The position numbers and the translations under genes were made by a program. The notes beneath the pieces are model-generated. The model was given only the letters and a program-made list of their open reading frames with translations, did no database searches and was not told where the DNA came from. Of a stretch of DNA of 64,000 bases, positions 1 through 64,000 are shown one piece after another. The stretch covers positions 10,507 to 74,506 of the forward strand of contig CAMYYV010000001.1 in NCBI GenBank assembly GCA_947303625.1. Direction: 5' to 3'. How positions within the stretch are numbered: the stretch's first letter is position 1; every line of letters starts with the position of its first letter. Origin of the DNA: an uncultured Bacteroidales bacterium. GTDB lineage: Bacteria; Bacteroidota; Bacteroidia; Bacteroidales; F082.

Positions 1-1573
1 CACCGTTCTCTTCTTGTTTGATGTTGCTGTCGAGGTATTTCACCAGCAGGTAGTTGTCTAACTCTTTCCAGGTGGCCACGGTGTTGTGTCCCGCTTGGTT
101 GGAGAAGTCGGTGAGGTAGGCGATGGCCAGCTTCGGGTCTTGAGTGTAGAGACTCAAGGCTTGGTTGTCGGCATAGTTGACCTGTTCTTGGTAGCCACTC
201 TCTAGCTCGTTTTGCACGGCTTGGATGTCGCCGATGACGCGGTTGTAGAACAGGTACTTGAAATGCGCCAAACGGTTGAAGACCCAGAAGGCGGCGTTGT
301 CGCTGTAGGTCAGCATGTCGCCATTGCCCGAACGGTATTCGATTGGCACCTCGCTGATGGAGCAGTAGAAGGGCGTGTAGACAGTGGAATTGGTGTCGTC
401 CACTCCGAACCAAATGATGCCACCGATAGGGTTGGGCAGCCATGAGCGGCTCTGCGCGATGAAGGAGAAGCCCGTCTGCACCACCTCGATGCTGCGCTCG
501 TTGAGGTAAGGCTTTCCCTCGTATTCCCAATAGAGCGGGTTGAAACGGAAGGGCGAGCCAAAGGGGCCTGCACCGGGGTCGAGGGTCTTGTCGTATTCGG
601 TGCCCTGAAAGTGGTCACGTTGGAAACTCATCATGTCGCTGAGGCTGACCTTATCCTTGGGCTTGACATATAGGGGCATGCGGTGGGTGAGGTCCTTGCC
701 AATGACGTAGTCCCAGTATTCGTCCATGCCGTCGCACACCTTGTTGAACATGGTCCACACACGGAAGTCGCACACGCGGGCAGCACTGAAATCGACAGGG
801 GCATAGGCGGCGCTGAAGTCGAAGTCCTTGTCCTTGCCGCTGAAGTAGCCATGGCGACGGGCCACGTCGATGATGTCGTGCGAATAGATGACTTCCACCT
901 CTTTGTTGTAGAGCTTCTTCCAGTCTTTATCTGTGATGGAGGTCTTGCCGTTGCGCAAGGGGAAGGTGGTGATGCGTGCTGCGTTGGCATGGCCGCTCAC
1001 GTAGCCGTCGGGGATGCGGATGGCTACCCATACTGCACCTTTCTCCGGGGCTTTGGGCATCATCTCCATATACCACACTTCGTTGGGGTCGCTGATTGAA
1101 AACGACTCGCCGTCGCTGCCGTAGCCGTATTCCTCAACCAAATCGGCCATGATCTTGATGGCTTCGCGTGCCGAGGTGCTGCGTTCGAGGGCGATGAACA
1201 TGAGGCTGCCGTAGTCGACGATGCCTGTCGGGTCCATCAGCTCCTCGCGGCCGCCGAAGGTGGTTTCGCCGAGGGCCACTTGGTTCTCGTTGATATAGCC
1301 CACCACCTGATAGGTGTGTGCGGGTTGTGGCACGCTGCCGCGTGGGGCGTTGGTGCTACGGTCGTAGCACACGCGCATGCTGCCTGCAGGCCAGTCGGCG
1401 GCAGGGGTGAAGTAGAGCTCGCCGTAACGTATGTGCGAGTCGGCGCAGTAGCTGATGAAGTTGGAGCCGTCAACGCTGGCACCTTTGGTGATGAGGAAGT
1501 TGGTGCAGGCTTGCGACTGTCCAAAAAAGAGGACCAGCAACGCGATGACGAGAAAGGTCTTGATGTGTCTCAT
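1..1573 (-). CDS. Peptidase family C69 dipeptidase, secreted (partial; C-terminus runs off the window start)
   Basis: The minus strand is open from the ATG (complement of 1571-1573) to position 1. It is absent from the ORF track because it has no stop in the window. My translation starts MRHIKTFLVIALLVLFFGQSQACTNFLITKGASVDGSNFISYCADSHIRYGELYF. That is a signal peptide followed by the N-terminal nucleophile Cys and the ASVDGS signature typical of C69 dipeptidases. Confidence 0.8.
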   Translation of the reverse strand, partial: MRHIKTFLVIALLVLFFGQSQACTNFLITKGASVDGSNFISYCADSHIRYGELYFTPAADWPAGSMRVCYDRSTNAPRGSVPQPAHTYQVVGYINENQVALGETTFGGREELMDPTGIVDYGSLMFIALERSTSAREAIKIMADLVEEYGYGSDGESFSISDPNEVWYMEMMPKAPEKGAVWVAIRIPDGYVSGHANAARITTFPLRNGKTSITDKDWKKLYNKEVEVIYSHDIIDVARRHGYFSGKDKDFDFSAAYAPVDFSAARVCDFRVWTMFNKVCDGMDEYWDYVIGKDLTHRMPLYVKPKDKVSLSDMMSFQRDHFQGTEYDKTLDPGAGPFGSPFRFNPLYWEYEGKPYLNERSIEVVQTGFSFIAQSRSWLPNPIGGIIWFGVDDTNSTVYTPFYCSISEVPIEYRSGNGDMLTYSDNAAFWVFNRLAHFKYLFYNRVIGDIQAVQNELESGYQEQVNYADNQALSLYTQDPKLAIAYLTDFSNQAGHNTVATWKELDNYLLVKYLDSNIKQEENG

Positions 1574-1599
1574 GGTGTTATTGTTGTGTTTATCTTAGC

Positions 1600-2517
1600 T
1601 TAATCAAACATGGTCCTGGGGTTCATCCTCGCCGGCGAGCGCCAGTCGATGCCGTATTTGGCCAGGACGTTGCGTTTCTCGGACCAATAGAGGTGGCAGA
1701 ATCCCATGTGGCGCGGATGGTTTTTGAAGATCTCTTCGAGTTCTACTTCCACATCGTAGATATGCTCTTCCCATGCTTCGGTGAGTTGTACGGGGTCGTA
1801 GAGCAGATAGCGGTCGCGCATCATCAGCTTCTTCCGTTCTTCTTCTTCCGTTGCCGGGTCGATCATCCTCAGCAGGCGGGTGGTATCTTCTTCCCAGTTG
1901 TAGGTGCTTTCGTTCATGACGTGCCAGTAGTCCATGAAGGAGAGGATGAGGCGTGGGGTGTCGGCTTCGAGCAGCAGTTTCTCGTCCACCACCAGCTCGC
2001 AGAACTCTTTGAGGATCTCGTCATCTTCATTGGGCGCCACGTCTTTGATGAGGTGGAGGGCTTCCTTGGCCAAGGGGATGTTTTTCCAGAAGTCGCCGCC
2101 TCCTTCGTTGGCCGACATCTGGTCGTAGAGCACCTTCAGCCGGTCGTATTGGCTCTCGATGGTTTTCTCTTCGGTGCCGAAAAAGAAGATAAGGCGTTTC
2201 GACTCCGTGATGTAGGCGTTGGGGATGTCGTAGCTGTCGGTGCCGAGCACCTGCCAATGACGGTTGACCTTGAAGCGGTCGCCCATCATGGTGAATGCGA
2301 AGGTGTCGTCGGTCAGTTCCAGGTCGGTCAGTTCCCATACGATGTGAATGGTGTCGTCAGCGTCGGAAGGGTTGGGTTGTCCCCATGATTCGCTGACTTC
2401 AAGTCGTGCGTCTTTAGTGAGTTCGGAGAGCGTGAACGACCTTGTCTCGCAGTCGTAGTCGCGGCTGCCCATGTCGATGCGCTCGGTGATGCTGATGACG
2501 TTGAGTTGTTGTTCCAT
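1600..2517 (-). CDS. Hypothetical acidic cytoplasmic protein (305 aa)
   Basis: Long ORF sitting 4 nt downstream of the 2522..4282 gene and 26 nt upstream of the C69 gene, all on the same strand. I recognise no motif. The overlapping + strand ORFs look like antisense shadows. Confidence 0.7.
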   Translation of the reverse strand: MEQQLNVISITERIDMGSRDYDCETRSFTLSELTKDARLEVSESWGQPNPSDADDTIHIVWELTDLELTDDTFAFTMMGDRFKVNRHWQVLGTDSYDIPNAYITESKRLIFFFGTEEKTIESQYDRLKVLYDQMSANEGGGDFWKNIPLAKEALHLIKDVAPNEDDEILKEFCELVVDEKLLLEADTPRLILSFMDYWHVMNESTYNWEEDTTRLLRMIDPATEEEERKKLMMRDRYLLYDPVQLTEAWEEHIYDVEVELEEIFKNHPRHMGFCHLYWSEKRNVLAKYGIDWRSPARMNPRTMFD

Positions 2518-2521
2518 GGTG

Positions 2522-4282
2522 TTATTCTTTGTATTTCGGGAACTCGCCCTTCTCCTTGTAGGTGTCGAGCATCCAGTCGATGATGTTTTTGAAGTTGTCG
2601 ATTTTGTATTGTGCCACTTCTTCGTAGGGGACGATGCAGGGGTGCTCGAGGTTCATAAGTAGTTTCGTCATCATCCAGCGGCGGTGTTCGGCTTCGTAGA
2701 TGGGCTCACGGTCGCCTAACGGGTCGAAGTTGGCCCATCTGAAATCGAGGGCGTTGGCGCAATAGGTGCTGGCGAATTTGTCGGTCTCCGAGCCGTCGTA
2801 CCATGCCGCATAGAGGTCGTAGTTGTCCATTCCTGTCTTGCCCACGTTGTAGATGGCGTTGACGAGGATGCCTCGTTTTGACCTGTTCTTGAACAGGGGG
2901 TCGCTGCTGCTGCCCATCGCCGGACCAAAGGGTTTGATGATGCCATAGTCGCCCATCTCCATGGCGCTGAGGGCGATCTCGCCGTCTTCCTCAAGGTAGA
3001 TGCAGATGGGGACGGGGTGGGTCTTGTCGTAGACGACGGGTGGCAGATGCAACAACGAGGCGGTCCTAATACGCTGGTCGGCATGGCAGATGGCCAAGCT
3101 CAGGGCCTGGTGCTCGTTGTCGGCGGCCCATGTCTCGATCATCTTTCTGGCCTGCGGTGCCGTGTCCGACATGTCGATGAACTCCCATTCCACGTCGAGG
3201 AAGTCCCTCTCGGGAAGGTGGCGTTCCTCGGTGCCATCGGGGGCGATGTAGACGTAGCGGGCCCGTTGGAAGAGCCCCGGACGCGAGGCCGTCAGGTTGT
3301 CCATCCAGGTCCTCATGCCTTCGCCAATGATGGTGATGCGGGTGTGGCGGATGGCACCGTTCAGCCTCGGGTAGTGGGAGAGGTGTGCCACGGTGAAGGC
3401 CACGGCCTTGGCCATGCCTCCCGTGCCCAGCACGACGAAGTGGGAGTACCGTGGGTCGTCGGCCTTGATGGATGGCAGGAAACTGTCGCCGGCAAGCACC
3501 TGCTCGGCGGCATATTCGCGGGTGTTGACGATGTCGATTTTCAGGTTGTCGCTGCTGATGCTCTGCTTGCCTTTCATGTAGAGGTCGAAGGAAGAACCGC
3601 TCTCCATCATCATGAAACAATAGATTTTCTTGTTGGCGCTGGCGCAGATGGTTTTCAGCAGGTTGCAGCATCGGATGTTGGTCGAGTCGCTGTCGGAGCC
3701 GTCGTCGCCCAAGATGTAGATGGTCTCGGCATATTGTGGCATGGCGGTCTTCAGCTCGTCCATGGTGTCCCAGGCGCCATGGTAGAGGATGATACGGTTC
3801 ATGAAACGGCTGCCTGCGAAACGGGAAGCGATTTCCGCGTTGAGTTCCTCGACGTTGTTTTTCGTCATGATGACGATGTCCTGCTTGCCCTTCTCCTCGT
3901 TCAAGGCGTGGAGCATGGGCAGGAGCTGGTGGTTGACGCCCAAAATGAGGATGTGGTTCTTGGTGCGGTAGCGCATGGAGCCGGTCTTGGCCGATTCCGA
4001 GATGTTGTCGAAGATGTTGTTGAACACCGAAATGAACAGGGTGGAGAACAAGAATATGCCCGTGAGGGTGGCGACAAGACGGAATCCGTCGTGCTCGCCC
4101 GCGCCTCCGAAACCACCGGGGTCGAGGAACAGGGCGATGATGTCTTGCCATCTGTAGTTCCATCCGAAGATGGCGGAGATCAGCAGGAACAACACAAAGA
4201 ATATGATTACCACTGTGAGGAGAAACAGCAACTGGCTCCCCTTGCCGTAGGTCAGCATTTTGTTGAGTCTTCTTCTTAGCAT
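2522..4282 (-). CDS. Membrane protein with two N-terminal TM helices and two Rossmann-like (TrkA-N/RCK-like) modules; possible channel or sensor
   Basis: 586-aa ORF. Hydrophobic segments LLFLLTVVIIFFVLFLLISAIF and LVATLTGIFLFSTLFISVF are followed by HILILGVNHQLLPMLHAL and HFVVLGTGGMAKAVAF, which are beta-alpha-beta starts. The function is inferred from architecture only. Confidence 0.75.
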   Translation of the reverse strand: MLRRRLNKMLTYGKGSQLLFLLTVVIIFFVLFLLISAIFGWNYRWQDIIALFLDPGGFGGAGEHDGFRLVATLTGIFLFSTLFISVFNNIFDNISESAKTGSMRYRTKNHILILGVNHQLLPMLHALNEEKGKQDIVIMTKNNVEELNAEIASRFAGSRFMNRIILYHGAWDTMDELKTAMPQYAETIYILGDDGSDSDSTNIRCCNLLKTICASANKKIYCFMMMESGSSFDLYMKGKQSISSDNLKIDIVNTREYAAEQVLAGDSFLPSIKADDPRYSHFVVLGTGGMAKAVAFTVAHLSHYPRLNGAIRHTRITIIGEGMRTWMDNLTASRPGLFQRARYVYIAPDGTEERHLPERDFLDVEWEFIDMSDTAPQARKMIETWAADNEHQALSLAICHADQRIRTASLLHLPPVVYDKTHPVPICIYLEEDGEIALSAMEMGDYGIIKPFGPAMGSSSDPLFKNRSKRGILVNAIYNVGKTGMDNYDLYAAWYDGSETDKFASTYCANALDFRWANFDPLGDREPIYEAEHRRWMMTKLLMNLEHPCIVPYEEVAQYKIDNFKNIIDWMLDTYKEKGEFPKYKE

Positions 4283-4361
4283 GGCTTGCTATCGGGAAAT
4301 AGAAGTGTCGGTTAAAGTGTGCTTAGTTGCGATTGTCGATGCAAAAATAAAGTTTTTTTTG

Positions 4362-4369
4362 TAACTTTG
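4362..4369 (+). promoter_or_regulatory. Bacteroidota -7 promoter box TAACTTTG (TAnnTTTG)
   Basis: Matches the Bacteroides sigma-ABfr -7 consensus and lies 19 nt upstream of the rarA ATG. Confidence 0.4.
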
Positions 4370-4387
4370 CACGGTTTAAAAGAGTAA

Positions 4388-5674
4388 ATGATGCAATCCA
4401 CCATTCCATTAGCGGAACGTCTTCGTCCCACGACGTTGGATGATTATATTGGGCAGAAGCACATCATTGGTGACAATGCCGTGTTGCGCCGTGCCATCGA
4501 GAGTGGGCGTGTGCCTTCCATGATTTTCTGGGGTCCGCCTGGTGTGGGCAAGACCACTCTGGCTTTCATCATCTCGAAACAGGTCAAGCGGCAGTTCTTC
4601 CAGCTGAGCGCTGTCAGCAGTGGTGTGAAGGAGGTGCGTGAGGTCATCGACCGCGCACGGATGCTTCCTGAGGCACCTATCTTATTTATCGACGAGATCC
4701 ATCGCTTCAGCAAGTCGCAGCAGGACTCGTTGCTTGGTGCGGTCGAGAAAGGATTGGTGACACTCATTGGCGCCACGACAGAGAACCCGAGTTTCGAGGT
4801 CATCTCGCCCTTGCTGTCACGTTGTCAGGTGTATGTGCTCAAGTCGCTCGAAAAAGAAGACCTGCAGATCCTTTTGGACAAGGCGGTGAAGGCCTTGGAA
4901 TACGATTTCGGCAAGAAGATCACCGTTAAGGAGCCCGAAGCCTTGATGCAGATCAGCGGCGGTGATGGACGCAAATTATTGAACGCCATCGAGTTGGTGG
5001 TTACCTCGCTGAACGACTTGGACGAGACTGCTGGGGAGCTGGTCGTCACAAACGAATTCACCACCAAGTGCATCCAGAGCAATCTGGTGAAATACGATAA
5101 GCAGGGAGAGATGCACTACGACATCATTTCGGCCTTCATCAAGTCGATGCGAGGCAGCGACCCCAACGCGGCGCTCTATTACCTCGCCCGCATGATTGAG
5201 GCAGGGGAGGACCCCTTGTTCATCGCACGGCGAATGCTGATACTCTCGTCGGAGGACATCGGCAATGCCAACCCTAATGCCTTGTTACTTGCCAATGCCT
5301 GCTTTGACGCCGTCAACAAGATCGGTTGGCCTGAGAGCCGCATCATCCTTGCGCAGACGGTGGCCTACTTGGCTTCGTCGCCCAAGAGTAATGCCGCCGT
5401 GGCCGCTATTGACGCGGCACAGGCCTTGGTGCGTGAGACGGGTGACCTGCCCGTTCCGTTGCACCTCCGTAACGCGCCCACTAAGCTGATGAAAGACCTT
5501 GGCTATCATGACGGTTATAAATATGCGCATGCTTTTGAGGGAAATTTTGTGGAACAAGAATTTCTGCCGGAAACAATTTCTGGCACGGTTTTGTATGAGC
5601 CACAAGATAACCCGCGCGAACGCGAGATTCGGAGAAGCCTGCGCGAGAAGTGGAAGGAGAAGTACGGGTATTAG
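4388..5674 (+). CDS. rarA: Replication-associated recombination protein A (AAA+ ATPase RarA/MgsA)
   Basis: 428 aa. Walker A is WGPPGVGKTTLA and Walker B is ILFIDEIHRF. The MgsA-type C-terminal half is present (DALYYLARMIEAGEDPLFIARRM, HLRNAPTKLMK). Confidence 0.93.
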   Translation: MMQSTIPLAERLRPTTLDDYIGQKHIIGDNAVLRRAIESGRVPSMIFWGPPGVGKTTLAFIISKQVKRQFFQLSAVSSGVKEVREVIDRARMLPEAPILFIDEIHRFSKSQQDSLLGAVEKGLVTLIGATTENPSFEVISPLLSRCQVYVLKSLEKEDLQILLDKAVKALEYDFGKKITVKEPEALMQISGGDGRKLLNAIELVVTSLNDLDETAGELVVTNEFTTKCIQSNLVKYDKQGEMHYDIISAFIKSMRGSDPNAALYYLARMIEAGEDPLFIARRMLILSSEDIGNANPNALLLANACFDAVNKIGWPESRIILAQTVAYLASSPKSNAAVAAIDAAQALVRETGDLPVPLHLRNAPTKLMKDLGYHDGYKYAHAFEGNFVEQEFLPETISGTVLYEPQDNPREREIRRSLREKWKEKYGY

Positions 5675-5707
5675 TTGAGAGTTTAGAGTTGAGAGTTTAG
5701 AGTTGGG
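5673..5707. repeat. 14-bp tandem repeat AGTTGAGAGTTTAG, about 2.5 copies
   Basis: Direct reading shows agttgagagtttag agttgagagtttag agttggg immediately after the rarA stop codon. Confidence 0.8.
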
Positions 5708-5777
5708 ATTGTGGTATGGGATTTGTAGGGCTGTCACATCGTGGCAGCCGCCCTAGAATAAAAACGGCAGTCGCCAA

Positions 5778-6563
5778 ATGGCAAACAACAAAAAACAAGA
5801 CAAAGAAATGAGCGAAGAAACCAAAGAAAAATCCACGCAGAGCCTGACCTTGTGGAACAGGGTGCTGGCCACCAGTGTGAAGTTGCCCTTTGTGAAGGTC
5901 GACCGTGACGAGTTCCTGACCAAGGAACTGGCAAAATTCTGCACTCCTATGGAGGTGATGACAGCCTTGAACGAAAGTCCCGTCAAGGTGCTTACCAAGA
6001 AGGAGATCGACAAGTTGGCCAACCAGTGCATCAGTTATCATTTGACCATGGTGAGTGGCACTTCGGCGTTGATGGGTATCCCTGGCGGCTGGTGGATGGC
6101 GGGTACCATCCCCACTGACTTGGCACAATTCTATGGCCATGTTTTGTCGTTGATGCAAAAGTTGATGTATCTTTATGGGTGGCCTCCGCTCACCGACATC
6201 AACAATCAGTTGGACGACGAGTCGCTTAACATCATGACCCTTTTTGTGGGTGTGATGATGGGAAACAAACTGGCCGTCGAGGCATTGGGAAAGGTGGTTA
6301 CCCAGGTGTCGAAGAATGCAAGCGTTAAATTGTCGGAGACTGTCATGGCGAAATATGCCATCAAGATTGCCGAGTGGATTGGCATCAGCATGACGAAGGA
6401 GGGCTTCGCAAAAGGCGTTGGAAAGGTGATACCCTTGGTGGGTGCGCCTATATCAGCCACCATCACCTATTACACCTTCCGACCCATGGCGCGTCGCCTC
6501 AAGAAGCACTTGGACGAGCTGTACGAAATGCGTCACTTCGACGTGCGCCAGCTGGAGTATTAG
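5778..6563 (+). CDS. Hypothetical protein, possibly EcsC-like
   Basis: 261-aa ORF with an ATG start. The segment GIPGGWWMAGTIPTDLAQFY followed by hydrophobic helices resembles the EcsC family. This is a weak call made by eye. Confidence 0.65.
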   Translation: MANNKKQDKEMSEETKEKSTQSLTLWNRVLATSVKLPFVKVDRDEFLTKELAKFCTPMEVMTALNESPVKVLTKKEIDKLANQCISYHLTMVSGTSALMGIPGGWWMAGTIPTDLAQFYGHVLSLMQKLMYLYGWPPLTDINNQLDDESLNIMTLFVGVMMGNKLAVEALGKVVTQVSKNASVKLSETVMAKYAIKIAEWIGISMTKEGFAKGVGKVIPLVGAPISATITYYTFRPMARRLKKHLDELYEMRHFDVRQLEY

Positions 6564-6799
6564 TGTTTGAACTCCGACACGAACGTGTCGTGTAGTTTGG
6601 TGTCAGGCGTCTGCAGGATGGCCTTGTAGTTGAGCTTTTTCTCAGTCATGAGCCAGTCAATATATTCGTCGACAAAATCCTTGATTCCGGATTGTCCCAT
6701 CTTGATGTAAATCAAGTTGAGTTTGGCTTTGGCTTCGGTTTCGGAGAGGCCGTCGTTGTTGATGATGGCTTGGGTGAGTTTGTCCATGAATTTTTCCAT
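6560..6799 (-). CDS. Small hypothetical protein (79 aa)
   Basis: ORF with a TATATTTG -7 box on the same strand at 6830..6837. It converges on the previous gene with a 4-nt overlap. Confidence 0.55.
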   Translation of the reverse strand: MEKFMDKLTQAIINNDGLSETEAKAKLNLIYIKMGQSGIKDFVDEYIDWLMTEKKLNYKAILQTPDTKLHDTFVSEFKH

Positions 6800-6829
6800 T
6801 GTGCAGTGCTTTTTTTGTGTTTAGGGTTG

Positions 6830-6837
6830 CAAATATA
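6830..6837 (-). promoter_or_regulatory. -7 box TATATTTG (minus strand)
   Basis: The reverse complement of caaatata matches TAnnTTTG, 31 nt upstream of the 6799 start. Confidence 0.4.
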
Positions 6838-6912
6838 GTAAGAAAACAAGTAGCTGTCAAGAAAAAAATGGATTTGTTTTCCACAAATGACTTTTGTGTT
6901 TCAAAAAAGCAT

Positions 6913-6920
6913 TACTTTTG
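6913..6920 (+). promoter_or_regulatory. -7 box TACTTTTG with an upstream TTTG (-33-like) at 6892-6895
   Basis: Consensus match about 175 nt upstream of the M6 protease ATG. A strong terminator hairpin follows before that gene. Confidence 0.4.
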
Positions 6921-6926
6921 CAGCGG

Positions 6927-7035
6927 TTCTTATCATTAAGACCTGTGGCCGATAAAACGGCTGCAAGTAAAAGGTTTCATAAATTTTGGTTTTTGGTTCT
7001 TGAAAATCCTGGCTTCGGTCGGGATTTTCTTGTTG
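6927..7035 (+). ncRNA. Candidate small RNA or terminated leader transcript (about 100 nt)
   Basis: Bounded by the promoter box at 6913-6920 and the intrinsic terminator at 7003-7035. It has internal small hairpins (GCAGC..GCTGC, GCCG ataaaa CGGC). The only ORF across it (6894..7082) has no coding character. Confidence 0.3.
7003..7035 (+). terminator. Rho-independent terminator-like hairpin
   Basis: AAAATCCTGGC-TTCG-GTCGGGATTTT forms an 11-bp stem (two G-U pairs) with a UUCG tetraloop, followed by TTTTCTTGTT. There is no + strand gene upstream for it to terminate. Confidence 0.55.
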
Positions 7036-7053
7036 TGGTAGGGGAGAAAAGTT

Positions 7054-7061
7054 TATTTTTG
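7054..7061 (+). promoter_or_regulatory. -7 box TATTTTTG
   Basis: TAnnTTTG match 33 nt upstream of the 7095 ATG. Confidence 0.4.
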
Positions 7062-7094
7062 CGGTCTGAAAATAACCTTTAATACCTATTTACA

Positions 7095-10000
7095 ATGAGA
7101 AAGCTGATGTTGTTTGTTGCCGCCATGTTGATTTCGTTGCAATGTGCCATGGCTGCTCCCTTGAAGAATATCGAAATTCAGTTGACCCAACCCAATGGCG
7201 AAGTCGTCCATTGTTTTGCCTCGGGCGATGAGTTCTACAACTATCTGCACGATGCCAACGGCTTCACCATCGTCAAAGGTGAGAATGGCTTCTATTGCTA
7301 TGCCATGCGTGATGCCGAAGGCCATGTCGTGGCGTCGCAATATGTCGTCAACAGCGTCGACCCGGCCAGCGTCGGGCTGCAGCCTCGTGTGCACATCTCG
7401 AAACAGGAATATCTTGAGCGCCGTGAGTCCCGCGAGCAGTATATCAGACGACCCCAGAGGTCGGGTTCGCGCGAACTCAACCACGGGCGTTATAACAACT
7501 TGGTGGTATTCATTCGTTTTGCCGGCGACACCTACCACACCACGCCGACCTCTGCTGTCGATTCGATGTTCAATGCCTCCAACTATGAGTCCATCTCGCT
7601 GCACAACTTCTATCATCGTGCCACATATAACCAACTCGACCTGCGCTCCTATCTCTATCCCATCCCTGACGGCGAGACCATACTCTCTTACGAGGACATC
7701 TATCCCAAGGAGTATTATATGCCTTACGACCCCGTGACCAACCCTCTTGGCTATCAAAGTTGGGAGACTGCCGATCGCGAGTTCTCATTGCTGGAGCGCG
7801 CCATCTATTATGTGGCCGACCAGGTGCCCGATACCCTCGACCTCGACTACAACAGCGATGGCCTGGTCGACAACGTGGTGTTCGTCATCAAAGGCAGGCC
7901 TGGCGAATGGGCTTCGCTGCTATGGCCGCACCGTTGGTGTATCTACGACCGTTATGTGCCGCTGAACGGCTTGCAAGTCTACGACTTCAACCTGCAGCTT
8001 GAACAGGGTGGCTATTTCAACGTCAGCACCTTGTGCCATGAGATGTGCCACTCCTTGGGTGCTCCCGATCTCTACCATTATGACGGCGGCATCGACCCCG
8101 TGGGCGGTTGGGATCTGATGTGCGGCACGTCAGAGCCTCCGCAACACCAAAGCGCTTATGTCAAATACAAATATGGTAACTGGATCGACGACATCCCTGA
8201 AATTGATGCCTATGGCACCTACGAGCTGGAAGCTGTCTCTTGGGAAGGCAACCGTCGCAACGCCTACAAGATTCGCCTCAATGCCGACCAGTGGCTGCTT
8301 CTGGAATACCGCAACGACCAAGACCTGTTCGACTCGAATGTGCCCGACGGGGGACTGCTGATCTATCGCATCGACACCCGCTTTGATGGCAACGCCGGAT
8401 GGAACGGCACCGACGTCCTCGACGAGGTCTATCTCTTCCGTCCTAACGGCGATGTGAACAATGTCGGCAACCTCAACCAGGCCAATTTCTGCGTCGAGCG
8501 CAACAGGACGGAGTTCAGTCAAAACACCAACCCGCCTCTTTTCCTCACCAACGGACAAGCCATCGACTGGCAGAGCGCTATCTATGACATCAGCACGAGA
8601 GGCGACCGCATGAGCTTCACTTACGGCCCGCTGAACCATATAGCAGCCCCGAGCCACTTCATCGTCAATGTCAACAGCCTGTCGCACGAGGTGGAGCTGT
8701 CGTGGGACGCTATGACCGATGCCGAGGGCTATAACGTTTACCGCGACGGGATGGAGGTGGCTACCCATCTTACCGAGACGCATTTCGAGCATCCCTATAC
8801 CACTGCCGACAACGGCTATCACACCTATTACGTGGCCTCCTATAGGGGAGACACCTTGTCGGACTATACCGAGCAGTGGGTCATCCTGGGTGACTATGAG
8901 ACCATCCATGTCACCATCACCTCCGACTCGCCCTACGGCACCAAGGGCGGTGAGCTTGAAGTGCTCTTTAGCTTGCCGGAGATGAAGACGCAATACCTCA
9001 CCATCTATGACGGCGCACAGGCTGAGGCTGACTTCTATGTGCCTGCCAATACCGAGGTGGGCTTCTTCTGGAATGCCGGTTTCGACCCAGACAGTCAGGG
9101 CATCCATGTGACTGCTGTCCGCCAGAACGAGAGCGGAGAGGAGACCATCTTCGACACGGAGGCGCCTTCGGGCTGCCTTTCCCAATACACCGTGGCCGAC
9201 TCAGGTCTGGGTCTAATACCTCCGCAAAACCTCACGGCTGTCTCCGAAGGTCCCAGCATCCGCCTGTCGTGGACTGTACCGACAGAGAACAACCGCTTCA
9301 CCGTGTATCGTGGCAGCAGGGTGCTCCAGTCGGATGTCGTGGGCTATGGCTATCTGGATGACAACATCATGCGTTCGGGTACATACAGCTATCATGTGGA
9401 GAATAACAGCGGTGAGCTGTCCACTTGGCTTCCCGAGAACACGGTCTATGCCACGGCGATGACCTATTATTGTGAGCCGCCGCAAAACCTTGCAGGCACC
9501 TACGACGGTGACGGCCATGCGACACTCACATGGGAAGCGCCCCAGTTCCTCGGTAATGGTATGATGGCATACGACAATAACCAATTTGTGGAGCAGCTTG
9601 GCTCGAACAGCAACAAGTGGGCCATCAAGATAGAGCCGATGAACCTGACCTACTTCGAGGGCCATCCGGTCACGCATATCGAGATGTTCGACTGCTCTGA
9701 AGGTCATTATACCTATTATTTCTATAACGACGAGCTGGTCAACAACAATACGTTGATTTACACGCAGCAACATGACATGGAGGGCACACACGAGTGGGTG
9801 CGCTTTGCCTTGGATGAGGCCGTGAGCTACGATGCCACGAAGCCGCTTTGGATCTGTGTGTCGACCACGGGTGCCACAAAGCCCATCCCGTGCTGCGAAT
9901 ATGTGGGCGAGCCGAACAGCTGCCTGATCAAGTCAGGCACCTTCTGGAAGCCGGTCACCTCTTTTGGGAGGAACCTGTCGTGGCTCTTACGTGCCTACAC

Positions 10001-10460
10001 CGCGCCTGCCGAGGGCCGCAGCTTCTCCTATAACCTCTATTGGGGTCCTGAGGAAGGCGGCGAGGAGCAGATGGTGTTGGGTTATGAGGGCCTCACGGTG
10101 ACGGAAGCCACTAACAACACCTTCGAGAACACGAGATACAACGTCACAGCCATTTGGAACAGCCGCGAGACCGATTTTTCCAACACTGTCTATCTCGGTC
10201 CCAGCGTGGGCATGACGGAGGACATCATTGACACCCAAGAGTTTACCCTATATCCGAATCCCGTCAAGGACATCATGACTCTCCAAGGCAAGGCATTGCG
10301 CCATGTCAGTGTCTATTCGGTGCTGGGCGTCAGGCTTTACGACCGTGATGTCCTTGGCAGTCAGGCCGAGGTGGATATGTCATCCTATCCTGAGGGGCTT
10401 TACATCGTGAACATCCTCACCGATAAGGGCCAGCAGACGTTGAAGGTGATGAAACGGTGA
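7095..10460 (+). CDS. Secreted M6-family (immune inhibitor A-like) zinc metalloprotease with Fn3-like repeats and a T9SS C-terminal sorting domain
   Basis: 1121 aa with a signal peptide (MRKLMLFVAAMLISLQCAMA) and the HExxH motif HEMCHSLGAPDLYH. Repeated Fn3-like modules are present (LSWDAMTDAEGYNVYRDG, LSWTVPTENNRFTVYRGS). The C-terminus LYPNPVKDIMTLQG...YIVNILTDKGQQTLKVMKR is typical of Por/T9SS tails. Confidence 0.9.
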   Translation: MRKLMLFVAAMLISLQCAMAAPLKNIEIQLTQPNGEVVHCFASGDEFYNYLHDANGFTIVKGENGFYCYAMRDAEGHVVASQYVVNSVDPASVGLQPRVHISKQEYLERRESREQYIRRPQRSGSRELNHGRYNNLVVFIRFAGDTYHTTPTSAVDSMFNASNYESISLHNFYHRATYNQLDLRSYLYPIPDGETILSYEDIYPKEYYMPYDPVTNPLGYQSWETADREFSLLERAIYYVADQVPDTLDLDYNSDGLVDNVVFVIKGRPGEWASLLWPHRWCIYDRYVPLNGLQVYDFNLQLEQGGYFNVSTLCHEMCHSLGAPDLYHYDGGIDPVGGWDLMCGTSEPPQHQSAYVKYKYGNWIDDIPEIDAYGTYELEAVSWEGNRRNAYKIRLNADQWLLLEYRNDQDLFDSNVPDGGLLIYRIDTRFDGNAGWNGTDVLDEVYLFRPNGDVNNVGNLNQANFCVERNRTEFSQNTNPPLFLTNGQAIDWQSAIYDISTRGDRMSFTYGPLNHIAAPSHFIVNVNSLSHEVELSWDAMTDAEGYNVYRDGMEVATHLTETHFEHPYTTADNGYHTYYVASYRGDTLSDYTEQWVILGDYETIHVTITSDSPYGTKGGELEVLFSLPEMKTQYLTIYDGAQAEADFYVPANTEVGFFWNAGFDPDSQGIHVTAVRQNESGEETIFDTEAPSGCLSQYTVADSGLGLIPPQNLTAVSEGPSIRLSWTVPTENNRFTVYRGSRVLQSDVVGYGYLDDNIMRSGTYSYHVENNSGELSTWLPENTVYATAMTYYCEPPQNLAGTYDGDGHATLTWEAPQFLGNGMMAYDNNQFVEQLGSNSNKWAIKIEPMNLTYFEGHPVTHIEMFDCSEGHYTYYFYNDELVNNNTLIYTQQHDMEGTHEWVRFALDEAVSYDATKPLWICVSTTGATKPIPCCEYVGEPNSCLIKSGTFWKPVTSFGRNLSWLLRAYTAPAEGRSFSYNLYWGPEEGGEEQMVLGYEGLTVTEATNNTFENTRYNVTAIWNSRETDFSNTVYLGPSVGMTEDIIDTQEFTLYPNPVKDIMTLQGKALRHVSVYSVLGVRLYDRDVLGSQAEVDMSSYPEGLYIVNILTDKGQQTLKVMKR

Positions 10461-10608
10461 TTTGAAAAAAAAGTATCACGGGCGTCGTTGGTGCTGAAAT
10501 GTCAGCGTCGCCTGGGAATCTATCCGGTTTTGTGTCACATGTGACAGTCTTTTCGGATACAATACGGAGGCCGATTCACATCTTTGGTGCAAATATGGTG
10601 CAAAAGAA

Positions 10609-10644
10609 AAATCCGCAGCTTGATTTTCAACAAGTTGCGGATTT
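10609..10644. terminator. Bidirectional terminator-like hairpin
   Basis: AAATCCGCAGCTTG-attttcaa-CAAGTTGCGGATTT gives 13 of 14 bp paired. An A-run lies on one side and a T-rich tail on the other. It sits between the M6 gene end and the 3' end of the minus-strand tRNA pair. Confidence 0.55.
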
Positions 10645-10650
10645 ATTTCG

Positions 10651-10722
10651 TAGCCCATAGCGGAATCGAACCGCTGTTTCCAGAGTGAGAATCTGACGAC
10701 CTAGCCTCTAGTCGAATGGGCC
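10651..10722 (-). tRNA. tRNA-Glu (anticodon CUC)
   Basis: The reverse complement folds by hand into a cloverleaf. Acceptor GGCCCAT/ATGGGCT, D stem GACT/GGTC, anticodon stem TCAGA/TCTGG with loop TTCTCAC, T arm AGCGG-TTCGATT-CCGCT. Confidence 0.8.
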
Positions 10723-10753
10723 AAAAAAAGGTTCTTTTTGCGGAACCTTTGTG

Positions 10754-10827
10754 TGAACTAGGCGGGAGTCGAACCCACAACCGCCTGATCCGTAGTCAGG
10801 GACTCTATCCAATTGAGCTACTAGTCC
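10754..10827 (-). tRNA. tRNA-Arg (anticodon ACG)
   Basis: The reverse complement is GGACTAGTAGCTCAATTGGATAGAGTCCCTGACTACGGATCAGGCGGTTGTGGGTTCGACTCCCGCCTAGTTCA. Anticodon loop CTACGGA and T loop TTCGACT. All four arms pair. Confidence 0.88.
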
Positions 10828-10845
10828 AGTCGTTTTTTGACACTG

Positions 10846-10853
10846 CAAAAGTA
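10846..10853 (-). promoter_or_regulatory. -7 box TACTTTTG (minus strand) for the tRNA pair
   Basis: The reverse complement of caaaagta matches TAnnTTTG, about 19 nt upstream of the tRNA-Arg 5' end. Confidence 0.4.
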
Positions 10854-10990
10854 CAGCTTTTTTCGGTTATGCAAGCAAAAAATCGGGAAAAAATTTGTTG
10901 TTTTTTGCAATGCTTTGATTATCAAATGGATATTTTTCTCGCCTCTAGGCACGATTTTGCGCTTTCGTGTGCATGCAATCGGTTTTTTGC

Positions 10991-10998
10991 TATTTTTG
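10991..10998 (+). promoter_or_regulatory. -7 box TATTTTTG
   Basis: TAnnTTTG match 28 nt upstream of the pepE ATG. Confidence 0.4.
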
Positions 10999-11025
10999 CA
11001 CCATCGTTAACCAATATTTTACATT

Positions 11026-11799
11026 ATGAGATTACTACTAATCAGCAATTCGACCAACTTCGGTGAGAATTATCTGGCTTGGGCTTCCACCCAAATCGAA
11101 ATGTTCTGCATGCAGAACCATATTAATAAGGATAGCCGTATCATCTTCGTTCCCTTCGCGGGTGTCAACATCGGAGGCAAGGCCTATCCCGAGAGCTACG
11201 ATGCCTACGAGGCCAAGGTGAAGGACGTCTTCAGAGAGAAGTTCGGCTTGGAGAACTTCACCTCCGTGCATCACTTTGACGACAAAGTGAAGGCTGTCAA
11301 GGAGGCCGACTGCATCGTGGTGGGCGGCGGTAACACGTTCCACCTGGTGGCCGAGATGCACCGCTATGGCCTGATGGACGCCATCCGCGAACAAGCCTTG
11401 AAGGGCGTGCCTTACATGGGCTGGAGCGCTGGTTCCAACGTGGCTTGCCCGACGCTGTGTACCACCAACGATATGCCCATCGTACAACCCGCTTCGTTCA
11501 AGTGCCTCAACTTGGTGCCGTTCCAAATCAATCCGCATTATCTCGACCCGCACCCCGAGATCGACAAGATGATCAAGCATGGCGGCGAGACACGCCAGGA
11601 CCGCATCAATGAATATCTCGCTGTTAACCAGGAGATGACGGTGGTAGGCTTGCGCGAGGCTACGGCTCTTTGGGTGACCGACAACAAGATGATGCTTAAG
11701 GGCGGCAAGAAGATGATTGTCATGCGCTATGGCAAGGAATCTGTGGAGATTGACCCGAATTCTGATGTTACCTTCCTTTTGGGAGAGCAAAATGCTTAA
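11026..11799 (+). CDS. pepE: Dipeptidase E (peptidase S51, alpha-aspartyl dipeptidase)
   Basis: 257 aa. MRLLLISNS..., VVGGGNTFHL and GWSAGSNV (nucleophile Ser context) match the S51 PepE layout. Confidence 0.85.
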   Translation: MRLLLISNSTNFGENYLAWASTQIEMFCMQNHINKDSRIIFVPFAGVNIGGKAYPESYDAYEAKVKDVFREKFGLENFTSVHHFDDKVKAVKEADCIVVGGGNTFHLVAEMHRYGLMDAIREQALKGVPYMGWSAGSNVACPTLCTTNDMPIVQPASFKCLNLVPFQINPHYLDPHPEIDKMIKHGGETRQDRINEYLAVNQEMTVVGLREATALWVTDNKMMLKGGKKMIVMRYGKESVEIDPNSDVTFLLGEQNA

Positions 11800-12012
11800 A
11801 GTGTTTTTGTTTTGAGCGTATGCCAGTAAGCCGCACATGTCATTCCAACGGGGGCAAGTGCGATAGAGGGAATCTATGGGCGGCGACCTCAAGGCAAACA
11901 TCATATGTAACGGCCTCAACAGCTATAGATCCCATGCCTTTGCCCACTTGCCAGCGTAGGGATGACATACCTGTTGAGGCCTGTAACAACCTTTGAAATA
12001 ATAGATATGCCT

Positions 12013-13386
12013 TCAAGAAAACGCCTTGCGGTCTTCGAAGACCACGAGGCTGCGGTCGAGGTGGACGACTTTTCGTCCACCTTTTTCGCCTTTGATGAGG
12101 TAGATGCCGGCCTCGTTGCCCAAGATGTCGTGGAAGGCCTTGCGGATGCGCGAAAGGTTGGTGTTCATGGTGGAACCGATAAAGTCGGTGAGGTTGTCAA
12201 TAGCTTTGCGTAGCAATGCATCATCACCATAGGTGGAGATGCTTCTGTATATGTTGTATAGCTCTTCCTTATGGTCGTTTAGGTAGCTCAGAGATAGACC
12301 GTCCTCGTGGAGCAGGAAGAAGATGTAGAGTGCCTTGCAGAGGGCGGGCATCTTCACCTCGGTGTTGTTGCGGTCGGTAAGGAAGATGTCGCCCTGGCGG
12401 GTGATGTAGAGTCGGCTGATTTGCTGCGAGACGTTGTATTTCAATACGGTATCGATGATGATCTTGTGCAGTCCGGTGTATTGCAACTCGTCATGGATCG
12501 AATCGTTGCCGTCGGCCTTGAATTTTTCGATGAGACGTGTCTCTCTCATGCTGTTTACAGGAGGGTCAATGTTCAGAATATTGGCCTTGAGCCATGCCAC
12601 GCGCTGTATTGTATCCAACGGGTCACCACCGATTTCGATGATGAGGAAGTCGTGTCCGCTGCCCACCATTGGTGTGTCGATTTTGAGGAAATAGGCTGGC
12701 TTTTGGATGCTCAACCCGTTGGCGTTAAGGTGGTTGAGAAATATTTCTTTGGAGAAAAACACGCTGTTGAGTTGGGCGAGGTTGCGGTCGATGTGGTCGA
12801 GTTGGTCAGAAGAAAGCATGGGTTCGAGGTAGCCGAGCGTGTTGCGGAAGGTGTCTTTTTTGCGGTCAAGGTCGCTGACGACTTTGGGCAGGTAGAAGAA
12901 TTCGCGCCCCATCGATGCCATGACTTGGCAGATGGCGTCGTAGTCGCGCCTGATGCGGGCGTTGATTCTTTTGTGGTAGGCCGGCTCGACGTAGAGGACG
13001 GCATTGCTTGTGTCGAAACTGAGGCTTGGGATGGAAACAAACTCGGCCTTGATGCCTTCGGTCTCGGGCAGCCGCAGGCCGATGGAGAGCAACAGCGCCG
13101 TGATGAATTGAGATTCGCTTTGTGCGAGGTCGTCGTCCGACATTGAGAGCATCTGTAACACCCTGAGTATGGCGGTTTTCTCCTCGTCGCCAAGGGTCTT
13201 CAGTGTCCTGACTGCATCTGCGAGGCTGAGGCGTGTGGCTTTTTTCCGGCTGGTGGTAGTGATGCGGAAAACCGAGTAGGCACGCTGCAAGAAGTCGATT
13301 TCTCCTTGGTTGACGATGCCATCGCATTGCACAAGGTCGGAAAGAACCTTTGCCAAGGCTGTTTTATGTTGTTCCTTGAATTTCAT
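12013..13386 (-). CDS. Hypothetical protein with a TerB-like N-terminal domain and an OmpR/PhoB-type winged-helix-like C-terminus
   Basis: 457 aa. The N-terminus shows the two-lobe TerB-like pattern (LVQCDGIVNQGEIDFL ... LQMLSMSDDDLAQSESQFITALLLSIGL). The C-terminus NTNLSRIRKAFHDILGNEAGIYLIKGEKGGRKVVHL resembles trans_reg_C. Both domain calls are by eye. Confidence 0.7.
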   Translation of the reverse strand: MKFKEQHKTALAKVLSDLVQCDGIVNQGEIDFLQRAYSVFRITTTSRKKATRLSLADAVRTLKTLGDEEKTAILRVLQMLSMSDDDLAQSESQFITALLLSIGLRLPETEGIKAEFVSIPSLSFDTSNAVLYVEPAYHKRINARIRRDYDAICQVMASMGREFFYLPKVVSDLDRKKDTFRNTLGYLEPMLSSDQLDHIDRNLAQLNSVFFSKEIFLNHLNANGLSIQKPAYFLKIDTPMVGSGHDFLIIEIGGDPLDTIQRVAWLKANILNIDPPVNSMRETRLIEKFKADGNDSIHDELQYTGLHKIIIDTVLKYNVSQQISRLYITRQGDIFLTDRNNTEVKMPALCKALYIFFLLHEDGLSLSYLNDHKEELYNIYRSISTYGDDALLRKAIDNLTDFIGSTMNTNLSRIRKAFHDILGNEAGIYLIKGEKGGRKVVHLDRSLVVFEDRKAFS

Positions 13387-13516
13387 TGAGTTATGGCATC
13401 GAATTTGGGTTGTAACCTTGCAACCTCATCCCAGTTGTATACGAGATTGTATTTTTGCGCCGTTTTTCATTGCAAAAATAATCATAAAATTGATAAACGA
13501 GTAAAATTGTTGAAAA

Positions 13517-16270
13517 ATGGCGAGAGATTATAGGAATGGTTTGACGCAAAAACAGGTAGAGGAGAGTCGCCGCAAGCATGGCGACAATGTGCTGACCCCG
13601 CCCAAGAAAGAATCACTCTGGAAACAGTTTTTGGATAAGTTTTCCGACCCCATTATAAAGATATTGTTGATCGCACTGCTGCTTTCGGTGGCTGTGTCGT
13701 TGTATCAGCTGTTCACTGGCGCCGCCGGACTGGGCGTATTGCTGGAGCCTTTGGGCATTTTTGTAGCGGTGATGTTGGCTACAACGGTAGGTTTTGCCTT
13801 TGAGGTGAGTGCCAACAAGAAATTCGACATCCTGAACCAGTCGGAGGACGAGAAGATGGTGACGGTTTTTCGTGGCGGCATGATTTGCCGTATCGAGCGT
13901 AAGGATGTTGTGGTGGGTGATGTCGTCGTACTCAATACGGGTGACGAAGTGCCAGCCGATGGACGTTTGGTGGAAGCCGTCTCGCTGCGGGTCAACGAGT
14001 CGGACTTGACGGGTGAACCCTCGTGTAGCAAGACGACCAACAAGGCCGAGTTCAAGAAGGAAGCCACCTATCCATCCAACTACGTTTGCCGTGGCAGCTC
14101 GGTGATGGAGGGGCATGGTGTGTTTGTGGTCGAGAAAGTGGGTGATGCCACGGAATGGGGTAAGGTGTATCACGGGGCACAGATTGACAACAAGGTGAAG
14201 ACGCCCCTCAACGAGCAACTCGACCGTCTTGGAAATGGCATCACCGTTGCCAGTTATGTCATCGCCGGAATGATTGTCGTGTCGCGATTGTTGATGTATT
14301 TCCTTTATCACGACGACACACCTATTGATTGGATGGACTTTGTGCGTTATGTCCTCAACAGCCTGATGATTGCCGTCACCCTGATTGTGGTGGCCGTTCC
14401 GGAAGGCTTGCCCATGAGCGTTACGTTGAGTTTGGCATTGAGCATGAAACGGATGCTCGAAACCAACAACTTGGTCCGCAAGATGCATGCATGCGAGACC
14501 ATGGGTGCAGCCACGGTGATCTGTTCCGACAAGACGGGTACGCTCACCAAAAACCGTATGAGTTTGGGAGATAGCCTCGTCTTTGGTTTGCCCAACGGCC
14601 AGATTGACGATTCAGAAGTGGGGCATCTCATGGCAGAAGGTGTCGCACTTAATTCTACGGCCTTTCTGGACTATAGCGACCCTGATAAGGTGAAAGTCAT
14701 CGGCAATCCCACAGAGGGCGCACTGCTGCTCTGGCTGTTCGACAATAACGTTGACTTCGTCAAGATGCGCGATGATGCCGTAATCGTCAATCAGCTGCCG
14801 TTTACAACGAAGTACAAGTACATGGCCACTGTGGTCAAGACGGACATTTCGGGCGAGTATGTGATGTATGTGAAAGGAGCTCCGGAGATCCTGTTAAAAC
14901 GTTGCACTACGGTGAAACTGGCAGACCGTGAGGCGAGTGTCCAGTGGGCAAAGGAAGAAGTGGAGACCAAATTGATAGAGTATCAGAGCAAGGCTATGCG
15001 CACCTTGGGTTTCGCTTACAAATATCTCACAGAGGAAGAGGTGAAGACGGTGTTTGCAAATGGAAAACTAACGGTTGAGGACTTGTGTTTCTTGGGCGTC
15101 GTTGGCATCATCGACCCCATCCGCGACGATGTGGCCGACTCCGTGAAAGACTGTCTCGATGCGGGCATTAGCATCAAGATCGTAACGGGCGACACTCCTG
15201 GCACGGCACGTGAGATAGGCCGTCAGGTGGGCCTTTGGACCGATGCCGACGATCCTGAACGACAGATGATCACGGGCAAGGAGTTCAACCTGTTGACTGA
15301 CGACGAGCTTCGTGAGCGTGTGGGCGACCTGAAGATCATGTCGCGGGCACGTCCTTCCGACAAGGAACGTCTTGTGCGCCTGCTACAGGAAAGGGGAGAG
15401 GTGGTGGCTGTCACCGGCGACGGCACCAACGACGCTCCCGCCCTGAACCGTGCCCAAATCGGCCTCTCGATGGGTGACGGCACCTCGGTGGCCAAGGAAG
15501 CCAGCGACATCACCATTTTGGACAACTCGTTCAAGAGTATCGCTCGTGCCGTGATGTGGGGCCGCTCGCTTTACCTCAACATCCAACGTTTCATCCTGTT
15601 CCAGATGACCATCAACGTGGCGGCATGCCTTATCGTACTGATAGGTGCAATGCTGGGAACCGAATCGCCACTTACCGTGACGCAGATGCTGTGGATCAAT
15701 CTCATCATGGACACCTTCGCAGCTATGGCGTTGGCTTCGTTGCCACCCGACCACAGCGTTTTGATGGACAAGCCCCGCTCGCGCACAGCCTTCATCATCA
15801 CCAAGGGCATGCTAAAGCGCATCTTTGGTGTGGGACTGTTCTTTGTGGTGGTGCTGTTCGGCTTCTTCCAGTATTTCATCCATTGCGATGTGGAGCGGAT
15901 GGCCGATTTCTCGCTGCACGACTATCTCATCAAGTTCTTCAATTTCCACCATGAGGGAGTTTTGACGCCCAAGGAGCTTTCGATGTTCTTCACCATCTTC
16001 GTCTTCTTGCAGTTCTGGAACATCTTCAACGCCAAGGCCTTTCATTCCCACCAGTCGGCGCTGAGGGGCTTCTTCAACAGGGATGTCAGGCGCGGCTTCG
16101 GACTTACCTTATTAATAATAGCCCTCGGCCAGGTCCTCATTGTCACCTTCGGCGGCGAGATGTTCAATGTTGTCCCGCTGGAATTGAGTGATTGGCTTAT
16201 CATCATTGGCGGCACATCGGTGATTCTGTGGATAGGGGAGTTGGAACGGCTGATAATCAAACGAAGATAG
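13517..16270 (+). CDS. Calcium-translocating P-type ATPase (P2 type, PMCA/SERCA-like)
   Basis: 917 aa. Phosphorylation motif CSDKTGTLTKN, hinge VTGDGTNDAPAL, TGES-like TGEPS, PEGLP in TM4, and about 10 TM segments. Confidence 0.92.
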   Translation: MARDYRNGLTQKQVEESRRKHGDNVLTPPKKESLWKQFLDKFSDPIIKILLIALLLSVAVSLYQLFTGAAGLGVLLEPLGIFVAVMLATTVGFAFEVSANKKFDILNQSEDEKMVTVFRGGMICRIERKDVVVGDVVVLNTGDEVPADGRLVEAVSLRVNESDLTGEPSCSKTTNKAEFKKEATYPSNYVCRGSSVMEGHGVFVVEKVGDATEWGKVYHGAQIDNKVKTPLNEQLDRLGNGITVASYVIAGMIVVSRLLMYFLYHDDTPIDWMDFVRYVLNSLMIAVTLIVVAVPEGLPMSVTLSLALSMKRMLETNNLVRKMHACETMGAATVICSDKTGTLTKNRMSLGDSLVFGLPNGQIDDSEVGHLMAEGVALNSTAFLDYSDPDKVKVIGNPTEGALLLWLFDNNVDFVKMRDDAVIVNQLPFTTKYKYMATVVKTDISGEYVMYVKGAPEILLKRCTTVKLADREASVQWAKEEVETKLIEYQSKAMRTLGFAYKYLTEEEVKTVFANGKLTVEDLCFLGVVGIIDPIRDDVADSVKDCLDAGISIKIVTGDTPGTAREIGRQVGLWTDADDPERQMITGKEFNLLTDDELRERVGDLKIMSRARPSDKERLVRLLQERGEVVAVTGDGTNDAPALNRAQIGLSMGDGTSVAKEASDITILDNSFKSIARAVMWGRSLYLNIQRFILFQMTINVAACLIVLIGAMLGTESPLTVTQMLWINLIMDTFAAMALASLPPDHSVLMDKPRSRTAFIITKGMLKRIFGVGLFFVVVLFGFFQYFIHCDVERMADFSLHDYLIKFFNFHHEGVLTPKELSMFFTIFVFLQFWNIFNAKAFHSHQSALRGFFNRDVRRGFGLTLLIIALGQVLIVTFGGEMFNVVPLELSDWLIIIGGTSVILWIGELERLIIKRR

Positions 16271-16315
16271 TGAAAAATAATTCTTTGGAAATGTTGTATT
16301 TATGGAAATAATCCA

Positions 16316-16323
16316 TACCTTTG
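16316..16323 (+). promoter_or_regulatory. -7 box TACCTTTG
   Basis: TAnnTTTG match 27 nt upstream of the 16351 ATG. Confidence 0.35.
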
Positions 16324-16350
16324 CCGCTCCAAATCAAAAAGGAGTTAGAA

Positions 16351-16698
16351 ATGAACAAACGACTGATTATTATTGCTTTATGCGGAATGATGGGCTTGGC
16401 CTTTGCTTCATGCTCACGTCCGTCCATCGTTGGAACTTGGGTTGAACCCGCTGCCGAAGGCAGTCTGCTCGGCGAAGTGGGCTTCACTTTGCTCGAAAAC
16501 GGCGAAGTCAAGTCTATCAATACGGGTTTCAGAGAATACCAGACTTGGGAAAAGGTTGGTGACAAACTGATCCTTAACGGAACGACGAGTGGCTCCAACC
16601 CGACCAGTTTTGCCGACACCAACAACATCATCTCGCTTGACGACAGTCTGCTGGTGATTGGCCAAGATGGTTATACAGTGACTTATCATAGGAAATAA
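16351..16698 (+). CDS. Small lipoprotein, lipocalin-like domain
   Basis: Start chosen at MNKRLIIIALCGMMGLAFASC (lipobox) rather than the upstream non-ATG start in the track. The IVGTWVEP ... GDKLILNG pattern is typical of the Bacteroidales lipocalin-like family. Confidence 0.65.
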   Translation: MNKRLIIIALCGMMGLAFASCSRPSIVGTWVEPAAEGSLLGEVGFTLLENGEVKSINTGFREYQTWEKVGDKLILNGTTSGSNPTSFADTNNIISLDDSLLVIGQDGYTVTYHRK

Positions 16699-16806
16699 AT
16701 ACTCTGGCTATTGGCTTCTGGCGACTGGCTAAATGCCAAACAAGCCAAAAGCCAGTAGCTAGTAGCCAAAAGCAAAATAAAAAGAATACAAATTAAAAAC
16801 AGAATA

Positions 16807-17748
16807 ATGAAGAAACTAGCAGTCATCGCCTTCGGCGGAAACGCCCTGCTAAGAGGCGGACAGAAAGGAACCTACAAGGAGCAGATGGAGAACGTCACCG
16901 AGACATGCCATTCTCTGCTTCCTTTCCTGAAAAACGATTATAACCTGGTTATCGGCCATGGTAACGGGCCCCAAGTGGGTAACGTCATGCTGCAGCACGA
17001 GGCTGGTCATCATCAGTTTGGCGTGCCGGGCATGCCCATCGACTTCTGCGTGGCCGAGACCCAAGGTCTTATTGGCTTCATGATTGAGATGGGATTAGGC
17101 AAGACCTTTGCCAAGGAAGGCTTGAAGCGCAACGTGGTTACCCTGGTGACGCAGGTGGTGGTCGACAAGAACGACCCGATGTTCCAGAACCCCACCAAGC
17201 CAGTGGGTCCCTATTATTCCAAGGAAGAAGCTGAGAAATACGCTGCCGAGACAGGTGCCGTCTACAAGGAAGATCCCAAAGGCCGTGGCTGGCGCAAGGT
17301 GGTGGCTTCGCCGAAGCCCATCGCCATCCAGAATGTCGACCTCGTGAAGCAGCTGGCCGAGCAAGGCAACATCGTCATCACCGTGGGCGGTGGCGGCATC
17401 CCCGTCATCGAGAAACCCGACGGCAGCTTAGGTGGCGTTGAGGCCGTCATCGACAAGGATCTCGCTTCGGCCATGACCGCCATCAACATCGGTGCCGACG
17501 AGTTCTACATCCTCACCGACGTGCCGAAGGTTTACATCAACTTCCGCAAGGACAACGAGCAGGCTCTCGACACCATCACTGTGGCCGAGGCCAAGAAGCA
17601 CCTCGCCGACGGACAGTTCACCGAGGGCAGCATGGCTCCCAAGGTGCGTGCCGCCATCCTATTCGTGGAGGCCACGGGCCACGAGGCCATCATCACCGAG
17701 GCCACACGTATTGGCGACCCGACCTGTGGTACAAGGATTATAGCTTAA
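16807..17748 (+). CDS. arcC: Carbamate kinase
   Basis: 313 aa. MKKLAVIAFGGNALL, VIGHGNGPQVG, GGGGIPV and ILTDV are all hallmark amino-acid-kinase / ArcC motifs. Confidence 0.92.
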   Translation: MKKLAVIAFGGNALLRGGQKGTYKEQMENVTETCHSLLPFLKNDYNLVIGHGNGPQVGNVMLQHEAGHHQFGVPGMPIDFCVAETQGLIGFMIEMGLGKTFAKEGLKRNVVTLVTQVVVDKNDPMFQNPTKPVGPYYSKEEAEKYAAETGAVYKEDPKGRGWRKVVASPKPIAIQNVDLVKQLAEQGNIVITVGGGGIPVIEKPDGSLGGVEAVIDKDLASAMTAINIGADEFYILTDVPKVYINFRKDNEQALDTITVAEAKKHLADGQFTEGSMAPKVRAAILFVEATGHEAIITEATRIGDPTCGTRIIA

Positions 17749-17757
17749 CCAGTAAGT

Positions 17758-18351
17758 TTATTGGATTTGGGAAAACGCTACGCTTACAGCATAGCGTTTT
17801 CCTCTATTAATGTAGGTCTCCAAACGGTAACCTTCGCCATCGAGCACGCGGTGTAGGTCGTCGGTGATGCCTGTGCCACGCAGCTTCACCACGGCCTCTT
17901 TCTTGGTCCAGTATTGTGTGAATGCTTCAACGGGATCGGCGGAGTGTCGTATCCATTCTGCCTCAGCGGGGTTCATCGTTCGGTTGATGAGGGCGAGGCT
18001 GCTATGGCGGAAGCTCTCGATGTCAATGCCGACAGGGGAGAAGTCGATCACCACGGCGATGCCGCTTTTGCAGTGGCTGAGGTTGAAATACACCTCGGGA
18101 TGGTGGACGAGAAAAGGCTTGCCGTGTATGTTGCGTTCCATCTTCATGTCGTTGATGCCCAGAGGCTTCAACAACTCTTGCAGCATCAGCCACGACTTCA
18201 AACAGGCGAACTGTCCGAAGAGGTGCTTGTAATGTAACGCTTCGCCGCGACGTTGATCGTCGACCAGCGGCAGCATACGTTGCACCTCAGCTTCGGTGAC
18301 TTGGGCCATATCGTCGAAAATGGAGATCACGGTTGTTGTTTTTCGACGCAA
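17758..18351 (-). CDS. 4'-phosphopantetheinyl transferase (Sfp type)
   Basis: 197 aa. FNLSHCKSGIAVV..VGIDIE and WTKKEAVVKLRGTGI are the two conserved PPTase motifs. Confidence 0.85.
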   Translation of the reverse strand: MRRKTTTVISIFDDMAQVTEAEVQRMLPLVDDQRRGEALHYKHLFGQFACLKSWLMLQELLKPLGINDMKMERNIHGKPFLVHHPEVYFNLSHCKSGIAVVIDFSPVGIDIESFRHSSLALINRTMNPAEAEWIRHSADPVEAFTQYWTKKEAVVKLRGTGITDDLHRVLDGEGYRLETYINRGKRYAVSVAFSQIQ

Positions 18352-18494
18352 AAATAAGCAATCTTAGGTAATTGGAAGCAAAATATATTTCATTGAAAAA
18401 ATCACCTTGTTTGTTAAAAAAAACACCTTTCGTTTGGATAAAATGACCTGTCGAAAGAAATTAATCCTATATTCGCATCGATTTTTCAGTGTTT

Positions 18495-20318
18495 ATGGAA
18501 AAGGAAAAAAACAAAAAGAAGGTGGTTCAGCCTTATGCCGACATACCGCCTCGTACTTTCGACCTCCTGCCGAGGTTTGTGGAGAAATATGGCAAGAAGA
18601 AAACCATGTTTGCTTGCAAAGTCGACGGAGAGTGGAAGAAATATATCAGCCGCGACTTCGTGAAGATGACCGACACCATCAGCCAAGGATTGATTGGTTT
18701 GGGTGTGGGCAAGGGCGACCGAGTGGCGGTCATCTCAAACAACTGCCCGCAGTGGAACATGGTTGATTTTGCCGTGCAACAGGTAGGTGCCATCTTGGTG
18801 CCTATCTATCCTACAGTGCGCCAGAGCGACTTCGAGCATATCCTCAACCATGCCGACCCTAAGATCGTCTTCGTGGAAGGCTCGCTTTTGCACAATAAAG
18901 TCAAGGGTATTCTCGACGCCATGCCAGTGCGTCCCAAAGAATTCGCCTTCAACCCCGTGGAGGGCATGATGACCTTGCGCGGTCTGATGGTCTCGGTGAA
19001 GATCGACAAGAAGAGCCTTGCCAACTTGCAGGCACATAAAGACGCTGTCAAGCCTGAGGATGTGGCTACCATCATCTATACTTCTGGCACCCTTGGCACG
19101 CCCAAAGGCGTAATGCTGACACATTACAACCTGATGAGCTGTGTGGCGCACTATGGGCCGCACTACCCCGTGCCGAGTTCGCATAAAGTGGTGAGTTTCC
19201 TGCCGCTATCGCACATCTATGAGCGTTCGGTGTTGTTCACACACCTCTTTCTTGGCAATTCGACTTATTATGTGGAAAACTTCGGCACTATCATGCGCGA
19301 TATCGCCGACATCAAGCCGGAGCATTTCACCACTGTGCCGCGTGTCATCGAGAAAGTGTACAATGGCATCGTTCGCAAGGGCGATAAGTTGAAAGGCATG
19401 AAGAAACGCATCTTCCTGTGGGCATTCAAGTTGGCCGAGCGTTACGACGAGACTGAAAAGAAAATCAACCGAGCCTATCGCTTTAAACTAAAATGGGCTA
19501 ACAGGCTGGTCTTTAAGGACGTGAGGAAGGCCTTCGGCGGTCGTTTGGAGTTTATCATCTCGGGTGGCGCTAGTTTACAGCCGCGCCTAGTGCGTCTCTT
19601 TGCCGCCATGAATATCCCTATTATTGAAGGCTACGGCCTGACGGAGACTTCGCCTGTGATTGCCACCAACAGCCTTGCTTTGGGCATCATCAAGGCAGGA
19701 ACCGTGGGAGTGCCTTGTAGCAGCGTACAGTTCAAGATTGACCCCGAGTCGGGAGAAATCCTTGTGAAGGGCTCAGCCGTGATGAAAGGCTACTACAAAG
19801 ACGAGGAGCAGACCAAGATTGCCATCGACGAGGAGGGCTATTTCCATACAGGAGACATCGGCGAGTTCGATGAAGACGGCCTGCTGAAGATTACGGGCCG
19901 CAAGAAGGAAATCTTCAAGGACTCGATGGGCAAGTACATCTCACCTGCCTTGATTGAGAACCGTTTCATGGAGTCGCCATTCATCAGTAGCATGATGGTG
20001 GTGGGTGAGAACCAGAAGTTTGCCGCTGCTCTCATCGTGCCTAATTTCGAGCATCTGAAGGTGTGGTGCGAAGAGAACCACATCCCGTACACCACCAATG
20101 CTGAGATGATCAAGGTGAAGGCTGTCAACGAGCGCTATCGCAAGGAGGTGGACACCTACAACAAGTTCTTTGGCGACTTTGAGAAAGTGAAGCGTTTCGA
20201 GCTTTTGGACCACGAATGGACCATCGAAGACGGTGAGATGACGCCGAGCCTCAAGATCCGCCGCAAAGCCATTGCTGAGCACTACAAAGACTTGATTGAC
20301 GGCATGTTTGCCGAATAA
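18495..20318 (+). CDS. Long-chain fatty acid-CoA ligase (AMP-forming adenylating enzyme)
   Basis: AMP-binding motif IIYTSGTLGTPKGVMLTH, plus GYGLTETS, GDIGEFDEDGLLKITGRKKE and SLKIRRK. The ATG at 18495 is preferred over the GTG at 18489. Confidence 0.9.
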   Translation: MEKEKNKKKVVQPYADIPPRTFDLLPRFVEKYGKKKTMFACKVDGEWKKYISRDFVKMTDTISQGLIGLGVGKGDRVAVISNNCPQWNMVDFAVQQVGAILVPIYPTVRQSDFEHILNHADPKIVFVEGSLLHNKVKGILDAMPVRPKEFAFNPVEGMMTLRGLMVSVKIDKKSLANLQAHKDAVKPEDVATIIYTSGTLGTPKGVMLTHYNLMSCVAHYGPHYPVPSSHKVVSFLPLSHIYERSVLFTHLFLGNSTYYVENFGTIMRDIADIKPEHFTTVPRVIEKVYNGIVRKGDKLKGMKKRIFLWAFKLAERYDETEKKINRAYRFKLKWANRLVFKDVRKAFGGRLEFIISGGASLQPRLVRLFAAMNIPIIEGYGLTETSPVIATNSLALGIIKAGTVGVPCSSVQFKIDPESGEILVKGSAVMKGYYKDEEQTKIAIDEEGYFHTGDIGEFDEDGLLKITGRKKEIFKDSMGKYISPALIENRFMESPFISSMMVVGENQKFAAALIVPNFEHLKVWCEENHIPYTTNAEMIKVKAVNERYRKEVDTYNKFFGDFEKVKRFELLDHEWTIEDGEMTPSLKIRRKAIAEHYKDLIDGMFAE

Positions 20319-20336
20319 GGTTTCTGCCGAACACGA

Positions 20337-21110
20337 ATGAAAAGTTTGCATTACATCATCGCCGCGCTGTTGGTTCTTTTTCAGGTTTCATGTGCCAGTG
20401 TCAAGAGCCTTGAAGCGGCGCCGGATGGGCCTGTCGAGATACCAAGGATCATGGACGGTCGTCTTAGCCAGGTCATCTTTCACAAGGGCTATGCCGTTTC
20501 GTTCAACACCGATACAAAGCTGCCCAATTGGGTGGCTTACGAGCTCACCAATGTGGAAGCTCAAGGCACTGGCAAACGTGACGGTCGTTTCTATCCCGAC
20601 CCTGACGTTGAGGGAGTTCAGGCGACTTACGACGACTATCGCAGCACGGGGTGGGACAAAGGCCATATCGCTCCGGCAGGTGACATGAAATGGGATCCTC
20701 AGGCGATGTATGAGAGTTGCTATTTCACCAATATCTGTCCACAAAATCATAACCTGAATGGTGGCGTATGGAGGTCGTTGGAAGAGAAATGCCGCGATTA
20801 TGCCTGTCGTTATGAGAATGTATATATCGCCGCCGGACCCATTGTGGGCGAGGCACGCAATGGCACGATCGGTTACAACGAGGTGGTAGTCCCCGATGGA
20901 TTTTATAAGGTGCTACTCGTTTGCATCGACGGCCAATACGAAGGCATAGGATTCTATTTCGAAAACGTCGCAGGCCATAAGCCTTTGCCGAGCTATGCCA
21001 TGACCATCGACGAGATTGAGGCCATGACGGGCATCGATTTCTTCTTCGCGCTTCCCGACAAGATCGAAGACGAGGTGGAGGGCAGAATAAATGAAGAGAT
21101 TTGGTTTTAA
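20337..21110 (+). CDS. Secreted DNA/RNA non-specific endonuclease (NucA/EndoG beta-beta-alpha-Me family)
   Basis: 257 aa with a signal or lipoprotein N-terminus (LLVLFQVSCAS). GWDKGHIAPAGD corresponds to the DRGH active-site motif, and NICPQNHNLNGGVW to the downstream Asn motif. Confidence 0.85.
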   Translation: MKSLHYIIAALLVLFQVSCASVKSLEAAPDGPVEIPRIMDGRLSQVIFHKGYAVSFNTDTKLPNWVAYELTNVEAQGTGKRDGRFYPDPDVEGVQATYDDYRSTGWDKGHIAPAGDMKWDPQAMYESCYFTNICPQNHNLNGGVWRSLEEKCRDYACRYENVYIAAGPIVGEARNGTIGYNEVVVPDGFYKVLLVCIDGQYEGIGFYFENVAGHKPLPSYAMTIDEIEAMTGIDFFFALPDKIEDEVEGRINEEIWF

Positions 21111-21134
21111 CTTGCTTTGGTGAAAAGTTTTTTA

Positions 21135-21142
21135 TATCTTTG
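21135..21142 (+). promoter_or_regulatory. -7 box TATCTTTG ahead of the TerY-P operon
   Basis: TAnnTTTG match 24 nt upstream of the 21166 ATG. Confidence 0.4.
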
Positions 21143-21165
21143 CAGGCACGAACTAATAACATAAT

Positions 21166-22437
21166 ATGAGCGAATTGCAATCTGGTGAGAAGATAAGCCT
21201 GCTCAACGGCGGCTACGTCACCATCAAGAAAGAGTTGGGTCGAGGAGGCCAGGGCATCGTCTATCTGGTGGACCTCAACGGCCAACCCAAGGCATTGAAG
21301 TGGTATCACAATATGCCTGACCGAAACTTCTACAATAATTTGGCTAACAACGTGATGAACGGCGCCCCAAGCCCGGCTTTCCTTTGGCCTGAGCGTATCA
21401 CCGAGCGTCAAAAGGACAGTTTCGGCTATGTGATGGCTCTGCGCCCGAATAACTACTTTGAATTCGGCAACTATCTCTTAGCGAAGAAGAGCTTCAAGTC
21501 GTTTCAGGCCATGATGGCAGCGGCCATGAAGATCTGCAACGGCTTCATGATGCTGCACCGCTTCGGCTACAGTTACCAGGACCTTAACGATGGAAACTTC
21601 TTCATCGATCCTGACACGGGCGACGTGATGATTTGCGACAACGACAACGTGATGCCGCAAGGGGAGAAGTCGGGCATCATGGGTAAGGCGCGTTATATGG
21701 CCCCCGAGATTGTGGCGGGCGGCATCCCCGACAAGTACAGCGACCGCTTCTCGTTGTCGGTCATACTATTCATGCTTTTCTATGCCAACCATCCGTTTGA
21801 AGGTGCCAAGGTGGTGGCTTGTCCCTGCATGACCGAGGCCTTCGAGAAGAAGTTCTACGGCAGCGAGGCGGTGTTTATCTACGACCCTAACGACAAGAGC
21901 AACCTGCCCGTGCGTGGCATCCACCAGAATGTGATACGCCGCTGGCCGGTGATGCCTGCCGAGTTGCGCGAGACCTTCATCCGCGAGTTCAACCCCGAAA
22001 TGCTGAAGAACCCGCAGAAGCGCATGATTGAGCAGAACTGGGAGAAGTTGATTGCCTCGTTGCGCGACAGATTGGTGATTTGTCCGCATTGTGGAGAGGA
22101 GACTTTCATTGACGAGTCGAAGCCGCAATGTATGAACTGCAAACGCGACGTGGATGTCAGCCGTACGCTGAAACTGGGGATGCGCACCCTGCTGTTGACC
22201 AACGGTACCCGCCTGTTCATCGACTTCGACAACACCCCTGATGCTCGTGTTGTGGCCAATCCGCAGGACCCGGGCATGCTTTTGTTACAAAACTTCTCGA
22301 AAGAGAAATGGACGGCTGAGACGCCAAGCGGCAAGTTAAAAGAGGTTGAACCCAACGGTTTGATGCCCGTCAAACACGGCATTAAGATTTCGTTTAGTGC
22401 TGTCTATAAAGGAGAGATCAATATCAATAATCAATAA
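21166..22437 (+). CDS. Ser/Thr protein kinase of a TerY-P triad, with a C-terminal zinc ribbon and beta-rich tail
   Basis: 423 aa. Gly loop LGRGGQGIVY, beta3 Lys ALKWY, catalytic loop YQDLNDGN, DND in place of DFG, and MAPE. The zinc ribbon is CPHCGEE..CMNCKRD. Confidence 0.85.
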   Translation: MSELQSGEKISLLNGGYVTIKKELGRGGQGIVYLVDLNGQPKALKWYHNMPDRNFYNNLANNVMNGAPSPAFLWPERITERQKDSFGYVMALRPNNYFEFGNYLLAKKSFKSFQAMMAAAMKICNGFMMLHRFGYSYQDLNDGNFFIDPDTGDVMICDNDNVMPQGEKSGIMGKARYMAPEIVAGGIPDKYSDRFSLSVILFMLFYANHPFEGAKVVACPCMTEAFEKKFYGSEAVFIYDPNDKSNLPVRGIHQNVIRRWPVMPAELRETFIREFNPEMLKNPQKRMIEQNWEKLIASLRDRLVICPHCGEETFIDESKPQCMNCKRDVDVSRTLKLGMRTLLLTNGTRLFIDFDNTPDARVVANPQDPGMLLLQNFSKEKWTAETPSGKLKEVEPNGLMPVKHGIKISFSAVYKGEININNQ

Positions 22438-22449
22438 AACTACATCATT

Positions 22450-23193
22450 ATGTCATTATTAGATGAAACTGTAAGCGTGCCGCGCAGAACCATGACGCTT
22501 TTCTTTGTGATCGATACTTCAGGCAGTATGGCTGGAAGCAAGATAGGTGCCGTCAACGACGCGGTGGTCAATGTGTTGCCCATGCTCGACGAGATCTCCG
22601 TCACCAATCCCGATGCCGAAATCAAAGTGGCAGCATTAGAGTTCTCGACGGGTTGCAGCTGGCTTTATAACGAGCCGAAACTGGCCAGCGAGTTTGTTTG
22701 GCAGGACGTGCAGGCCAGCGGTCTCACCTCGTTGGGTGCTGCTTGTGAGGAACTGGAAAACAAGCTGTCACGCAGTAAGGGCTTTATGCAGTCAGCCAGC
22801 GGCTCGTTTGCTCCGGCCATCATATTGCTGTCGGACGGCGCCCCTACCGATAATTTCGAGGCGGGTCTTGACAAGCTGAAGTGCAACAACTGGTTCAAGT
22901 CGGCCATCAAGGTGGCCATCGCCATCGGTGACGATGCCGACAAGGATGTCTTGTCTAGGTTCACAGGCACCAACGAAGCCGTGTTTACCGTCCACAACAT
23001 CGATGCATTAAAACAGATCATCCGTGTGGTGGCCGTCACCTCGTCGCAGATCGGCAGCAAGAGCAGCACGGCTGGCGAAACCACCAAGCAGGACCAAGTG
23101 ATCAACGAGGTGCAGAACGCCATCGACAATATCGACGGTGCCGAAGTCGCGACGAAGGTCGACAGCAGCTCCTATACCGACGATTGGGATTAA
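22450..23193 (+). CDS. vWA-domain protein, TerY-like
   Basis: 247 aa. MIDAS motif FVIDTSGSMAG, later LLSDGAPTD and IAIGDDAD. Size and context match TerY. Confidence 0.88.
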   Translation: MSLLDETVSVPRRTMTLFFVIDTSGSMAGSKIGAVNDAVVNVLPMLDEISVTNPDAEIKVAALEFSTGCSWLYNEPKLASEFVWQDVQASGLTSLGAACEELENKLSRSKGFMQSASGSFAPAIILLSDGAPTDNFEAGLDKLKCNNWFKSAIKVAIAIGDDADKDVLSRFTGTNEAVFTVHNIDALKQIIRVVAVTSSQIGSKSSTAGETTKQDQVINEVQNAIDNIDGAEVATKVDSSSYTDDWD

Positions 23194-23204
23194 GCCTCGA
23201 TTCC

Positions 23205-24464
23205 ATGAAGTGCTTTGATTTTCATTGCCAAGGCGAGAGCCATAAGGCAACCGACAAGGTGTGCCAGGACTTTTCCTACAGTCATATCGATGAGGATGGT
23301 CTTGCCATTGCCATTGTGTGTGACGGACATGGAGGGAAACGGTATTTCCGTAGCGATGTGGGAGCACGTTTTGCCACGGAGATTATCGCCAATAATGTCA
23401 AAGAGTTTGTCAACAACATTGACGAGACATTGCTTGTTGGTCAGCCTTTCACCCAACAAGCGGCGATTCAAACCGAGATTGCTCGGCAGGACTTCCGTAA
23501 GGAAAGACCTGTCGATAAGGCGTTCCGACAGCTGTTTGCCTCCATTATCGGGCAATGGCAGCAGCGGATTGAGCGACATGCAGCCGAAAATCCCCTGAAT
23601 GAGAAAGAAAACGCACAAGTGGAAGAGCAATACCGTAAGGAGTTCCTGTCGGGTTACAAGCTGGAAAAGATCTATGGTTGCACCTTGATGGCATACGTCA
23701 GTACGCCGAAGTATTGGTTCGCCTTCCATCTCGGCGATGGCAAGATGATCTCGTTCGACAAGGAAGCACAGTGGAAGGAGCCCGTGCTGTGGGACGACCG
23801 GTGCTTCCTCAACAAGACCACCTCGATTTGCGACTCTGAGGCTTTGAATGAGTTCCGCTACACCTACCAAGGAGACGGAGAGTTTCCCATTGCCGTTTTC
23901 CTTGGCTCCGATGGTATGGATGACTCGTTTGGCGAGGAAGCCAATCTGGTGAACTTCTATGTGAAAGTGGCAAAATCGTTGGTTACTGACGGCTTTGATG
24001 CCACCTTTACGGACATTAAAGAAACATTGCCGGTGTTGAGCAAGCGTGGCAGCCAGGACGATATGTCGGTGGCCTGTGTGTACGACGAGGCGCGGCTGGA
24101 GGAGGCATTGCCTAAGTTCATTCTTTGGCAGATTGCTGTTACCAAAGCCGACATCCTTGCTGTCAACCGAAAGATCGAGGATGCCAAAGACAGGCGTCGT
24201 CGCTTGGAGGCGATGGGCGGCCATGCCGAGAAGGAACAGATAGAGCTGCGCTACGCCCAAAGCGATATCGCTCGAGGCTACGCTGAGAAGCAGCAGCTAG
24301 TCAAGAAGATGGATATCCTGCTGAAAGAATACTATGGTGATGCTTTTGTGCCTTATCAGGATGAAGTGGGCATAGCAGAAAAGGAGCGTGTTCTTGATTG
24401 GAAGATGATAGAAGGAAGCTCGAATGGAATTAGATTGGTATTGGTTTGGGTAGAGAAAGAATAA
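23205..24464 (+). CDS. PP2C-family Ser/Thr phosphatase of the TerY-P triad, with a coiled-coil C-terminal extension
   Basis: Start taken at MKCFDF (ATG 23205). Motifs VCDGHGGKRYF, HLGDGKM, LGSDGMDDSF and GSQDDMSVACV. Confidence 0.85.
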   Translation: MKCFDFHCQGESHKATDKVCQDFSYSHIDEDGLAIAIVCDGHGGKRYFRSDVGARFATEIIANNVKEFVNNIDETLLVGQPFTQQAAIQTEIARQDFRKERPVDKAFRQLFASIIGQWQQRIERHAAENPLNEKENAQVEEQYRKEFLSGYKLEKIYGCTLMAYVSTPKYWFAFHLGDGKMISFDKEAQWKEPVLWDDRCFLNKTTSICDSEALNEFRYTYQGDGEFPIAVFLGSDGMDDSFGEEANLVNFYVKVAKSLVTDGFDATFTDIKETLPVLSKRGSQDDMSVACVYDEARLEEALPKFILWQIAVTKADILAVNRKIEDAKDRRRRLEAMGGHAEKEQIELRYAQSDIARGYAEKQQLVKKMDILLKEYYGDAFVPYQDEVGIAEKERVLDWKMIEGSSNGIRLVLVWVEKE

Positions 24465-24490
24465 AGCAAAACAGATACACAGTTGGAAAA

Positions 24491-25213
24491 ATGGAATTGC
24501 ACAAAGCTATTAGAAACATTGTTGAAACGGACGGAAAAGAGATTGTGAAAGACGTTCGTTTGGTCAATATTTTGAGTGACTTCCGAGCATTTGATGCAAT
24601 ACCCGCTTCGAAGTACATCTTGAGAGCTGTCATTGCCGATGGCTATGCGCAAAAAATGCTTGCTATTGGTGCGTGGAACTCGCAAAGTGAGAATCTTTGT
24701 AGTCAGTTTGTTGCTACGACTGGTTTTCAAAGTGATTATGCTTATATGGTTTTCCAGAGTTTGGCGTATGGATTAGGGTGGATAAATCAATTGACACAAC
24801 CTAATTCGAGTTATACTCAAAACCAACAACCAGTGCAAGGTGCACCTTCTTCAATACCTATAAAGAAATTGACAACGAAGGAACAACGAGAGGCGCATCT
24901 TCTCAGTAAAGTCGAGTTTCTGAATGATATTAAACAAGAATGTGGCTTAGAAATAACTAATATGTCATTTGAAATGTATAATAATGATGACAGAAGTTTT
25001 TATTTCAATTTTGAAGTTAGAGGTAAAATAATGAGTGATGATGCTGATATTTACATTGCTTTCTATGATAAACAGAATAAGATTAGGCGAAAGGAAGATT
25101 TATGGGTGGTTTATAAAGATGGTACTTATCATGGACTTTCAATTGAGTCGACTTTTTTTGAATTGCCAATGTCAGTTGATAATATTGGCCGTATATGTAT
25201 TTTTCTCCAATAA
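24491..25213 (+). CDS. Hypothetical protein (240 aa) in an AT-rich insert
   Basis: ORF from ATG 24491 (MELHKAIRNIV...). I recognise no motif. Its composition is visibly AT-richer than the flanking genes. Confidence 0.65.
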   Translation: MELHKAIRNIVETDGKEIVKDVRLVNILSDFRAFDAIPASKYILRAVIADGYAQKMLAIGAWNSQSENLCSQFVATTGFQSDYAYMVFQSLAYGLGWINQLTQPNSSYTQNQQPVQGAPSSIPIKKLTTKEQREAHLLSKVEFLNDIKQECGLEITNMSFEMYNNDDRSFYFNFEVRGKIMSDDADIYIAFYDKQNKIRRKEDLWVVYKDGTYHGLSIESTFFELPMSVDNIGRICIFLQ

Positions 25214-25220
25214 AACGATT

Positions 25221-25313
25221 ATGCGAAAACTATTCAAAGAAGCATTCGTAACAATGGGGAGAGTTGGTAGCCGAAAACAAGGTCGCTGTGAGGTTGTCAT
25301 CAAGAACTATTAA
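25221..25313 (+). pseudogene. Decayed duplicate of the 5' end of the TerY-C gene
   Basis: atgcgaaaactattcaaagaagcattcgtaacaatgggg at 25221 parallels atgagaaaactatcaaaagaagcatttgtgacgatgggc at 25325. The peptides are MRKLFKEAFVTMG and MRKLSKEAFVTMG. The copy then diverges and stops after 30 codons. Confidence 0.45.
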
Positions 25314-25324
25314 AAACGAGTAAT

Positions 25325-25693
25325 ATGAGAAAACTATCAAAAGAAGCATTTGTGACGATGGGCGTCTGCTCCAAGTGCAAGAAGCCTTTCGGGATCACAG
25401 TCGACCTGGCTGATGAACGGCGCAACGAATACGTGTTCGTCTGGGCGTTCAAGATCAATGCAGAGCAGGCACACCGTGAGGGCTACGACAGCAAGACGGT
25501 CCACGGGGGCATCAGCTACGATCCCGAATACCCAGGCTGTCCCTACTGCGAGGAGCAGGCTTTTTACATCTGTGGAAAATGCGGTAGCATCGTCTGTTGG
25601 CATGGCGATCGTGAGGTTACCTGCCCTAAGTGTGGCAACCGTGGTGTGGTCGAAGAGGCCTCGTCGTTCGATATCAGGGGAGGAGGCTACTAA
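25325..25693 (+). CDS. Stand-alone TerY-C-like metal-binding (multi-CxxC) protein
   Basis: 122 aa with CSKCKK, CPYCEE, CGKCGS and CPKCGN motifs. The TerY-C metal-binding domain is described as a partner of TerY-P triads. Confidence 0.7.
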   Translation: MRKLSKEAFVTMGVCSKCKKPFGITVDLADERRNEYVFVWAFKINAEQAHREGYDSKTVHGGISYDPEYPGCPYCEEQAFYICGKCGSIVCWHGDREVTCPKCGNRGVVEEASSFDIRGGGY

Positions 25694-25696
25694 GAC

Positions 25697-26566
25697 ATGG
25701 GCCAGACCTCACATCCTCAGGCGGAAACCTACTGTGAGCAGGGTAAGAAACTGCTGGAGCAGGGTAAATACCTTGCGGCATTGGAGTATTTCCAGGCTGC
25801 CGTGGAGCTTGATGCCGAGCACGTAGATGCACTCTATGGTCAGGTGTGCGTCTACAGGGCATTGGGTAAACTCGACAAGGAGGCAGAGTTTCAAAGGCGC
25901 ATGGATGCCGTCATCCAAAAGAAACCCTCCGGCAGTCATTGGGATCTGTCGTCGATGGGCCAACTTGAAAAGGCCAGAAAACGCTATTCGGTTTTGCTGA
26001 AACAACTGATAACGGTAAAGACGGATGAGTATGGGTTGAAGTGCGGTGTTTATTCGCCGGACGCCTGCAAAGAATTGGCGTCATGTGAGGCATTGATCGA
26101 GTCGCTGGAACAGCAGCTGAAGCTCAATCGCACCGATTTCAAGAGGAAGAGGGCAGAAGCCCTGTCACGTATTTCCTCGGGCCCGAAGGATATCAAGAGG
26201 GCCTACAGGAAAGCGAAGCGGAAGTATGCCCGACTGATAAGGCATAACCTTGTGAGGGTGAAGGGTCCGGTAAGGGCTTTCGAGGTGTCGTCGTCAATCT
26301 GGAATCGCGAGAAGGCCATCAGGTCGATGATTGAGGCTTTGGATCCTGTGAACGGCAAGTCTTGGTGCAGCCGCAAGGTCTCCACTTTGATACAGAGACG
26401 GACGAATCTTCCTCGTAGGCTGTTGAAAGCATTGAAAATCACTGGCATAGTGGCAGCTGTCGGCGTTGGCATTTTGCTTGTCTATCTCGTGATAAGGTTC
26501 TTTTGGTACATCATCATAGGCGGAGCGATATTGCTGGCGATTATTGGAGTTTTCAAAGGCGACTGA
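25697..26566 (+). CDS. TPR-repeat protein with a C-terminal membrane anchor
   Basis: 289 aa. TPR-like helices (YCEQGKKLLEQGKYLAALEYFQAAVELDAEHVDALYGQ) and two C-terminal TM segments (ITGIVAAVGVGILLVYLVI, IIIGGAILLAIIGVF). It starts 3 nt after the TerY-C stop. Confidence 0.8.
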   Translation: MGQTSHPQAETYCEQGKKLLEQGKYLAALEYFQAAVELDAEHVDALYGQVCVYRALGKLDKEAEFQRRMDAVIQKKPSGSHWDLSSMGQLEKARKRYSVLLKQLITVKTDEYGLKCGVYSPDACKELASCEALIESLEQQLKLNRTDFKRKRAEALSRISSGPKDIKRAYRKAKRKYARLIRHNLVRVKGPVRAFEVSSSIWNREKAIRSMIEALDPVNGKSWCSRKVSTLIQRRTNLPRRLLKALKITGIVAAVGVGILLVYLVIRFFWYIIIGGAILLAIIGVFKGD

Positions 26567-26607
26567 CAAGGCGGAGCAGTCAGAATCGTGTTTTTTTCGA
26601 AAGAATT

Positions 26608-26640
26608 GCCCCTAAACAAAACTAAGGGGCTTTTTTTGTT
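26608..26640 (+). terminator. Rho-independent terminator
   Basis: GCCCCT-aaacaaaacta-AGGGGC followed by TTTTTTTGTTTTTTC. It lies 42 nt after the TPR gene stop. Confidence 0.6.
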
Positions 26641-26681
26641 TTTTCTTTTTTTGAAAAGTGGATTTTGGTTTATTTTTTGCG

Positions 26682-26689
26682 TATCTTTG
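26682..26689 (+). promoter_or_regulatory. -7 box TATCTTTG ahead of the giant helicase gene
   Basis: TAnnTTTG match 72 nt upstream of the 26761 ATG. The leader contains an AACCGAA..TTCGGTT hairpin. Confidence 0.4.
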
Positions 26690-26760
26690 CAATTCTTAAC
26701 CGAACAAGGCCATTTTGTCTATGATTTCGGTTCGTTATAACCAACTAAATCAACATATCT

Positions 26761-29700
26761 ATGGAATTTGACGATATATTTCAATCCAATGCAGAAAATA
26801 AAAGCCAATCTGCGGAAGACCTTTGGGCAACTGGGGATAGCTCAAAGCAAGGCGGGAGCCAAACATACGACTTTCAATCCCAGGATTTTTTTGATTTGCT
26901 GAGCAAGGATAGCGGTCCAACGGAGACTGTTACTTTTGGTTTTGACGGGCTGATGGATTCGCCTAAAAAAGAGATGGCTATTGAGGATGCGCTTCAAGAA
27001 TCACATTTTGTCCCGACAGACGGTCTTGTGGCCTACTATCCCTTCGATGGCGACACCAACGATTATAGTGGCAATGGAAATCATGGAACCATCATTGGTG
27101 ATGTCGAGCCAGCGCCTGGCAGACATGGCAATCCCAATGGTGCCTACCGTTTCCCGGGTGAACCATTCAATTACATTTCTATTCGCGATGCCGAAGTCCT
27201 ACATCTGAGCTCTTTTACGCTTAGCGCTTGGGTTTTCTCGGATTCGGAAGACTATGGTTCGGGTCCTGTCGACCTTCCCGTATTAAGACCCATCATTAAC
27301 AAGGGAAGAGATATTGTTAATGGCTCCTACCGCTTGAATGTGAATGGCGTTGGTGCCCAAAACCTATACGGAGGGTCTAATGACGCTAGTGTCGACCACA
27401 TCCCCCAACTTGGTCAATGGCACATGGTTACAGGAACGGTAAAGGGGGATCAGGCTCGTTTATACATCGATGGCAAATTACAAGCAGAAACGATATTGTC
27501 GTTTCCTTTCAGCTATGGCAATTCAGATCCTTTGGCAATAGGAATGCACTATTATCCAGGGGTACCACCACAATGGGCCTATCCTTTTAAAGGGGTCATT
27601 GACGAAGTAAGGATTTACAATAGGGCTTTTTCACCGTCGGAAGTGAATTCGCTATATCATTATGATGAAAGAGGTGCAGGTGCCTCTATTGATCATTCTG
27701 CAGAAGAATCAAACGATGGCCTGGCGGAGCAGGAATTTGGTGAGTACGAGGTCGACTTCATGGATGAAACCAAGATCAAGGTAGTGATCAACCACAACCC
27801 ATCGGTGAATTTCGCCATGCAGCAGAACAGAGTGCCGTTGCTTAAGGAGATTCGGGTGAGAAACGTGTCGAATAGCTTGCTTTCCGATTTGGTGGTTGAG
27901 GTCACTGCTGATCCGGAGTTTGCCACAAGGTGGACCTGCGGCATCACGGAGCTCTCTTCGTTGGAAGAGGTGAGCATCACCGACATCCCATTGGCGGTGT
28001 CGGCCTCCTACTTGGCCCAGTTGACCGAGGGTGTGGCAGGCAATCTGCGCGTGCGCATCAGGATGGGCAAGGTGGGATTGTACGACCAAACCGTTCCCGT
28101 CGACCTGGATGCCTTCGACCAATGGAGAGGACTCTCGATGGAGCCTAAGGTGCTGGCGTCGTTTGTGCAGCCTAAGCATCCTGCCTTGCCGCCTATCTTG
28201 GTGAAAGCTTCAGAGATCTTGAAGAAATGGTCGGGTTCGCCTACCTTTGACGAATACCAGACCAGAGACCCCAACCGCGTCAAGATGCAGATGGCCTCGG
28301 TATTTGCAGCTTTGGCGGAACTGAAAGTGGTCAACGTGTCGCCAGCCGTCGACTATACTCGGTCGGGCGACAAGTTACGTTTCCCCGATGCCATCATCGA
28401 CACAAGGATGGCTTCTGATTTGGACATGGCCTTGCTCTATGCATCGCTTTTGGAGGCTATCGGTCTTCATGCGTTGATTGCCTTCTCCGAAGATGCCATT
28501 TTGGTGGGTAGTTGGCTCATTCCCGATTGTTTTGCAGATACGGCGGGCGACGATGTTTCGTTGCTGTCGAAGCGACTCTCCAAAGGCATAGAGGAACTGG
28601 CTTTCGTCAGTGTGAAGTGCCTGTTCTCGGGCAATGCGAAACCCTTCGATAAGGCTGGCGACGATGCGGCTGCCGTGCTATCGAATGTCGACAAGTTCTT
28701 GATGGTTATTGATATCTGTCGTGCCCGTATGTCGCATATTCGTCCCTTGCCTTTGCGCGTGATGGGAAGCAACGGCTACGAGATTGTTGTGGAAGAGGAT
28801 GACATGGATGCCGAAAAGCCTATGCAAGTGTCGGCGGGCAATCTTGTCTTGGACGATGGCACGACCGAAGTCACCAAGCAGACGATTTGGGAAAGAAGGT
28901 TGCTGGACTTGACCCTACGTAACAACCTGTTGAGTACCAGGATCAATAAAAAGACCTTGCAGATCGTGTCTGTCAAGGTGAATGAAATTGAGGATGCCCT
29001 TGCCGCCAATCAGGAGTTCAAGATCTTGGAATGCCCTGAGGAGCTGGAGCATCCCGTAGGGGTGGAAGGCATCTTCCAGACCCCGAATAATTCGGACACC
29101 GTCATCGACTTCTTGAGGGAGGAGCTGAAGCAAAACCGCTTGCATGCCTACTTGAAGAAGGACGATTTAGAGTCGGCACTGACGCATCTCTACCGTCAGT
29201 CGCGTCTGTCGATAGAGGAAAACGGTGCCAACACGTTATATCTCGCCATCGGATTGCTTCGGTGGTATGAGACCCCGATCAGCACCAAGCCGAGATTTGC
29301 CCCCATTTTACTTTTGCCTATTGAGATGGTGAGGAAGTCGGCGGCGAGAGGCTATGTCATCAGAGGACGCGGTGAGGAGACCATGCTCAACATCACTTTG
29401 CTCGAATTGCTGCGCCAGTCGTTTGGCATCACCATCAGCGGCCTCGATCCGCTGCCCACCGACCATTCGGGCGTGGATGTCGTCAAGGTGTTCAATACCT
29501 TCCGTAACGCCATCATGGAGCAAACAAGATGGGATGTCGAAGAACAGGCCATCATCGGGACTTTCTCTTTCAACAAGTTCTTGATGTGGAACGACATCCA
29601 CAACAATGTCGATGTGTTGCGACAGAACAAAATTGTCAACGGCTTAATTACAGGACAGGTGGATTGGGGCGACGACCTGCAGGGCGAGATGCCCGATCTG

Positions 29701-32700
29701 GACCAGACGTTCTCGGTGGGCGATTTGGCTCTGCCCATGCCTGCTGATTCGTCGCAAATCGAGGCCATCTCGGCGGCTTTGGGTGGCAAGAGCTTTGTCT
29801 TGCATGGCCCTCCGGGAACGGGAAAGTCGCAGACCATCACCAATATCATCGCCAATGGCCTGTATAAAGGAAAGAAAATCTTGTTTGTCGCCGAGAAGAT
29901 GGCGGCCCTGCAAGTGGTGCAGAAGCGTCTCGAGGCAATAGGGCTGGCGCCATTCTGCTTGGAGTTGCATTCCAACAAGGCCAAGAAGAGTGCGGTGATT
30001 GAACAGTTGAAGCGCACGGTGGAAACAACCAAGCAAAAGTCGAGTCAGCAGTTCCAAAAGGAAGCCTCGCAGCTGAATGCGTTACGAAGCGAGATCAACG
30101 ATTATGTGACTGCGTTGCACCGTCCTTATCCCATCGGACGCTCGCTCTACGACTGCTTCTCCGACTATAGCTCGGTGGCAGAGTTCACTTCAGCCGAGTT
30201 GCTGCCCTTCGATAGTGTCGGGTCGTTGACGGAGGAGGACCTGCTGAGATACAATGCCTGGCTTCAAGAGTATGTGTCCATTTGTGGCATCCTCGGAGAT
30301 GTCGCCAATGCCCCGCTTCGCGCTTGCAAAAACCCCAACTACCAACCTGCGCTCAAATCGGAGCTGCAAGATAAATTGACTGCTTTGAAAGAAGAAGCGG
30401 AGTCATGTCGAGCCAATTACGAAGCCTATTGCCATGCGGTGGGTTGGACATTCTCCGACCGTCTTGAATGGATGGCCTCTCTTCAGGATTTCGTCAGGTT
30501 GCATAACGACGGGACGTCTCTACCCGCAGTCTTAGGGTCGTCGGACTTTGATGCCGATGCCGATTGGGCCAGACGGTTGATTGTCGCTGGCAAAGCCAAG
30601 GATGAGGCACGTCATGTGGTATGTGAGCGATTGGGACAGCCTTTCCTGAATGCAGATGTGGCACAAATGCGGCAGGAATGGCAGGCGATAGAGGCCTTTA
30701 TTGCTGGCTATCCGATCGCCAAAACCATGAGCGGGAAGGTAAGCCTCTCGGAAGCCTTTACCCAAGTACCGCAATGCTATCAGCAGATGATGTTCCAGTA
30801 TTCGGTTGTGGCAGGATGGCTTGGCATGGAAAACGAGACACCTACGGCATCCCGATGCGAACAGATGATAAGGGTGTTCAATTCGTTGCTCGAGATGCGT
30901 CTGCTTATTCCGGATTTGTTCTCGGAAGGTAACAAGAGGCAGTGTTGGGCCGACTTGTCGGATATGATCAGCCATGTCGAGAAACGAAACCAGTATCGCG
31001 ACCAGTTGTTGAAACGGTTCAGGCCAACTGCGTTCGACTTGAATTACGTCGAGCTTCAGAACGAATGGGTTGAGGCGAACTCGAAGAGCTTTATCTCGAA
31101 GAAGCTTGGACAGAACAAAGTGCTTAAGAAGGTGAATGTCCATGCCTTGTCGGAGGTCACTGAAGAGGAAATGCCCGATGTGCTGGTGCTCTTCAGAGGC
31201 TATTGGGACGAAGTGGGTTGCGTCTACCATTATGCTGAATGGGCAAAGAAACTGATGGGCTATGAATGGAAGGAAGGCAGTTTCGACATCGCGTTGCTTA
31301 AAAAGACCATGGATATCCATACCACGATTCACGGCCAGCTGCTTTCGATGACCCAAGACGAGAGAAAGACCGCCTTGGCCGAGTCAACATTGGTGAGTTG
31401 CATCGGAAACGACATACAGAATTTCCATGCCATGAAGGACGTGGAGATTCATCGGTTTATCCGCATGTTTGAGGATTTCGTGGAAAAATACAAAGATTTC
31501 AACAGCCATGGCGTTCCTTCCTCGACAGTGCTCGCTACCATTGAGGAATACCAGAAAGCCGAGGCTTGGCTTGCCGAGCATCAGATGCAGGGAAGCAGGT
31601 TGTTTGGCAGTTTGTGGAACCCCGAGTCTTGTCAATGGAGCACATTGGAGCACGCCTTGTTGCAGACGAACTTGTTGCGCACCTGTGTCGCCAATCTGGA
31701 ACAAAATACAGAGAGACAGAACGCGGTAAGGATGAAGCTGGCCGCAGCCTATGTTAATGGCGGTGCCGACAACGCTGTGATGCAAAACACCGTCCCGAAC
31801 TATCAGGAAATGGTTTCGGCATTACAGGCGAAAGCCGCGGAATGCAACCGCTTGTTGTGTGGTGAGATGATCGTCTTGGATGATGACGCGTTCTTGTCGA
31901 AACTGGCTTCAAGTGCCGGCTTTGTGCTGCAGCATCTTGACGAGCTCAAGGACGCATGCAAATACAACGAAGTGGCGAATTCCGTTCCCGACAAGGCGCT
32001 TCAGGTGTTGGTCGACAAAGTGGAGAATGGCACCATCGACGGCATCCTCATCGGCTTATACTACAAGAAGTGCTTTGCCCGCACTTATGCCGAACACATT
32101 CTTTCGGTCGATCCTTTGCTGAGCAACTTCCATGGGAAGATGTTTGAGGAGAAGATCACCTATTACAAGCGCCTGTGCCAGAGGTTTGAGCGCTTGACTC
32201 GTGAGGAGTTGTATGCCAAGTTGGCTTCCAACATGCCCAACTTCCAGGTGGAGGCGGCGGGCAATTCCGAAGTGGGCATCTTGCAGCGCAACATCAGGAA
32301 TGGTGCGAGGGGCATGTCGCTGCGTTCGTTGTTCGACAAGATCCCCGACCTGCTCACCCGTATTTGTCCTTGCATGTTGATGAGCCCGATTTCGGTGGCA
32401 CAGTATATCGACGCCAGAGGTGCAAAGTTCGACTATGTCATCTTCGACGAGGCATCGCAGATGCCTACCTGCGAGGCCGTTGGCACTATCGCGAGGGGAA
32501 AGAACGTGATTGTTGTTGGTGACCCGAAACAATTGCCTCCGACATCGTTCTTCGAGGCGAACGCCTTCGACGAGGACAATGCCGACAAGGAAGACTTGGA
32601 GAGCATCCTCGACGACTGCCTGGCGCTTTCCATGCCTTCGAAATACCTGCTGTGGCACTACCGCAGCAAACACGAAAGCTTGATTGCATTCAGCAATATG

Positions 32701-34269
32701 AGGTATTACGGCAACAAACTGATGACGTTCCCATCGCCCGACGACCTGACCACGAAGGTCTCCTTCCAATATGTGGATGGCATTTACGACAAGGGTCGTA
32801 CGAGGCAGAACCGTGAAGAGGCCGTGGCCGTGGTCGAAGAGATCAGGCAGCGGCTGTCGGATCCGGTGAAGTCGCGTCAGAGCATCGGCGTGGTGACTTT
32901 CAACACCAACCAGCAGTCGTTGATCGAGGATCTGCTCAACAACCTTTTCCGTCAAGAGCCGAAACTGGAAAAGACAGCTTTGGAATGCGAGGAGCCTCTC
33001 TTCGTCAAGAATCTGGAGAATGTACAAGGCGACGAGCGTGACGTCATCCTCTTCTCGGTCGGTTATGGCGCTGACAAGATGGGCAGGGTGTCGATGAATT
33101 TCGGTCCTCTTAACCGCGATGGCGGTTGGCGCCGACTGAACGTCGCAGTCTCGCGTGCCCGTTATGAGATGAAGGTGTTTTCGACCCTTACCCCCGACCA
33201 AATCGACTTGAACCGCTCGTCGGCCCAAGGTGTGGCAGGGTTGAAGGCATTCTTGGAATATGCCCAGAACGGAAGGCTGTCGTTGGCCTACGAAACCGCC
33301 AACAGCAAACGCACCAACGACTATTTGGTGCTGTCGGTTGCGGAGGAGATTAGGATGAAAGGATATGAGGTAAGGACGAACATCGGCTCGTCGGGCTATC
33401 GTGTCGACATCGGTGTCGTTGACCCTCAAGATCGTGGTAAGTTTGTGTTGGGTATCCTTTGCGACGGCTACAACTATGCTACCGCCAAGTCGGCGCGCGA
33501 TAGGGAGATTACGAGAGGCATGGTGCTTAAGCTGTTAGGATGGCGTATCAGCCGCGTGTGGGCCATGGAGTGGTGGGAGAGCCACGATGGCGCGCTCCAG
33601 AAGCTGTTGAGCGATATCGAGAAAGCCATCGCCGGGAAATGGGATGAGGAGGCGGAAGAAGTCGTGCCGGAAGTGGAAGAAACCGAAGAAGAAGTGGTGG
33701 AGGAGATCGTCGACCCGAAGGCCGTGCCTTACGTGAAAGCCGAGCTGCAGGCTATGCCTCCTGTGACGCCCGACGAAGTCATCTCTGGAGGCTATGCCCA
33801 TACCATCCTGAAAATCTTTGATGACATCATCAGGGCCGAAGCACCGGTCAGCAAAAAGATGCTCCTCAGGAGGACCAATGCCACCTTGGGCATTACTAGG
33901 TCTGGACAACGGCTCGCGCCTTATTACGATGCCTTACTGAGAAGTCACGGTTATCCCAAGACCGTGTATGGCGACGACATCTTCTATTGGAACATCAATC
34001 AGGATCCACGACAGCTTGACGTCTATCGTCCCGAATCGGACCGTGAGGCTTTGGATATTGCCCCTGAGGAGGTGATGGTAGCCGCGTGTCAGGTGCTAGA
34101 CCAGCAGGGAGCCTTGCCTGTGCAAGACTTGTTGCGTCAGGTGGCCAAGCGATTCAGGTTCTCGCGTTTGGGCGACAATGTCGTTCTCTCCATGCGTCGC
34201 GGTCTTGAACTGGCGTGGAAGTCTGGCAAGGTGATTGTGGAAAACGAAAAAGTGAAGTTAGTGAGGTGA
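26761..34269 (+). CDS. Giant multidomain protein (Hhe-like): LamG (Laminin_G_3) - unassigned region - DUF4011 - SF1 (Upf1-like AAA_11/AAA_12) helicase - PD-(D/E)xK REase (MTES_1575/DUF559-like) - DUF3320
   Basis: 2502 aa. LamG: LVAYYPFDGDTNDYSGNGNHGT ... FKGVIDEVRIYNRAFSPSEVNSLY (about 27013-27660). DUF4011-like: WERRLLDLTLRNNLL ... NTLYLAIGLLRW (from about 28880). Walker A: LHGPPGTGKSQT (about 29806). Walker B: VIFDEASQM (about 32444). Also VVGDPKQLPPT, QGDERDVI and LNVAVSRAR. Nuclease: GYRVDIGV..LGILCDGYNYATAKSARDRE..GWRISRVW (about 33325-33590). Confidence 0.92.
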   Translation: MEFDDIFQSNAENKSQSAEDLWATGDSSKQGGSQTYDFQSQDFFDLLSKDSGPTETVTFGFDGLMDSPKKEMAIEDALQESHFVPTDGLVAYYPFDGDTNDYSGNGNHGTIIGDVEPAPGRHGNPNGAYRFPGEPFNYISIRDAEVLHLSSFTLSAWVFSDSEDYGSGPVDLPVLRPIINKGRDIVNGSYRLNVNGVGAQNLYGGSNDASVDHIPQLGQWHMVTGTVKGDQARLYIDGKLQAETILSFPFSYGNSDPLAIGMHYYPGVPPQWAYPFKGVIDEVRIYNRAFSPSEVNSLYHYDERGAGASIDHSAEESNDGLAEQEFGEYEVDFMDETKIKVVINHNPSVNFAMQQNRVPLLKEIRVRNVSNSLLSDLVVEVTADPEFATRWTCGITELSSLEEVSITDIPLAVSASYLAQLTEGVAGNLRVRIRMGKVGLYDQTVPVDLDAFDQWRGLSMEPKVLASFVQPKHPALPPILVKASEILKKWSGSPTFDEYQTRDPNRVKMQMASVFAALAELKVVNVSPAVDYTRSGDKLRFPDAIIDTRMASDLDMALLYASLLEAIGLHALIAFSEDAILVGSWLIPDCFADTAGDDVSLLSKRLSKGIEELAFVSVKCLFSGNAKPFDKAGDDAAAVLSNVDKFLMVIDICRARMSHIRPLPLRVMGSNGYEIVVEEDDMDAEKPMQVSAGNLVLDDGTTEVTKQTIWERRLLDLTLRNNLLSTRINKKTLQIVSVKVNEIEDALAANQEFKILECPEELEHPVGVEGIFQTPNNSDTVIDFLREELKQNRLHAYLKKDDLESALTHLYRQSRLSIEENGANTLYLAIGLLRWYETPISTKPRFAPILLLPIEMVRKSAARGYVIRGRGEETMLNITLLELLRQSFGITISGLDPLPTDHSGVDVVKVFNTFRNAIMEQTRWDVEEQAIIGTFSFNKFLMWNDIHNNVDVLRQNKIVNGLITGQVDWGDDLQGEMPDLDQTFSVGDLALPMPADSSQIEAISAALGGKSFVLHGPPGTGKSQTITNIIANGLYKGKKILFVAEKMAALQVVQKRLEAIGLAPFCLELHSNKAKKSAVIEQLKRTVETTKQKSSQQFQKEASQLNALRSEINDYVTALHRPYPIGRSLYDCFSDYSSVAEFTSAELLPFDSVGSLTEEDLLRYNAWLQEYVSICGILGDVANAPLRACKNPNYQPALKSELQDKLTALKEEAESCRANYEAYCHAVGWTFSDRLEWMASLQDFVRLHNDGTSLPAVLGSSDFDADADWARRLIVAGKAKDEARHVVCERLGQPFLNADVAQMRQEWQAIEAFIAGYPIAKTMSGKVSLSEAFTQVPQCYQQMMFQYSVVAGWLGMENETPTASRCEQMIRVFNSLLEMRLLIPDLFSEGNKRQCWADLSDMISHVEKRNQYRDQLLKRFRPTAFDLNYVELQNEWVEANSKSFISKKLGQNKVLKKVNVHALSEVTEEEMPDVLVLFRGYWDEVGCVYHYAEWAKKLMGYEWKEGSFDIALLKKTMDIHTTIHGQLLSMTQDERKTALAESTLVSCIGNDIQNFHAMKDVEIHRFIRMFEDFVEKYKDFNSHGVPSSTVLATIEEYQKAEAWLAEHQMQGSRLFGSLWNPESCQWSTLEHALLQTNLLRTCVANLEQNTERQNAVRMKLAAAYVNGGADNAVMQNTVPNYQEMVSALQAKAAECNRLLCGEMIVLDDDAFLSKLASSAGFVLQHLDELKDACKYNEVANSVPDKALQVLVDKVENGTIDGILIGLYYKKCFARTYAEHILSVDPLLSNFHGKMFEEKITYYKRLCQRFERLTREELYAKLASNMPNFQVEAAGNSEVGILQRNIRNGARGMSLRSLFDKIPDLLTRICPCMLMSPISVAQYIDARGAKFDYVIFDEASQMPTCEAVGTIARGKNVIVVGDPKQLPPTSFFEANAFDEDNADKEDLESILDDCLALSMPSKYLLWHYRSKHESLIAFSNMRYYGNKLMTFPSPDDLTTKVSFQYVDGIYDKGRTRQNREEAVAVVEEIRQRLSDPVKSRQSIGVVTFNTNQQSLIEDLLNNLFRQEPKLEKTALECEEPLFVKNLENVQGDERDVILFSVGYGADKMGRVSMNFGPLNRDGGWRRLNVAVSRARYEMKVFSTLTPDQIDLNRSSAQGVAGLKAFLEYAQNGRLSLAYETANSKRTNDYLVLSVAEEIRMKGYEVRTNIGSSGYRVDIGVVDPQDRGKFVLGILCDGYNYATAKSARDREITRGMVLKLLGWRISRVWAMEWWESHDGALQKLLSDIEKAIAGKWDEEAEEVVPEVEETEEEVVEEIVDPKAVPYVKAELQAMPPVTPDEVISGGYAHTILKIFDDIIRAEAPVSKKMLLRRTNATLGITRSGQRLAPYYDALLRSHGYPKTVYGDDIFYWNINQDPRQLDVYRPESDREALDIAPEEVMVAACQVLDQQGALPVQDLLRQVAKRFRFSRLGDNVVLSMRRGLELAWKSGKVIVENEKVKLVR

Positions 34270-34341
34270 AGAAATTGAGTTATCAAAATAATTAAGGAGT
34301 AACGAGATAGCATTTATGTTGTCTATAGTCAATGTTAACAA

Positions 34342-35271
34342 ATGGGAATTTTTCAAAATATTTCAACAAAACTAGGCAATCTGTTGTCGGGCGAACCGGC
34401 AAAAGAGCCTAACGTAGAAGAAGTCTCCTCCATCGAAACCGACGAGGTAGCGTTGGAGTCCAAAGAGACTGCCGAAGAGGAGCGTGTAGCACCCGAAGAG
34501 GAGAATGAGACAAAGAAGAAACTTCCCAATTCGGTTGAAATCCGTAATAGGATCAAGAAGTCTACGTTGTCGATGTTGAATTCTCTGTATCTGGCCAATC
34601 CTGAGCTATGCAAAACGAAGCATCTGGTAGTTTGGCTTGACACGGATACGATCACGTTCAACTCGTATTCAGGTTTTGGACAAGAGTTGGAGAACTATTG
34701 GGTCGTTGAGAGCGGCTATTCGTTTGAGAAGGTGGACCTGAGGCAAGGGAAGCCCGAAAACGAAAAAGACGCCAGAATGATCGATGCGGGTGTTGAATCC
34801 ATTGCCATCTACTTGCAAGAGCATAAGGCAGGCCTTGGCAGAAGCGTTGTGAAGAGAGCACGTGTTTCCGTTATCGGAAGCAAGGGGAGTCTCGTTCAAG
34901 ACCCGTGTGAATTGTCAAGCGAGATGCTTGAAAAGGAAGGCGTGAAGTGTTTCAACATTGGGCGCGGAGCGTTTCCTAACGTAGGGGAGGGGGGCTATCG
35001 GCAGAACAATATCGCTATTGACGACAAGAACAATCTTGAAACGAACCGTTACGTCAGTCGCGCACATGCGCATATTGGGTTTTCCGAAACTATTGGCTTC
35101 TATTTGCAGGTGGAGTATGGCGGCAGCAGACTGTCGGGAAACCGTACAAGGATATTCCGCGGCGAGGAAAAGATAGAAGTGGAGAATGTGGAGGTGAAGG
35201 AACCCCTGCAGAATGGCGACTTGATAGAATTGGGCAAGGCGGTGGTGCTGCAATTTATTGAGATAGAATAA
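34342..35271 (+). CDS. FHA-domain protein with an FhaA-like layout (MGIF N-terminus, acidic linker, C-terminal FHA)
   Basis: 309 aa. FHA signature FNIGRG...NNIAIDD...VSRAHAHI...GNRTRIFRG...LQNGDLIELGKAVVLQF. Confidence 0.85.
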   Translation: MGIFQNISTKLGNLLSGEPAKEPNVEEVSSIETDEVALESKETAEEERVAPEEENETKKKLPNSVEIRNRIKKSTLSMLNSLYLANPELCKTKHLVVWLDTDTITFNSYSGFGQELENYWVVESGYSFEKVDLRQGKPENEKDARMIDAGVESIAIYLQEHKAGLGRSVVKRARVSVIGSKGSLVQDPCELSSEMLEKEGVKCFNIGRGAFPNVGEGGYRQNNIAIDDKNNLETNRYVSRAHAHIGFSETIGFYLQVEYGGSRLSGNRTRIFRGEEKIEVENVEVKEPLQNGDLIELGKAVVLQFIEIE

Positions 35272-35321
35272 TATAATAAGTAGATGAGCAATTGGGTTTA
35301 CATAATCGACGCGAGACGAAG

Positions 35322-35437
35322 GACTATGACTTGTGACTATGACAATGACCACTTCCGCCAAGAGCTGAAATTTCAGCATTCCCATGAAAGCGGTCATGGT
35401 CAATGGTCATAGTCGAAAAAGTCCCGTGTCCCGTGTC
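35322..35437. repeat. Structured, low-complexity intergenic element
   Basis: The arms GACTATGAC..GACTATGACAATGACCAC and GGTCATGGTCAATGGTCATAGTC form a long imperfect hairpin around the perfect palindrome GCTGAAATTTCAGC (35364-35377). A direct repeat GTCCCGT GTCCCGT follows at 35421-35437. Confidence 0.7.
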
Positions 35438-35453
35438 AAAAGAAAAAGCAGTT

Positions 35454-35461
35454 TAATTTTG
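35454..35461 (+). promoter_or_regulatory. -7 box TAATTTTG (internal promoter candidate)
   Basis: TAnnTTTG match 22 nt upstream of the 35484 ATG. Confidence 0.4.
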
Positions 35462-35483
35462 AATAGTTACTTACTAAAATATT

Positions 35484-36476
35484 ATGGGTATATTAAAAAA
35501 AGCATTGGAGAAACTGCGTCCGGATACTGATAAAGGCAGCGGAAAAACGGATAGTGGCCAAGGTAGAAGCAAGGTTACAAACAAGATTCTCTATAATGAA
35601 CTTATTGAGCACTTTAAGGTCGATATGGAGGAGTTGTCGGTGGGTCGAAGAATCCTTTACCCCATGTCCTTCAACATTCTTTTGCACCCCAGCGATTACG
35701 ATCGTGTTGGCGAGTCGCTCCCTTTTATTCTCCCAGAGGTGGTTGCGGGATTCTATGCCGCCATCAAGGCAAAAAAGGCGAGCATGCAAGAATCAGATGC
35801 GACGCCGCCGGCAACCTACTGGTTTTTCCAATTCGCATCTAGCAAAGTGAAGACGGAAGATGATCAGGAGTCATTCATCAAGCCTGGTGAAATCGTCACG
35901 GTGGGCCGTCTTGTCACTTTCGACATAAAGGCGCAGAAAGGGATGAGAACGGAGAATTTGGGACTGTCGATCAAATGCCAAAACTCCAATGTCAACCAGA
36001 ACAATATCAATCAGGAGGCCTTGCTGGGCATGGAAATTCTCACCAACAACGCCTTTATGTTTAACTTTGACAAGAATATGAGCGAGAAGTTGGGCGACAT
36101 CCAATCCTCGCAACGAGGCGGCAACAACGCTTTGGCCACCTTGACCTATTCTGATGGGACGACGAATGTCCACTTGAAGATGTTGGACGACCTGGTGATT
36201 CTTTCAGGTCCTCAGGAAACCCGAAACATGGAGAACATCATGATCATCAATAGCGAAGCCGTTGAGGTCGGGCATGTGCAAATCCGATATGTCAAAGAGG
36301 CCAACAAATTCCAGCTCTGCGCCTATTCCAAGACGCGGCTTAACATGCGTGAGGTGCCGCTGAGCGTAGGCGGCGTCCCGATATGGAAGGACATGTCGTT
36401 TAATTCTGACATCTTCCTTAACGATGAGGTGAATGTGAAGTTCAAGGCTTCAGACAGTATTATTTCAAGACTCTAG
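35484..36476 (+). CDS. FhaA-like protein: DUF3662-like N-terminal domain plus a degenerate FHA-like C-terminus
   Basis: 330 aa. MGILKKALEKL..., RRILYPMSFNILLHPSDYDRVGESL and IKPGEIVTV parallel the mycobacterial FhaA N-domain pattern. The C-terminus (IMIINSEAVEVGHVQIRY...LNMREV...IFLNDEVNVKF) has FHA-like spacing but lacks the canonical S-x-x-H. Confidence 0.7.
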   Translation: MGILKKALEKLRPDTDKGSGKTDSGQGRSKVTNKILYNELIEHFKVDMEELSVGRRILYPMSFNILLHPSDYDRVGESLPFILPEVVAGFYAAIKAKKASMQESDATPPATYWFFQFASSKVKTEDDQESFIKPGEIVTVGRLVTFDIKAQKGMRTENLGLSIKCQNSNVNQNNINQEALLGMEILTNNAFMFNFDKNMSEKLGDIQSSQRGGNNALATLTYSDGTTNVHLKMLDDLVILSGPQETRNMENIMIINSEAVEVGHVQIRYVKEANKFQLCAYSKTRLNMREVPLSVGGVPIWKDMSFNSDIFLNDEVNVKFKASDSIISRL

Positions 36477-36486
36477 GAGACAAACC

Positions 36487-37587
36487 ATGAAATACAAAAC
36501 CAAGATATCGATTGTCGGCAAGACCGACATGGGGCGCGTGAGGACCAACAATGAGGATGCCTTTGTTGCCCAAAAAATTTGGGACGAAAACACTTATCTT
36601 GCTGTTGCCATCGACGGCGTGGGAGGCTATGAAGGAGGAGAAATCGCCGCCGCCATGGCGCAGAAGACTATCCCGGATTATTTGTCGGCCTCATCGAACG
36701 GCGAGCGCGTCGAGCTGCTGAAACAGGCAGTCACTGCCGCCAACAACGCCATCTTTGAGGCAAGGGAGGCCGACCCCGAGCACGGCCAGATGAGTTGCGT
36801 GCTCACCGCCGCCATAGTAGATGTGGAACAACGGCAAATCAGCATGGCCCACGTGGGCGATTCGCGCCTTTACAGTTTCCATGACGGCAAACTGAAGAAG
36901 TTGTCCCACGACCATTCCTTGATTGGCTACCGGGAGGAAATTGGCGACCTGACGGAAGAAGAGGCCATGCACCATCCCCAGCGCAATGTGATTGGCAGGG
37001 ACGTCGGGTCGCAAAAGCATAAGGCCAGCGACGAGGACTTCATCGAGGCGCAGGTGTTCCCGTTGTTGCCGAACACCACGCTCCTGTTCTGCTCTGACGG
37101 CCTGACGGACCTAGTCACTTCGGCCGCAATTACGATGATTTTGAAACAAGAGGGGAACCTTGATGAGAAGGCTGATGCCTTGATCAAGGCAGCGCTCGAA
37201 GCGGGCGGAAAGGACAATGTCACGGTGGTGCTGCTTGAATACCAAAGCGACGAACCGGTAGTTGCTTCAGAAGAGACTGAAATAGAAACGGAAAATGCAA
37301 CGTCACAATCTGTGGTGGAGGAGAACGCCGGAGATGCTGGTAATCAACATGCTTCGAAAAGGGCCTGGCCTTTGGCCGTTGCTTGTCTAGTCCTTGGAGC
37401 GTTGGTGGGATCGCTTGTCGTCTTCTCAGGAATGAATAGTAAGATTAACAAACTCAAAGAGGCCCAAAAAGAAGAGGTGTGCCGTTATAAAGACAGTCTC
37501 ACTTTCCTGTGTGACTCGATAGAGAAGCTTAATAGTCAAATTCAAGATACAATCCCCACTAGTGATACCGTTTCGCTGAATGAATAG
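36487..37587 (+). CDS. PP2C Ser/Thr phosphatase with a C-terminal TM anchor (PstP/Stp-like)
   Basis: 366 aa. Motifs RTNNEDAF, IDGVGGYEGGE, HVGDSRLY, CSDGLTD and GGKDNVTVVLL. The TM segment is WPLAVACLVLGALVGSLVVFSG. Confidence 0.92.
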   Translation: MKYKTKISIVGKTDMGRVRTNNEDAFVAQKIWDENTYLAVAIDGVGGYEGGEIAAAMAQKTIPDYLSASSNGERVELLKQAVTAANNAIFEAREADPEHGQMSCVLTAAIVDVEQRQISMAHVGDSRLYSFHDGKLKKLSHDHSLIGYREEIGDLTEEEAMHHPQRNVIGRDVGSQKHKASDEDFIEAQVFPLLPNTTLLFCSDGLTDLVTSAAITMILKQEGNLDEKADALIKAALEAGGKDNVTVVLLEYQSDEPVVASEETEIETENATSQSVVEENAGDAGNQHASKRAWPLAVACLVLGALVGSLVVFSGMNSKINKLKEAQKEEVCRYKDSLTFLCDSIEKLNSQIQDTIPTSDTVSLNE

Positions 37588-40500
37588 ACGCTCGCCCATA
37601 AAAGAACTGCTGCCACCCATCATTGTCTCCGTGGTTTTGGTGGGTTTGTTCATCTCCCTCTTGCACAATGTTGACCGCCGAAATGCATCAGTGGTGGCCG
37701 ATATTGAAAACAAGAGGGCAGTTGTGCTTTCGCCCGGTTGCGACACTTCGCTGTTGTCGGAGATTATCTACAATGACGGTTATGCCGAGACGAAGGAAGA
37801 TGCCGATTTCATCGCGTCCGTTTTGGTCGAACGGCAGAAGAAGAAAGGCAGGTTGCCCAGTCTCTTCACCTTGCAGAAACGCGCCTTCGGACAGGTGAAG
37901 GCGGATACTGCTGCCGCTGAAGGAGTCCTTCCTTTGAAACTGAAGACGTCGTACGATAAGATTGGCCAGAACGATACGGTGTTCCCGTTTGAGGAACCGA
38001 TTCACGGTGGAATAGGAAAGATGACGGTTAAGGTGTATAAAAAGAAGCCGTCCGAGAAGTGGTGGAAAAGGATGATGAAGATGGAAGACAATGACCCATG
38101 CAAGGTCGACACGGTTCTTTTGACCACCTACTACCGTGATTCGTTGAATGCGCCTTGTCCGGCCGCTGTTGGGTTTCTTCCAACGGATTCATTGGGCGTT
38201 GCAGTTTTTTGTGGTTTGGATACCGCGGCCTCGTACAGCGTATTGCCTATAAAGCACGGTTGCGAGTATGGCTCGTCGAAAGGAACGGTGGGCGGAAAAT
38301 GGAAGATGCGCAAGTCGGGCGAGGGGATGGTTTTCTCCTTCGAGCAGAAGGAGCATCTGATTCCTCTATTTGGCAATGCCACGCTGAAGCAAATCAAGGC
38401 CGACAGGACCATCTTGGTGCGTTCGCCAAAAGAGTTCAAGGATGTGGCCGTGAAGTGGTTCGTGTATGTGATGCTTGCCTGGTGGGCACTTTGCTTATAC
38501 CTGATTGTCAGAAAAAAGAAGTTCAACGGTGCGTTGGTGGCATCCTGCATGTTTCTCTCGGTGTTGTGCGTGCTGATGATGTTCTCGATGCAAGATCCGC
38601 TGAATGATGAATTGAATGGAATCGTGATGGGAAAGGGCGTGGTGTTGGGTCTTGCGGTTTGCCTTGTGTTCCAAAGTGTTGACTTTGTGAAGTTTTATCA
38701 AAACAATAGCAAGTTGGGCTTCGACATCCCTTTGAACCTGTTCCGATGGCTGTTTTGTCCTTATCGCCAAAAAGTGGCCGGTTTGGCCAATACTTTGAAG
38801 GGCGATGCGAACGTGGCAAAGAAGATTTGGGCCATGATATTGGTACTACTTTCGTTGCCGTTCTTGCTCCTCGACTTGTTGCAAATCACCCGTTTGGGCA
38901 AAGCCGTTGACAGGCTTTGCGAAAAACTCCCCAAGGGAATAGGATGGCTCGTGTTGGCGTTGCTGCTGACCGCCATGCTATGGACGCCATTCGGTCAAGC
39001 CATCGGCGGCATGAAGGTGAACCTTAAGTTGGCCAGTCTTGTGTTCCAGCCCAGCGAGATTGCCAAGTACCTCATCCTCTTCTTCATGGCGGCGTTCTTC
39101 ACCCAACAGGCCGACACCATTATCGCCTATTCGCAACCACAACGGATGAACATGATGGGCAGCAAGTTGAAAACCTTGTTGTGGATTGTCCTGGGGTTGG
39201 CGGTCTTGATGGCCATGTATCTCGCCTTGGGCGATTTGGGACCGGGTCTTGTTATCGGAATAACCTTTATCTTGCTCTATTCCTTGATTAAATCCAAGGT
39301 GAATTTGGAACATCTGGATGAAGGGGGACGATGGAAGCGTATCTTTACGTGCGACTTTGCTATGCTCATTTATGGCGTGCTGACCTTCGCGGGATTCTTG
39401 CTGCTTGGTTATCAACTTGGAGGGAGACTGGTCATGTTGCTGTTTGGCGTATTGTGGTTTGTGTTTTGGGTGGCCCTAGGCTATTTCGGCTTTAGGAAAC
39501 AACTGTTCGAATCGGCCATGCTGTTCAATATGGTGGTCTTCGTGTTCGTTTGTGGTGGCGACCTCATGCAATTGATACCGGGCGTGAAGGACAGCAGCGC
39601 TGTTGAACGCTTTAACGACCGCGTGGAAATGTGCACCAATACCTGGGGCGACTTGGATATTGAGCACCTGGGCGAAAACGCCAAGGATGTGTCGAACAGC
39701 CAGGTGGCCAATGGACTTTGGGCCATGGCCACAGGCGGCATGACGGGGCAGGGACTAGGCGAAAGCAGACCTAGTCTGATACCGGCCTTCCATACCGACA
39801 TGATATTGTCTAGCATCGGCGAACAGATGGGATGGATAGGCCTGCTGATGGTGGTGGCGGCCTTGTTTGTATTGTTGCGAAAGATGGCCGTTGTTGGTTA
39901 TCGGGTAGGGCATCCCTTCGCTTTTTACCTGTGTTTGGGCTTTGCCATCGTTATCGGAGTCCAGTTCTTTATCATTGCGTTGGGCAGTTCGGGCATGATC
40001 CCTCTGACCGGCGTGACAGTTCCTTTCTTGAGTTTCGGTCGCGTGAGCATGATCCTCAACCTCGCCGCTTTTGGCGTTGTGCTTAGTCTCTGTAACAACA
40101 TCCGCGAGGAAGAGACGGCGGTTGAGGAGAATGTGCGGCAAAAGACGGTGGAGCAGTACAGCTATCCTGTGGCCATGGTCACTATGGTGTTCCTGGTTCT
40201 CGCTGTTTCCACTTTGCTCGTATGGCAGTATTATCAGTTGTGGAACCGTGACAGCACCTTGATACGCCCGGCCTACGTCATCAACAACCAGGGTGCTCCT
40301 GAGGTGGACTATAATCCGCGCATCAATTTGTTGATGAACAACATGTATGCTGGCAGGATATATGACCGAAAGAATAGGCTGTTGGCTACTGGTGACAAGA
40401 ATGAGATTGATACCGCCAGTTGCGTGCGTGCGGGACTGGACAAAGAAAAGCTGATGAGGCTGATGACGCGCCACCAGAGGCGTTACTATCCTTTTGGAGA

Positions 40501-42163
40501 ATACATGTTCTTTATGGTGGGCGACCAAAATGAAGGCATCATGTTTGCCTATGATGAATACCATCCTGCGGGTTACATGGCGGAGGCGCAGCATCTGTCG
40601 TATCTTCGCGACTTTAAGACCGCCATGTTGGATGAATCGGGGAAACCGGTGAAGGTTGAATTGAATACGGACAGGCTGAAAGAGAGTTCCTATCTTGCTC
40701 CTCGTTCTGCAAAGCTGACTTCCAAATTGAGAGACTATTCGGAATTGTTGGTCTATTTGAAGGATGGCATTGACGGGAAGAAAGTGGAGGAGCACAACAA
40801 AAAGGTGAAGGAGAGCAACTTCGACTTGCACCTCACGGTGGATGCTGCCTTGCAGGTGGAACTACAAAAGCAGATAGCGGACTTTATAGAGAAAGGAGAG
40901 TATAAAGGCAAGGCCTATAAGGACATGAATTTGCTCCGTGTCTCGGCAGTGGTGTTGGATGCCGAGAATGGCGACCTGCTGGCATCCGCCAACTATCCTT
41001 TGCCAGACTATGACCGTCTGCGCGAGGAAGAGGATATTGCCAGAAGGAGAGGGAGACCATACGCCGTCTATTCCGATAATCTGAAAGATACAAAATGGCC
41101 GACCTATACCGACAGGGATTTGGGGACCACCTATCAAACCCCGCCTGGTTCCACGGCAAAGGTGATGTCGGCGATGGGCGGTTTCAGGAAGTTGGGAATG
41201 GTTGCCCAAAACCAGACTTATAGGATTACGAATGCCAACGCCATTGAAAAAAACAAGAAAGGAGAGGTTATTGAACCTACAGGAGATGATGTTGCCATGG
41301 ATGTCGCCATAATTAAGTCTTCCAATTGCTATTTTGTCAACTTGGTCAATGAACAACAGTTGTTTGACAATCTTAAAGAGGTGTATTCTTCTGTTGGAAT
41401 CAACATTGGAGGCATCATGCCTTATTGTTATACAATCAAGGAAGACAAGGGATGGGAAGAGAAATACTATGCAAAGATTGACAAGAATAAGAAGAAAGCG
41501 TATGACAAGTATGAACTTTTCGACAAAGGAAAGTTGGTCGACCCGAAAGATAGGAAGGTGAAGCCCAAAGCGTCCACCAATATGAGCGTGCCAGAATGGA
41601 AATGGGCATGGGGACAAGGATACAGCGATGTAGAGACGGGTGAGAGTTTCGATTTCTTGGCCTCGCCGCTCAACATGGCCCGTGTGGCCGCTACGGTGGT
41701 TAACGGAGGTGAGATGCCCGTTACCCAATATGTCATGCAACGCAATGATTATGAACGGTCTTTGCGAAAGGAAAGGACGGTGCCGTTGATGAAGCCTGGA
41801 GAGGCGAGAATCTTGAAGGGATACATGCTCAAGGAATCGGCCAATCAGAAAGGGAGGAATGGCGTCAAACTTCCAGAATATGTTGGGGGCAAGACAGGCA
41901 CGCCGGAGCGAGGCAGGATAAGAAGCGCATACGAGAAGAACGACAAAATCCATTACACATACGACAAGCAAATCAATGATGGTTGGTACATGTTCTTCGT
42001 CGAAGGCGATGCCACGCATCATTCCATTGCTGTAGCGGTGCGCTTGGAAAGGTTGTGGGTTATTGATGCTAATGCCGGTGCTGGTTCGGGCGCGGCAGTG
42101 AGACTGACAGGAAGCAAGGTCTTGGATTGCTTGAGAAAATATGGCTATATTAGAAATGACTAA
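37580..42163 (+). CDS. Fusion protein: N-terminal extension (about 300 aa) + SEDS glycosyltransferase (FtsW/RodA/SpoVE) + class-B penicillin-binding transpeptidase
   Basis: 1527 aa. SEDS motifs: FQPSEIAKYLILFFMAAFF (about 39044), LGDLGPGLVI, HTDMILSSIGEQMGWIG and PLTGVTVPFLSFGRVS. PBP motifs: VVLDAENGDLLASANYP, SxxK in PPGSTAKV (about 41147), SxN in KSSNCYF and KTG in GGKTGTPE (about 41888). The start overlaps the PP2C stop by 8 nt (ATGAATAG). Confidence 0.92.
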   Translation: MNRRSPIKELLPPIIVSVVLVGLFISLLHNVDRRNASVVADIENKRAVVLSPGCDTSLLSEIIYNDGYAETKEDADFIASVLVERQKKKGRLPSLFTLQKRAFGQVKADTAAAEGVLPLKLKTSYDKIGQNDTVFPFEEPIHGGIGKMTVKVYKKKPSEKWWKRMMKMEDNDPCKVDTVLLTTYYRDSLNAPCPAAVGFLPTDSLGVAVFCGLDTAASYSVLPIKHGCEYGSSKGTVGGKWKMRKSGEGMVFSFEQKEHLIPLFGNATLKQIKADRTILVRSPKEFKDVAVKWFVYVMLAWWALCLYLIVRKKKFNGALVASCMFLSVLCVLMMFSMQDPLNDELNGIVMGKGVVLGLAVCLVFQSVDFVKFYQNNSKLGFDIPLNLFRWLFCPYRQKVAGLANTLKGDANVAKKIWAMILVLLSLPFLLLDLLQITRLGKAVDRLCEKLPKGIGWLVLALLLTAMLWTPFGQAIGGMKVNLKLASLVFQPSEIAKYLILFFMAAFFTQQADTIIAYSQPQRMNMMGSKLKTLLWIVLGLAVLMAMYLALGDLGPGLVIGITFILLYSLIKSKVNLEHLDEGGRWKRIFTCDFAMLIYGVLTFAGFLLLGYQLGGRLVMLLFGVLWFVFWVALGYFGFRKQLFESAMLFNMVVFVFVCGGDLMQLIPGVKDSSAVERFNDRVEMCTNTWGDLDIEHLGENAKDVSNSQVANGLWAMATGGMTGQGLGESRPSLIPAFHTDMILSSIGEQMGWIGLLMVVAALFVLLRKMAVVGYRVGHPFAFYLCLGFAIVIGVQFFIIALGSSGMIPLTGVTVPFLSFGRVSMILNLAAFGVVLSLCNNIREEETAVEENVRQKTVEQYSYPVAMVTMVFLVLAVSTLLVWQYYQLWNRDSTLIRPAYVINNQGAPEVDYNPRINLLMNNMYAGRIYDRKNRLLATGDKNEIDTASCVRAGLDKEKLMRLMTRHQRRYYPFGEYMFFMVGDQNEGIMFAYDEYHPAGYMAEAQHLSYLRDFKTAMLDESGKPVKVELNTDRLKESSYLAPRSAKLTSKLRDYSELLVYLKDGIDGKKVEEHNKKVKESNFDLHLTVDAALQVELQKQIADFIEKGEYKGKAYKDMNLLRVSAVVLDAENGDLLASANYPLPDYDRLREEEDIARRRGRPYAVYSDNLKDTKWPTYTDRDLGTTYQTPPGSTAKVMSAMGGFRKLGMVAQNQTYRITNANAIEKNKKGEVIEPTGDDVAMDVAIIKSSNCYFVNLVNEQQLFDNLKEVYSSVGINIGGIMPYCYTIKEDKGWEEKYYAKIDKNKKKAYDKYELFDKGKLVDPKDRKVKPKASTNMSVPEWKWAWGQGYSDVETGESFDFLASPLNMARVAATVVNGGEMPVTQYVMQRNDYERSLRKERTVPLMKPGEARILKGYMLKESANQKGRNGVKLPEYVGGKTGTPERGRIRSAYEKNDKIHYTYDKQINDGWYMFFVEGDATHHSIAVAVRLERLWVIDANAGAGSGAAVRLTGSKVLDCLRKYGYIRND

Positions 42164-42213
42164 AAAAAAGAAGGAAAATGTATAAGAATAGGGTCTGTTT
42201 GTTGAAGTTTTTG

Positions 42214-42221
42214 TACTTTTG
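42214..42221 (+). promoter_or_regulatory. -7 box TACTTTTG (candidate promoter for the kinase and downstream genes)
   Basis: TAnnTTTG match 61 nt upstream of the 42283 ATG. Confidence 0.35.
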
Positions 42222-42282
42222 GCATGGTTTTAAAGACAATTGCAATTGCGTTGAATAGTCTGGTGGGAGTAAATCTGAAATA

Positions 42283-43683
42283 ATGGATTTTTTAAAAGAA
42301 TATACGCTGTTAGGTGAACTGGGCAAAGGCGGTTTTGCCAAGGTCTATAAAGTCCGGCACAACACGCTGGACTACATCCGTGCTATTCGGGTGTTGAATG
42401 AGACTGTTACTGATGAAGGCAGCAAGACCTATCAGAATTTTCTGCGAGAGTGCAAAGTGTTGCTTCGCCTTGGCAATGGCAGCCATCGCAACATTGTTCA
42501 CATCTACCAGCCCCGTTTGTTGGATAACCACGCTTTGGTGGAGATGGATTTTGTGGACGGCAAAGACTTGTCGGGCTATTTGAATGATAACGGCAATTTC
42601 CTGCCTATAGACGAGGTGTTGCGTATGGTGGAGCAAATAAGCAGCGCCTTGGCATACTGCCACGAAGACATCTACAAGTTTTGCATGGACCGCGAAGTTG
42701 ACAATCTGAAAGACGACCCGGTGGACGGCAGTCGCGTGCTAATAGATGAAGATACCCGCCATAGGTTGATTGAGAAATACAAAGTTATCCATAACGACAT
42801 CCACTCGGGAAACATCATGCGGAGGGAGGACGGGAGTTTCGTGCTTTTGGATTTTGGGTTGGCCATTACAGGCAGCGATGATGTGTGCAAGACAAGTCGT
42901 CACGAAAACGGCGCAGTGGAGTATAAGGCGCCTGAGAAATGGGACAAAGATGCGGTGTTGACCGAACAGTGCGATGTGTATGGCTTGGGCGTTGTTATGT
43001 ACGAATACATGACAGGCCGTGTGCCTTTCCCATACGACAAGAATTTGTCGAAGACAGAGGCCGAATTCAAGTTGCTGAAAGCACACCTTGAGCAGACGCC
43101 GCCGTCTATTGGTGATATGCGCAGGGCCTACTACGAGGCGAAATACCCCGGTTTGGTTTATGAGAAAGACTATCCCGACTGGTTGGAGGCGGCTGTCATG
43201 CGGTGTCTGGAGAAAGACCCGTCCAAGCGATTCCGCAATGGCAAGGAACTGTATGAGTACATCGTGGCTCATCGCAGCGAGAACACGAAAACCCGCTTGG
43301 AGGAAGAGATAAAGAGATTGAAAGAATCGTGTGATGAGTTGGCCTCTGAGGTCCAGAGACTACAAGCGGAAAACGAGACGCTGGTCCAGCAATTGGATAG
43401 CGAGCAGGGACGGAAAGAATCCTACGATGAGTTGGTTTCTGAGGTGCAGAGACTAAAAACTGAGAATGAGACTTTGAACGCTCGTCTGAACGAGGAGCAG
43501 GGGCAGAAAAAAGAAGAGCAAGATGAAACACCCTTAGAAGTTCAAGAACCCAAAGATGAAAATGATGCGGTGATTGAACAACCAAAGCCTGAATACGTTC
43601 CGAAAGTCTGCAAGAGATGCGGGACGATAGCAATATCCATCGATGCCAAGCGTTGTAGGAAGTGCGGGAGAAAGCTGGAATAA
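42283..43683 (+). CDS. Hanks-type Ser/Thr kinase-like protein (atypical catalytic residues) with a coiled-coil repeat and a C-terminal zinc ribbon; no TM or PASTA
   Basis: 466 aa. Motifs LGKGGFAKVY, AIRVL (Arg where the beta3 Lys is expected), HNDIHSGN, DFG, KAPE and DVYGLGVVMYE. Two 31-aa coiled-coil repeats are present. The C-terminus is CKRCG..CRKCG. Confidence 0.85.
   Translation: MDFLKEYTLLGELGKGGFAKVYKVRHNTLDYIRAIRVLNETVTDEGSKTYQNFLRECKVLLRLGNGSHRNIVHIYQPRLLDNHALVEMDFVDGKDLSGYLNDNGNFLPIDEVLRMVEQISSALAYCHEDIYKFCMDREVDNLKDDPVDGSRVLIDEDTRHRLIEKYKVIHNDIHSGNIMRREDGSFVLLDFGLAITGSDDVCKTSRHENGAVEYKAPEKWDKDAVLTEQCDVYGLGVVMYEYMTGRVPFPYDKNLSKTEAEFKLLKAHLEQTPPSIGDMRRAYYEAKYPGLVYEKDYPDWLEAAVMRCLEKDPSKRFRNGKELYEYIVAHRSENTKTRLEEEIKRLKESCDELASEVQRLQAENETLVQQLDSEQGRKESYDELVSEVQRLKTENETLNARLNEEQGQKKEEQDETPLEVQEPKDENDAVIEQPKPEYVPKVCKRCGTIAISIDAKRCRKCGRKLE
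43330..43515 (+). repeat. In-frame 93-bp tandem duplication (2 copies) inside the kinase gene
   Basis: tgtgatgagttggcctctgaggtccagagactacaagcggaaaacgagacg... parallels tacgatgagttggtttctgaggtgcagagactaaaaactgagaatgagact.... The peptides are CDELASEVQRLQAENETLVQQLDSEQGRKES and YDELVSEVQRLKTENETLNARLNEEQGQKKE. Confidence 0.8.
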
Positions 43684-43704
43684 ACAAGATAAAAGCATAA
43701 AACA

Positions 43705-44898
43705 ATGAAATGTAAGCATTGCAAAACAATAATCTCTGACGACAGTGTTTTCTGCGAGCACTGCGGAAGAAGAGTAAAACGTAATAAATGGCCGTTCATT
43801 ATTGCTGCCCTTTTGCTTGTTGGCGGAGGCGTGCTGTTCTATTTGAACTACGTCAAAGGCAATGAAACGCCCGGGCCGTCCGTTACGGTTACTGTCAAGT
43901 CGAAAGACGAGAGCATGGGGACGGTGAAAGGAGGCGGTTCATTTAAGAGCGGTGCGGTTGTCCAGATAGAAGCTACGGCTAACAAGGGCTATAGGTTTGT
44001 GTGTTGGGACGATGGAAACAAAGAAGGTTTCAGAGAAGTGACGGCGGACCATAACCAAGAGTATCAGGCGATTTTTGAAGAAAAGAGGAAGGTTGCGATT
44101 TCTGTCAAGTCGAATGACGAGAGCATGGGAACGGTAATAGGAGGCGGGACTTATTATGACGACACGGTTGTCTCGATAATTCCTGTGGCCAACAAGGGTT
44201 GCCATTTTGTTGGTTGGGGCGATGGGAAGGTGGATAATCCTAGAGAAGTGAAAACAGACCAGGCCTTGGAGTTGGTGGCGTATTTTGAGGAGACGGGTTC
44301 GAATTCGAATGATACTGTTACCCTTGGCCCTCCAGACCCTTTGCCCCGCGAGGTTCCAAAGTATAAGATTTCTGTCGAGCCTTCAAATAATAATATGGGG
44401 ACAGTGGATGGTGGCGGTACTTATGATTCTGCAACTGTCGTTACAATAAATGCTGTGCCTAAAGAGGGGTGTAAGTTTGCTTCCTGGAATGATGGAAACA
44501 AAGATAAAACGCGTAAGGTCGTGGTTGACGGCAACCGTAAATACACGGCACAATTTGAAAAGATTGCACAGCGTGTTGATCCTCCTGGTAAACTAGAGGA
44601 AGAAGTGCCTGGGCGCCTGTATCAAACGAAAGAATATTGGTTTGGGTGGTATGTAGGCGGTATGAAGAATGGGATTCCTGAAGGTAGTGGAAAAATGTAT
44701 TACGATTGTCACGTTCAAATAGCCAAACACGATATAGTTTCTCATTATGCAGAAGAAGGGGATTATTTTATAGGGATATGGTGCAATGGTGATATTGAGG
44801 ATGGAGATTTGTATGATTCTAAAGGTGAGTTGAAATGTCACATTAGTCCAGGCGGGCGTACTAAACCATATGAATTGAACAATGAAAAGAAAAACTGA
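43705..44898 (+). CDS. Zinc-ribbon / single-TM protein with three divergent InlB B-repeat-like modules and a MORN-like C-terminus
   Basis: 397 aa. MKCKHCKTIISDDSVFCEHCGRRV is followed by the TM segment FIIAALLLVGGGVLFYL. Three repeats of the type ESMGTV.GGG.Y..GAVV.I.A.ANKGY.FV.W.DGN follow. The tail is YVGGMKNGIPEGSGKMYY...GDYFIGIWCNGDIEDGDLY. Confidence 0.8.
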   Translation: MKCKHCKTIISDDSVFCEHCGRRVKRNKWPFIIAALLLVGGGVLFYLNYVKGNETPGPSVTVTVKSKDESMGTVKGGGSFKSGAVVQIEATANKGYRFVCWDDGNKEGFREVTADHNQEYQAIFEEKRKVAISVKSNDESMGTVIGGGTYYDDTVVSIIPVANKGCHFVGWGDGKVDNPREVKTDQALELVAYFEETGSNSNDTVTLGPPDPLPREVPKYKISVEPSNNNMGTVDGGGTYDSATVVTINAVPKEGCKFASWNDGNKDKTRKVVVDGNRKYTAQFEKIAQRVDPPGKLEEEVPGRLYQTKEYWFGWYVGGMKNGIPEGSGKMYYDCHVQIAKHDIVSHYAEEGDYFIGIWCNGDIEDGDLYDSKGELKCHISPGGRTKPYELNNEKKN

Positions 44899-46045
44899 AT
44901 TGAATATACGTATTGCAAAACCTATGCTTTTTGTGCTGTTGATGATTGCAACATGCTTAAAGAGTGGTCATGCACAGTCATTGTTTTATTCGTCGAGGGT
45001 GGAAACATTGTATAAATTTGTCAATGATTTGCAAGCGTTGGACTCCATCGACAATAATGATACGTTGCTGCAATGTCATGGTTTGGTGGAGGACGAGGTG
45101 GTTCCGATTCGCATTTGTAAAGATGAGAATGGTATTGTGGATCACATCGGCTATTGTTTTATGTCCGACTCATTGCGCATTGTTAACAAGTCTGTAGTTC
45201 AATTCATTGAGCGCGAGTTGCTTGCGATTATTGTTACTACTGATGCGGAAACGGCGTTGAGATCAGATTTAGAGAATGGATTGGTAATCAAGTTTGATGG
45301 TAATCCAATAAGTCATTCTTTGTTGCAGGACAAAAAGAAATTGTGCTCGTTATTGAAAGAAAGTGACGGTGTTACTGTCAATCGGATGAACAATAACTAT
45401 GATATATTGATTCACTGCTTGAATGGTCAGATATTGTCGTTTCTGTTTCCCGCTGATTGCAGGTTGATTAGTGGGATGGATAAAATCGAACAAGAGATGC
45501 GACTTGGTTTTCAGTTGAAAAATCATATTGCAAATGAAACAGACAGTTCGCTCTTATCACCTAATGAATCCTTCTTGCAGTTTTTGAAGGATGGCGTATA
45601 TTATGAAAAAGGAGAAGATTTTTCAATTCCACAAATTAATAGTGACTTGTTTTATGTTAAGCGCGATTCTGTTTTTTGTTTAGTCTTGGATACATCAATG
45701 GTTGCTATGTCGTTTTCTAATGTAATGTTGGTCCCTTTGGAGATGCAATTCACATTTGATGTGAAACACCGGATGTATGGATCTGTTGAGCAAGAATACA
45801 CGATAAACAGTCGTGATTTCAACGATTATTTTTCACAAGGATACGATAGATTTTTTGGGATTGAGTCATTAGAATCTGAAAATCTTTCAGGAACATTGAT
45901 GCTATATAATCGAGATGAAGAGTTTGTCCATTTAGTCTATGTGACCACAACAAAGGAAGATTTATTCAATGGAGGTAGGATGTCATTGGAATTATATTCA
46001 TATATACCTCAGCACAATATTAAAACACTTTTTGGAAATGAATAA
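44882..46045 (+). CDS. Hypothetical secreted protein (387 aa)
   Basis: ORF with a signal-like N-terminus (MLFVLLMIATCLKSGHA). It overlaps the previous gene by 17 nt. No motif recognised. Confidence 0.7.
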   Translation: MKRKTELNIRIAKPMLFVLLMIATCLKSGHAQSLFYSSRVETLYKFVNDLQALDSIDNNDTLLQCHGLVEDEVVPIRICKDENGIVDHIGYCFMSDSLRIVNKSVVQFIERELLAIIVTTDAETALRSDLENGLVIKFDGNPISHSLLQDKKKLCSLLKESDGVTVNRMNNNYDILIHCLNGQILSFLFPADCRLISGMDKIEQEMRLGFQLKNHIANETDSSLLSPNESFLQFLKDGVYYEKGEDFSIPQINSDLFYVKRDSVFCLVLDTSMVAMSFSNVMLVPLEMQFTFDVKHRMYGSVEQEYTINSRDFNDYFSQGYDRFFGIESLESENLSGTLMLYNRDEEFVHLVYVTTTKEDLFNGGRMSLELYSYIPQHNIKTLFGNE

Positions 46046-46058
46046 AACTAATTGAAGA

Positions 46059-46736
46059 ATGAAGAAATTATTTTTAATAGTAGTAATATTGCAAAGCCTT
46101 TCTGGAATTGTTTTTTCACAGAATTATTTGACAGAGGAACAAGAGCGAGAAATAAAACTCTCCAATAAATATTATTGGGAGGAAGGCAATGATTATGACG
46201 CTGACCGAGCATATCAAAATGCCATAAATAGTTTGACGGATTTGATCATCATAGATCCCGCCTATCAGAACAGCAGTAGGGAAGAAGTTTTGAACAAAAT
46301 GGAGAATAATGCTCGTTATGGACGAATTAGTCAAAAGGGTATGGTGTGTGTGTTAGTATGGGTTGCGAAAGACAACTTGTATGAAACCGAGAACATTCAG
46401 CAATGTCCGCAAAAAGAACCAGATTCTTCAAAACAAGTTTCGATAGACAGTCCTGTATTGCTAGAGCTGAAAAACTGCAAAGATTGCAAAGAAGTAAACC
46501 AAGTGGTGAATTGTCATGGGTGGATTCGTGGGAGGATTAATAGTTCTGAGGGATTTATTCATCCTGAACTATGCATTGTGGCTGTATTTGATGCCAATGG
46601 TGCTTTAATCGCTTTGCTTGATCAAGAAAAACTCCGTTCGTCCCGGATGGATTTGATTTCAGGGCAATTGATAAGCAATCCTGAGACTAAATTTCAGAAA
46701 GAAGGAATGTATTTATGGTACTTACAACAGAAATAA
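46059..46736 (+). CDS. Hypothetical secreted protein (225 aa)
   Basis: Signal peptide MKKLFLIVVILQSLSGIVFSQ and a 13-nt gap to the previous gene. No motif recognised. Confidence 0.7.
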   Translation: MKKLFLIVVILQSLSGIVFSQNYLTEEQEREIKLSNKYYWEEGNDYDADRAYQNAINSLTDLIIIDPAYQNSSREEVLNKMENNARYGRISQKGMVCVLVWVAKDNLYETENIQQCPQKEPDSSKQVSIDSPVLLELKNCKDCKEVNQVVNCHGWIRGRINSSEGFIHPELCIVAVFDANGALIALLDQEKLRSSRMDLISGQLISNPETKFQKEGMYLWYLQQK

Positions 46737-46748
46737 ATAAAAAAAGAT

Positions 46749-47750
46749 ATGAAATCAAAAAGATCAATTAAAAGATTCGCTTTAGTTGTAGTTGGATTGT
46801 TGTTGTTTATTCCTCTTCACGCCCAACATATTACGACTTTTAGTTTTGCCAATACTGCTCATGCTCCAGAATGGGTTTTGCGTAAAATGGAAAATAATGC
46901 AAAACTGTTATTTGAAGAAATCAATAGTAAAAGCGATTTGAACAACTCTAAATTGGAATTGTCCACTGCTATTGTTTCGGATCTTGCAAGGACAAGAATA
47001 AATGACATGTGGGATTATAGTCATTTTTATTGTCCTCGTACATTTGTGCCAGGTTTTGCGTGTGAACTAATGACAGAAGATGCCTATCAAGTGAGAGAAA
47101 TACCAGTTTATTTCAACAAAGGAGAAGGTAATTTGGAATGGATGGTTATGACATTCGATAAATCAGGAAAGATCATAAATTTTTGCCATGGTTTAAGCAA
47201 GCATGATCGTGAAATATTTGAAAATGGCATTCAAGTGTCTGATGTTAGGCATTCTGAAATGATAGTAAGATTTATAAGTGATTTTTTCACAGCATATAAT
47301 ACTAAAAACATTGATTTGATTGAAAAAATGTATAGTGAGGACGCCTTGATTATCACGGGAAGGGTCTGGAAATATAAAAACGGGAAAAACAGCGATTTGT
47401 CAAAGACTCTGGTAAATAAGGAAAAGCAGGAAGAAATTGTTTTAACCATTCAAAGCAAAAAGGATTACATCAAGAAACTTAGGGATATTTTTTCTAATAA
47501 CGAGTATGTTAATATAAGATACGATGAAGTAGAAGTTCTTCAAAGTCAGAAGAATGATAGTATATATGGTGTGCGATTAAATCAATATTGGCATGTTTCA
47601 CACAAGGCTAATGTCCAAGGATATTATGACGAAGGGAAATTGTTTCTAATCATCGATTTCAGAAACGAGAGCCAGCCAGAGATATGGGTGCGAACATGGC
47701 AACCTTTTGATGCAGAAGAATTTTTCGGAATGAGTGATTTCCCTTTTTAA
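46749..47750 (+). CDS. Hypothetical secreted protein with an NTF2/SnoaL-like C-terminal half
   Basis: Signal peptide (FALVVVGLLLFIPLHA). IVRFISDFFTAYNTKNIDLIEKMYSEDALIITG resembles the opening of NTF2-like (DUF4440/SnoaL) domains. This is a weak by-eye call. Confidence 0.7.
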   Translation: MKSKRSIKRFALVVVGLLLFIPLHAQHITTFSFANTAHAPEWVLRKMENNAKLLFEEINSKSDLNNSKLELSTAIVSDLARTRINDMWDYSHFYCPRTFVPGFACELMTEDAYQVREIPVYFNKGEGNLEWMVMTFDKSGKIINFCHGLSKHDREIFENGIQVSDVRHSEMIVRFISDFFTAYNTKNIDLIEKMYSEDALIITGRVWKYKNGKNSDLSKTLVNKEKQEEIVLTIQSKKDYIKKLRDIFSNNEYVNIRYDEVEVLQSQKNDSIYGVRLNQYWHVSHKANVQGYYDEGKLFLIIDFRNESQPEIWVRTWQPFDAEEFFGMSDFPF

Positions 47751-47760
47751 AACCACAAAT

Positions 47761-48567
47761 ATGCTTAAAAAAATAATATTATTCATGTGTTTCACAGTAG
47801 GCGTTTCCGCACATGCCTATTCACAGAATTTTAAAGAATTCTTAATTCAAGAGTGTCCTTGCGACCCTACGGATTTTCTATGGGAAAAAGGCCCAGAGTA
47901 TATTGGGTATGGTGTTATCAAGGTTAATTCTGCGATTCACGGATTGACGCTAACGGTAAAAAAAGGGAGGCGTGAAATAGAATTTTTTCCAGATACCGAA
48001 AAAAGTATATATTATCTCATTGTGGAACCTACCGATAAGAAAGATAATAAAAACTATACAATTGAAGTAAGTGCCAAAGGATTCAAAACGGTTACTTTTA
48101 CAACTGGATCGATTTCATCTGGGGGGGCACCATCATATTGCTGTGATATTAAGGAAAAGGTAGACCTTGATAAAAGTATAAATAAGGCCCTGTTGCGCTC
48201 TGCTTTTGTTCCTGGTTGGGGACAATTTTACAAGGATAGAAACGTAAGAGGAACTTTGATTGTAATTGGCGAAACATTGACATTGGCGGCAGGTGGATTG
48301 TCGCTTTATAACGAACTAAAACAGAAGAGCATTATGGATCAGTCGGAAGTGAGTTACCAGGATTATATAGCAGCGGAAAAGAGTTATGAACAATGGAATA
48401 CTGCCCGGCATATTTCATTTATCACAGCGGTTGTGATATACGGCCTTAATGTGGTTGATGCATACCTGACTCCTGCCAAGCCACAGAAAAGTCTAACCCT
48501 TGCTCCTAATGTCATGAATGCCAATGGCGAAATGGCTGTTGGCGCAACTTTGTCAATAAACTTTTAA
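47761..48567 (+). CDS. Hypothetical secreted/membrane protein (beta-sandwich N-domain plus a DUF5683-like PGWGQ membrane segment)
   Basis: Start at MLKKIILFMCFTVGVSAHA. RSAFVPGWGQFYKDRNVRGTLIVIGETLTLAAGGL is followed by a second hydrophobic helix. Confidence 0.7.
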   Translation: MLKKIILFMCFTVGVSAHAYSQNFKEFLIQECPCDPTDFLWEKGPEYIGYGVIKVNSAIHGLTLTVKKGRREIEFFPDTEKSIYYLIVEPTDKKDNKNYTIEVSAKGFKTVTFTTGSISSGGAPSYCCDIKEKVDLDKSINKALLRSAFVPGWGQFYKDRNVRGTLIVIGETLTLAAGGLSLYNELKQKSIMDQSEVSYQDYIAAEKSYEQWNTARHISFITAVVIYGLNVVDAYLTPAKPQKSLTLAPNVMNANGEMAVGATLSINF

Positions 48568-48588
48568 CTGAATAAATACCTTGTTATT

Positions 48589-49296
48589 ATGAAGTACAAT
48601 AGAATAATCAAATGTCTGGTCGTTATCTGTACATTGTTGTTTTTTGCAGGTTGTGAGAAAGAAAAGACTACTGTTACCGAGTACATCGGAAGGGTTGTAG
48701 AGGGTTCTACAATGAACCCGTTGCCCAATGTTAAAGTTGCGGTAACAAACGGGAACCGTGTACTCGCTTCAACAATTACCGATGAAGATGGCGAGTTTTC
48801 TTTCTTGGTAAATTTCGATAAAGTAACAGAAAACGATTCTCTTCTTCTTGATGGCAGCCCTCTATTACCTTACCAAAAAAGATACGAACTGAAGGGAATG
48901 GGAAAAGAACAGTATGATTATAGAGACTTGGTTTTATACAACCAAACTGATTATGAATTAAAGACTTTCCAATTTGCTGGAACAACCTATTATGTTCATC
49001 CAGAAGTGGGTGAGATGAACTGGCTCAGTGCTATGGATTTTTGCGAGAATCTCACCTATGAGGGTTATTCCGATTGGTTCTTGCCTAATATGAATGAGTT
49101 GAACGCTATGTATGTTTATCGTAATTCTATTGGAGGTTTTGCTACTTCTTCTTCCTTCAATTATGATTGTTGTTATTGGAGTTCAACAGACTTTATTGAT
49201 GATTGCTGTGCTTCATGTTTAGACTTTTCTTCCGGAAGGGAGTATTGTTTAGGGTGGGGTCGTTATTTTAGAGTTCGTCCTGTAAGAAGGGATTAA
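48589..49296 (+). CDS. Lipoprotein, CarboxypepD_reg-like N-domain + DUF1566 (Lcl C-terminal, C-type-lectin-like) domain; paralogue 1 of 5
   Basis: Lipobox LLFFAGC. TEYIGRVVEGSTMNPLPNVKVAVTNGNRVLASTITDEDGEFSF. DUF1566 pattern: TYYVHPEVGEMNWLSAMDFCENLTYEGYSDWFLPNMNELNAMY ... YWSST ... FRVRPVRR. Confidence 0.8.
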   Translation: MKYNRIIKCLVVICTLLFFAGCEKEKTTVTEYIGRVVEGSTMNPLPNVKVAVTNGNRVLASTITDEDGEFSFLVNFDKVTENDSLLLDGSPLLPYQKRYELKGMGKEQYDYRDLVLYNQTDYELKTFQFAGTTYYVHPEVGEMNWLSAMDFCENLTYEGYSDWFLPNMNELNAMYVYRNSIGGFATSSSFNYDCCYWSSTDFIDDCCASCLDFSSGREYCLGWGRYFRVRPVRRD

Positions 49297-49336
49297 TGAA
49301 AGTAGTACAATTGCAACTTTTCAAAACACAATTATC

Positions 49337-50128
49337 ATGAATGGCAGATCTATTAAAGGCTTATTAATCATTTCAACATTATTCTTATTTGCAGGCTGTA
49401 ATAAAGATAAAGAAATGAATACCGTAACCGAGTGTATCGGAACGGTTGTCGAAGGGCTTAACATGAATCCTTTACCCAATGTAACAGTCTCTGTTACCAA
49501 CGGAAGCCGTGTACTTGTTTCTACTGTTACTGATGACCACGGTGCTTTTTCTCTGTTTGTAGATTTCGAAAAAGCTACAGTCGAGGATTCTTTATTGCTT
49601 GATGGCAGACCCAGTTTGCCATATCTGAAAAAGGAGGCATTAAAGGGAATGGGGCGAGAACAGTATGATTACAATACACTTGTGTTGTACGAAGAAGAAG
49701 CTGAACTAAGTATGTTTCGATATGATGGAGTCACATACTTTGTGCATCCTGACGTTGGACGCATGACATGGGAGAATGCGATGAATTTTTGTACAAATCT
49801 AGTTTATATGGGTTATTCGGACTGGTATTTGCCTAATAGACTTGAGTTACATGCCATGTATGTATATTGTAATTCCATTGGAGGATTTGTCACCTCACCT
49901 CCCTATTCTGAAGAGTGCTATTATTGGAGCTCGGAAAGAAAAAACGATGATTATCAACAAGCTTGGTATCAAGACTTTGCTAGTGGAATGGAAACACATG
50001 GATTTTTAACCGAAAGTCATAGAGTTCGTCCTATCAGAAAAAGCAACGGGAAGAATGCTAGACTTGACGAAGCCGTTAATACCATCTCTACGCAATCTGA
50101 GCAAACCTTACAATTAAAACAACAATAG
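49337..50128 (+). CDS. Lipoprotein, CarboxypepD_reg-like + DUF1566; paralogue 2
   Basis: Same layout: LFAGC lipobox, TECIGTVVEGLNMNPLPNVTVSVTNGSRV, YSDWYLPNRLELHAMY, YYWSS and HRVRPIRK. Confidence 0.8.
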   Translation: MNGRSIKGLLIISTLFLFAGCNKDKEMNTVTECIGTVVEGLNMNPLPNVTVSVTNGSRVLVSTVTDDHGAFSLFVDFEKATVEDSLLLDGRPSLPYLKKEALKGMGREQYDYNTLVLYEEEAELSMFRYDGVTYFVHPDVGRMTWENAMNFCTNLVYMGYSDWYLPNRLELHAMYVYCNSIGGFVTSPPYSEECYYWSSERKNDDYQQAWYQDFASGMETHGFLTESHRVRPIRKSNGKNARLDEAVNTISTQSEQTLQLKQQ

Positions 50129-50142
50129 TATAACATCAAGTT

Positions 50143-50946
50143 ATGAAGAAGAGTAGCCGTTTGATTATCTGTCTGATGTTTACATTTGTGTTAATGATGT
50201 CTTCAGGCTGTAAGAAAGAAAAGAATACCATTACCGAGTACATTGGAACGGTTGTCGAAGAAAACACGATGAGTCCTTTGTCTAATATAATGGTTTCGGT
50301 GACCGATGGGATACGCGTAGTTGCTTCAACCATGACGGATGAAACAGGTTCATTTTCTTTCTCGGTGAATTTTGAGAAAGTAACCGAGAGCGACTCCCTT
50401 CTTCTTGATGGAAGTCCATTTTTGCCATACCAAAAGAAATTCGCATTGAAAGGAATGGGGCAAGAACAATATAACTATGGGACTTTGATTTTGGGTAACG
50501 AATTAAAAACATTCCAGTATGCAGGTGCCATGTATTATGTTCATCCAGAAATTGGAGAGATGACATGGGAGGCCGCAATGGCTTTTTGTGAGAATCTGAC
50601 CTATGCTGGTTATTCCGATTGGTTCTTGCCTGATAAGGATGAGTTGAATGCCATGTATGTATATAATGATGATATTGGTGGTTTTGTTACTTATAATCAT
50701 CAAGGTAGTTATTGGAGTTCCACGACTACTTATTATTTTGACGGCCTGTATTATCATGACGACCGCATTTATTATTGGTATTTGGATTTCTCGACTGGGC
50801 GTTCAAATTATGAAACAAACCAAGATGTTGTTTATCATAGGGTTCGTCCTATTAGAAAAGATAATGGAAAGAGCGCTATACTTGTTGATGCAGATATTAC
50901 CATTGCGAAAATTGAGCAAAATTCACAATTAAATAACAATAATTAA
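50143..50946 (+). CDS. Lipoprotein, CarboxypepD_reg-like + DUF1566; paralogue 3
   Basis: Same layout. The first roughly 480 nt are highly similar at the DNA level to paralogue 4, and the genes diverge after YWSST. Confidence 0.8.
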   Translation: MKKSSRLIICLMFTFVLMMSSGCKKEKNTITEYIGTVVEENTMSPLSNIMVSVTDGIRVVASTMTDETGSFSFSVNFEKVTESDSLLLDGSPFLPYQKKFALKGMGQEQYNYGTLILGNELKTFQYAGAMYYVHPEIGEMTWEAAMAFCENLTYAGYSDWFLPDKDELNAMYVYNDDIGGFVTYNHQGSYWSSTTTYYFDGLYYHDDRIYYWYLDFSTGRSNYETNQDVVYHRVRPIRKDNGKSAILVDADITIAKIEQNSQLNNNN

Positions 50947-50978
50947 TATCAAGGGTGTACAAATAAAATCAATTCCTC

Positions 50979-51686
50979 ATGAGAAACACTGGTTTTATAA
51001 AATGCATGATGATAGTATGCATACTAATACTATTTGCAGGCTGTAAGAAAGAAAAGAATCTCATTACTGAGTACGTTGGAATGGTTGTCGAAGAAAACAC
51101 GATGAATCCTTTGCCAAATGTAAAAGTATCGGTGACCGATGGGACTCGCGTAATTGCTTCAACCATGACGGATGAAGCAGGATTATTTTCTTTTTTGGTG
51201 AATTTTGAGAAAGTTACTGAGAATGACTCTCTTTTTCTTGATGGCAGTCCATTTTTGCCATACCAAAAGAGATTTGCATTGAAAGGTATGGGGCAGGAAC
51301 AATATAATTATGGAACCTTGATTTTGGGTAACGGATTAAAGACATTCCAATATGCAGAAACCACATATTATGTGCATCCAGAGGTGGGGACAATGAATTG
51401 GGAAAGCGCAATGGCTTTTTGCGATAATCTGGTTTATGCCGGTTATTCCGACTGGTTCTTGCCTGATAAAGAAGAGTTGAATGCCATGTATATTTATCGT
51501 AACTCTATAGGAGAGTTTATTACGACGGGTGGACGTGAAAGCTGTTATTGGAGTTCGACAGTTAATGTCGTGGTTAACGAGGGTAGTTATTTTTGTTATC
51601 AGTATTTCGATACGGGAATGCAAAGTCAAAACATGGATCCTTTTGGTTGTGATTATTATAGAGTGCGTCCTATCAGAAAAGATTAG
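50979..51686 (+). CDS. Lipoprotein, CarboxypepD_reg-like + DUF1566; paralogue 4
   Basis: Same layout: LFAGCKKEKN, TEYVGMVVEENTMNPLPNVKVSVTDGTRV, YSDWFLPDKEELNAMY, CYWSST and YRVRPIRKD. Confidence 0.8.
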   Translation: MRNTGFIKCMMIVCILILFAGCKKEKNLITEYVGMVVEENTMNPLPNVKVSVTDGTRVIASTMTDEAGLFSFLVNFEKVTENDSLFLDGSPFLPYQKRFALKGMGQEQYNYGTLILGNGLKTFQYAETTYYVHPEVGTMNWESAMAFCDNLVYAGYSDWFLPDKEELNAMYIYRNSIGEFITTGGRESCYWSSTVNVVVNEGSYFCYQYFDTGMQSQNMDPFGCDYYRVRPIRKD

Positions 51687-51740
51687 GGTTTCAAACGATA
51701 TTGCTTCCAACATCCAACATGAATAAAAATTAAAAAAGAT

Positions 51741-54578
51741 ATGAAGAACAAACAATTAGTAAAGAGCCTTGGGGTTATTTTCATACTATTGGCGTTGATT
51801 GGTTGTAATAAGGAAAAGAATACTATTACAGAATACATTGGTACTGTGATAGAAGGCACTACGATGGCACCTTTGCCCGATGTAAAAGTTTCGGTGGCCA
51901 ACGAAAACCGTGTGCTTGTTTCAACGGTCACGGATGCAGAAGGCGCTTTTTCCATGTTTGTCAATTTTGAGAAAGTGACCGATAGAGATTCCCTTATTCT
52001 TGATGGTAACCCTGGATTGCCATACCAGAAAAAGTTTGAGCTGAAAGGTATGGGGAAAGAACAGTATGATTATAGGACCTTGGTGCTGTATAATAGGAGC
52101 AACACTGAGGTTAAGACCTCTGAAGTGACTTCAATCAAGGCGAATAGTGCTATTTGTGGAGGGACCGTAACTGAAGGCACCGATATTTTGGTGATCCAAA
52201 GAGGGGTCTGCTGGTCTAAACAGCCGGAACCAACTTTGTCGAACAATAGTTTTACACTTGATGGCGAAGGAGGAGGTCAATTTACTAGTAATTTGACAGG
52301 TCTTGAAGAAAGAACTACATATTATGTTAGAGCCTATGCTACCAATGGAGAACAGATTGTGTATGGAAGTCAAAAGCATTTTACTACACCAGCCTTGCTT
52401 CCTTCTTTCCAATATGCAGGGACAACGTATTATGTGCATCCTGATGTGGGGGCAATGACCTGGCAAAGTGCCGTTGATTATTGTGACAATCTTACATTTG
52501 CAGGTTATTCCGATTGGTTCCTACCCGACAAAGACGAATTAAATACCATGTTTGTTAATCGTAATTCGATTGGTGGTTTTATAACTACATGGACAAATAG
52601 CTCTGATGATTGTTGGTATTGGAGTTCAACGAAACCAGGCAGTTATCCTTGGTTTCAAAGTTTTGAAACCGGTTATCAAAACACAAGCTCTTCTGGCGAT
52701 TATTACAGAGTTCGTCCGGTTAGAAAAGATGGTGGCGGAGGAGGCGGAGGAGGAGGAACGACACCTACTGCTCCAACGGTCACGACAAACGCATCACCAA
52801 CAGTTACCTCAAATTCGGCTACTTGTGGAGGAAATGTTACTTCAACTGGAGGAGCGGATATAACAGAAAGAGGTGTATACTATGGTACTTCTCCAAATCC
52901 TGTTTCATCCGGGCAAATGAAACCATGCAGCACTACTGGCTCTGGCACTTTCACATGTAACTTGACTGGACTTTCTGCTAATACAAAGTATTATTTCTGT
53001 GCCTATGCCAGAAATAGCGTCGGTCCGTCATATGGAACAGTGGAAGAATTTACAACTTTAAATAATCCTACAGCGCCGACAGTTACAACAGGCAGTTATT
53101 CTAATGTTGGATGCACTTCGGCTACTTGTGGAGGTAGCGTTACTGCTGAAAATGGAGTAAGCATTGACCGACGAGGTGTTTGCTATGGTACTTCACCAAA
53201 TCCTACAACTTCAAATCAAGTTTTCAATAGTGGCACGGGTACAGGATCGTTTACTTGCAATCTTACGGGACTGACGGCTAATACCAAATACTATTATCGT
53301 GCTTATGCTATTTATAATGGCAATGAGACGAAATACGGAGAGCAAAAGGATTTTACGACATTATTATACGCCACATTTGATTATGCTGGAACCACCTATT
53401 ATGTGCATCCTGAAGTTGGTACAATGACATGGCAGAGTGCAATGGACTATTGTGATAATCTTTATTATGCAGGTTATTCTGATTGGTATTTGCCAAATAA
53501 AGATGAATTGAATGCAATGTACGTGTATCGCAACGCTATAGGAGATTTTGTTACTACAGGTACGACAGAGAGTAATTATTGGAGTTCAACAAAAACAGAA
53601 TATGATGATGAAGCATGGTATCAAAGATTCTCTTCAGGGAGCCAGAACTATGCTAGTATAACTTTATATAAGCGTGTTCGTCCTGTAAGAAGAATTGGCG
53701 GAGGCGGAGGCGGCTCTGCCCCTTCTGCTCCAACAGGTGTGACTGCTGAAGTAATTGGTTCCAAAATTAAAGTGTCTTGGAACGGTGTTTCAAACGCTGA
53801 TTCTTATACGGTGTTCTGGTCTAATGATGGCAATACATATAATTTTGAAATTGGCACTACATCGAATACGTATATTTTTGATGATGCACCAACCGAGGAT
53901 AATTATTATAAGGTGAAGGCAAAAAATAGTTACGGGGAGAGTCCCTTAAGTTCCTCTTATGGATATTGCCATTACTCGTCAGGCGGTCATGTCGAAGGCT
54001 GGTTGCAATATGATGATGGATACGGAACTGATGCGTTAGGATTTGAAGAAGGCGGGACGTTGTATTGGGCAAACATGTTCCCTTCATCAATGTTAGGTTC
54101 ATACCAAGGAACAAGCATAACAAAAGTTGAGGCATATCTTAACATGGCTGGTGTGTACACATTACGATTGTATTCAGGAGGGACGACTTCGCCTGGGAGT
54201 TTAATATATCAACAAAACTTTAATCATAACAATTCCTCTGCTGTATGGGCAACAATGACGTTATCCAATGCAGTGTCGTTAAATACATCTCAAAATTTAT
54301 GGGTTGTTATTAGCGTAACACATTCCGCAGGTGAATATCCAGCTGGATGTTGTCAAAATGCTGGAAACCCCAATGGCAGATGGTATTCTGATGGTATAGA
54401 ATGGGGAGATATTGGGGATGTTGGAGATTTCACCTGGGGAATTCACACGTTTGTGACAAATGGCGCGAAAGGAGAAATGCAGATAGGAGATGGGCAATCT
54501 GTAAACAATACGCGTTTGAAGAAAATAACAAAGGTTAATAAATGCCATGGCATAAAAACCAAAAAAAGAAGGCATTAA
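51741..54578 (+). CDS. Large surface lipoprotein: CarboxypepD_reg-like domain, three Fn3-like repeats, two DUF1566 domains, poly-Gly linkers, an Fn3 domain and a C-terminal beta-rich domain; paralogue 5
   Basis: 945 aa. Lipobox LALIGC. Repeats of the type ATCGG.VT..G...I..RGVC(W/Y)...P.P......TG.F...LTGL...T.YY.RAYA.N. Two TYYVHP..G.MTWQSA.DYCDNL..AGYSDW.LP.KDELN..YWSST..RVRPVR. blocks. Linkers GGGGGGGGG and GGGGGG. Confidence 0.85.
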   Translation: MKNKQLVKSLGVIFILLALIGCNKEKNTITEYIGTVIEGTTMAPLPDVKVSVANENRVLVSTVTDAEGAFSMFVNFEKVTDRDSLILDGNPGLPYQKKFELKGMGKEQYDYRTLVLYNRSNTEVKTSEVTSIKANSAICGGTVTEGTDILVIQRGVCWSKQPEPTLSNNSFTLDGEGGGQFTSNLTGLEERTTYYVRAYATNGEQIVYGSQKHFTTPALLPSFQYAGTTYYVHPDVGAMTWQSAVDYCDNLTFAGYSDWFLPDKDELNTMFVNRNSIGGFITTWTNSSDDCWYWSSTKPGSYPWFQSFETGYQNTSSSGDYYRVRPVRKDGGGGGGGGGTTPTAPTVTTNASPTVTSNSATCGGNVTSTGGADITERGVYYGTSPNPVSSGQMKPCSTTGSGTFTCNLTGLSANTKYYFCAYARNSVGPSYGTVEEFTTLNNPTAPTVTTGSYSNVGCTSATCGGSVTAENGVSIDRRGVCYGTSPNPTTSNQVFNSGTGTGSFTCNLTGLTANTKYYYRAYAIYNGNETKYGEQKDFTTLLYATFDYAGTTYYVHPEVGTMTWQSAMDYCDNLYYAGYSDWYLPNKDELNAMYVYRNAIGDFVTTGTTESNYWSSTKTEYDDEAWYQRFSSGSQNYASITLYKRVRPVRRIGGGGGGSAPSAPTGVTAEVIGSKIKVSWNGVSNADSYTVFWSNDGNTYNFEIGTTSNTYIFDDAPTEDNYYKVKAKNSYGESPLSSSYGYCHYSSGGHVEGWLQYDDGYGTDALGFEEGGTLYWANMFPSSMLGSYQGTSITKVEAYLNMAGVYTLRLYSGGTTSPGSLIYQQNFNHNNSSAVWATMTLSNAVSLNTSQNLWVVISVTHSAGEYPAGCCQNAGNPNGRWYSDGIEWGDIGDVGDFTWGIHTFVTNGAKGEMQIGDGQSVNNTRLKKITKVNKCHGIKTKKRRH

Positions 54579-54584
54579 TTCTTG

Positions 54585-54601
54585 TTTTTTTTTGGGGGGG
54601 G
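54585..54601. repeat. Homopolymer junction T9 G8
   Basis: Direct reading shows ttttttttt gggggggg, beginning 7 nt after the stop of the 945-aa gene. Confidence 0.9.
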
Positions 54602-54742
54602 CTTGGTTGGTTTCTGTGTATGTGCTCGGGGTTGGCGGCGTTTCGAGTCATCCTATCAACAATCGCAATGATAACAAAAAACTTGATGCCTGTACAAGGG
54701 ATTGGATTGATTAACAAAAGAAATATTGCGCGGGTGTTTGGT

Positions 54743-54931
54743 TCGTTGTTTCGCCATGGGGACGGAGGACTCAACTCCGCCGGTTCCAGCGGCTACTACT
54801 GGTCGCGGTCGCTCAACACGGACGACCCGTACAATGCGTGGGGTCTCAACTTCACTGCAGTATCCTGCCGCCGCCAGTACTGCTCCAGTCGCGGCAATGG
54901 CTTCACGGTGCGCCCTGTCCGTCAGAAATAG
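54743..54931 (+). pseudogene. 3' remnant of a FISUMP-like gene (C-terminal about 60 codons only)
   Basis: SLFRHGDGGLNSAGSSGYYWSRSLNTDDPYNAW...SRGNGFTVRPVRQK aligns with the C-terminus of the intact gene 55090..55935. The upstream part of ORF 54542..54931 has no counterpart and no signal peptide. Confidence 0.6.
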
Positions 54932-55033
54932 CCCTTGTTTCGTTGCCGCACACGGGCACGATTGGCAAGGGCACAAAACTTGTCGGGCGTGGGCGCCCGC
55001 GGGAGCGGGCACGAAGGCCCACGTGCGGCAAGT
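54782..55033 (+). repeat. Copy 1 of a roughly 250-bp direct repeat (gene 3' end plus a roughly 100-nt GC-rich structured tail)
   Basis: Nearly identical to 55789..56038 at both ends, with a divergent middle. The tail 54932-55033 contains GCCCTTG..CAAGGGC, TTGCCGCAC..GTGCGGCAA, CGTGGGC..GCCCACG and the GCCCGC-GGGA-GCGGGC hairpin (54995-55010). Confidence 0.85.
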
Positions 55034-55089
55034 AATTTGTCACTAAGACTAAAGAGAATCATGATGTAACCATAATAAATACTTAAAAC

Positions 55090-55935
55090 ATGAAAACAAT
55101 TAGATTATTGATTGCGACGATTGCGCTGATGTCATTGTCACAAGTAATGTACACCCAAGACGATTACGGTGAATTTCTCCAACAGGCGCGGCAATGCTTG
55201 ACTGAAGAAGGTTGCACCGATACTGAATATAACACCTATTTGGATATAGCGCATAACATAGGCATAGAGTTAGGGTGTTTTAATGAAGAATGCCAAAACG
55301 GAGGTTCGAGTGCCATAACTTTAAACAATATCTTCAATGGTCACGAGTACGTTGACCTCGGTCTGCCGAGCGGTACGCTGTGGGCCACCTGCAACGTTGG
55401 TGCTAACAACCCCGAGGACTACGGCAACTACTATGCTTGGGGCGAGACCAGCACAAAGAGCACCTACGACTATGAAAACTATAGGTATTCAACAGATACA
55501 TGGTACTACGGCACGAAACTTACCAAATACTGTGGCGTGGCAGGTTTTGGTAACAACGGGTTCACGGACAATCTGACCGCGTTGCAGAGTGGCGACGATC
55601 CCGCCACAGCCAGTTGGGGCAGCGGCTGGCAAACGCCGAGCGAGGCGCAGTGGGATGAACTGCTGGCCAACACCACCAACGAATGGACGACACGGAGTGG
55701 TAAGGCAGGTTGCCTCTTCACCTCGAAGAAGAATGGCCAGACGCTCTTCCTGCCTGCATCCGGCGGTCGCTGTGAGTTCGGCGAAGCAGGTTCCTACGGC
55801 TACTACTGGTCGAGGTCGCTCAACACCGACAACCCATACAATGCGTGGTACTTCGGATTCTTATCGAACGATTGCTACATGGGCCACTTCGACCGCAGCA
55901 ATGGCTTCACGGTGCGCCCTGTCCGTCAGAAATAG
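55090..55935 (+). CDS. Secreted FISUMP-like (Fibrobacter succinogenes major paralogous domain) protein
   Basis: 281 aa with signal peptide MKTIRLLIATIALMSLSQVMYT. Motifs GTLWATCNVGANNPEDYGNYYAWGE, GWQTPSEAQWDELL, GYYWSRSLN and NGFTVRPVRQK. Confidence 0.8.
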   Translation: MKTIRLLIATIALMSLSQVMYTQDDYGEFLQQARQCLTEEGCTDTEYNTYLDIAHNIGIELGCFNEECQNGGSSAITLNNIFNGHEYVDLGLPSGTLWATCNVGANNPEDYGNYYAWGETSTKSTYDYENYRYSTDTWYYGTKLTKYCGVAGFGNNGFTDNLTALQSGDDPATASWGSGWQTPSEAQWDELLANTTNEWTTRSGKAGCLFTSKKNGQTLFLPASGGRCEFGEAGSYGYYWSRSLNTDNPYNAWYFGFLSNDCYMGHFDRSNGFTVRPVRQK

Positions 55936-56038
55936 CCCTTGTTCCGTTGTCGCACGCGGGCGCGATTGGCAAGGGCACAAAACTTTGTCGGGCGTGGGCG
56001 CCCGCGGGAGCGGGCACGAAAGCCCACGTGCGGCAAGT
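55789..56038 (+). repeat. Copy 2 of the roughly 250-bp direct repeat
   Basis: See copy 1. The C-to-T change in the 5' strand of the TTG(C/T)CGCAC..GTGCGGCAA helix keeps pairing as G-U. Confidence 0.85.
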
Positions 56039-56176
56039 TTTGTGCGGCGTTTGCCGAAAACAGGAGAGGGTTGCGCCTCTGCTTGAAAAACAATGGTGAA
56101 CCGTGTGGCTTTTGAAGCGGTTTTGGGGTTGTGTTTTGCGTGTGTTGGGGAAACGTGATAAGGAGACGCGATAATG

Positions 56177-56198
56177 GAGACGCGATCAATCGCGTCTC
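56177..56198. repeat. Perfect palindrome GAGACGCGAT-CA-ATCGCGTCTC
   Basis: Direct reading. A half-site GGAGACGCGAT also lies just upstream (56162-56172). Confidence 0.9.
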
Positions 56199-56255
56199 TA
56201 CAAGAATGGACGTTTTTGGAGAGATGAATGTTTGAATTTTAGGTGAAACCCTGTA

Positions 56256-56278
56256 GAGACGCCGATTTATCGCGTCTC
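56256..56278. repeat. Related hairpin GAGACGC-CGATTTATC-GCGTCTC
   Basis: Direct reading. It shares CGATTTATCGCGTCTC with the next copy. Confidence 0.85.
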
Positions 56279-56302
56279 AGAAAAACAAACGAATCCAATA
56301 CC

Positions 56303-56320
56303 GCCGATTTATCGCGTCTC
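56303..56320. repeat. Third partial copy GCCGATTTATCGCGTCTC
   Basis: Direct reading. Confidence 0.8.
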
Positions 56321-56421
56321 GGAAACAAAAACAAATAACGCTGCTTCACCTGCTTTCGAGCGTCTTTTCTCCAAGATGAATCCCAACATGCTCTCTAGGT
56401 TGCTGATTTGTTCTTAATTTG

Positions 56422-56429
56422 TATATTTG
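56422..56429 (+). promoter_or_regulatory. -7 box TATATTTG
   Basis: TAnnTTTG match 42 nt upstream of the 56471 ATG. Confidence 0.4.
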
Positions 56430-56470
56430 CAAACCAAATCGAATCAAAAAAACGTAAAAACAATAAAACC

Positions 56471-57454
56471 ATGAGAAAACTGGCGTACTTGATTATTGCT
56501 TTACTAATTGTGTCATCCTGCTCATCGCCCGAGAGTGAGGGCGAGAAACTCGCGCAACGCAAAAATGAATGTGTAGAAACCTATATCAAGGAGAGGCAAA
56601 AGGCCGAATCTGCTTTCGTGAACAATTTCAATGCATCGGATTATTCATCGAGGACTGAGGCGCTGGAAGCATACGACCAGGCCATGCAGAAGGTCTTGGA
56701 TGATTACAACGCACAATGTGATGAAATCTCGGTGCAGAAGAGCAAGATTGCTGGAGAACTGGCCAACGACTATGGGAAGTTGGCCGCATTTGAATCCGCC
56801 TACGGCAGCAAACTCGATTGCGAGTTGATTGATGGGTTGGCGGATGCTATCGCGGGAACCGGCTATCCCGATGCTGTGCTGGCAAAGGTGAAGACGGTAA
56901 TGCCCGTGAAGCCAGATGCAGGCAAAATCCAAAAGGATTTGGCGGAACATCAGTTGACCGAAGGCTTTGACAGGGAAAAATGCTGGTTCAAAGAGGGTAT
57001 CCGTTGGGAACTCGCTGATTTCGACATACGAGACTTCAATATTGAGGAGGTCCTGCGTGACAATTCGAGGGAATACATTTTCGTTGCCACGATGCGTCTT
57101 GTGGGCGAATACAACACTTATAATGCCCGAGCGAAGGTGTCCTATGTGCTTCCCGATGCGGAAGATTGGAAGATAGAGTTCGTGAACTCGATGGGCGTGA
57201 CCATCGTGCCGACGCACAAATACGATGACTTGATCAGTTGTGAGATCAAAGACGACGGATGGGGCGGCGTCAATGCGCTGTTTATCACTAACAATTCTGA
57301 AATAGAATTGGGAGTGGGCGTAGAAGTTGTGGCCGGTGGCGACAAAAAACGCTATACCGTCAGTGTTACTCCAGACAAAAAATCCCAAGTGGGAGGCCTT
57401 TGGGGCGGTGGCAATGTTACCTCGTATAGGATAGAGTTTGTCGAAAGGTTTTGA
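56471..57454 (+). CDS. Hypothetical lipoprotein (327 aa)
   Basis: Start at MRKLAYLIIALLIVSSCSS (lipobox) rather than the upstream non-ATG start. No motif recognised. Confidence 0.75.
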   Translation: MRKLAYLIIALLIVSSCSSPESEGEKLAQRKNECVETYIKERQKAESAFVNNFNASDYSSRTEALEAYDQAMQKVLDDYNAQCDEISVQKSKIAGELANDYGKLAAFESAYGSKLDCELIDGLADAIAGTGYPDAVLAKVKTVMPVKPDAGKIQKDLAEHQLTEGFDREKCWFKEGIRWELADFDIRDFNIEEVLRDNSREYIFVATMRLVGEYNTYNARAKVSYVLPDAEDWKIEFVNSMGVTIVPTHKYDDLISCEIKDDGWGGVNALFITNNSEIELGVGVEVVAGGDKKRYTVSVTPDKKSQVGGLWGGGNVTSYRIEFVERF

Positions 57455-57483
57455 ATAGGATAGCATTAATAATACTTAATACA

Positions 57484-58419
57484 ATGAAAACAATAAGATT
57501 ATTGCTCGTGATAATTGCGCTGATGTCATTTTCATTTGCATCGAATGCGCAAGTAGGTAAGGCAGTTGCAAACAAGGCCAACTATCCGGGTTATAAGAAC
57601 CAAAACGGATTGTACTATCGATTCTTCACCCAGAATGGAGGCGCAACGCCTCAGGTGGGCGATGTGATGGAAGTCCATGTCGCTTGCCTGATTAATGACA
57701 CTCTTCCGCTGTTCCCAACTCAGGAAAACATGATGGGTCCCATTAAGAAACCCCAATTTGCGGGCGACCTTAACAAGGGTTTTCTCATGATGCACAAGGG
57801 CGACTCTGCCTCGTTCATTGTGAATATTGACTCGACGTTCAAGTACTTGTACGATATGCAGACGCTGCCACCTGAGTTCAAGTCTACCGATGTCATGCGA
57901 TGGGAGATTAAATTGAAGGATTTCTATCCTGAGAAGGTGTATGCCCAAAACTTTGCCAACGACATTAAGACCCGCAATGACCAACGTGCCCTTCAGCTGC
58001 AAAACGACTATCCTGAGGAGTCCGCCATGGCAGCCCTGGATTTGGCCGAATATTTTGCAAAGAACAAAATCAAGGCGAGGCGTACCGCCTCGGGCCTCTA
58101 CTATGTGGTGACCAAGCCTGGCAATGGCGAAAGGCCCGAAGTCGGTAAGCCTGTGACCGCGCACTACACGGGTAAACTGCTAGATGGTACCGTTTTTGAC
58201 TCTTCGGTCGAGCGCGACCAACCCTTCCAATTTGTGCTCGGCGTAGGCCAGGTCATCCCGGGTTGGGACGAAGGTCTGCAACTGATGTCGAAAGGGGAGA
58301 AGGGGGTGCTGTACATCCCTTATTATCTCGCCTATGGCGAAAGGGACATGGGCACAATCCCTCCGTTTTCAAACTTGATTTTTGAGATTGAATTAATTGA
58401 TTTTGAAACGTTTGAATAG
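57484..58419 (+). CDS. FKBP-type peptidyl-prolyl cis-trans isomerase (two FKBP-like modules), secreted
   Basis: Signal peptide MKTIRLLLVIIALMSFSFASNA. The C-terminal canonical FKBP motif is HYTGKLLDGTVFDSSVERDQPFQFVLGVGQVIPGWDEGLQLMSKGEKGVLYIPYYLAYG. Confidence 0.9.
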   Translation: MKTIRLLLVIIALMSFSFASNAQVGKAVANKANYPGYKNQNGLYYRFFTQNGGATPQVGDVMEVHVACLINDTLPLFPTQENMMGPIKKPQFAGDLNKGFLMMHKGDSASFIVNIDSTFKYLYDMQTLPPEFKSTDVMRWEIKLKDFYPEKVYAQNFANDIKTRNDQRALQLQNDYPEESAMAALDLAEYFAKNKIKARRTASGLYYVVTKPGNGERPEVGKPVTAHYTGKLLDGTVFDSSVERDQPFQFVLGVGQVIPGWDEGLQLMSKGEKGVLYIPYYLAYGERDMGTIPPFSNLIFEIELIDFETFE

Positions 58420-58468
58420 GTCGCGCGAAAGTGTGAATTTGCGGAGTCTTCCGCATCGGAAAATTCCG

Positions 58469-58476
58469 TAACTTTG
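58469..58476 (+). promoter_or_regulatory. -7 box TAACTTTG
   Basis: TAnnTTTG match 23 nt upstream of the 58499 ATG. Confidence 0.4.
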
Positions 58477-58498
58477 CGGCAACAATCAAAACCTGAGT

Positions 58499-60799
58499 AT
58501 GTCGGAACTGCCTGCCTTATTTTCTGACCTGGCCCTAATCCTTGTTACCGCCGGTCTTACCACCGTGATTTTCAAGTGGATGAAGCAGCCTGTTGTGCTG
58601 GGCTACATCATCGCAGGTTTCCTTATTGGACCCAATTTCGAGTGGTTCCCTGTCATCAACGACCATACGAGCGTGGAGACCTGGAGCGAAATCGGCATGG
58701 TGTTCATGCTCTTCGGCATCGGCCTCGAGTTCAGTTTCAAGAAACTGAAGAAGGTGGGAGGTACGGTAGGCGTGACGGCCATCACGGAGTTGGTGACGAT
58801 GTGCGTGGTGGGTTTCCTCCTAGGCAAGGTGCTGGGCTGGAGCCAGATGGACTGCATCTTCCTCGGCGCCATGCTCTCTATCTCGTCCACGACGATTATC
58901 GCCAAAGCCTTCGACGACATGAAACTGCACCGCGAGAAGTTCAGTGGCAACGTCATCGGCGAACTGGTGGTGGAGGATCTCGAGGCAGTGTTGCTCATGG
59001 TCTTCCTCTCCACCTTGGCGGTGAGCAAGACCTTCGACGGCATGCAGCTGGTTACCAGCATGTTGAAGCTTGGCTTCTTCCTGTTGGTTTGGTTCATCGG
59101 CGGCATCTTTATCGTGCCTACGGTGCTACGGTGGTCGCGTAAGTTCATGTCGGAGGAGACACTGACGGTGTTCGCCGTGGGCCTGTGTTTCATGATGGTC
59201 GTCTTGGCCAACGTGGCGGGCTTCTCTTCTGCCTTGGGCGCGTTCATTATGGGCTCCATCCTGGCTGAGACCTTGGAGGCCGAGATGATCCACAAGTTGA
59301 CGACACCCATCAAGAACCTGTTTGGCGCCATCTTCTTTGTCTCGGTGGGTATGATGGTCGACCCGCAGTTTTTGGTCGGCTATTGGTGGCAGATCCTTGT
59401 TGTGACATTGGTTTTGCTTCTCTTCAAGCCTCTGAGCAACGTCATAGGCCGTCTGTTGGCAGGCTTGGGACTGAAACAGGCCATCCAAGGCGGCTTCTGC
59501 TTCTGTCAGATTGGTGAGTTCTCGTTCATCATTGCCACGTTAGGCATGAGCTTCGGTGTCATCGACGACTTCTTGTATCCCATTATCGTCTCTGTTTCAA
59601 TCATCACCACGTTCATCACACCATACGCCATCAAAGCGGCCCTGCCTACCTATCGTTGGGTGAGCCGCCATTTCCCAAAGCGCTGGCTCAACCATCTGGA
59701 GAGCACCGACCGTGGCATCAAGGTGAAGAGCGGCAAGAAGGTGAGCATGGCCAATTATGTTGGGCGCCAGGTTAAGCATATTGTCATCAACTCAGCCCTC
59801 GTCATTGCGGTGCTGTTCATCTGTTTCTGGATAGGCTCTGAGGTCATCATGGATTATGTTCATGGGATTTGGGGCGCCGTCATCAGCGCGGCCATGGCCT
59901 TAGTGCTAGTCTCGCCCTTCCTTTGGGCCATCGGATTCCGGCATACCTTGGCCAAGACCACGCGTAAACTGATGGAACACAGTAAGTTCAATCAAACGGT
60001 GATTCTGGTGATCTTTATCCTGCGTTTCGTTATTGTGTGGGTGGTGGCTACCAGTATCATGCGTCATTTCTGCACTGCTGGTTTCTGGTCGGAGATAGGC
60101 ATTGGCGCACCGTATTTCCGTCTTATCAATATCGCCATAGCCCTTGTTTACACCATCATGTTGCGTGTGTTGAGTCCTGCGATGAAGTTCTACAAGCGCA
60201 TCGAGGACAACTTCCAAGGCAACCTCAACAAACGCCAGTCGATGCAGGTGTTCACCATCCCTGAGATCTTGCAGGAGAACTGCCACCTGCAGAAGATGAC
60301 ACTCAGCCCCGACAGCACCTATTCTGGCCAAATCATCAAGGATACCGACTTCCGCGACAACTACAACGTCAGCGTGGTGAGCGTGGAGCGTGGCAGGCAA
60401 GTCTTTGAGTTACCCAAGTCCGACTTCCAGCTGTTCCCGTTCGACAAAATCACCTTTGTCGGTCATGAGGACCATTTGCGGCTGTTGTTGCCTAAGGTGG
60501 AGGCTTTCGACGATGCGTTGATTCATGAGCATGAAGAAGGCGAGGTGGACCTCTATAAGGTGGAGGTGGAGCCCGATAGCGCATTGATTGGCGTGGCGTT
60601 GATGGAATCCGGCTTTGCCGACAAGTTCGATGCCATGGTGATCGCTATCGAGAGGGATGGGCAGTTCATCTTGAATCCCTCAGCACGCATAGCCTTCCAG
60701 TTGGGTGATCTGGTGTGGTTTGTGGCGCAGAAAGACAAGGCCGAATACCTGATGCACCTGCGGGCGGCGGATTTGAAAAGTGAAGATACGAACTCGTAA
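58499..60799 (+). CDS. Cation:proton antiporter (CPA2/Kef-like) with C-terminal RCK_C (TrkA-C) domains
   Basis: 766 aa. The N-terminal Na_H_exchanger-type TM bundle includes QPVVLGYIIAGFLIGP and GLEFSFKKL. The C-terminal soluble part has two TrkA-C-like modules (GQIIKDTDFRDNYNVSVVSVERG, ALIGVALMESGFADKFDAMVIAIERDG). Confidence 0.88.
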   Translation: MSELPALFSDLALILVTAGLTTVIFKWMKQPVVLGYIIAGFLIGPNFEWFPVINDHTSVETWSEIGMVFMLFGIGLEFSFKKLKKVGGTVGVTAITELVTMCVVGFLLGKVLGWSQMDCIFLGAMLSISSTTIIAKAFDDMKLHREKFSGNVIGELVVEDLEAVLLMVFLSTLAVSKTFDGMQLVTSMLKLGFFLLVWFIGGIFIVPTVLRWSRKFMSEETLTVFAVGLCFMMVVLANVAGFSSALGAFIMGSILAETLEAEMIHKLTTPIKNLFGAIFFVSVGMMVDPQFLVGYWWQILVVTLVLLLFKPLSNVIGRLLAGLGLKQAIQGGFCFCQIGEFSFIIATLGMSFGVIDDFLYPIIVSVSIITTFITPYAIKAALPTYRWVSRHFPKRWLNHLESTDRGIKVKSGKKVSMANYVGRQVKHIVINSALVIAVLFICFWIGSEVIMDYVHGIWGAVISAAMALVLVSPFLWAIGFRHTLAKTTRKLMEHSKFNQTVILVIFILRFVIVWVVATSIMRHFCTAGFWSEIGIGAPYFRLINIAIALVYTIMLRVLSPAMKFYKRIEDNFQGNLNKRQSMQVFTIPEILQENCHLQKMTLSPDSTYSGQIIKDTDFRDNYNVSVVSVERGRQVFELPKSDFQLFPFDKITFVGHEDHLRLLLPKVEAFDDALIHEHEEGEVDLYKVEVEPDSALIGVALMESGFADKFDAMVIAIERDGQFILNPSARIAFQLGDLVWFVAQKDKAEYLMHLRAADLKSEDTNS

Positions 60800-60816
60800 T
60801 AATTCAATCACAAATT

Positions 60817-60838
60817 GGGCAGACACACGGGTCTGCCC
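60817..60838. repeat. GC-rich intergenic hairpin GGGCAGAC-acacgg-GTCTGCCC
   Basis: 8-bp stem read directly, with no T-run after it. It resembles the GC-rich hairpin repeats common in Bacteroidales intergenic DNA. Confidence 0.6.
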
Positions 60839-60859
60839 CTACGAGATATTGTATAAAAA

Positions 60860-62986
60860 ATGATCGTTTGTATCGCTGAAAAACCAAGCGTCGCTCGCGA
60901 CATTGCTAAGGTGTTGGGTGCCAACACTGCTCATGAGGGCTACATGGAAGGTAATGGCTACCAGGTGACGTGGACTTTCGGCCATCTCTGCACCCTGAAA
61001 GAACCGCATGACTATACCGACCAATGGAAGGCATGGGCTTTGAGCCGTTTGCCTATGATACCACCGCGATTTGGCATTAAGCTGATTGCCGACAAAGGTG
61101 TTGAGAAACAGTTCAAGGTTATTGAGTCGTTGTTTCAAAAGGCTGACGAGATTGTGAACTGTGGCGATGCGGGGCAGGAGGGAGAACTGATTCAACGCTG
61201 GGTGATGCAGAAGGCGGCAGTGCGTTGTCCCGTGAAACGTCTATGGATTTCGTCGTTGACGGAGGAATCTATTCGCGAAGGCTTCAAGAATCTGAAAGAC
61301 CAGAACGATTATCAGTCGCTCTACGAAGCTGGATTGTCGCGTGCCATCGGGGATTGGCTTCTGGGCATGAATGCCACGCGGCTCTACACATTGAAATACG
61401 GCCAGAATCGACAAGTGCTCAGCATCGGCCGCGTGCAGACGCCCACTTTAGCATTGATTGTCAACCGGTATCATGAAATCGTGAATTTCAAGCCGGAGCA
61501 GTATTGGGTGCTTTCGACTGTATATCGCAACACGCTCTTTAATTTGATGGTTGCCGATAATGTGGATGACTCGGAAAACACCGATAGGTATCGTAACCGC
61601 ATTAAAAACGAGGAGGAGGGCCGAAAGATGCTGGAGTCAATAAGAGGCAAAGAGTTTGAGGTGACTGGAGTGCAGAAGAGAAAAGGCACAGAAGCTCCAC
61701 CGAGGCTTTACGACCTGACTTCCTTGCAGGTGGAATGCAACAAGAAATACAACATGTCGGCCGACCAGACCTTGCAGACCATACAGAGCCTCTACGAGAA
61801 GAAATACACCACCTATCCGCGTGTCGATACCACCTATCTGAGTGATGATATTTACCCCAAGTGTCCTGACATTTTGGCGAAACTCACCAACTATGCCGAG
61901 TACACGACGCCTTTGGCGGGTAAAAAGCTGCCCAAGAGCAAGAAGGTGTTCGACAACAGCAAGGTCACCGATCACCATGCCATCATCCCGACGGGCGTGG
62001 TGCCACAGGGTCTGTCGATGGCCGAACAGCAGGTCTACGACGAGGTCTGCCGCCATTTCATCGCCGTGTTCTACCCCGACTGTCAGTTTGCCACGACGAC
62101 GGTGTTGGGCAAGGTAGAGGATGTTGAGTTCAAGACCTCGGGCAAGCAGATCCTAGTGCCGGGCTGGCGCGATGTCATCAAGCCGGTGAAGCAGGAAGAA
62201 GAGAACCCTTCGACCCTTCGACAAGCTCAGGACTCAGGGACCAAGGAAGGGGAGGACGAGGAGAAGACCTTGCCCATCTTCGAGAAGGGCGAGCACGGGC
62301 CGCACCAGCCCTCTTTGGCAGAGAAGTGGACCTCACCGCCTAAGCCTTATACTGAGGCTACTTTGCTGCGTGCCATGGAGACAGCGGGCAAACTCGTTGA
62401 TGACGAGTCGCTGCGTGAGGTGATGAAAGAGAACGGCATAGGTAGGCCTTCCACGCGGGCAGCCATCATTGAGACATTGTTCAAGCGCAACTATATCAAG
62501 AAGATACGAAAGAGTCTAGAACCTACGCCTACGGGCATCGAGCTCATTGGCCTCATCCATGAGGACTTGTTGAAGAGTGCCGAGTTGACGGGTATCTGGG
62601 AGAAGAAACTCCGTGAGATAGAGCAGCACAAATACGAAGCCCGGCAGTTCCTCGACGAGCTGAAGCAGATGGTGACCGAGATTGTCACCACGGTGATGCT
62701 CGACAACAGCAACCGTCGCGTGGCTGCTGCCGTGGTTGAGCAGCCGAAGCCTAAGAAGGCGACGCCGAAAAAAGCTGCTGCGCCTAAAACCAAGAAAACC
62801 GTAGAAGGCATAGATCCCAGCCAACACACTGCCTTACGCGGGGATGACATGCCTTCTGGAACCGATCCTGATGCCATCATAGGGCAACCCTGCCCGTTGT
62901 GCGGCAAAGGCTATGTCATCAAGGGCAAGGCGGCATACGGGTGCTCCGAGTGGCGGAATGGGTGTGGATGGCGGAAGGCGTTTTGA
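60860..62986 (+). CDS. topB: DNA topoisomerase III (type IA)
   Basis: 708 aa. TOPRIM start MIVCIAEKPSVARDIAKVLG, DAGQEGELI and the active-site region YEKKYTTYPRVDTTYLS. The C-terminal zinc ribbon is CPLCGKG..CSEWRNGC. Confidence 0.9.
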   Translation: MIVCIAEKPSVARDIAKVLGANTAHEGYMEGNGYQVTWTFGHLCTLKEPHDYTDQWKAWALSRLPMIPPRFGIKLIADKGVEKQFKVIESLFQKADEIVNCGDAGQEGELIQRWVMQKAAVRCPVKRLWISSLTEESIREGFKNLKDQNDYQSLYEAGLSRAIGDWLLGMNATRLYTLKYGQNRQVLSIGRVQTPTLALIVNRYHEIVNFKPEQYWVLSTVYRNTLFNLMVADNVDDSENTDRYRNRIKNEEEGRKMLESIRGKEFEVTGVQKRKGTEAPPRLYDLTSLQVECNKKYNMSADQTLQTIQSLYEKKYTTYPRVDTTYLSDDIYPKCPDILAKLTNYAEYTTPLAGKKLPKSKKVFDNSKVTDHHAIIPTGVVPQGLSMAEQQVYDEVCRHFIAVFYPDCQFATTTVLGKVEDVEFKTSGKQILVPGWRDVIKPVKQEEENPSTLRQAQDSGTKEGEDEEKTLPIFEKGEHGPHQPSLAEKWTSPPKPYTEATLLRAMETAGKLVDDESLREVMKENGIGRPSTRAAIIETLFKRNYIKKIRKSLEPTPTGIELIGLIHEDLLKSAELTGIWEKKLREIEQHKYEARQFLDELKQMVTEIVTTVMLDNSNRRVAAAVVEQPKPKKATPKKAAAPKTKKTVEGIDPSQHTALRGDDMPSGTDPDAIIGQPCPLCGKGYVIKGKAAYGCSEWRNGCGWRKAF

Positions 62987-63060
62987 CGCTGATTATTGTG
63001 TTTATTGAAGAGAACAAAAGATACCAAATTAAGCAAGAAAAAATATTCAGGAGTATTATT

Positions 63061-64000
63061 ATGAAAATAACAAAAAACAAACAGCAAAACTTTATGGGGA
63101 TTACATCGATTGTAACGACAGCTTTGTTTGCAATGGTTTTCCTCGGATGTGATGCTTCCAAAGGCTATACTGATGAAAAAAAGGAATCCGTAAATCCTCC
63201 TGTATCTGAAACCACAATGCTTGTCGATGAGGAATTGAATGTCATCAAGGAAGCGCCAAGTGCTGATACACTCCTGAAGTCAAACAAAGATCTTACTTTC
63301 ACTGTGAAGGGTGTTTCCTTTACCATGAAACCCGTTGAGGGCGGCTCCTTTTGGATGGGCGGTCAATTTGACGATCCGGATGGTTTGAACTATTCAATGG
63401 GAAATTTGGTGTTTGAAGGGTGTGAGCCCGTACACAGAGTGGTCGTGAGCTCGTTCTATATTGGAGAGACAGAAGTGACGCAAGCTTTGTGGAAAGCAGT
63501 GATGGGTAAGACTGTCCGTCAGCAAAGGGATGATACAGATGTTTCTTATTATTTGAGAGGAGAAGGCAAGGATTATCCTATGTATTATGTGAGTTGGGAA
63601 GATTGCCAAGAGTTCGTTGGTAAGCTTAACCGACTGACGGGGAAAGAGTTCCGTTTGCCAACGGAGGCCGAGTGGGAGTATGCTGCTCGTGGCGGAAAAT
63701 ACACTCATGGATATCCGTTTGCCGGCAATGAAGAAATCGACAGCGTGGCTTGCTATAGCGAAGAACACATGTATGGCATTGAAGCTGAAGAGGAAGTTGA
63801 GATGAAAGAATCGGAGAGACCAGGGACATGCCCGATTAAGACTTTGATGCCGAATGAACTGGGACTATACGATATGAGTGGTAATGTTGGTGAATGGTGT
63901 AGCGACTGGTATGACGGCGTTTACTATAGCAATTCTCCTTTAAACAATCCACAAGGCCCCGACACGGGGAGGTTCCGTGTTGTTCGTGGTGGTGGATGGT
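63061..64000 (+). CDS. Formylglycine-generating-enzyme (SUMF1/FGE-sulfatase, C-type-lectin fold) family lipoprotein (partial; 3' end beyond the window)
   Basis: Open from ATG 63061 to the window end, so it is absent from the ORF track. My translation gives a lipobox (FAMVFLGC), then FYIGETEVTQALWKAVMG, YPMYYVSWEDCQEFVGKLN, FRLPTEAEWEYAARGG, YDMSGNVGEWCSDWY and RVVRGGGW. Confidence 0.85.
   Translation, partial: MKITKNKQQNFMGITSIVTTALFAMVFLGCDASKGYTDEKKESVNPPVSETTMLVDEELNVIKEAPSADTLLKSNKDLTFTVKGVSFTMKPVEGGSFWMGGQFDDPDGLNYSMGNLVFEGCEPVHRVVVSSFYIGETEVTQALWKAVMGKTVRQQRDDTDVSYYLRGEGKDYPMYYVSWEDCQEFVGKLNRLTGKEFRLPTEAEWEYAARGGKYTHGYPFAGNEEIDSVACYSEEHMYGIEAEEEVEMKESERPGTCPIKTLMPNELGLYDMSGNVGEWCSDWYDGVYYSNSPLNNPQGPDTGRFRVVRGGGW

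What the first reader, a model, noticed from the sequence alone, without database searches (positions are those of the whole stretch)
21135..43683. Whole island: two kinase/PP2C pairs and three phospho-reader or adaptor proteins bracket a helicase-nuclease and a dedicated cell-wall synthase
Within 22.5 kb, all on one strand, the window encodes 2 Ser/Thr kinases, 2 PP2C phosphatases, 2 FHA proteins, a vWA protein, a TerY-C zinc protein, a TPR membrane protein, a 2502-aa helicase-nuclease and a SEDS-PBP fusion. A secreted NucA-like nuclease lies immediately upstream. TerY-P and Hhe-like genes are defence-associated, and kinase-triggered abortive infection is known from Staphylococcus Stk2. One testable hypothesis is a composite system in which phosphorylation gates both a DNA-targeting effector and envelope remodelling. 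The alternative is simple co-location of independent modules in a defence island.
Basis: inference. Interest (0 to 1): 0.75.

Follow-up and report, generated by a model that had tools for sequence, protein, structure and literature searches.

The report
Two unrelated kinase-phosphatase modules, side by side
The 22.5-kb "island" is two separately inherited gene sets that are neighbours only in this species: a mobile candidate anti-phage unit (a kinase/phosphatase/vWA switch beside a giant helicase-nuclease) and a stable chromosomal cell-wall synthesis cassette resembling the mycobacterial fhaA-pknB cluster.

Summary
The idea of one composite system is not supported.

Module A (about 21.1-34.3 kb):
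- It holds a TerY-P triad (Ser/Thr kinase with zinc ribbon, MIDAS vWA, PP2C), a small helical-domain protein, a TerY-C zinc protein and a TPR membrane protein.
- It also holds a 2502-aa helicase-nuclease that passes NCBIfam's cut-off for "anti-phage protein ProA". It fails the Hhe cut-off.
- Triad plus long helicase recur together at three other genomic sites, none of which has module B.

Module B (34.3-44.9 kb):
- It holds an FHA protein, an FhaA-like protein, a membrane PP2C, a fused SEDS-class B PBP, a kinase and a zinc-ribbon membrane protein.
- These genes recur as a set in about 25 loci, down to 32% identity. The downstream flank is partly conserved in the closer relatives (64-93% identity).
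- The helicase is adjacent only in relatives of at least 88% identity.

Three sub-findings may be new:
- An unannotated 105-residue helical domain occurs only in TerY-P loci, at the front of interchangeable partner proteins (helicase, or the first protein of an HxsD/radical-SAM cassette).
- In this window a LamG domain, apparently captured from surface proteins, replaces that domain on the helicase.
- All 33 module-B kinases examined carry Arg in place of the catalytic Lys.

The parts
20337..21110 (+). Secreted NucA-like non-specific endonuclease. It is a neighbour that may travel with module A.
   Evidence: Endonuclease_NS E 1.5e-50. N-terminal signal or lipoprotein-like peptide. A 72% homologue lies directly upstream of the kinase in L010, and a 51-aa remnant sits at the same position in L003/L004. 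It is absent in L001 and L126.
21135..21142 (+). Bacteroidetes-type -7 promoter motif (TATCTTTG), 31 nt before the module A kinase gene
   Evidence: Pattern TAnnTTTG. This is a consensus match only.
21166..22437 (+). TerY-P Ser/Thr kinase with a C-terminal zinc ribbon and a further domain of about 95 aa
   Evidence: Pkinase 54.5 bits. Lys, catalytic Asp and Asn are present. The CPHC...CMNC zinc ribbon is read from the sequence. It is 87-90% identical in L001-4, L010 and L126-9.
22450..23193 (+). TerY-like vWA protein with a DxSxS MIDAS motif
   Evidence: VWA E 1.9e-11. The motif DTSGS is read from the sequence. It is 94% identical in relatives.
23184..24464 (+). PP2C phosphatase of the triad
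   Evidence: PP2C_2 E 7.4e-28. It is 85-86% identical in relatives.
24491..25213 (+). N-dom protein: a seven-helix N-terminal domain, a disordered linker and a beta-sandwich C-terminal domain
   Evidence: 585 representative clusters, with homologues starting at query residue 16. AF2 model pLDDT 91.7. No PDB fold hit at E <= 1e-3. No Pfam or PDB sequence hit. The N-dom HMM hits only TerY-P loci.
25220..25258 (+). 85% copy of the first 39 nt of the TerY-C gene, lying in the intergenic gap; a likely recombination scar
   Evidence: Direct repeat D3.
25325..25693 (+). TerY-C zinc-binding protein
   Evidence: TerY_C 35.8 bits, above the cut-off. Homologues of 53-78% identity occur in most TerY-P loci examined; none was detected in L003/L004 or L135/L136.
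25697..26566 (+). TPR protein with a C-terminal membrane anchor
   Evidence: TPR_16 and related families. Hydrophobic segment at aa 242-289. TPR proteins recur in L003, L010 and L126.
26609..26689 (+). Terminator-like hairpin (CCCCTAAACAAAACTAAGGGG plus a T run), followed by the -7 promoter motif TATCTTTG at 26682
   Evidence: Sequence shown. This suggests the helicase gene is its own transcription unit. Inference only.
26761..34269 (+). ProA-type (Hhe-related) SF1 helicase with a PD-(D/E)xK nuclease. Its N-terminus is a disordered segment plus LamG (aa 74-303).
   Evidence: NCBIfam ProA 2019 bits against a cut-off of 1500; Hhe 797 bits against 2000. PADLOC PDC-S37 1255 bits and Hhe 550 bits. 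Pfam domains. LamG is 64-69% identical to repeats in giant surface proteins.
34342..35271 (+). FHA-domain protein (C-terminal FHA)
35484..36476 (+). FhaA-like protein (weak FhaA_N signal; divergent C-terminal FHA-like region)
   Evidence: The single-sequence AF2 model was uninformative.
36487..37587 (+). Membrane-anchored PP2C (PstP-like)
   Evidence: PP2C_2, PP2C and SpoIIE hits. TM segment at aa 292-318.
37580..42163 (+). SEDS glycosyltransferase fused to a class B PBP transpeptidase
   Evidence: Pfam. Invariant STAK, SSN and KTGT motifs and the SEDS motif HTDMILSS. Far below the FtsW, RodA and PBP2 equivalog cut-offs.
42283..43683 (+). Cytoplasmic Hanks-type kinase with a coiled coil and C-terminal zinc ribbon. 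Arg36 replaces the canonical beta3 Lys.
   Evidence: Pkinase 129 bits. 33 of 33 family members have Arg, with Glu, Asp, Asn and DFG conserved.
43705..44898 (+). Protein with an N-terminal zinc ribbon, a TM segment and extracellular Flg_new_2 repeats; a candidate sensor partner of the kinase
   Evidence: Pfam. TM segment at aa 27-51. Zinc-ribbon/TM proteins lie next to or near a kinase gene in L005, L007, L008, L095, L098, L111, L117 and L118.

Best explanation
Two independent modules happen to abut in this Bacteroidales lineage.

Module A is a candidate anti-phage unit.
- The TerY-P operon (kinase with zinc ribbon, MIDAS vWA, PP2C, plus the N-dom protein, the TerY-C zinc protein and the TPR membrane protein) forms a phosphorylation switch.
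- Inferred: the switch senses an infection cue and licenses or restrains the adjacent ProA-type helicase-nuclease, which attacks invading DNA. PP2C resets the switch.
- In relatives the link is a 105-residue helical domain (N-dom) at the helicase N-terminus. In this window N-dom sits on a separate 240-aa protein, and the helicase carries a LamG domain instead.

Module B is a self-contained, phospho-regulated peptidoglycan synthase.
- A fused SEDS polymerase and class B transpeptidase is controlled by a Hanks-type kinase, a membrane PP2C and two phosphothreonine-reader proteins.
- A zinc-ribbon membrane protein supplies the extracellular domain.
- It is the Bacteroidales counterpart of the actinobacterial fhaA-fhaB-pstP-rodA-pbpA-pknA-pknB cluster.

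Shown: domain content, conserved catalytic motifs, co-occurrence patterns and independence of the two modules. Inferred: every biochemical step.
For: Independence of the modules:
- triad plus long helicase at three other sites, without module B.
- module B in about 25 loci with no helicase unless identity is 88% or more.
- the junction varies among close relatives.
- module B keeps the downstream neighbours (348-aa protein, FKBP, Na/H antiporter, topoisomerase) in the closer relatives (64-93% identity).

Module A as a unit:
- The triad is 85-94% identical wherever the long helicase occurs.
- The N-dom HMM hits only TerY-P loci, and every one of them. There are no hits in the helicase-only or module-B loci examined.
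- N-dom is fused to the helicase in relatives.
- The CoCoNuT paper (PMC11090510) describes TerY-P as a vWA, a PP2C and a kinase with zinc ribbon, attached to helicase/nuclease systems and acting as stand-alone defence.
- NCBIfam names the helicase as anti-phage ProA, above the cut-off.

Module B:
- Invariant SxxK, SxN and KTG motifs and SEDS motifs.
- FHA in 18 of 20 relatives and FhaA_N in 7 of 18.
- The actinobacterial cluster is described in PMC6554272.
Against: Against module A as one unit in this window:
- A terminator-like hairpin and a separate promoter motif precede the helicase gene.
- The helicase lacks N-dom.
- It is only 57-61% identical to the N-dom-bearing helicases, although the triad is about 90% identical. 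Coupling may be weakened or lost here.
- 79 of the 80 best-matching helicase loci (of 409 relatives found) lack any triad, so ProA-type proteins work without it.
- Triad kinases at 71-77% identity pair with an HxsD/radical-SAM cassette instead.

Against an active module B kinase:
- The invariant Lys-to-Arg change might make it a pseudokinase.

General limits:
- There is no expression or phenotype data.
- I could not retrieve the experimental source for 'ProA'.
Confidence: 0.72

Rival explanations
1. One composite system: phosphorylation by the two kinase/PP2C pairs jointly gates the DNA-targeting helicase-nuclease and envelope remodelling by the SEDS-PBP fusion.
For: - All genes are co-directional and tightly packed. 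No promoter motif was found in the 72-nt gap between the helicase and FHA genes.
- The adjacency is kept in four contigs from different samples at 88-89% identity.
- FHA readers could in principle bind substrates of either kinase.
Against: - The adjacency is limited to one species-level lineage. About 30 module-B loci and more than 80 helicase loci show no co-occurrence.
- The junction is interrupted by another gene in L090.
- The two kinases belong to different families.
Confidence: 0.05
2. Three independent units rather than two: the TerY-P operon is a stand-alone defence system, and the ProA-type helicase-nuclease is a separate single-gene defence system that merely sits in the same hotspot.
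For: - A terminator-like hairpin plus its own promoter motif lies before the helicase gene.
- The window helicase has no N-dom.
- 79 of 80 helicase loci have no triad.
- TerY-P-like modules act alone as defence, as cited from Gao 2020 in PMC11090510.
- The space between PP2C and the helicase is a cassette-swapping zone: unk237 in L001, TPR plus SLFN_AlbA_2 in L126, and a scar at 25220.
Against: - The long helicase clade is found next to the triad in all three other contexts recovered. Those contexts have different flanks.
- In these relatives the helicase carries N-dom, which otherwise occurs only in TerY-P loci.
Confidence: 0.2
3. Module B is simply the housekeeping elongasome or divisome synthase pair of this organism with its regulators, and not an accessory cassette.
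For: - Its downstream flank is partly conserved in the closer relatives.
- Catalytic motifs are intact.
- The actinobacterial counterpart is a conserved cell-division locus.
Against: - Scores are far below the NCBIfam equivalog cut-offs: FtsW 111 against 337, RodA 79 against 337, PBP2 60 against 455.
- Only one of the best 120 fusion relatives carries an organism name, an uncultured Bacteroidales MAG, and none comes from a named isolate.
- The rest of the genome, where canonical mrdAB and ftsWI would lie, could not be inspected.
Confidence: 0.15

Closest known systems
TerY-P triad (Anantharaman, Iyer & Aravind 2012; tested as a defence system by Gao et al. 2020; accessory of Type II/III-A CoCoNuT systems, PMC11090510)
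   Same: A vWA with MIDAS motif, a PP2C and a Ser/Thr kinase with a C-terminal zinc ribbon, encoded contiguously, with a TerY-C protein nearby. The triad sits next to an SF1 helicase/nuclease effector.
   Different: - The partner here is a ProA/Hhe-type DUF4011 helicase with an MTES_1575 nuclease, not CnuH/CnuE or McrBC.
- An unannotated helical domain (N-dom) marks the partner proteins.
- PADLOC gave no hits for the vWA or the PP2C.
- I could not read the 2012 paper, so it may already describe N-dom or this pairing.
ProA (NCBIfam NF058533) and Hhe (NF042953; Gao et al. 2020) single-protein helicase-nuclease defence systems; PADLOC candidate PDC-S37
   Same: DUF4011, an SF1 helicase (AAA_11/AAA_12), an MTES_1575 Vsr-like nuclease and DUF3320. 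The protein passes the ProA cut-off.
   Different: - It is about 570 aa longer than the common 1930-aa form.
- It has a LamG N-terminal domain, where its closest clade has N-dom.
- It is linked to a TerY-P operon.
- It fails the Hhe cut-off.
Actinobacterial fhaA-fhaB-pstP-rodA-pbpA-pknA-pknB cell-wall/division cluster (PMC6554272), also present in some Firmicutes
   Same: Two FHA-type proteins (one with an FhaA_N signal), a membrane PP2C, a SEDS protein, a class B PBP and a Hanks kinase, all in one co-directional cluster.
   Different: - The host is Bacteroidales.
- SEDS and PBP are fused into one 1527-aa protein.
- The kinase is cytoplasmic, has no PASTA domain and ends in a zinc ribbon.
- The extracellular domain sits on a separate zinc-ribbon membrane protein.
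- The catalytic Lys is invariably Arg.
- Gene order is permuted between lineages.
   Same: A Ser/Thr kinase in a defence context.
   Different: There is no sequence or architectural relationship beyond the kinase fold. Stk2 has no vWA, PP2C or helicase partners. This is recalled from general knowledge and was not tested here.

Membership tests
TerY-P triad | TerY-like vWA domain with a MIDAS motif | tested here: met
   VWA E 1.9e-11. The DTSGS motif is read from the sequence.
TerY-P triad | PP2C phosphatase encoded next to the vWA gene | tested here: met
   PP2C_2 E 7.4e-28. The gene overlaps the end of the vWA gene by 10 nt.
TerY-P triad | Ser/Thr kinase with a C-terminal zinc ribbon (or OB fold) | tested here: met
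   Pkinase 54.5 bits. The CPHC...CMNC motif follows the kinase domain. The fold of the last 95 aa was not determined.
TerY-P triad | Recognised by a defence-system HMM set | tested here: inconclusive
   In PADLOC the kinase hits only generic PD-T4-6 and mad6 models. The vWA and PP2C have no hits.
TerY-P triad | Confers phage resistance that depends on phosphorylation | not testable with these tools
   This needs an experiment.
ProA anti-phage protein (NCBIfam NF058533) | Whole-protein score above the curated cut-off | tested here: met
   2019 bits against 1500.
Hhe (NCBIfam NF042953) | Whole-protein score above the curated cut-off | tested here: not met
   797 bits against 2000. The PADLOC Hhe match is partial at 550 bits.
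ProA/Hhe-type helicase-nuclease | Intact helicase Walker A and B motifs and a PD-(D/E)xK nuclease domain | tested here: met
   GPPGTGKS (aa 1016-1023) and DEASQ (aa 1896-1900) are invariant in alignment A1. MTES_1575 E 1.5e-26.
fhaA-pknB type cell-wall cluster | FHA phosphothreonine-reader protein(s) | tested here: met
   34342-35271 hits FHA, as do 18 of 20 relatives.
fhaA-pknB type cell-wall cluster | FhaA-type protein (FhaA_N plus FHA) | tested here: inconclusive
   Seven of 18 relatives of 35484-36476 hit FhaA_N (best E 0.0017) and 3 of 18 hit FHA. The window copy has no hit. hhalign probability is 40%. The AF2 single-sequence model failed.
fhaA-pknB type cell-wall cluster | Membrane-anchored PP2C (PstP-like) | tested here: met
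fhaA-pknB type cell-wall cluster | SEDS protein plus class B PBP with catalytic motifs | tested here: met
   Here the two are fused into one polypeptide.
fhaA-pknB type cell-wall cluster | Transmembrane PASTA-domain kinase | tested here: not met
   The kinase has no TM segment and no PASTA hit. It scores 150 bits against a cut-off of 450 for the PknB_PASTA model.
Housekeeping FtsW, RodA or PBP2 equivalogs | Score above the NCBIfam equivalog cut-off | tested here: not met
   111 against 337, 79 against 337 and 60 against 455.
Active Hanks-type kinase (module B kinase) | Canonical beta3 Lys, alphaC Glu, catalytic Asp and Asn, DFG Asp | tested here: not met
   The Lys is Arg in 33 of 33 family members. 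The other four residues are conserved.

The most novel reading that the evidence does not exclude
N-dom is a previously undescribed adaptor domain through which one TerY-P phosphorylation switch plugs into interchangeable output modules. The outputs seen here are a ProA-type helicase-nuclease, an HxsD/radical-SAM peptide-modification cassette and WG-repeat proteins. TerY-P would then be a general infection or stress sensor with swappable effectors. In this window's lineage the helicase exchanged that adaptor for a LamG domain captured from a cell-surface protein, which would rewire what triggers it.
Probability: 0.3. Interest if true: 0.65.

Novelty: new variant of a known kind. Interest (0 to 1): 0.45.

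Why it matters
- For annotation: two kinase/phosphatase pairs sitting side by side should not be read as one signalling system. Only the left half is defence-like.
- For phage-defence biology: the TerY-P triad appears here as a portable regulator with at least two different outputs, tied to them by an unannotated domain. This gives a concrete handle on how such accessory switches are wired to effectors.
- For cell-wall biology: the locus shows that the FHA/PP2C/SEDS/PBP/kinase arrangement, best known from Actinobacteria, also exists in gut and rumen Bacteroidales. There the synthase is naturally fused, and the kinase family has an invariant Arg at the ATP-anchoring position. Either feature could inform how SEDS-bPBP pairs are regulated.

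Tried and rejected
- Exact look-up of the window's own helicase in the contig index found nothing. The window's species is not among the GTDB representatives; the best match is 61%, a rumen Bacteroidia MAG.
- Cluster look-up gave no names.
- Literature searches for TerY-P plus Hhe, PDC-S37, ProA, DUF3320, and FHA/PP2C/FtsW in Bacteroidetes returned nothing usable. Anantharaman 2012 is not held.
- Profile searches of the FhaA-like protein, the FHA protein and N-dom against PDB sequences found nothing significant.
The single-sequence model was useless, with pLDDT 34.
- Foldseek of the good N-dom protein model found no hit at E <= 1e-3. Only generic beta-sandwich matches to the C-terminal domain appeared.
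- No relatives of the helicase or the SEDS-PBP fusion were found on viral contigs.
- The sigma-70 promoter and terminator scan was at background level.
- No flanking direct repeats or att-like sites bound the region.
- I considered that the LamG fusion might be an assembly chimera and rejected this. The same architecture occurs in independent assemblies: P0002 and L005.

Full report
**1. What is in the window**

ORF listing and Pfam scans confirm a co-directional array on the + strand.

| Coordinates | Content |
|---|---|
| 20337-21110 | Secreted Endonuclease_NS |
| 21166-22437 | Ser/Thr kinase; a CPHC...CMNC zinc ribbon follows the kinase domain |
| 22450-23193 | vWA protein with a DTSGS MIDAS motif |
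| 23184-24464 | PP2C |
| 24446-25213 | Unannotated ORF; true start probably 24491 |
| 25325-25693 | TerY_C zinc protein |
| 25697-26566 | TPR protein with a C-terminal membrane anchor |
| 26761-34269 | 2502-aa protein: LamG, DUF4011, SF1 helicase, MTES_1575 nuclease, DUF3320 |
| 34342-35271 | FHA protein |
| 35484-36476 | 330-aa protein with no Pfam hit |
| 36487-37587 | Membrane-anchored PP2C |
| 37580-42163 | 1527-aa SEDS-transpeptidase fusion |
| 42283-43683 | Kinase with a coiled coil and zinc ribbon |
| 43705-44898 | Zinc-ribbon/TM/Flg_new_2 protein |

The host is Bacteroidota. The window contains T9SS sorting domains and DUF5683. No Shine-Dalgarno-like sequence is evident upstream of the starts, by my reading. 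The nearest genome is a rumen Bacteroidia MAG.

**2. One block or separate modules?**

I centred comparisons on each large gene in turn.

Helicase-centred comparison:
- A protein search found a close clade of 2280-2304 aa at 57-63% identity, and a much larger clade of about 1930 aa.
- Contigs carrying the close clade show kinase, vWA, PP2C, sometimes an N-dom protein and TerY_C, then the helicase. This occurs at three other chromosomal sites with unrelated flanks: L001/L126, L003 and L010. None has FHA or SEDS genes nearby.
- A scan of species-representative genomes returned 409 helicase relatives. Of the best 80 loci, only L010 has the triad and none has module B.

SEDS-PBP-centred comparison:
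- The fusion is a large full-length family.
- In about 25 metagenomic loci down to 32% identity it stays with the FHA protein, the 330-aa protein, the PP2C and one to three kinases. Gene order is permuted between lineages.
- The helicase is adjacent only in loci of at least 88% identity: L005, L006, L090 and L097. In L090 an extra 775-aa kinase gene separates the two.
- Several closer relatives (64-93% identity) keep some of the downstream neighbours: the 348-aa protein, FKBP, the Na/H antiporter and topoisomerase. I read this as vertical chromosomal inheritance.

Conclusion: the two halves have independent phyletic patterns.

**3. Module A**

Identity of the parts:
- NCBIfam places the helicase-nuclease in "anti-phage protein ProA" (2019 bits, cut-off 1500). 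It fails Hhe (797 against 2000).
- PADLOC gives the candidate family PDC-S37 (1255 bits) and a partial Hhe match.
- The three upstream genes match the TerY-P triad as described in PMC11090510: a vWA, a PP2C and a kinase fused to a zinc ribbon. That paper describes the triad as accessory to helicase/nuclease systems, and as stand-alone defence in Gao 2020.

Conservation pattern:
- The triad is 85-94% identical between the window and all long-helicase loci.
- The helicase itself is only 57-61% identical to that clade, whose members are 75-89% identical to each other.

The N-dom link:
- Relatives' helicases begin with a 105-residue domain that the window's helicase lacks.
- The same domain forms the N-terminus of the window's 240-aa protein.
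- It also forms the N-terminus of the first protein after PP2C in related TerY-P loci. There the downstream cassette is HxsD plus two radical-SAM enzymes rather than a helicase. This was seen in 4 of 4 contexts sampled at 71-77% kinase identity.
- An HMM of this domain, run over all ORFs of 136 loci plus the window, hits only TerY-P loci, and hits every one of them.
- The domain has 585 representative clusters, some fused to WG repeats.
- It has no Pfam or PDB sequence match.
- A high-confidence model (pLDDT 91.7) shows a seven-helix bundle, a disordered linker and a beta-sandwich. There is no significant PDB fold match.
- I therefore infer that N-dom is the coupling element between the triad and its interchangeable partners.

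Features specific to this window:
- The helicase instead carries a disordered segment plus a LamG domain. That domain is 64-69% identical to LamG repeats in giant Bacteroidales surface proteins. The same architecture occurs in independent assemblies.
- A terminator-like hairpin and a Bacteroidetes -7 promoter motif precede the helicase gene.
- A 39-nt copy of the TerY_C gene start lies in the preceding gap.
- Different cassettes occupy the space between PP2C and the helicase in L001 and in L126.
- Together these mark the stretch as a recombination zone. Coupling of triad to helicase may be looser here than in relatives.

**4. Module B**

Enzymes:
- The transpeptidase motifs STAK, SSN and KTGT and the SEDS motif HTDMILSS are invariant across the family.
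- Scores against the FtsW, RodA and PBP2 equivalog models are far below their cut-offs. The fusion is therefore not a recognisable housekeeping orthologue.

Phospho-readers:
- The FHA call is solid at family level: 18 of 20 members hit FHA.
- Seven of 18 relatives of the 330-aa protein weakly hit FhaA_N, and three hit FHA. FhaA_N is the N-terminal domain family named after FhaA.

Comparison with the actinobacterial cluster:
- With a TM-anchored PP2C, the set parallels fhaA-fhaB-pstP-rodA-pbpA-pknA-pknB. That cluster is conserved in Actinobacteria and a subset of Firmicutes (PMC6554272).
- Differences: SEDS and PBP are fused; the kinase has no PASTA domain and no TM segment; a separate zinc-ribbon membrane protein carries variable extracellular domains.

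Kinase active site:
- In 33 of 33 family members the canonical beta3 Lys is Arg (YIRAIRVL).
- The alphaC Glu, the catalytic Asp and Asn, and the DFG Asp are all conserved.
- Whether this family is active is open.

Defence signal:
- PADLOC finds nothing defence-specific in module B.

**5. Mechanism and its status**

Shown:
- Domain architectures, conserved catalytic residues, co-occurrence and independence of the modules.

Inferred:
- In module A the kinase/PP2C pair sets the phosphorylation state of an N-dom-bearing partner, or of the helicase itself.
- The vWA MIDAS site, TerY-C or the zinc ribbon provides the input.
- The helicase-nuclease is the DNA-directed effector.
- Module B is a kinase/phosphatase/FHA-regulated peptidoglycan polymerase-transpeptidase.

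The main rival for module A is that the triad and the helicase are two stand-alone systems sharing a hotspot (confidence about 0.2).

**6. Verdict**

- The composite-system interpretation is not supported.
- Each module is a new variant of a known kind.
- The points most worth follow-up are the TerY-P-specific N-dom with its swappable partners, the LamG capture, and the Arg-substituted kinase family attached to a natural SEDS-bPBP fusion in Bacteroidales.
- I could not check whether Anantharaman et al. 2012 or the ProA source paper already describe the first of these.

Noticed in passing
window 26980-27669 (helicase aa 74-303): The LamG domain at the N-terminus of a cytoplasmic helicase-nuclease is 64-69% identical to internal LamG repeats of 1500-3100-aa Bacteroidales surface proteins. 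It occupies the position where relatives carry N-dom. This looks like a recent domain capture.
   Followed up: partly
window 42388-42390 (module B kinase Arg36): The canonical ATP-anchoring Lys (VAIK) is Arg in all 33 module-B kinases examined, while Glu, the HxD Asp, Asn and the DFG Asp are conserved. The family is either a pseudokinase or an atypical active kinase.
   Followed up: partly
window 25220-25258 vs 25324-25362: An 85% copy of the first 39 nt of the TerY_C gene lies in the gap after the N-dom protein gene. It is probably a scar of cassette recombination.
   Followed up: no
L130, L131/132, L133/134, L135/136: Related TerY-P triads (kinase 71-77% identical) are followed by an N-dom protein, a protein of about 300 aa, HxsD and two radical-SAM enzymes instead of a helicase. 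L133 has a second N-dom protein after the radical-SAM genes.
   Followed up: partly
window 5778-6563: A 261-aa protein with no Pfam hit matches the PADLOC phage-defence candidate PDC-S30 (281 bits). It is another candidate defence gene, 15 kb upstream.
   Followed up: no
window 12013-13386 (- strand): A 457-aa protein has a weak TerB (tellurite-resistance) domain hit, 8 kb from the TerY-P operon.
   Followed up: no
window 44882-55935: A low-GC (34-41%) run of signal-peptide or lipoprotein genes includes four tandem paralogues (CarboxypepD_reg plus Lcl_C) and a 945-aa relative. In close relatives this stretch is only 35-55% identical, or absent (L090), while the flanks are 83-97% identical. It is a hypervariable surface-protein locus.
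   Followed up: partly
L003/L004 6471-6623; L010 5484-6250: A NucA homologue (72%) or a 51-aa remnant (57%) lies directly upstream of the TerY-P kinase in two other genomic contexts. The secreted nuclease gene may travel with module A.
   Followed up: partly
L008/L009 6363-9894: In a distant relative, module B is preceded by NusG, a short PP2C, a 208-aa protein and a BrxL-like ATPase (BrxL_N and BrxL_ATPase).
   Followed up: no
L126/L127 8317-9729 and 14071-15612: Compared with L001, a variant of the same site has a group II intron reverse transcriptase upstream of the triad. It also has a SLFN_AlbA_2/HATPase_c_4/HTH protein plus a TPR protein in place of the N-dom protein.
   Followed up: no
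window 21135, 26682, 35454, 42214: Four TAnnTTTG (Bacteroidetes -7) motifs lie 30-80 nt upstream of gene starts, within about 0.9 kb of intergenic sequence. The window average is 0.45 per kb. They suggest transcription units starting at the module A kinase, the helicase, the FhaA-like gene and the module B kinase.
   Followed up: no

Follow-up and report, generated by a model that had tools for sequence, protein, structure and literature searches.

A LamG domain fused to a ProA-family helicase-nuclease in a rumen Bacteroidales lineage, downstream of a TerY-P-like gene cassette

The window, a stretch of 64,000 nucleotides of DNA from an uncultured Bacteroidales bacterium, contains a gene predicted to encode an anti-phage helicase-nuclease of the ProA family with a LamG domain at its N-terminus. 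Judged by sequence comparison, this fusion is genuine, rare and recent, and the LamG domain was copied almost unchanged from giant secreted Bacteroidales surface proteins. The anti-phage activity of the family is taken from the name of the curated NCBIfam model. The open reading frame (positions 26761..34269, + strand) starts with ATG and encodes 2,502 amino acids.

ProA proteins consist, from the N- to the C-terminus, of a beta-sandwich, a transglutaminase-like domain, DUF4011, a split SF1 helicase, a Vsr-like nuclease and a wHTH/DUF3320 region. The prototype of this architecture is MTES_1575 of Microbacterium testaceum (Anantharaman et al. 2013, PMC3710099), and in the same work DUF3320 is described as a wHTH. 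All domains of the original prediction (DUF4011, Upf1-like SF1 helicase, Vsr-type nuclease and DUF3320) were found by Pfam, all on the + strand. DUF4011 (aa 713-884, 28897..29412; E = 2.4e-45) is followed by the N-terminal part of the helicase with Walker A (aa 991-1130, 29731..30150; AAA_11 at aa 996-1110), a large helical insert (aa 1131-1850, 30151..32310), and the remaining helicase core with Walker B (aa 1851-2145, 32311..33195; AAA_12 at aa 1955-2140). The MTES_1575 nuclease, a Vsr-like PD-(D/E)xK enzyme (aa 2192-2286, 33334..33618; E = 1.5e-26), and a winged-helix C-terminal region that includes the stop codon (aa 2338-2502, 33772..34269; Pfam DUF3320 at aa 2338-2385) complete the protein. 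Read off the translation, Walker A (GPPGTGKS) begins at aa 1016, nucleotide 29806, and Walker B (DEASQ) at aa 1896, nucleotide 32446, so that about 870 aa lie between the two motifs; the original prediction had given about 29806 and 32444, with a split of about 870 aa. The predicted nuclease motifs RVDIGV, LCDGYNY and RDRE were likewise all present.

Further helicase motifs (VGDPKQLPPT, QGDERD and RRLNVAVSRAR) lie within aa 1851-2145, both helicase halves contain invariant columns in the family alignment, and the nuclease residues D2216, D2235, D2247 and R2248 fall on invariant columns. Sequence matches in the PDB were to IGHMBP2, Upf1 and Nam7 for the AAA_11 part and to Sen1/Upf1 for the later core. 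Strong purifying selection acts on the helicase and nuclease motifs (dN/dS of 0.01 to 0.03, with 0.012 for helicase aa 1851-2145), which are intact. Within the core, the helical insert evolves fastest (dN/dS of 0.11, 78% amino acid identity to P0002); it exceeds its counterpart in ordinary ProA proteins by about 230 aa, and its BLAST HSP gaps against the 1,940-aa members run from about aa 1310 to 1590. Rfam and tRNA scans returned nothing bearing on the gene.

Assignment to ProA follows from curated models. The whole protein scored 2019.1 bits with the NCBIfam ProA equivalog NF058533, above the curated cutoff of 1500, and two relatives behaved in the same way (2024 bits for P0004 and 2228 bits for P0021), ProA again ranking above Hhe in the curated models. 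The core, aa 337-2502, is collinear from end to end with 1,940-aa ProA members. The closest GTDB relative, at 61% identity, comes from a rumen metagenome-assembled genome labeled "uncultured Bacteroidia." In a survey with one genome per species we found at least 600 stretches matching ProA/Hhe-type proteins, and these giant helicase-nucleases are thus widespread.

The original prediction had assigned the protein to Hhe, reportedly described by Gao et al. in 2020 as a single-gene defense system. Both have DUF4011, an SF1 helicase (AAA_11/12) and an MTES_1575 (Vsr-like) nuclease in one polypeptide, and Hhe models gave significant partial matches (550 bits with PADLOC model PDLC02194 and 796.7 bits with NCBIfam NF042953), mainly over the C-terminal motor and nuclease at aa 1703-2319. 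However, the curated cutoff of NF042953 is 2000 bits, the N-terminal two thirds of the protein fit ProA better, and the PADLOC model PDC-S37 scored 1255 bits, more than twice the Hhe value, with the same outcome for P0004 and P0021. Hhe identity is therefore refuted at the level of curated thresholds; membership in that system is extremely unlikely, and Hhe appears instead to be a sister family.

Compared with ordinary ProA proteins (NF058533; PDC-S37), with which it shares the entire core, the window protein differs in an extra 336-aa N-terminus that includes LamG, in its longer helical insert, in the loss of the Cys and His of its transglutaminase-like domain, and in its genomic setting beside a TerY-P-like cassette, whereas ordinary members lack a conserved neighbor. 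Ordinary 1,940-aa members begin at the equivalent of aa 337-349 of the window protein. In the AlphaFold2 model (pLDDT above 90), aa 337-450 (27769..28110) form an all-beta domain, the beta-sandwich with which every ProA protein starts; in ordinary ProA it corresponds by alignment to residues 1-115. For aa 451-680 (28111..28800), also modeled with pLDDT above 90, Foldseek returned factor XIII and TG2 (rmsd 3.5 to 4.5 Å over about 120 columns), and the corresponding family domain was named Transglutaminase in PMC3710099. The stretch of about 370 aa (aa 337-712) that had been singled out as unassigned and unusual is thus the normal ProA N-terminus.

What distinguishes this domain is its catalytic degeneration. 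In the alignment, the catalytic Cys corresponds to Asp553 and the His to Ala579 of the window protein. Cys and His are both kept in 174 of the 197 relatives sampled; this pair is a feature of most ProA members and no stated criterion of NF058533. None of the 13 members of the clade that contains the window gene kept the Cys, which in the alignment register is replaced by Asp or Glu, and the His is also gone in all of them except P0204. A distinct Bacteroidales clade has thus lost the transglutaminase Cys and, P0204 excepted, the His, a clade-specific change and a new finding.

The LamG domain that the original prediction had placed at about residues 85-300 was recovered as Pfam Laminin_G_3 (PF13385) at aa 137-296 (E = 2.9e-22; 79.9 bits against a gathering cutoff of 27.6), and similarity to related LamG modules spans aa 74-305 (26980..27675), the extent that we assign to this LamG/ConA-like domain, a predicted jelly-roll. 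It is preceded by an acidic tail (aa 1-73, 26761..26979; pLDDT below 50) that begins MEFDDIFQSNAENKSQSAEDL... and, because it lacks a hydrophobic stretch, provides no signal peptide, as had been anticipated. A linker with low pLDDT (aa 306-336, 27676..27768) marks the fusion junction, and similarity to other ProA proteins begins at aa 337. In the AlphaFold2 model of aa 1-720 the LamG part had a pLDDT below 50 because the alignment was only two sequences deep there; with this low-confidence model, the top Foldseek matches were sialidase lectin domains, AbnA domain 4 and the NanA CBM40. By sequence, PDB entry 4qvs matched aa 96-298. A phage database search with the N-terminal extension gave a single weak LamG match.

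The pairing of LamG with DUF4011 proved as unusual as predicted. It occurred in 2 of the 120 matches listed (of 293) and was absent from the best 80 GTDB loci and from the top 150 matches among 1.84 billion representatives. Among the matches listed, the LamG-ProA fusion comprised two 90%-identity clusters with 13 sequences from several assemblies. A query across the junction (aa 201-480) yielded no new fusions, only X-type fragments and isolated LamG proteins, with a sensitivity low enough that it also missed P0001 and P0002. LamG in this position therefore appears to be restricted to the lineage of the window gene, in rumen Bacteroidales.

The likely source of the domain could be traced. Over aa 74-305 it is 49 to 69% identical to single modules of 26 giant T9SS/Flg_new_2/Lcl_C/Rhs proteins (for example, P0062, P0065, P0066 and P0074), which are extracellular, multidomain, adhesin-like proteins of rumen and gut Bacteroidales with Flg_new_2, Lcl_C, PKD-like and Por_Secre_tail domains. 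Of 71 positions conserved in these extracellular relatives, 69 (97%) are kept in the window LamG. The two settings differ in that the window LamG forms the N-terminus of a cytoplasmic enzyme that has no signal peptide, and the module contains one 8-aa insertion. GC3 is 0.42 in LamG and 0.43 in the acidic tail but 0.68 in the core, and the change falls precisely where the two parts join. Taken together, the sequence comparisons point to a recent and nearly unaltered transfer from a secreted surface protein. A point on the other side is dS, which at 0.37 is lower in the LamG segment than in the rest of the gene (about 1.0).

Such an origin raises the alternative that LamG is a recent neutral passenger, a fragment of a surface-protein gene joined in frame to the 5' end of a gene whose product works regardless. 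The foreign composition, the very narrow spread (13 sequences in two clusters among the matches listed) and the fast evolution of the N-terminal tail and linker (61 to 69% amino acid identity and dN/dS of 0.2 to 0.34, with 69% identity to P0002 and 0.34 for aa 1-73) agree with this account. LamG itself, however, has a dN/dS of 0.145 and 91% amino acid identity despite near-saturated silent sites in the core, it retains almost all of its conserved positions, and the reading frame, start codon and promoter are kept in all LamG-type members examined. We consider a neutral passenger distinctly unlikely.

In its closest relatives the position of LamG is taken by a different module. These sister proteins carry a helical domain, here called X, where the window protein has LamG, which is again a new finding. 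A standalone version of X is encoded in the window itself (24491..25213, + strand; cluster P0125): a 240-aa protein with a helical bundle, a linker and an Ig-like beta-sandwich. Its helical part and the extension at the N-terminus of the sister helicases are homologs (tblastn against P0004 aa 1-112, 1e-17). X comprises P0125 and 67 other clusters, all of them devoid of Pfam domains except P0147 (PF03781). The structure model of the X protein (pLDDT 86.8) had no significant fold match in the PDB, where only generic beta-sandwiches came up (best E = 0.02), with no match for the helical domain; the GC3 of its gene is 0.30. X also occurs in distant cassettes: it directly follows PP2C in L091 and L093 and is separated from it by a 120-aa open reading frame in L092, and these cassettes have other helicase or FtsK effectors. 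Together with the other N-terminal extensions found in ProA proteins, namely, HEPN/DUF4145 (HepT-like), SWIM and SseB, these observations show that the ProA N-terminus is a modular slot occupied by HEPN/DUF4145, SWIM, SseB, X, LamG or nothing. The exchange of X and LamG within the clade, along with the cassette pattern described below, marks this slot as swappable.

The gene had been regarded as isolated but instead comes last behind a TerY-P-like cassette with kinase, vWA and PP2C genes, which its closest relatives also have as a conserved neighbor. On the + strand, this cassette consists of a Ser/Thr kinase with a C-terminal zinc ribbon of the TerY-P type (21166..22437), a TerY-like vWA protein (22450..23193; Pfam VWA), a PP2C phosphatase (23184..24464; PP2C_2, E = 7e-28), the standalone X gene, a TerY_C zinc-binding protein (25325..25693; E = 1e-8), and a TPR protein (25697..26566; Pfam TPR families) with a hydrophobic C-terminal stretch read as two predicted transmembrane helices. 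The kinase (Pfam Pkinase) has a G-loop, the ALK Lys, YQDLNDGN and APE, and its zinc ribbon (CPHCG..CMNCK) lies at aa 306-326; the vWA protein has an intact MIDAS motif (DTSGS), and PP2C contains DGHGG, so that all three look catalytically intact. In related loci, the kinase is 85 to 94%, the vWA protein 93 to 96%, PP2C 79 to 86% and the TerY_C protein 75 to 96% identical. Upstream lies an Endonuclease_NS gene (20337..21110, + strand; Pfam), a conserved neighbor irrespective of the cassette, which is 67 to 88% identical in L006 and L086-L089 and is also present in L094, L096 and L097.

By its content, a vWA protein with a MIDAS motif, a PP2C and a Ser/Thr kinase with a zinc ribbon, the cassette has the composition of a TerY-P triad as read from the protein motifs. 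Among the PADLOC models searched, none matched the vWA or PP2C protein at E ≤ 0.001, and the kinase matched only the PD-T4-6 and mad6 kinase models. According to PMC11090510, the kinase of the TerY-P triad is of the Ser/Thr type and ends in a fused zinc ribbon, and triads coupled to helicase/nuclease effectors are credited to Anantharaman et al. 2012. A precedent for coupling TerY-P to Upf1-like helicase-nuclease systems exists in CoCoNuTs (PMC11090510). Type II/III-A CoCoNuTs, with the Upf1-like helicase CnuH, share with the window the vWA/MIDAS protein, PP2C and the kinase with its zinc ribbon beside a helicase-nuclease; the window effector, in contrast, is a ProA-type DNA-nuclease fusion rather than McrBC/HEPN components, and the cassette adds to the triads described there a separate TerY_C protein, a membrane TPR protein and the uncharacterized X.

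A TerY-P-like cassette (kinase, vWA, PP2C, TerY_C and TPR) was present beside the helicase gene in all seven X-type sister loci examined, and only one of the seven also had a standalone X. The X-type helicase adjoins the cassette in L001, L003, L006, L086, L087 and L089, at three different operon positions, and the flanks outside the cassette differ between L001, L003 and the window. The cassette genes are 80 to 96% identical across loci, which are therefore not phylogenetically independent, and the adjacency could reflect shared ancestry in one Bacteroidales lineage instead of functional coupling. Among LamG-type genes the window retains the cassette and the standalone X, but three sister loci (L094, L096 and L097) have lost the cassette, a further new finding that suggests it is dispensable in the LamG lineage.

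Between the TPR gene and the helicase-nuclease gene we found a hairpin (GCCCCT..AGGGGC, 26608..26637, + strand) followed by a T-run, which is suggestive of a terminator; a consensus terminator scan was silent on the + strand because the hairpin loop exceeds 8 nucleotides. It is followed by a Bacteroidota-type promoter (26660..26692, + strand) with TTTG and the -7 box TATCTTTG at 26682-26689. The promoter motif GTATCTTTGCAA is invariant in the cassette-less loci, at an equal distance to the ATG, and the LamG-type gene thus has its own conserved promoter. These elements bear on the possibility that the protein is still the effector of the cassette, with LamG docking the helicase to the standalone X, vWA or TPR protein and Ser/Thr phosphorylation acting as the switch. 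The cassette directly precedes the gene in the same orientation and has its MIDAS, kinase and DGHGG motifs, every X-type sister locus examined is cassette linked, and a standalone X occurs exactly where the helicase lacks a fused one. Yet the hairpin and separate promoter intervene, the gene stays under strong purifying selection in the three loci that have no cassette at this position, and LamG, with 97% of the conserved residues of its extracellular relatives, shows no sign of remodeling for a new partner. On balance, a cassette effector that docks through LamG seems unlikely.

The wider setting could also suit a chromosomal enzyme for nucleic acid maintenance or quality control (Upf1/Sen1-like) with no immune role, coregulated with envelope Ser/Thr signaling. 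Synteny is preserved among relatives of about 88% identity, no integrase or transposase was detected near the gene, which lies in no obvious mobile defense island, and Sen1, IGHMBP2 and Upf1 are the nearest matches of the helicase core. The gene also holds a stable position between two kinase/phosphatase gene sets, since a downstream FHA/PP2C/RodA-PBP/kinase operon is conserved beside it in the LamG lineage. That operon, however, is not found beside the X-type relatives, and the protein passes the curated anti-phage ProA model. Ordinary members are dispersed over phyla, with no neighbor family common to more than 6 of 79 loci, as is typical of horizontally moving defense genes, and the HEPN/DUF4145 fusions at the ProA N-terminus are conflict-system domains. 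A pure maintenance function is thus very improbable.

We moderately favor a model in which the ProA effector is held off by its N-terminal modules and LamG replaces control by X and the cassette or makes it redundant. The motor and nuclease would degrade invading nucleic acid, as the family predicts, and the N-terminal modules would hold it inactive until they sense a trigger. For the X-type relatives, the phospho-signaling cassette may relay this trigger, with docking through X; for the LamG lineage, LamG itself may bind or sense a phage or cell component directly and thereby replace cassette control or make it redundant.

A bolder version, which we regard as doubtful, holds that an extracellular adhesin-type LamG was reused essentially unchanged as a cytoplasmic trigger or targeting domain that senses sugar-decorated phage and supplants TerY-P and X. 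The targets might then be DNA that carries sugars or a virion protein that is glycosylated or binds lectins, and the TerY-P and X circuit would be ancestral, having become dispensable and been deleted in sister lineages. If true, this would be sensor swapping in a bacterial immune protein caught in the act and a bacterial analogue of viral sensors with a ConA fold (SPRY type).

The practical value of the finding is modest, as catalogues already list the family and only one lineage of rumen Bacteroidales has the LamG fusion. For the biology of the family, the locus provides three natural variants built on the same conserved motor and nuclease. In ordinary ProA, the transglutaminase domain looks active and partner genes are absent; in the X type this domain is dead, X is fused and a TerY-P cassette is present; in the LamG type it is likewise dead, LamG is present and the cassette is optional. 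This series makes it testable whether the N-terminus is a regulatory or sensing slot, whether TerY-P cassettes govern DNA-motor effectors via the previously unnoticed X protein, and whether a lectin fold of surface proteins may be redeployed inside the cell.

The helicase gene is a single 2502-codon open reading frame on the forward strand (26761-34269). Pfam matched every domain proposed for it in the original prediction, namely Laminin_G_3 (LamG) at aa 137-296 (E 2.9e-22), DUF4011 at aa 713-884, the SF1 helicase as AAA_11 (aa 996-1110) and AAA_12 (aa 1955-2140), MTES_1575 at aa 2192-2286 and DUF3320 at aa 2338-2385. The translation likewise contained the expected nuclease motifs RVDIGV, LCDGYNY and RDRE, and the Walker A (GPPGTGKS, from nt 29806) and Walker B (DEASQ, from nt 32446) motifs were split by about 870 residues, as had been described. 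Comparison with solved structures showed that the helicase core resembles Upf1/Sen1/IGHMBP2. The LamG domain had been reported to lack a signal peptide; on direct reading, the N-terminus of the protein is acidic and no signal peptide was found.

The assignment of this protein to Hhe was not upheld. It scored 797 bits against the NCBIfam Hhe model NF042953, below the curated cutoff of 2000, and 2019 bits against NF058533, “anti-phage protein ProA,” above the cutoff of 1500. Among PADLOC models, which have no curated cutoff, PDC-S37 (1255 bits) likewise outscored Hhe (550 bits). We therefore classify the protein, with high confidence, as a member of the ProA family. When one genome per species was scanned, this family was represented by at least 600 stretches from Bacteroidota, Bacillota, Verrucomicrobiota and others, with a typical protein length of about 1940 aa. 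No neighbor family was common to more than 6 of 79 ProA loci, which fits a single-gene system. The anti-phage activity of ProA is stated by the curated NCBIfam model, not by primary data, and because our literature search found no paper behind the name, the activity of the family rests on that model. A rival explanation is that the helicase gene has a nonimmune role; on the other side stands the score above the curated anti-phage cutoff.

Similarity of the window protein to all other ProA proteins ends at aa 337. The combination of Laminin_G_3 with DUF4011, for which an architecture survey had been proposed, was found only in the window protein (P0001) and the P0002 cluster among the matches listed, and when 1.84 billion representatives were searched exhaustively with HMMER, none of the top 150 hits was a LamG-ProA fusion. 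In the 80 best GTDB loci, query residues before about 305 were unmatched. The P0002 cluster holds 12 sequences of 2501 to 2504 aa, from NCBI, JGI and ENA assemblies with contigs of up to 193 kb. Among 26 giant secreted proteins of Bacteroidales/Prevotella, one particular LamG module shares 49 to 69% identity with residues 74-305; the 26 proteins carry Flg_new_2, Lcl_C and PKD-like domains and T9SS tails, with Rhs in one. Of the 71 positions conserved at 90% or more in these proteins, the window LamG retains 69, and it carries one 8-residue insertion. GC3 shifts from 0.42-0.45 (aa 1-336) to 0.68 (aa 337-2502), placing a compositional break exactly at the LamG/ProA junction.

Selection was measured against the 88%-identical orthologue in the LamG-type locus L005. 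The LamG segment (91% amino acid identity) had a dN/dS of 0.145, the flanking tail 0.34 and the flanking linker 0.20, while the motor and nuclease had values of 0.01 to 0.03. As judged from these sequences, the SF1 motor and the PD-(D/E)xK nuclease are intact and strongly constrained. A rival explanation treats LamG as a neutral passenger. The dN/dS values show that selection maintains the fusion, which is therefore no assembly artifact. The LamG fusion is thus real, rare and recent, and its LamG domain is of the extracellular type and selectively maintained.

Some further observations concern this segment and its surroundings. Between the window (26980-27675) and L005, the dS of the LamG segment was 0.37, compared with about 0.7 to 1.2 for the remainder of the gene, possibly owing to later exchange, gene conversion or composition-dependent saturation. 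The window also encodes a 1121-aa T9SS (Por_Secre_tail) protein (7095-10460) and a Flg_new_2 protein (43705-44898) of the same secreted class as the LamG donors; tblastn detected no LamG copy in either. A low-GC block (44000-54600; 35 to 41% versus about 50%) encodes four tandem paralogues of 235 to 267 aa and a 945-aa protein, all Lcl_C (PF07603), together with a DUF5683 protein. Lcl_C also accompanies the donor-type LamG module in giant surface proteins.

The region of about 370 aa between LamG and DUF4011, previously left unassigned, proved to be the N-terminus of the ProA family itself. Ordinary ProA proteins start at the equivalent of window aa 337-349, and in the family sequence P0021 the full-length match to the ProA profile begins at residue 15. 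AlphaFold2, suggested earlier for the N-terminal region, modeled aa 337-678 at pLDDT >90 as two domains, a beta-sandwich and then an alpha/beta domain, the latter of which Foldseek aligned with factor XIII and transglutaminase 2 (rmsd 3.5-4.5 Å over about 120 columns). A transglutaminase domain was named in this architecture by Anantharaman et al. (PMC3710099). Ordinary members keep the signature G-[NT]-C-x-D ... G-H-A, and both Cys and His are present in 174 of 197 sampled ProA proteins. The window protein has Asp553 and Ala579 at these positions. The Cys is absent from all 11 closest relatives, being replaced by Asp in P0002 and by Glu in ten proteins with a helical N-terminal extension (X-type), and the His is absent from all of them except P0204. 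The transglutaminase-like domain of this clade is thus catalytically dead.

N-terminal extensions of 130 to 380 aa occur in about 20 top ProA representatives. Those scanned were mostly DUF4145/HepT-like (HEPN), with one SWIM, one SseB/DUF2314 and several without a Pfam match. The nearest relatives, the X-type proteins P0003-P0011 and P0204 (about 2297 aa; 60 to 63% core identity to the window protein), carry a 132-aa helical extension, X, in place of LamG. The ProA N-terminus is a slot for interchangeable domains.

Upstream of the helicase gene, on the same strand, lie an Endonuclease_NS gene (Pfam) and a cassette encoding a Ser/Thr kinase, a vWA protein, a PP2C phosphatase, a 240-aa protein without a Pfam match, a TerY_C zinc-binding protein and a TPR protein. 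On direct reading, the kinase has its G-loop, catalytic Lys, Asp and Asn and a C-terminal CxxC..CxxC ribbon, the MIDAS motif (DTSGS) of the vWA protein is intact, and the TPR protein ends in a hydrophobic stretch with two predicted transmembrane helices. The cassette contains a TerY-P triad as defined previously (PMC11090510); such triads also adjoin Upf1-like helicase-nuclease (CoCoNuT) systems (PMC11090510). Beside X-type helicases the cassette is 80 to 96% identical (loci L001/L002, L003/L004, L006, L086, L087 and L089), with the helicase after PP2C, TerY_C or TPR, and its outer flanks differ among the loci examined (L001, L003 and the window). The L088 cassette has no ProA gene and carries a PIF1-like SF1 helicase between kinase and vWA (7457-9250); L087 has both a ProA gene and a PIF1-like SF1 helicase, the latter likewise between kinase and vWA (about 4051-5895). 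Near the window's helicase locus we saw neither an integrase gene nor any other mobility gene. Two reverse-strand tRNA genes, Glu-CTC and Arg-ACG, lie at 10651-10827, and a 457-aa TerB-domain protein is encoded about 8 kb upstream of the cassette (12013-13386, reverse strand) and at the same site in L094 and L097.

The 240-aa cassette protein (P0125; 24491-25213) represents a family comprising at least 68 clusters, and its gene has a foreign composition (GC3 0.30). By tblastn (1e-17 to 1e-20), its N-terminal half shares homology with the X extension carried by the sister helicases, providing a Rosetta-stone link. In the P0125 model (pLDDT 86.8), a disordered linker joins a seven-helix bundle to an Ig-like sandwich; a fold search gave no significant PDB match for the helical part. 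Cassettes of the order TerY_C-kinase-vWA-PP2C carry distant X relatives downstream of PP2C: immediately so in L091 and L093, and separated from it by a 120-aa open reading frame in L092. Downstream of X are DNA motors: FtsK/SpoIIIE in L091, a 1494-aa DEAD-box helicase beside a BREX system in L092, and PIF1 and FtsK in L093. We regard X, by inference, as a fifth, conserved cassette member that had not been described before; it likely couples cassettes to their effectors. In P0147, half of X is fused to an FGE-sulfatase domain.

In the LamG-type loci L094, L096 and L097, the sister proteins are about 88 to 90% identical to the window protein and synteny holds on both sides. There, the LamG-helicase gene comes immediately after Endonuclease_NS, with the entire cassette absent. 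These three loci and the window all keep a promoter box, GTATCTTTGCAA, ahead of the ATG, and in the window a terminator-like hairpin lies between the TPR and helicase genes. The window cassette genes are 85 to 96% identical to, and fall inside, X-type diversity, whereas the helicase core shares only about 61% identity with those of the X-type (75 to 88% among themselves), indicating that the LamG-lineage helicase diverged faster than its neighbors. LamG might instead be an adaptor linking helicase to cassette; the window retains the two side by side, but the cassette accompanies the sister-clade (X-type) genes and is lost beside LamG-clade genes in these three loci.

Directly downstream of the helicase gene, an operon (34342-43683) encodes an FHA-domain protein, a 330-aa protein without a Pfam match, an Stp1-like PP2C, a 1527-aa FtsW/RodA-transpeptidase (PBP) fusion and a PASTA-less Ser/Thr kinase. 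In this Bacteroidales genome, the gene order follows the actinobacterial-style fhaA-pstP-rodA-pbpA-pknB arrangement. The operon adjoins the LamG-type gene in L094-L097 and is absent beside X-type relatives.

Our tentative reading, which we consider somewhat short of an even bet, is regulatory. The motor-nuclease would translocate along and cleave invading nucleic acid, with the N-terminal region gating the enzyme. In X-type proteins this gate may be worked by the kinase/PP2C/vWA cassette via X; in the LamG lineage, binding or sensing by LamG may serve as the input instead, and this would make the cassette dispensable. The most interesting content of the locus lies partly beyond the gene originally singled out, in the TerY-P cassette with X, the exchangeable N-terminal slot and the lost transglutaminase catalytic residues. 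The ProA family is known; its LamG variant is new.

Follow-up and report, generated by a model that had tools for sequence, protein, structure and literature searches.

The 64-kb window, by which we mean the whole stretch of 64,000 nucleotides analyzed here, carries on its + strand a set of five genes: FHA1 (34342..35271; 309 aa), g2 (35484..36476; 330 aa), a PP2C phosphatase (36487..37587; 366 aa), a fusion of a SEDS glycosyltransferase with a class-B penicillin-binding protein (PBP; 37580..42163) and an atypical Hanks-type Ser/Thr kinase (STK; 42283..43683; 466 aa). The six elements named in the original prediction (two FHA proteins, a PP2C, a SEDS polymerase, a class-B PBP and a Hanks kinase) are all present at these positions on this strand, with SEDS and PBP indeed forming one polypeptide of 1527 aa, and Pfam matches above cut-off support the SEDS, PBP and FHA1 assignments.

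To delineate the set, we scanned 185,579 species genomes, found the fusion family in 473 of them, and read the best 80 of these 473 loci. In an all-against-all clustering of the open reading frames (ORFs) of the 80 related loci and the window (81 sources), only five families recur around the fusion gene, in 81, 69, 69, 62 and 60 loci, respectively, whereas the sixth most frequent family occurs in 8 loci only; this five-family grouping far exceeds chance expectation. The complete set is present in 39 of the 48 loci that extend for at least 6 kb on each side, and the genes of this cassette are co-directional in every locus examined. The related loci span Bacteroidales, Cytophagales, Chitinophagales and Sphingobacteriales.

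The N-terminal part of the fusion protein (residues 10–290; 37607..38449, +) consists of an extra transmembrane (TM) helix, TM0, and a family-specific domain that would lie in the periplasm, judging from the parity of TM helices and the positive-inside counts in 76 homologs. In the AlphaFold2 model (pLDDT 88), this domain comprises a helical subdomain and a CnaB/transthyretin-like β-sandwich, for which Foldseek returned weak matches (E ~5e-3) to pilin CnaB and carboxypeptidase-regulatory domains. The following SEDS part (residues 291–863; 38450..40168, +) is one SEDS glycosyltransferase domain, recognized as a member of that family by PF01098 (FTSW_RODA_SPOVE; 120.3 bits versus a gathering threshold of 26.4). 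The SEDS part contains a single QPSE..K motif and a single HTD motif, which are 95–100% conserved in the 76 homologs: Q490, S492, E493 and D740 are present in 76/76 sequences, P491 in 74/76 and K496 in 72/76. The closest PDB entries by sequence are Pseudomonas aeruginosa FtsW and the RodA proteins of Escherichia coli and Thermus thermophilus. The SEDS part also has one additional TM helix at its N-terminus and two ahead of ECL4, and, in the lineage of the window, its first cytoplasmic loop is enlarged by an insert of 65 aa (residues 380–445).

The PBP part (residues 864–1527; 40169..42163, +) is composed of a TM anchor, an unrecognized region of ~240 aa and a transpeptidase domain (PF00905, 63.4 bits versus 22.1). 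The motifs S1191-x-x-K1194, S1247-x-N1249 and K1438-T-G1440, found in 75–76 of the 76 homologs, identify the transpeptidase as class B. It is very divergent: it scores 59.6 bits with TIGR03423 against a cut-off of 455, and the nearest solved PBPs are MrdA (35 bits) and Mycobacterium tuberculosis PbpA (24 bits). The ~240 aa between the TM anchor and the transpeptidase occupy the site where the pedestal is expected; TIGR03423 aligns from profile position 212, and neither pedestal family (PBP_dimer, PF03717; PBPA_dimer, PF21922) gave a Pfam match at E ≤ 0.01 in the fusion.

The PP2C protein has a catalytic domain (residues 1–255) and a C-terminal TM helix (residues 296–314), the latter predicted in 57 of 64 family members. 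It scores 57.7 bits with PP2C_2 and 206.9 bits with the Stp1/IreP model NF033484 (cut-off 230), and all metal-binding Asp motifs are kept in 61–62 of 62 members. With catalytic residues conserved at 95–100%, the SEDS, transpeptidase and PP2C domains are all predicted to be active. The PP2C stop codon runs into the fusion start codon through an 8-nt overlap (ATGAATAG; 37580..37587, +), which had been reported in the original prediction and which we confirmed by direct reading of the sequence. The overlap suggests translational coupling; in many other loci, too, the two genes directly adjoin or overlap each other (e.g., L015, L021, L043 and L068).

Two proteins of the cassette have an FHA fold. 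FHA1 contains an N-terminal domain of unknown fold and a canonical FHA domain (approximately residues 180–309), which combines the fold with the pocket residues and matches Pfam FHA at 20.9 bits (cut-off 20.7). In its family, the phospho-threonine pocket (GR, SxxH, N) retains R in 62, S in 68, H in 68 and N in 53 of 69 members; the family alignment shows no variation at A3, G207, S239 and H242, and the pocket Arg is Arg208. FHA1 is a predicted phospho-threonine reader. The second protein, g2, contains an N-terminal α/β domain (approximately residues 30–140), a disordered linker and a divergent FHA fold (approximately residues 190–330). No match to g2 was found in Pfam or NCBIfam, and the FHA assignment comes from its AlphaFold2 model, in which the C-terminal FHA part has a pLDDT above 85. 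The best 50 of the 60 Foldseek matches to the PDB at E ≤ 0.001 were all FHA domains, MDC1 matching at a TM-score of 0.78 (E 9e-6); in addition, hhalign linked g2 to the FHA1 family (E 8e-5), and 4 of 25 g2 members match Pfam FHA. The pocket Arg and Ser are conserved in only 17 and 29 of 59 members, respectively, so that g2 has the FHA fold alone, with the canonical pocket residues degenerate in the lineage of the window. FHA1 and g2 probably work together as a pair; they also occur naturally joined in one polypeptide, in P0329 (98.8% by hhalign to the FHA1 family) and, judged by eye, in P0386.

The kinase of the window comprises a kinase domain (Pkinase, 129 bits), a coiled coil and a C-terminal zinc ribbon. 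Arg stands in place of the β3 Lys, and the catalytic loop is HNDIHSGN, with His at the position of the catalytic-loop Lys; the catalytic Asp and Asn and an intact DFG are kept, but the canonical Hanks catalytic pattern is not. Given the β3 Arg and the loop His, the kinase in this lineage may have low activity or be a pseudokinase. Of 102 cassette kinases, 16 belong to this class, and the other clades are canonical. The earlier description of a kinase lacking TM and PASTA domains and having unusual catalytic residues is accurate for the window, yet solubility is a peculiarity of its lineage: of the 104 cassette kinases, 86 are predicted to cross the membrane with one TM segment and 8 with two to four. 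No PASTA domain was found in the window kinase or in ten cassette kinases scanned from other clades, three of which carry recognizable C-terminal domains (FGE-sulfatase, TPM, and TIR with a double zinc ribbon).

Adjoining the kinase gene is an ORF (43705..44898, +) for a protein with a zinc ribbon, a TM helix and three InlB-B-repeat (Flg_new_2) ectodomains, as assigned by Pfam. ORFs with such an N-terminal zinc ribbon and TM helix were confined to the window, L001 and L009, the three sources in which the cassette kinase has a zinc ribbon at its end, and the same pairing is present in L081 and L083. The protein is a probable partner of the kinase and a candidate detached sensor, and it may belong to the cassette.

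We compared the cassette with fhaA-fhaB-pstP-rodA-pbpA-pknA-pknB (M. tuberculosis Rv0020c–Rv0014c; also found in a subset of Firmicutes), the actinobacterial cluster in which the same seven gene types are coupled to wall synthesis (PMC6554272). Both contain two FHA proteins, a membrane-anchored, PstP-like PP2C, a SEDS protein, a class-B PBP and at least one Hanks kinase, and both are co-directional and tightly packed. The actinobacterial gene order claimed in the original prediction stands for the window, whose FHA-FHA-PP2C-SEDS-PBP-STK arrangement is shared with L081, L082 and L010 and equals that of the Actinomyces oris cluster (L086; PMC6554272). It is peculiar to the lineage of the window and does not stand as a trait of the family, most members of which have permuted orders: the commonest are g2-PP2C-fusion-FHA1-STK (BPFAK) and g2-PP2C-STK-STK-fusion-FHA1 (BPKKFA), and FKABP and KABPF occur as well. 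The cassette further differs in its fused SEDS and PBP, its extra periplasmic domain and its extra TM helices, and it is sporadic and accessory, whereas the actinobacterial cluster is universal and growth-linked. The label FhaA-like, which both FHA proteins had been given, goes too far: beyond the FHA domain, no resemblance of either protein to FhaA or FhaB was detected. DUF3662 (PF12401) was found neither in the proteins of the window nor in 25 g2 homologs, no TM helix is predicted in FHA1 or g2, and A. oris FhaA aligned over the FHA region only, at hhalign probabilities of 1.5% for the g2 family and 10% for the FHA1 family, with a single-sequence template of low sensitivity. A small TM-anchored FHA protein of the FhaB/FipA type is likewise absent from the cassette, in which both FHA-fold proteins have 309–330 aa. 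We also considered whether the cassette is an ortholog of the actinobacterial cluster and rejected this, as no DUF3662, PASTA or PBP-dimer domain was found.

Two reported proteins are comparable to the fusion. In Pedobacter ginsengisoli, a 1341-aa chimera described as two GTase domains plus a TPase is flanked by Ser/Thr kinase and phosphatase genes (PMC12516126, Microlife 2025); judged from this description, it almost certainly belongs to the same family, and the Pedobacter loci L071 and L078 in our set encode fusions of 1332–1357 aa flanked by PP2C and STK genes. The claim that such a module is undescribed in Bacteroidota therefore no longer quite holds, although the mention is brief, the chimera being reported from one organism and called rare. 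That account mentions neither the pair of FHA proteins nor the five-gene unit and its distribution nor the N-terminal domain, and our family alignment shows, instead of two GTase domains, a single SEDS domain into which TM helices are inserted. The second protein is a 931-aa TPase-PBPA_dimer-GTase fusion of Senegalimassilia faecalis (Coriobacteriales), flanked by kinases and phosphatases (PMC12516126). Like the fusion in the window, it is a natural SEDS-bPBP (class-B PBP) fusion in an STK/PP2C-linked cluster; unlike it, it is actinobacterial, ~600 aa shorter, with a recognizable PBPA_dimer and without the N-terminal periplasmic domain and the extra TM helices.

The fusion shares both catalytic folds and their motifs with the canonical pairs RodA–PBP2 and FtsW–FtsI, which raises the question of whether it is the housekeeping elongasome or divisome, merely fused and placed beside regulators as in Actinobacteria. 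A gene content equal to that of the growth-linked actinobacterial cluster and the intact catalytic residues would agree with such a role. We nonetheless consider it exceedingly improbable, as the family is confined to so few of the species genomes scanned, no mreBCD or dcw genes lie within the 64-kb window, and the single-chain enzyme scores far below the equivalog cut-offs of TIGR02210 (rodA; 79.5 versus 336.7 bits) and TIGR02614 (ftsW; 111.4 versus 337.5 bits). The contexts, too, are unrelated to one another: the 135 nearest flanking genes of the 80 loci are heterogeneous and mostly metabolic or housekeeping, a complete cassette resides on a 137-kb plasmid of Spirosoma oryzicola, and an orphan fusion gene adjoins a relaxase in L005. 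Because of the variable flanks, the plasmid copy, the sub-cut-off RodA and FtsW scores, and the intact FtsI/FtsW and MrdA/RodA that P. ginsengisoli keeps alongside its chimera (PMC12516126), the cassette is very probably accessory, an extra set and not a housekeeping one.

The cassette had also been placed in an accessory-looking island beside defense genes. Locally this is correct: the gene upstream of the cassette matches the anti-phage protein ProA (2019 bits), and in both the window and a locus with an 89% ortholog, ProA and a kinase-vWA-PP2C triad immediately precede the cassette. In general it is not, since only ~4 of the 135 nearest neighbors match PADLOC at E ≤ 1e-10 and no viral contig carrying the fusion was found; proximity to defense genes is a local trait of the window's lineage. 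The same evidence bears on the proposal that the cassette is itself an anti-phage or conflict system, in which the kinase senses infection and sets off an abortive or protective envelope response. The highly variable sensor ectodomains, the TIR domain on the cassette kinase of L016 and the matches of the window kinase to the PD-T4-6 and mad6 kinase models of PADLOC 2.0 point in this direction. However, those are generic Hanks-domain matches, the other four cassette proteins have no PADLOC match, and the neighbors are of the mostly metabolic or housekeeping kind noted above, making this proposal very unlikely.

The interpretation that we favor, and consider reasonably probable from the sequences and models analyzed, is that the cassette is a self-contained, accessory, signal-gated auxiliary peptidoglycan synthase of Bacteroidota. 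Its core would be a single-chain synthase in which a TM helix links a SEDS glycan polymerase with a class-B transpeptidase, and the remaining four genes would form a dedicated Ser/Thr phospho-switch. Sensing would be carried out by one or more Hanks kinases, usually single-pass receptors with variable ectodomains; in the window, the soluble zinc-ribbon kinase probably pairs for this purpose with the adjoining zinc-ribbon-TM-InlB-repeat protein. An envelope or external cue would activate the kinase, the resulting phospho-threonine marks would be read by FHA1 together with g2, and these would dock on the synthase or release it, turning on auxiliary polymerization and cross-linking until the membrane-anchored PP2C resets the switch to off. 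The parts, their conservation and the intact catalytic residues are read from the sequences; the succession of steps, the targets of phosphorylation and the biological cue are inferred, and no phospho-acceptor site was identifiable. In three loci (L005, L006 and L013), the fusion gene has no regulators within 10 kb; therefore, the synthase can exist without a nearby switch. Further counterpoints to the switch model are these: the bPBP pedestal that activates SEDS is unrecognizable by sequence in the fusion, and g2 of the window is without canonical phospho-threonine-pocket residues.

The layout is reminiscent of the type VI secretion threonine-phosphorylation pathway PpkA-PppA-Fha1, in which a kinase, a phosphatase and an FHA reader are likewise encoded with one membrane machine and dedicated to it. 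In the cassette, the machine is a peptidoglycan synthase, served by a pair of FHA-fold proteins and often by two or three kinases.

Two further readings concern what the synthase would be for. It could be a back-up synthase, a divergent transpeptidase with its own polymerase, switched on by kinase and PP2C upon PBP inhibition or wall damage and resembling the IreK/IreP- or Stk1/Stp1-dependent β-lactam tolerance of Firmicutes; this would be a specific version of the auxiliary synthase and not a contradiction of it. The closeness of the PP2C to the Stp1/IreP model, the distance of the transpeptidase from solved PBPs and the accessory, sometimes plasmid-borne state of the cassette are consistent with this function, but there is no resistance-gene context, no β-lactamase or regulator nearby and no sequence sign of low β-lactam affinity, and we hold it to be unlikely, if well worth considering. 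A morphogenetic synthase that responds to a developmental signal by building a specialized wall (as in filaments, coils or resting cells), comparable to SpoVE-SpoVD, is less plausible still. Many of the carriers belong to filamentous or coiled Cytophagales (including Spirosoma, Fibrella, Fibrisoma and Larkinella), and the SpoVD/SpoVE analogy is drawn in PMC12516126, whereas the cassette is common, too, among ordinary rods (gut and rumen Bacteroidales, Pedobacter and Mucilaginibacter) and has no linked developmental genes.

Extending the signal-gated synthase that we favor, we tentatively suggest, as a possibility slightly ahead of the back-up function, that it is portable, having spread horizontally within Bacteroidota on plasmids or mobilizable elements with interchangeable sensor ectodomains. 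Detached zinc-ribbon-TM sensors would plug into soluble kinases, and peptidoglycan would be laid down or repaired in response to external cues such as wall-degrading effectors of neighbors, host lysozyme, antibiotics or phage. If true, this would be the first dedicated eSTK/PP2C/FHA-controlled SEDS-bPBP machine in diderm bacteria. To our knowledge, nearly all described cases of phospho-regulated SEDS-bPBP pairs come from Actinobacteria and Firmicutes, in which this control is hard to separate from essential growth; a Gram-negative counterpart in Bacteroidota that is self-contained and dispensable would provide a clean genetic and biochemical model, with culturable carriers in Spirosoma, Pedobacter and Mucilaginibacter. 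A back-up synthase triggered by damage or antibiotics would be relevant to β-lactam tolerance and to competition in gut and rumen Bacteroidales. The natural single-chain SEDS-bPBP is also attractive for structural work and enzymology. In current annotation, the g2 family is a 'hypothetical protein' and the fusion an 'FtsW/RodA/SpoVE family cell cycle protein'; the present analysis supplies a context for both.

The original prediction described a gene cluster with actinobacterial-type fhaA-fhaB-pstP-rodA-pbpA-pknAB synteny in this Bacteroidota genome. The finding is real; the cassette is more widespread than that prediction knew, less actinobacterial in character, and has been glimpsed once in the literature. 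Six consecutive genes lie on the plus strand at 34342–43683 (ORF listing). FHA1 (34342–35271, +) barely exceeds the Pfam FHA gathering score (20.9 against 20.7 bits) and is followed by the second gene of the cassette, g2 (35484–36476, +), which has no match in Pfam, NCBIfam or PADLOC. The PP2C phosphatase (36487–37587, +; PP2C_2, 57.7 bits; Stp1/IreP model, 206.9 bits) ends in a TM helix. As had been proposed, SEDS and class-B PBP form one polypeptide, a 1527-aa fusion (37580–42163, +) containing both the FTSW_RODA_SPOVE (120 bits) and Transpeptidase (63 bits) domains. The 8-nt overlap of the PP2C and fusion genes is also exact in the sequence (ATGAATAG). The Hanks kinase (42283–43683, +; Pkinase, 129 bits) carries a coiled coil and then a zinc ribbon at its C-terminal end, and domain and TM predictions found neither a TM helix nor a PASTA domain in it.

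The fusion has more than 120 full-length homologs at 45–100% identity. Mapping of its phyletic distribution, a step suggested with the original prediction, found relatives in 473 of the 185,579 species genomes scanned, and the best 80 of these 473 are Bacteroidota with the exception of one 6-kb contig binned as Dadabacteria. The carriers among these 80 are rumen and gut MAGs, Muribaculaceae, Paludibacteraceae and Prevotellaceae in Bacteroidales; Spirosoma, Fibrella, Rudanella, Larkinella and Fibrisoma in Cytophagales; Ginsengibacter, Segetibacter, Flavisolibacter and Ferruginibacter in Chitinophagales; and Pedobacter and Mucilaginibacter in Sphingobacteriales. Named strains that carry the cassette include Pedobacter caeni DSM 16990 and Segetibacter koreensis DSM 18137. 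In almost all loci, phmmer searches with the window proteins found FHA1, g2, PP2C and one to three kinases beside the fusion. When 1117 ORFs were clustered all against all, these five families alone recurred (81, 69, 69, 62 and 60 sources; 8 for the next family). All five are present in 39 of the 48 loci with at least 6 kb on each side under a strict ORF filter, and in a few more by phmmer; the core genes are co-directional in every locus. The cassette is a conserved unit, not a chance neighborhood.

The order of the genes (A, FHA1; B, g2; P, PP2C; F, fusion; K, kinase) is variable. The commonest arrangement is BPFAK, with 13 loci in Chitinophagales and Sphingobacteriales, and BPKKFA, with 11 loci in Cytophagales, is also among the commonest. 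The Bacteroidales relatives of the window have the orders ABPFK, KABPF and FKABP, which are mutual rotations, a pattern that reshuffling of F, K and an A-B-P block would give (loci L003, L004, L007, L008, L012, L033 and L083 were read against the window for these orders). Stable adjacencies are B-P, P-F (frequently overlapping) and F-A. The predicted mycobacterial gene order thus holds in the window but not across the family, and is a lineage feature rather than a family feature.

The actinobacterial cluster, consisting of fhaA, fhaB, pstP, rodA, pbpA, pknA and pknB, is conserved across Actinobacteria and extends to a subset of Firmicutes (PMC6554272). In Actinomyces oris, we found the order DUF3662+FHA, FHA, PP2C, FtsW/RodA, PBP2, STK, PASTA-PknB. 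The parts list of the Bacteroidota cassette is identical, but several features that define the cluster are missing: DUF3662, a TM-anchored FhaB, PASTA and a recognizable PBP-dimer domain are absent from it and its gene order varies. Judged by these sequence comparisons, the cassette would on paper work like the actinobacterial cluster, but we do not file it as a member. A specific affinity of the SEDS and PBP parts to actinobacterial RodA and PbpA was also considered, but PDB and hhalign scores do not discriminate, so that the cassette may either have come horizontally from Actinobacteria or have been assembled separately.

The g2 family profile had no match at E ≤ 10 among PDB sequences, and the fold was therefore taken from structure prediction. 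An AlphaFold2 model based on an alignment of 38 homologs (mean pLDDT 72.5; above 85 for residues 220–330) comprises an N-terminal α/β domain, a disordered linker and a C-terminal β-sandwich. Foldseek matched the sandwich to FHA domains throughout the PDB matches listed (best 50 of 60 with E ≤ 0.001), with MDC1 at the top (target TM 0.78, E 9e-6). The FHA1 family profile aligns to the same C-terminal region of g2 (E 8e-5), and 4 of 25 g2 homologs reach Pfam FHA independently. The pocket Arg, Ser and His of FHA1 are kept in 62–68 of 69 homologs. The phospho-threonine pocket of g2 has Arg in 17 and Ser in 29 of 59 homologs, and is degenerate in the window lineage. Homology of the N-terminal domains of g2 and FHA1 to DUF3662 (FhaA_N) was considered and rejected, as neither Pfam, run on 25 members, nor an hhalign comparison with A. 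oris FhaA detected any; a resemblance at the level of motifs is accordingly not claimed.

A HMMER search of 1.84 billion representatives with the g2 profile recovered a compact family of 257 clusters. The 150 matches listed are of no other type than proteins of about 320 aa or FHA1+g2 fusions, and contain no bridge to actinobacterial FhaA. P0329, a 594-aa protein from this search, joins an FHA1-like half (FHA1 family match 98.8% by hhalign) to a g2-like half, and the 577-aa P0386 seems, by eye, to be the same fusion. The existence of such a natural fusion protein argues that FHA1 and g2 would act jointly.

Residue conservation was assessed in 76 fusions from four orders and in 62 PP2Cs. Conservation is 95–100% for the SEDS QPSE..K motif and for the His-Thr-Asp of ECL4 with its catalytic Asp; the transpeptidase SxxK, SxN and KTG motifs are kept in 75–76 of the 76 fusions, and the metal-binding motifs of PP2C in 61–62 of 62. 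By their motifs, all three enzymes look active. The nearest solved structures by sequence are P. aeruginosa FtsW, E. coli and T. thermophilus RodA, and MrdA, all weak matches (at most 72 bits for the SEDS part and 35 bits for the PBP part; 24 bits for M. tuberculosis PbpA). Residues 1–300 of the fusion were modeled with confidence (pLDDT 88) as a TM helix, a helical subdomain, a β-sandwich weakly similar to CnaB pilin, carboxypeptidase-regulatory and transthyretin domains, and a second TM helix. A periplasmic location of this N-terminal domain is predicted from the family alignment together with TM parity and Lys/Arg counts. In the 240 aa that lead from the PBP anchor to the TPase domain, roughly residues 883–1120, neither Pfam nor PDB sequence comparison recognized a pedestal.

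A survey on morphogenetic synthases, published in 2025, describes in its passages on Pedobacter ginsengisoli a "rare" 1341-aa chimera whose flanking genes encode Ser/Thr kinase and phosphatase, and terms it a phenomenon to be investigated (PMC12516126). The same passages follow an InterPro reading of two GTase domains in tandem. In the family alignment, every fusion member has two additional TM helices between the canonical TM6 and ECL4, and these split the Pfam SEDS match. The fusions possess a single QPSE and a single HTD motif and therefore one SEDS domain; we reject the tandem reading for this family, and the published two-GTase architecture is probably a split match. In its first cytoplasmic loop, SEDS has a further insertion of ~65 aa (residues 380–445; 38717–38914 of the window), which includes a hydrophobic helix. 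The insertion belongs to the window subclade; of the sequences displayed, the window and L004, its closest relative shown, have it and the rest do not.

The original prediction knew of no description of the module in Bacteroidota. The chimera with its kinase and phosphatase is in the survey, but its passages on the P. ginsengisoli protein mention neither FHA proteins nor extra domains, and neither the unit of five genes nor its distribution (PMC12516126).

Most cassette kinases are predicted membrane proteins: in 86 of 104 a single TM segment precedes an ectodomain, another 8 contain two to four segments and 10 contain none. C-terminal domains were recognizable in three of ten kinases scanned (FGE-sulfatase-like; TPM; TIR with a double zinc ribbon), and PASTA was absent from all ten. 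In the last of these, from a Bacteroidales locus (L016, 16425–18722), the cytoplasmic TIR and double zinc ribbon lie between the kinase domain and the TM helix; this TIR domain is the sole conflict-system-like feature seen within any cassette. Tallied over 102 kinases, the catalytic-site classes (β3 / catalytic loop) are K / HGD..K (38), K / HRD..K (35), R / HND..H (16), K / HND..H (10) and R/HND..K, K/HGN..K or K/HLD..K (3 together), and DFG is retained in all 102. The window kinase is of the R / HND..H class, in agreement with the unusual catalytic residues noted originally alongside its lack of TM and PASTA domains.

Kinases ending in a zinc ribbon are confined to the window, L001 and L009. 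The same three sources, and no other, encode proteins with an N-terminal zinc ribbon and a TM helix (one, five and one, respectively), so that the soluble kinase and a zinc ribbon-TM-ectodomain protein occur together in all 3 of these sources but in 0 of the 78 other loci. The pairing of the kinase with a zinc ribbon-Flg_new_2 protein was found again in L081, the 89% ortholog locus, and in L083. The positions concerned are 43705–44898 of the window, L001 3229–9965 and 17563–18096, L009 15391–15963, L081 16108–17298 and L083 22511–24497. We infer that the zinc-ribbon kinase and its membrane partner would form a split receptor kinase, in which the partner proteins may be detachable sensors.

The cassette is accessory. 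The 135 nearest non-core neighbors in 80 loci are heterogeneous and include MFS transporters, histidine kinases, glycosyltransferases, aconitase, NadA, tRNA synthetase and SusD. Spirosoma oryzicola RHs26 has an entire cassette on a plasmid of 137 kb (L085, NZ_CP089545.1, 69767–80323), where RefSeq annotates FHA, PP2C, STK, STK, FtsW/RodA/SpoVE, FHA. In three Bacteroidales loci the fusion gene stands on its own, beside a MobA/VirD2 relaxase in one (L005, 8008–8937) and between housekeeping genes in the others. The SEDS part scores 79.5 bits (RodA) and 111.4 bits (FtsW) against equivalog cut-offs near 337, no mre or dcw genes occur within the 64-kb window, and P. ginsengisoli keeps both canonical sets beside its chimera, according to the survey's passages on that species (PMC12516126). 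Taken together, these observations make a housekeeping role very unlikely. No relative of the fusion was found in viral contigs.

The best-supported reading is that the cassette is a signal-gated auxiliary peptidoglycan synthase. In this scheme, phospho-threonine marks would be set by kinases whose sensor domain is either built in or detached; FHA1 and g2 together would recognize the marks and link them to the single-chain SEDS-bPBP, and removal of the marks would fall to the membrane PP2C. The analysis establishes which parts are present, how conserved they are and that the cassette is accessory, whereas which way regulation runs, what it acts on and what triggers it are inferred by analogy with PknB, PstP and FhaA. 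Two features of the window lineage leave genuine uncertainty: its kinase has atypical residues, and the pocket of g2 is degenerate.

The island had been described as accessory-looking and beside defense genes. An anti-phage gene does adjoin the cassette in the window, but defense neighbors are not family-wide, with PADLOC matches at E ≤ 1e-10 for ~4 of the 135 nearest neighbors. ProA and the kinase-vWA-PP2C genes are common to the window and L081, not to the family at large. ProA, a 2502-aa ProA/Hhe-type anti-phage helicase-nuclease directly upstream of the cassette (26761–34269, +), contains Laminin_G_3, DUF4011, SF1 helicase, MTES_1575 REase and DUF3320 domains; still beside the cassette in L081, it is seldom a neighbor in other loci. 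Immediately before it lies a TPR protein (25697–26566). At 20337–25213 (+), Pfam identifies an Endonuclease_NS and, after it, a second Hanks kinase of 423 aa, a vWA protein and a PP2C_2 phosphatase, with a 255-aa protein of unknown type next in line; the group looks like a kinase-vWA-PP2C (TerY-P-type) triad; a TerB-domain protein is encoded at 12013–13386 (−).

A promoter and terminator scan, by a method ill-suited to Bacteroidota promoters, gave no signal over the shuffled background. Rfam found nothing in the window beyond two tRNAs, tRNA-Glu(CTC) and tRNA-Arg(ACG) (10650–10827, −), distant from the cassette and immediately downstream of a 1121-aa protein with a T9SS C-terminal sorting domain (7095–10460, +), a domain consistent with a Bacteroidota source. 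Downstream of the cassette kinase, the window and two Muribaculaceae/Porphyromonadaceae loci encode signal-peptide proteins of unknown function, namely g387, g225, g333 and g277, DUF5683 (window 44882–48567; L024 6202–9006; L026 16022–21041; L081 17322–22206); in L024 and L026, the first of these genes overlaps the kinase stop codon. Further downstream, four tandem paralogs of 235–267 aa with CarboxypepD_reg and Lcl_C domains precede a 945-aa Lcl_C/fn3 protein (48589–54578, +), and GC content around this region drops to 35–41% from ~50% elsewhere.
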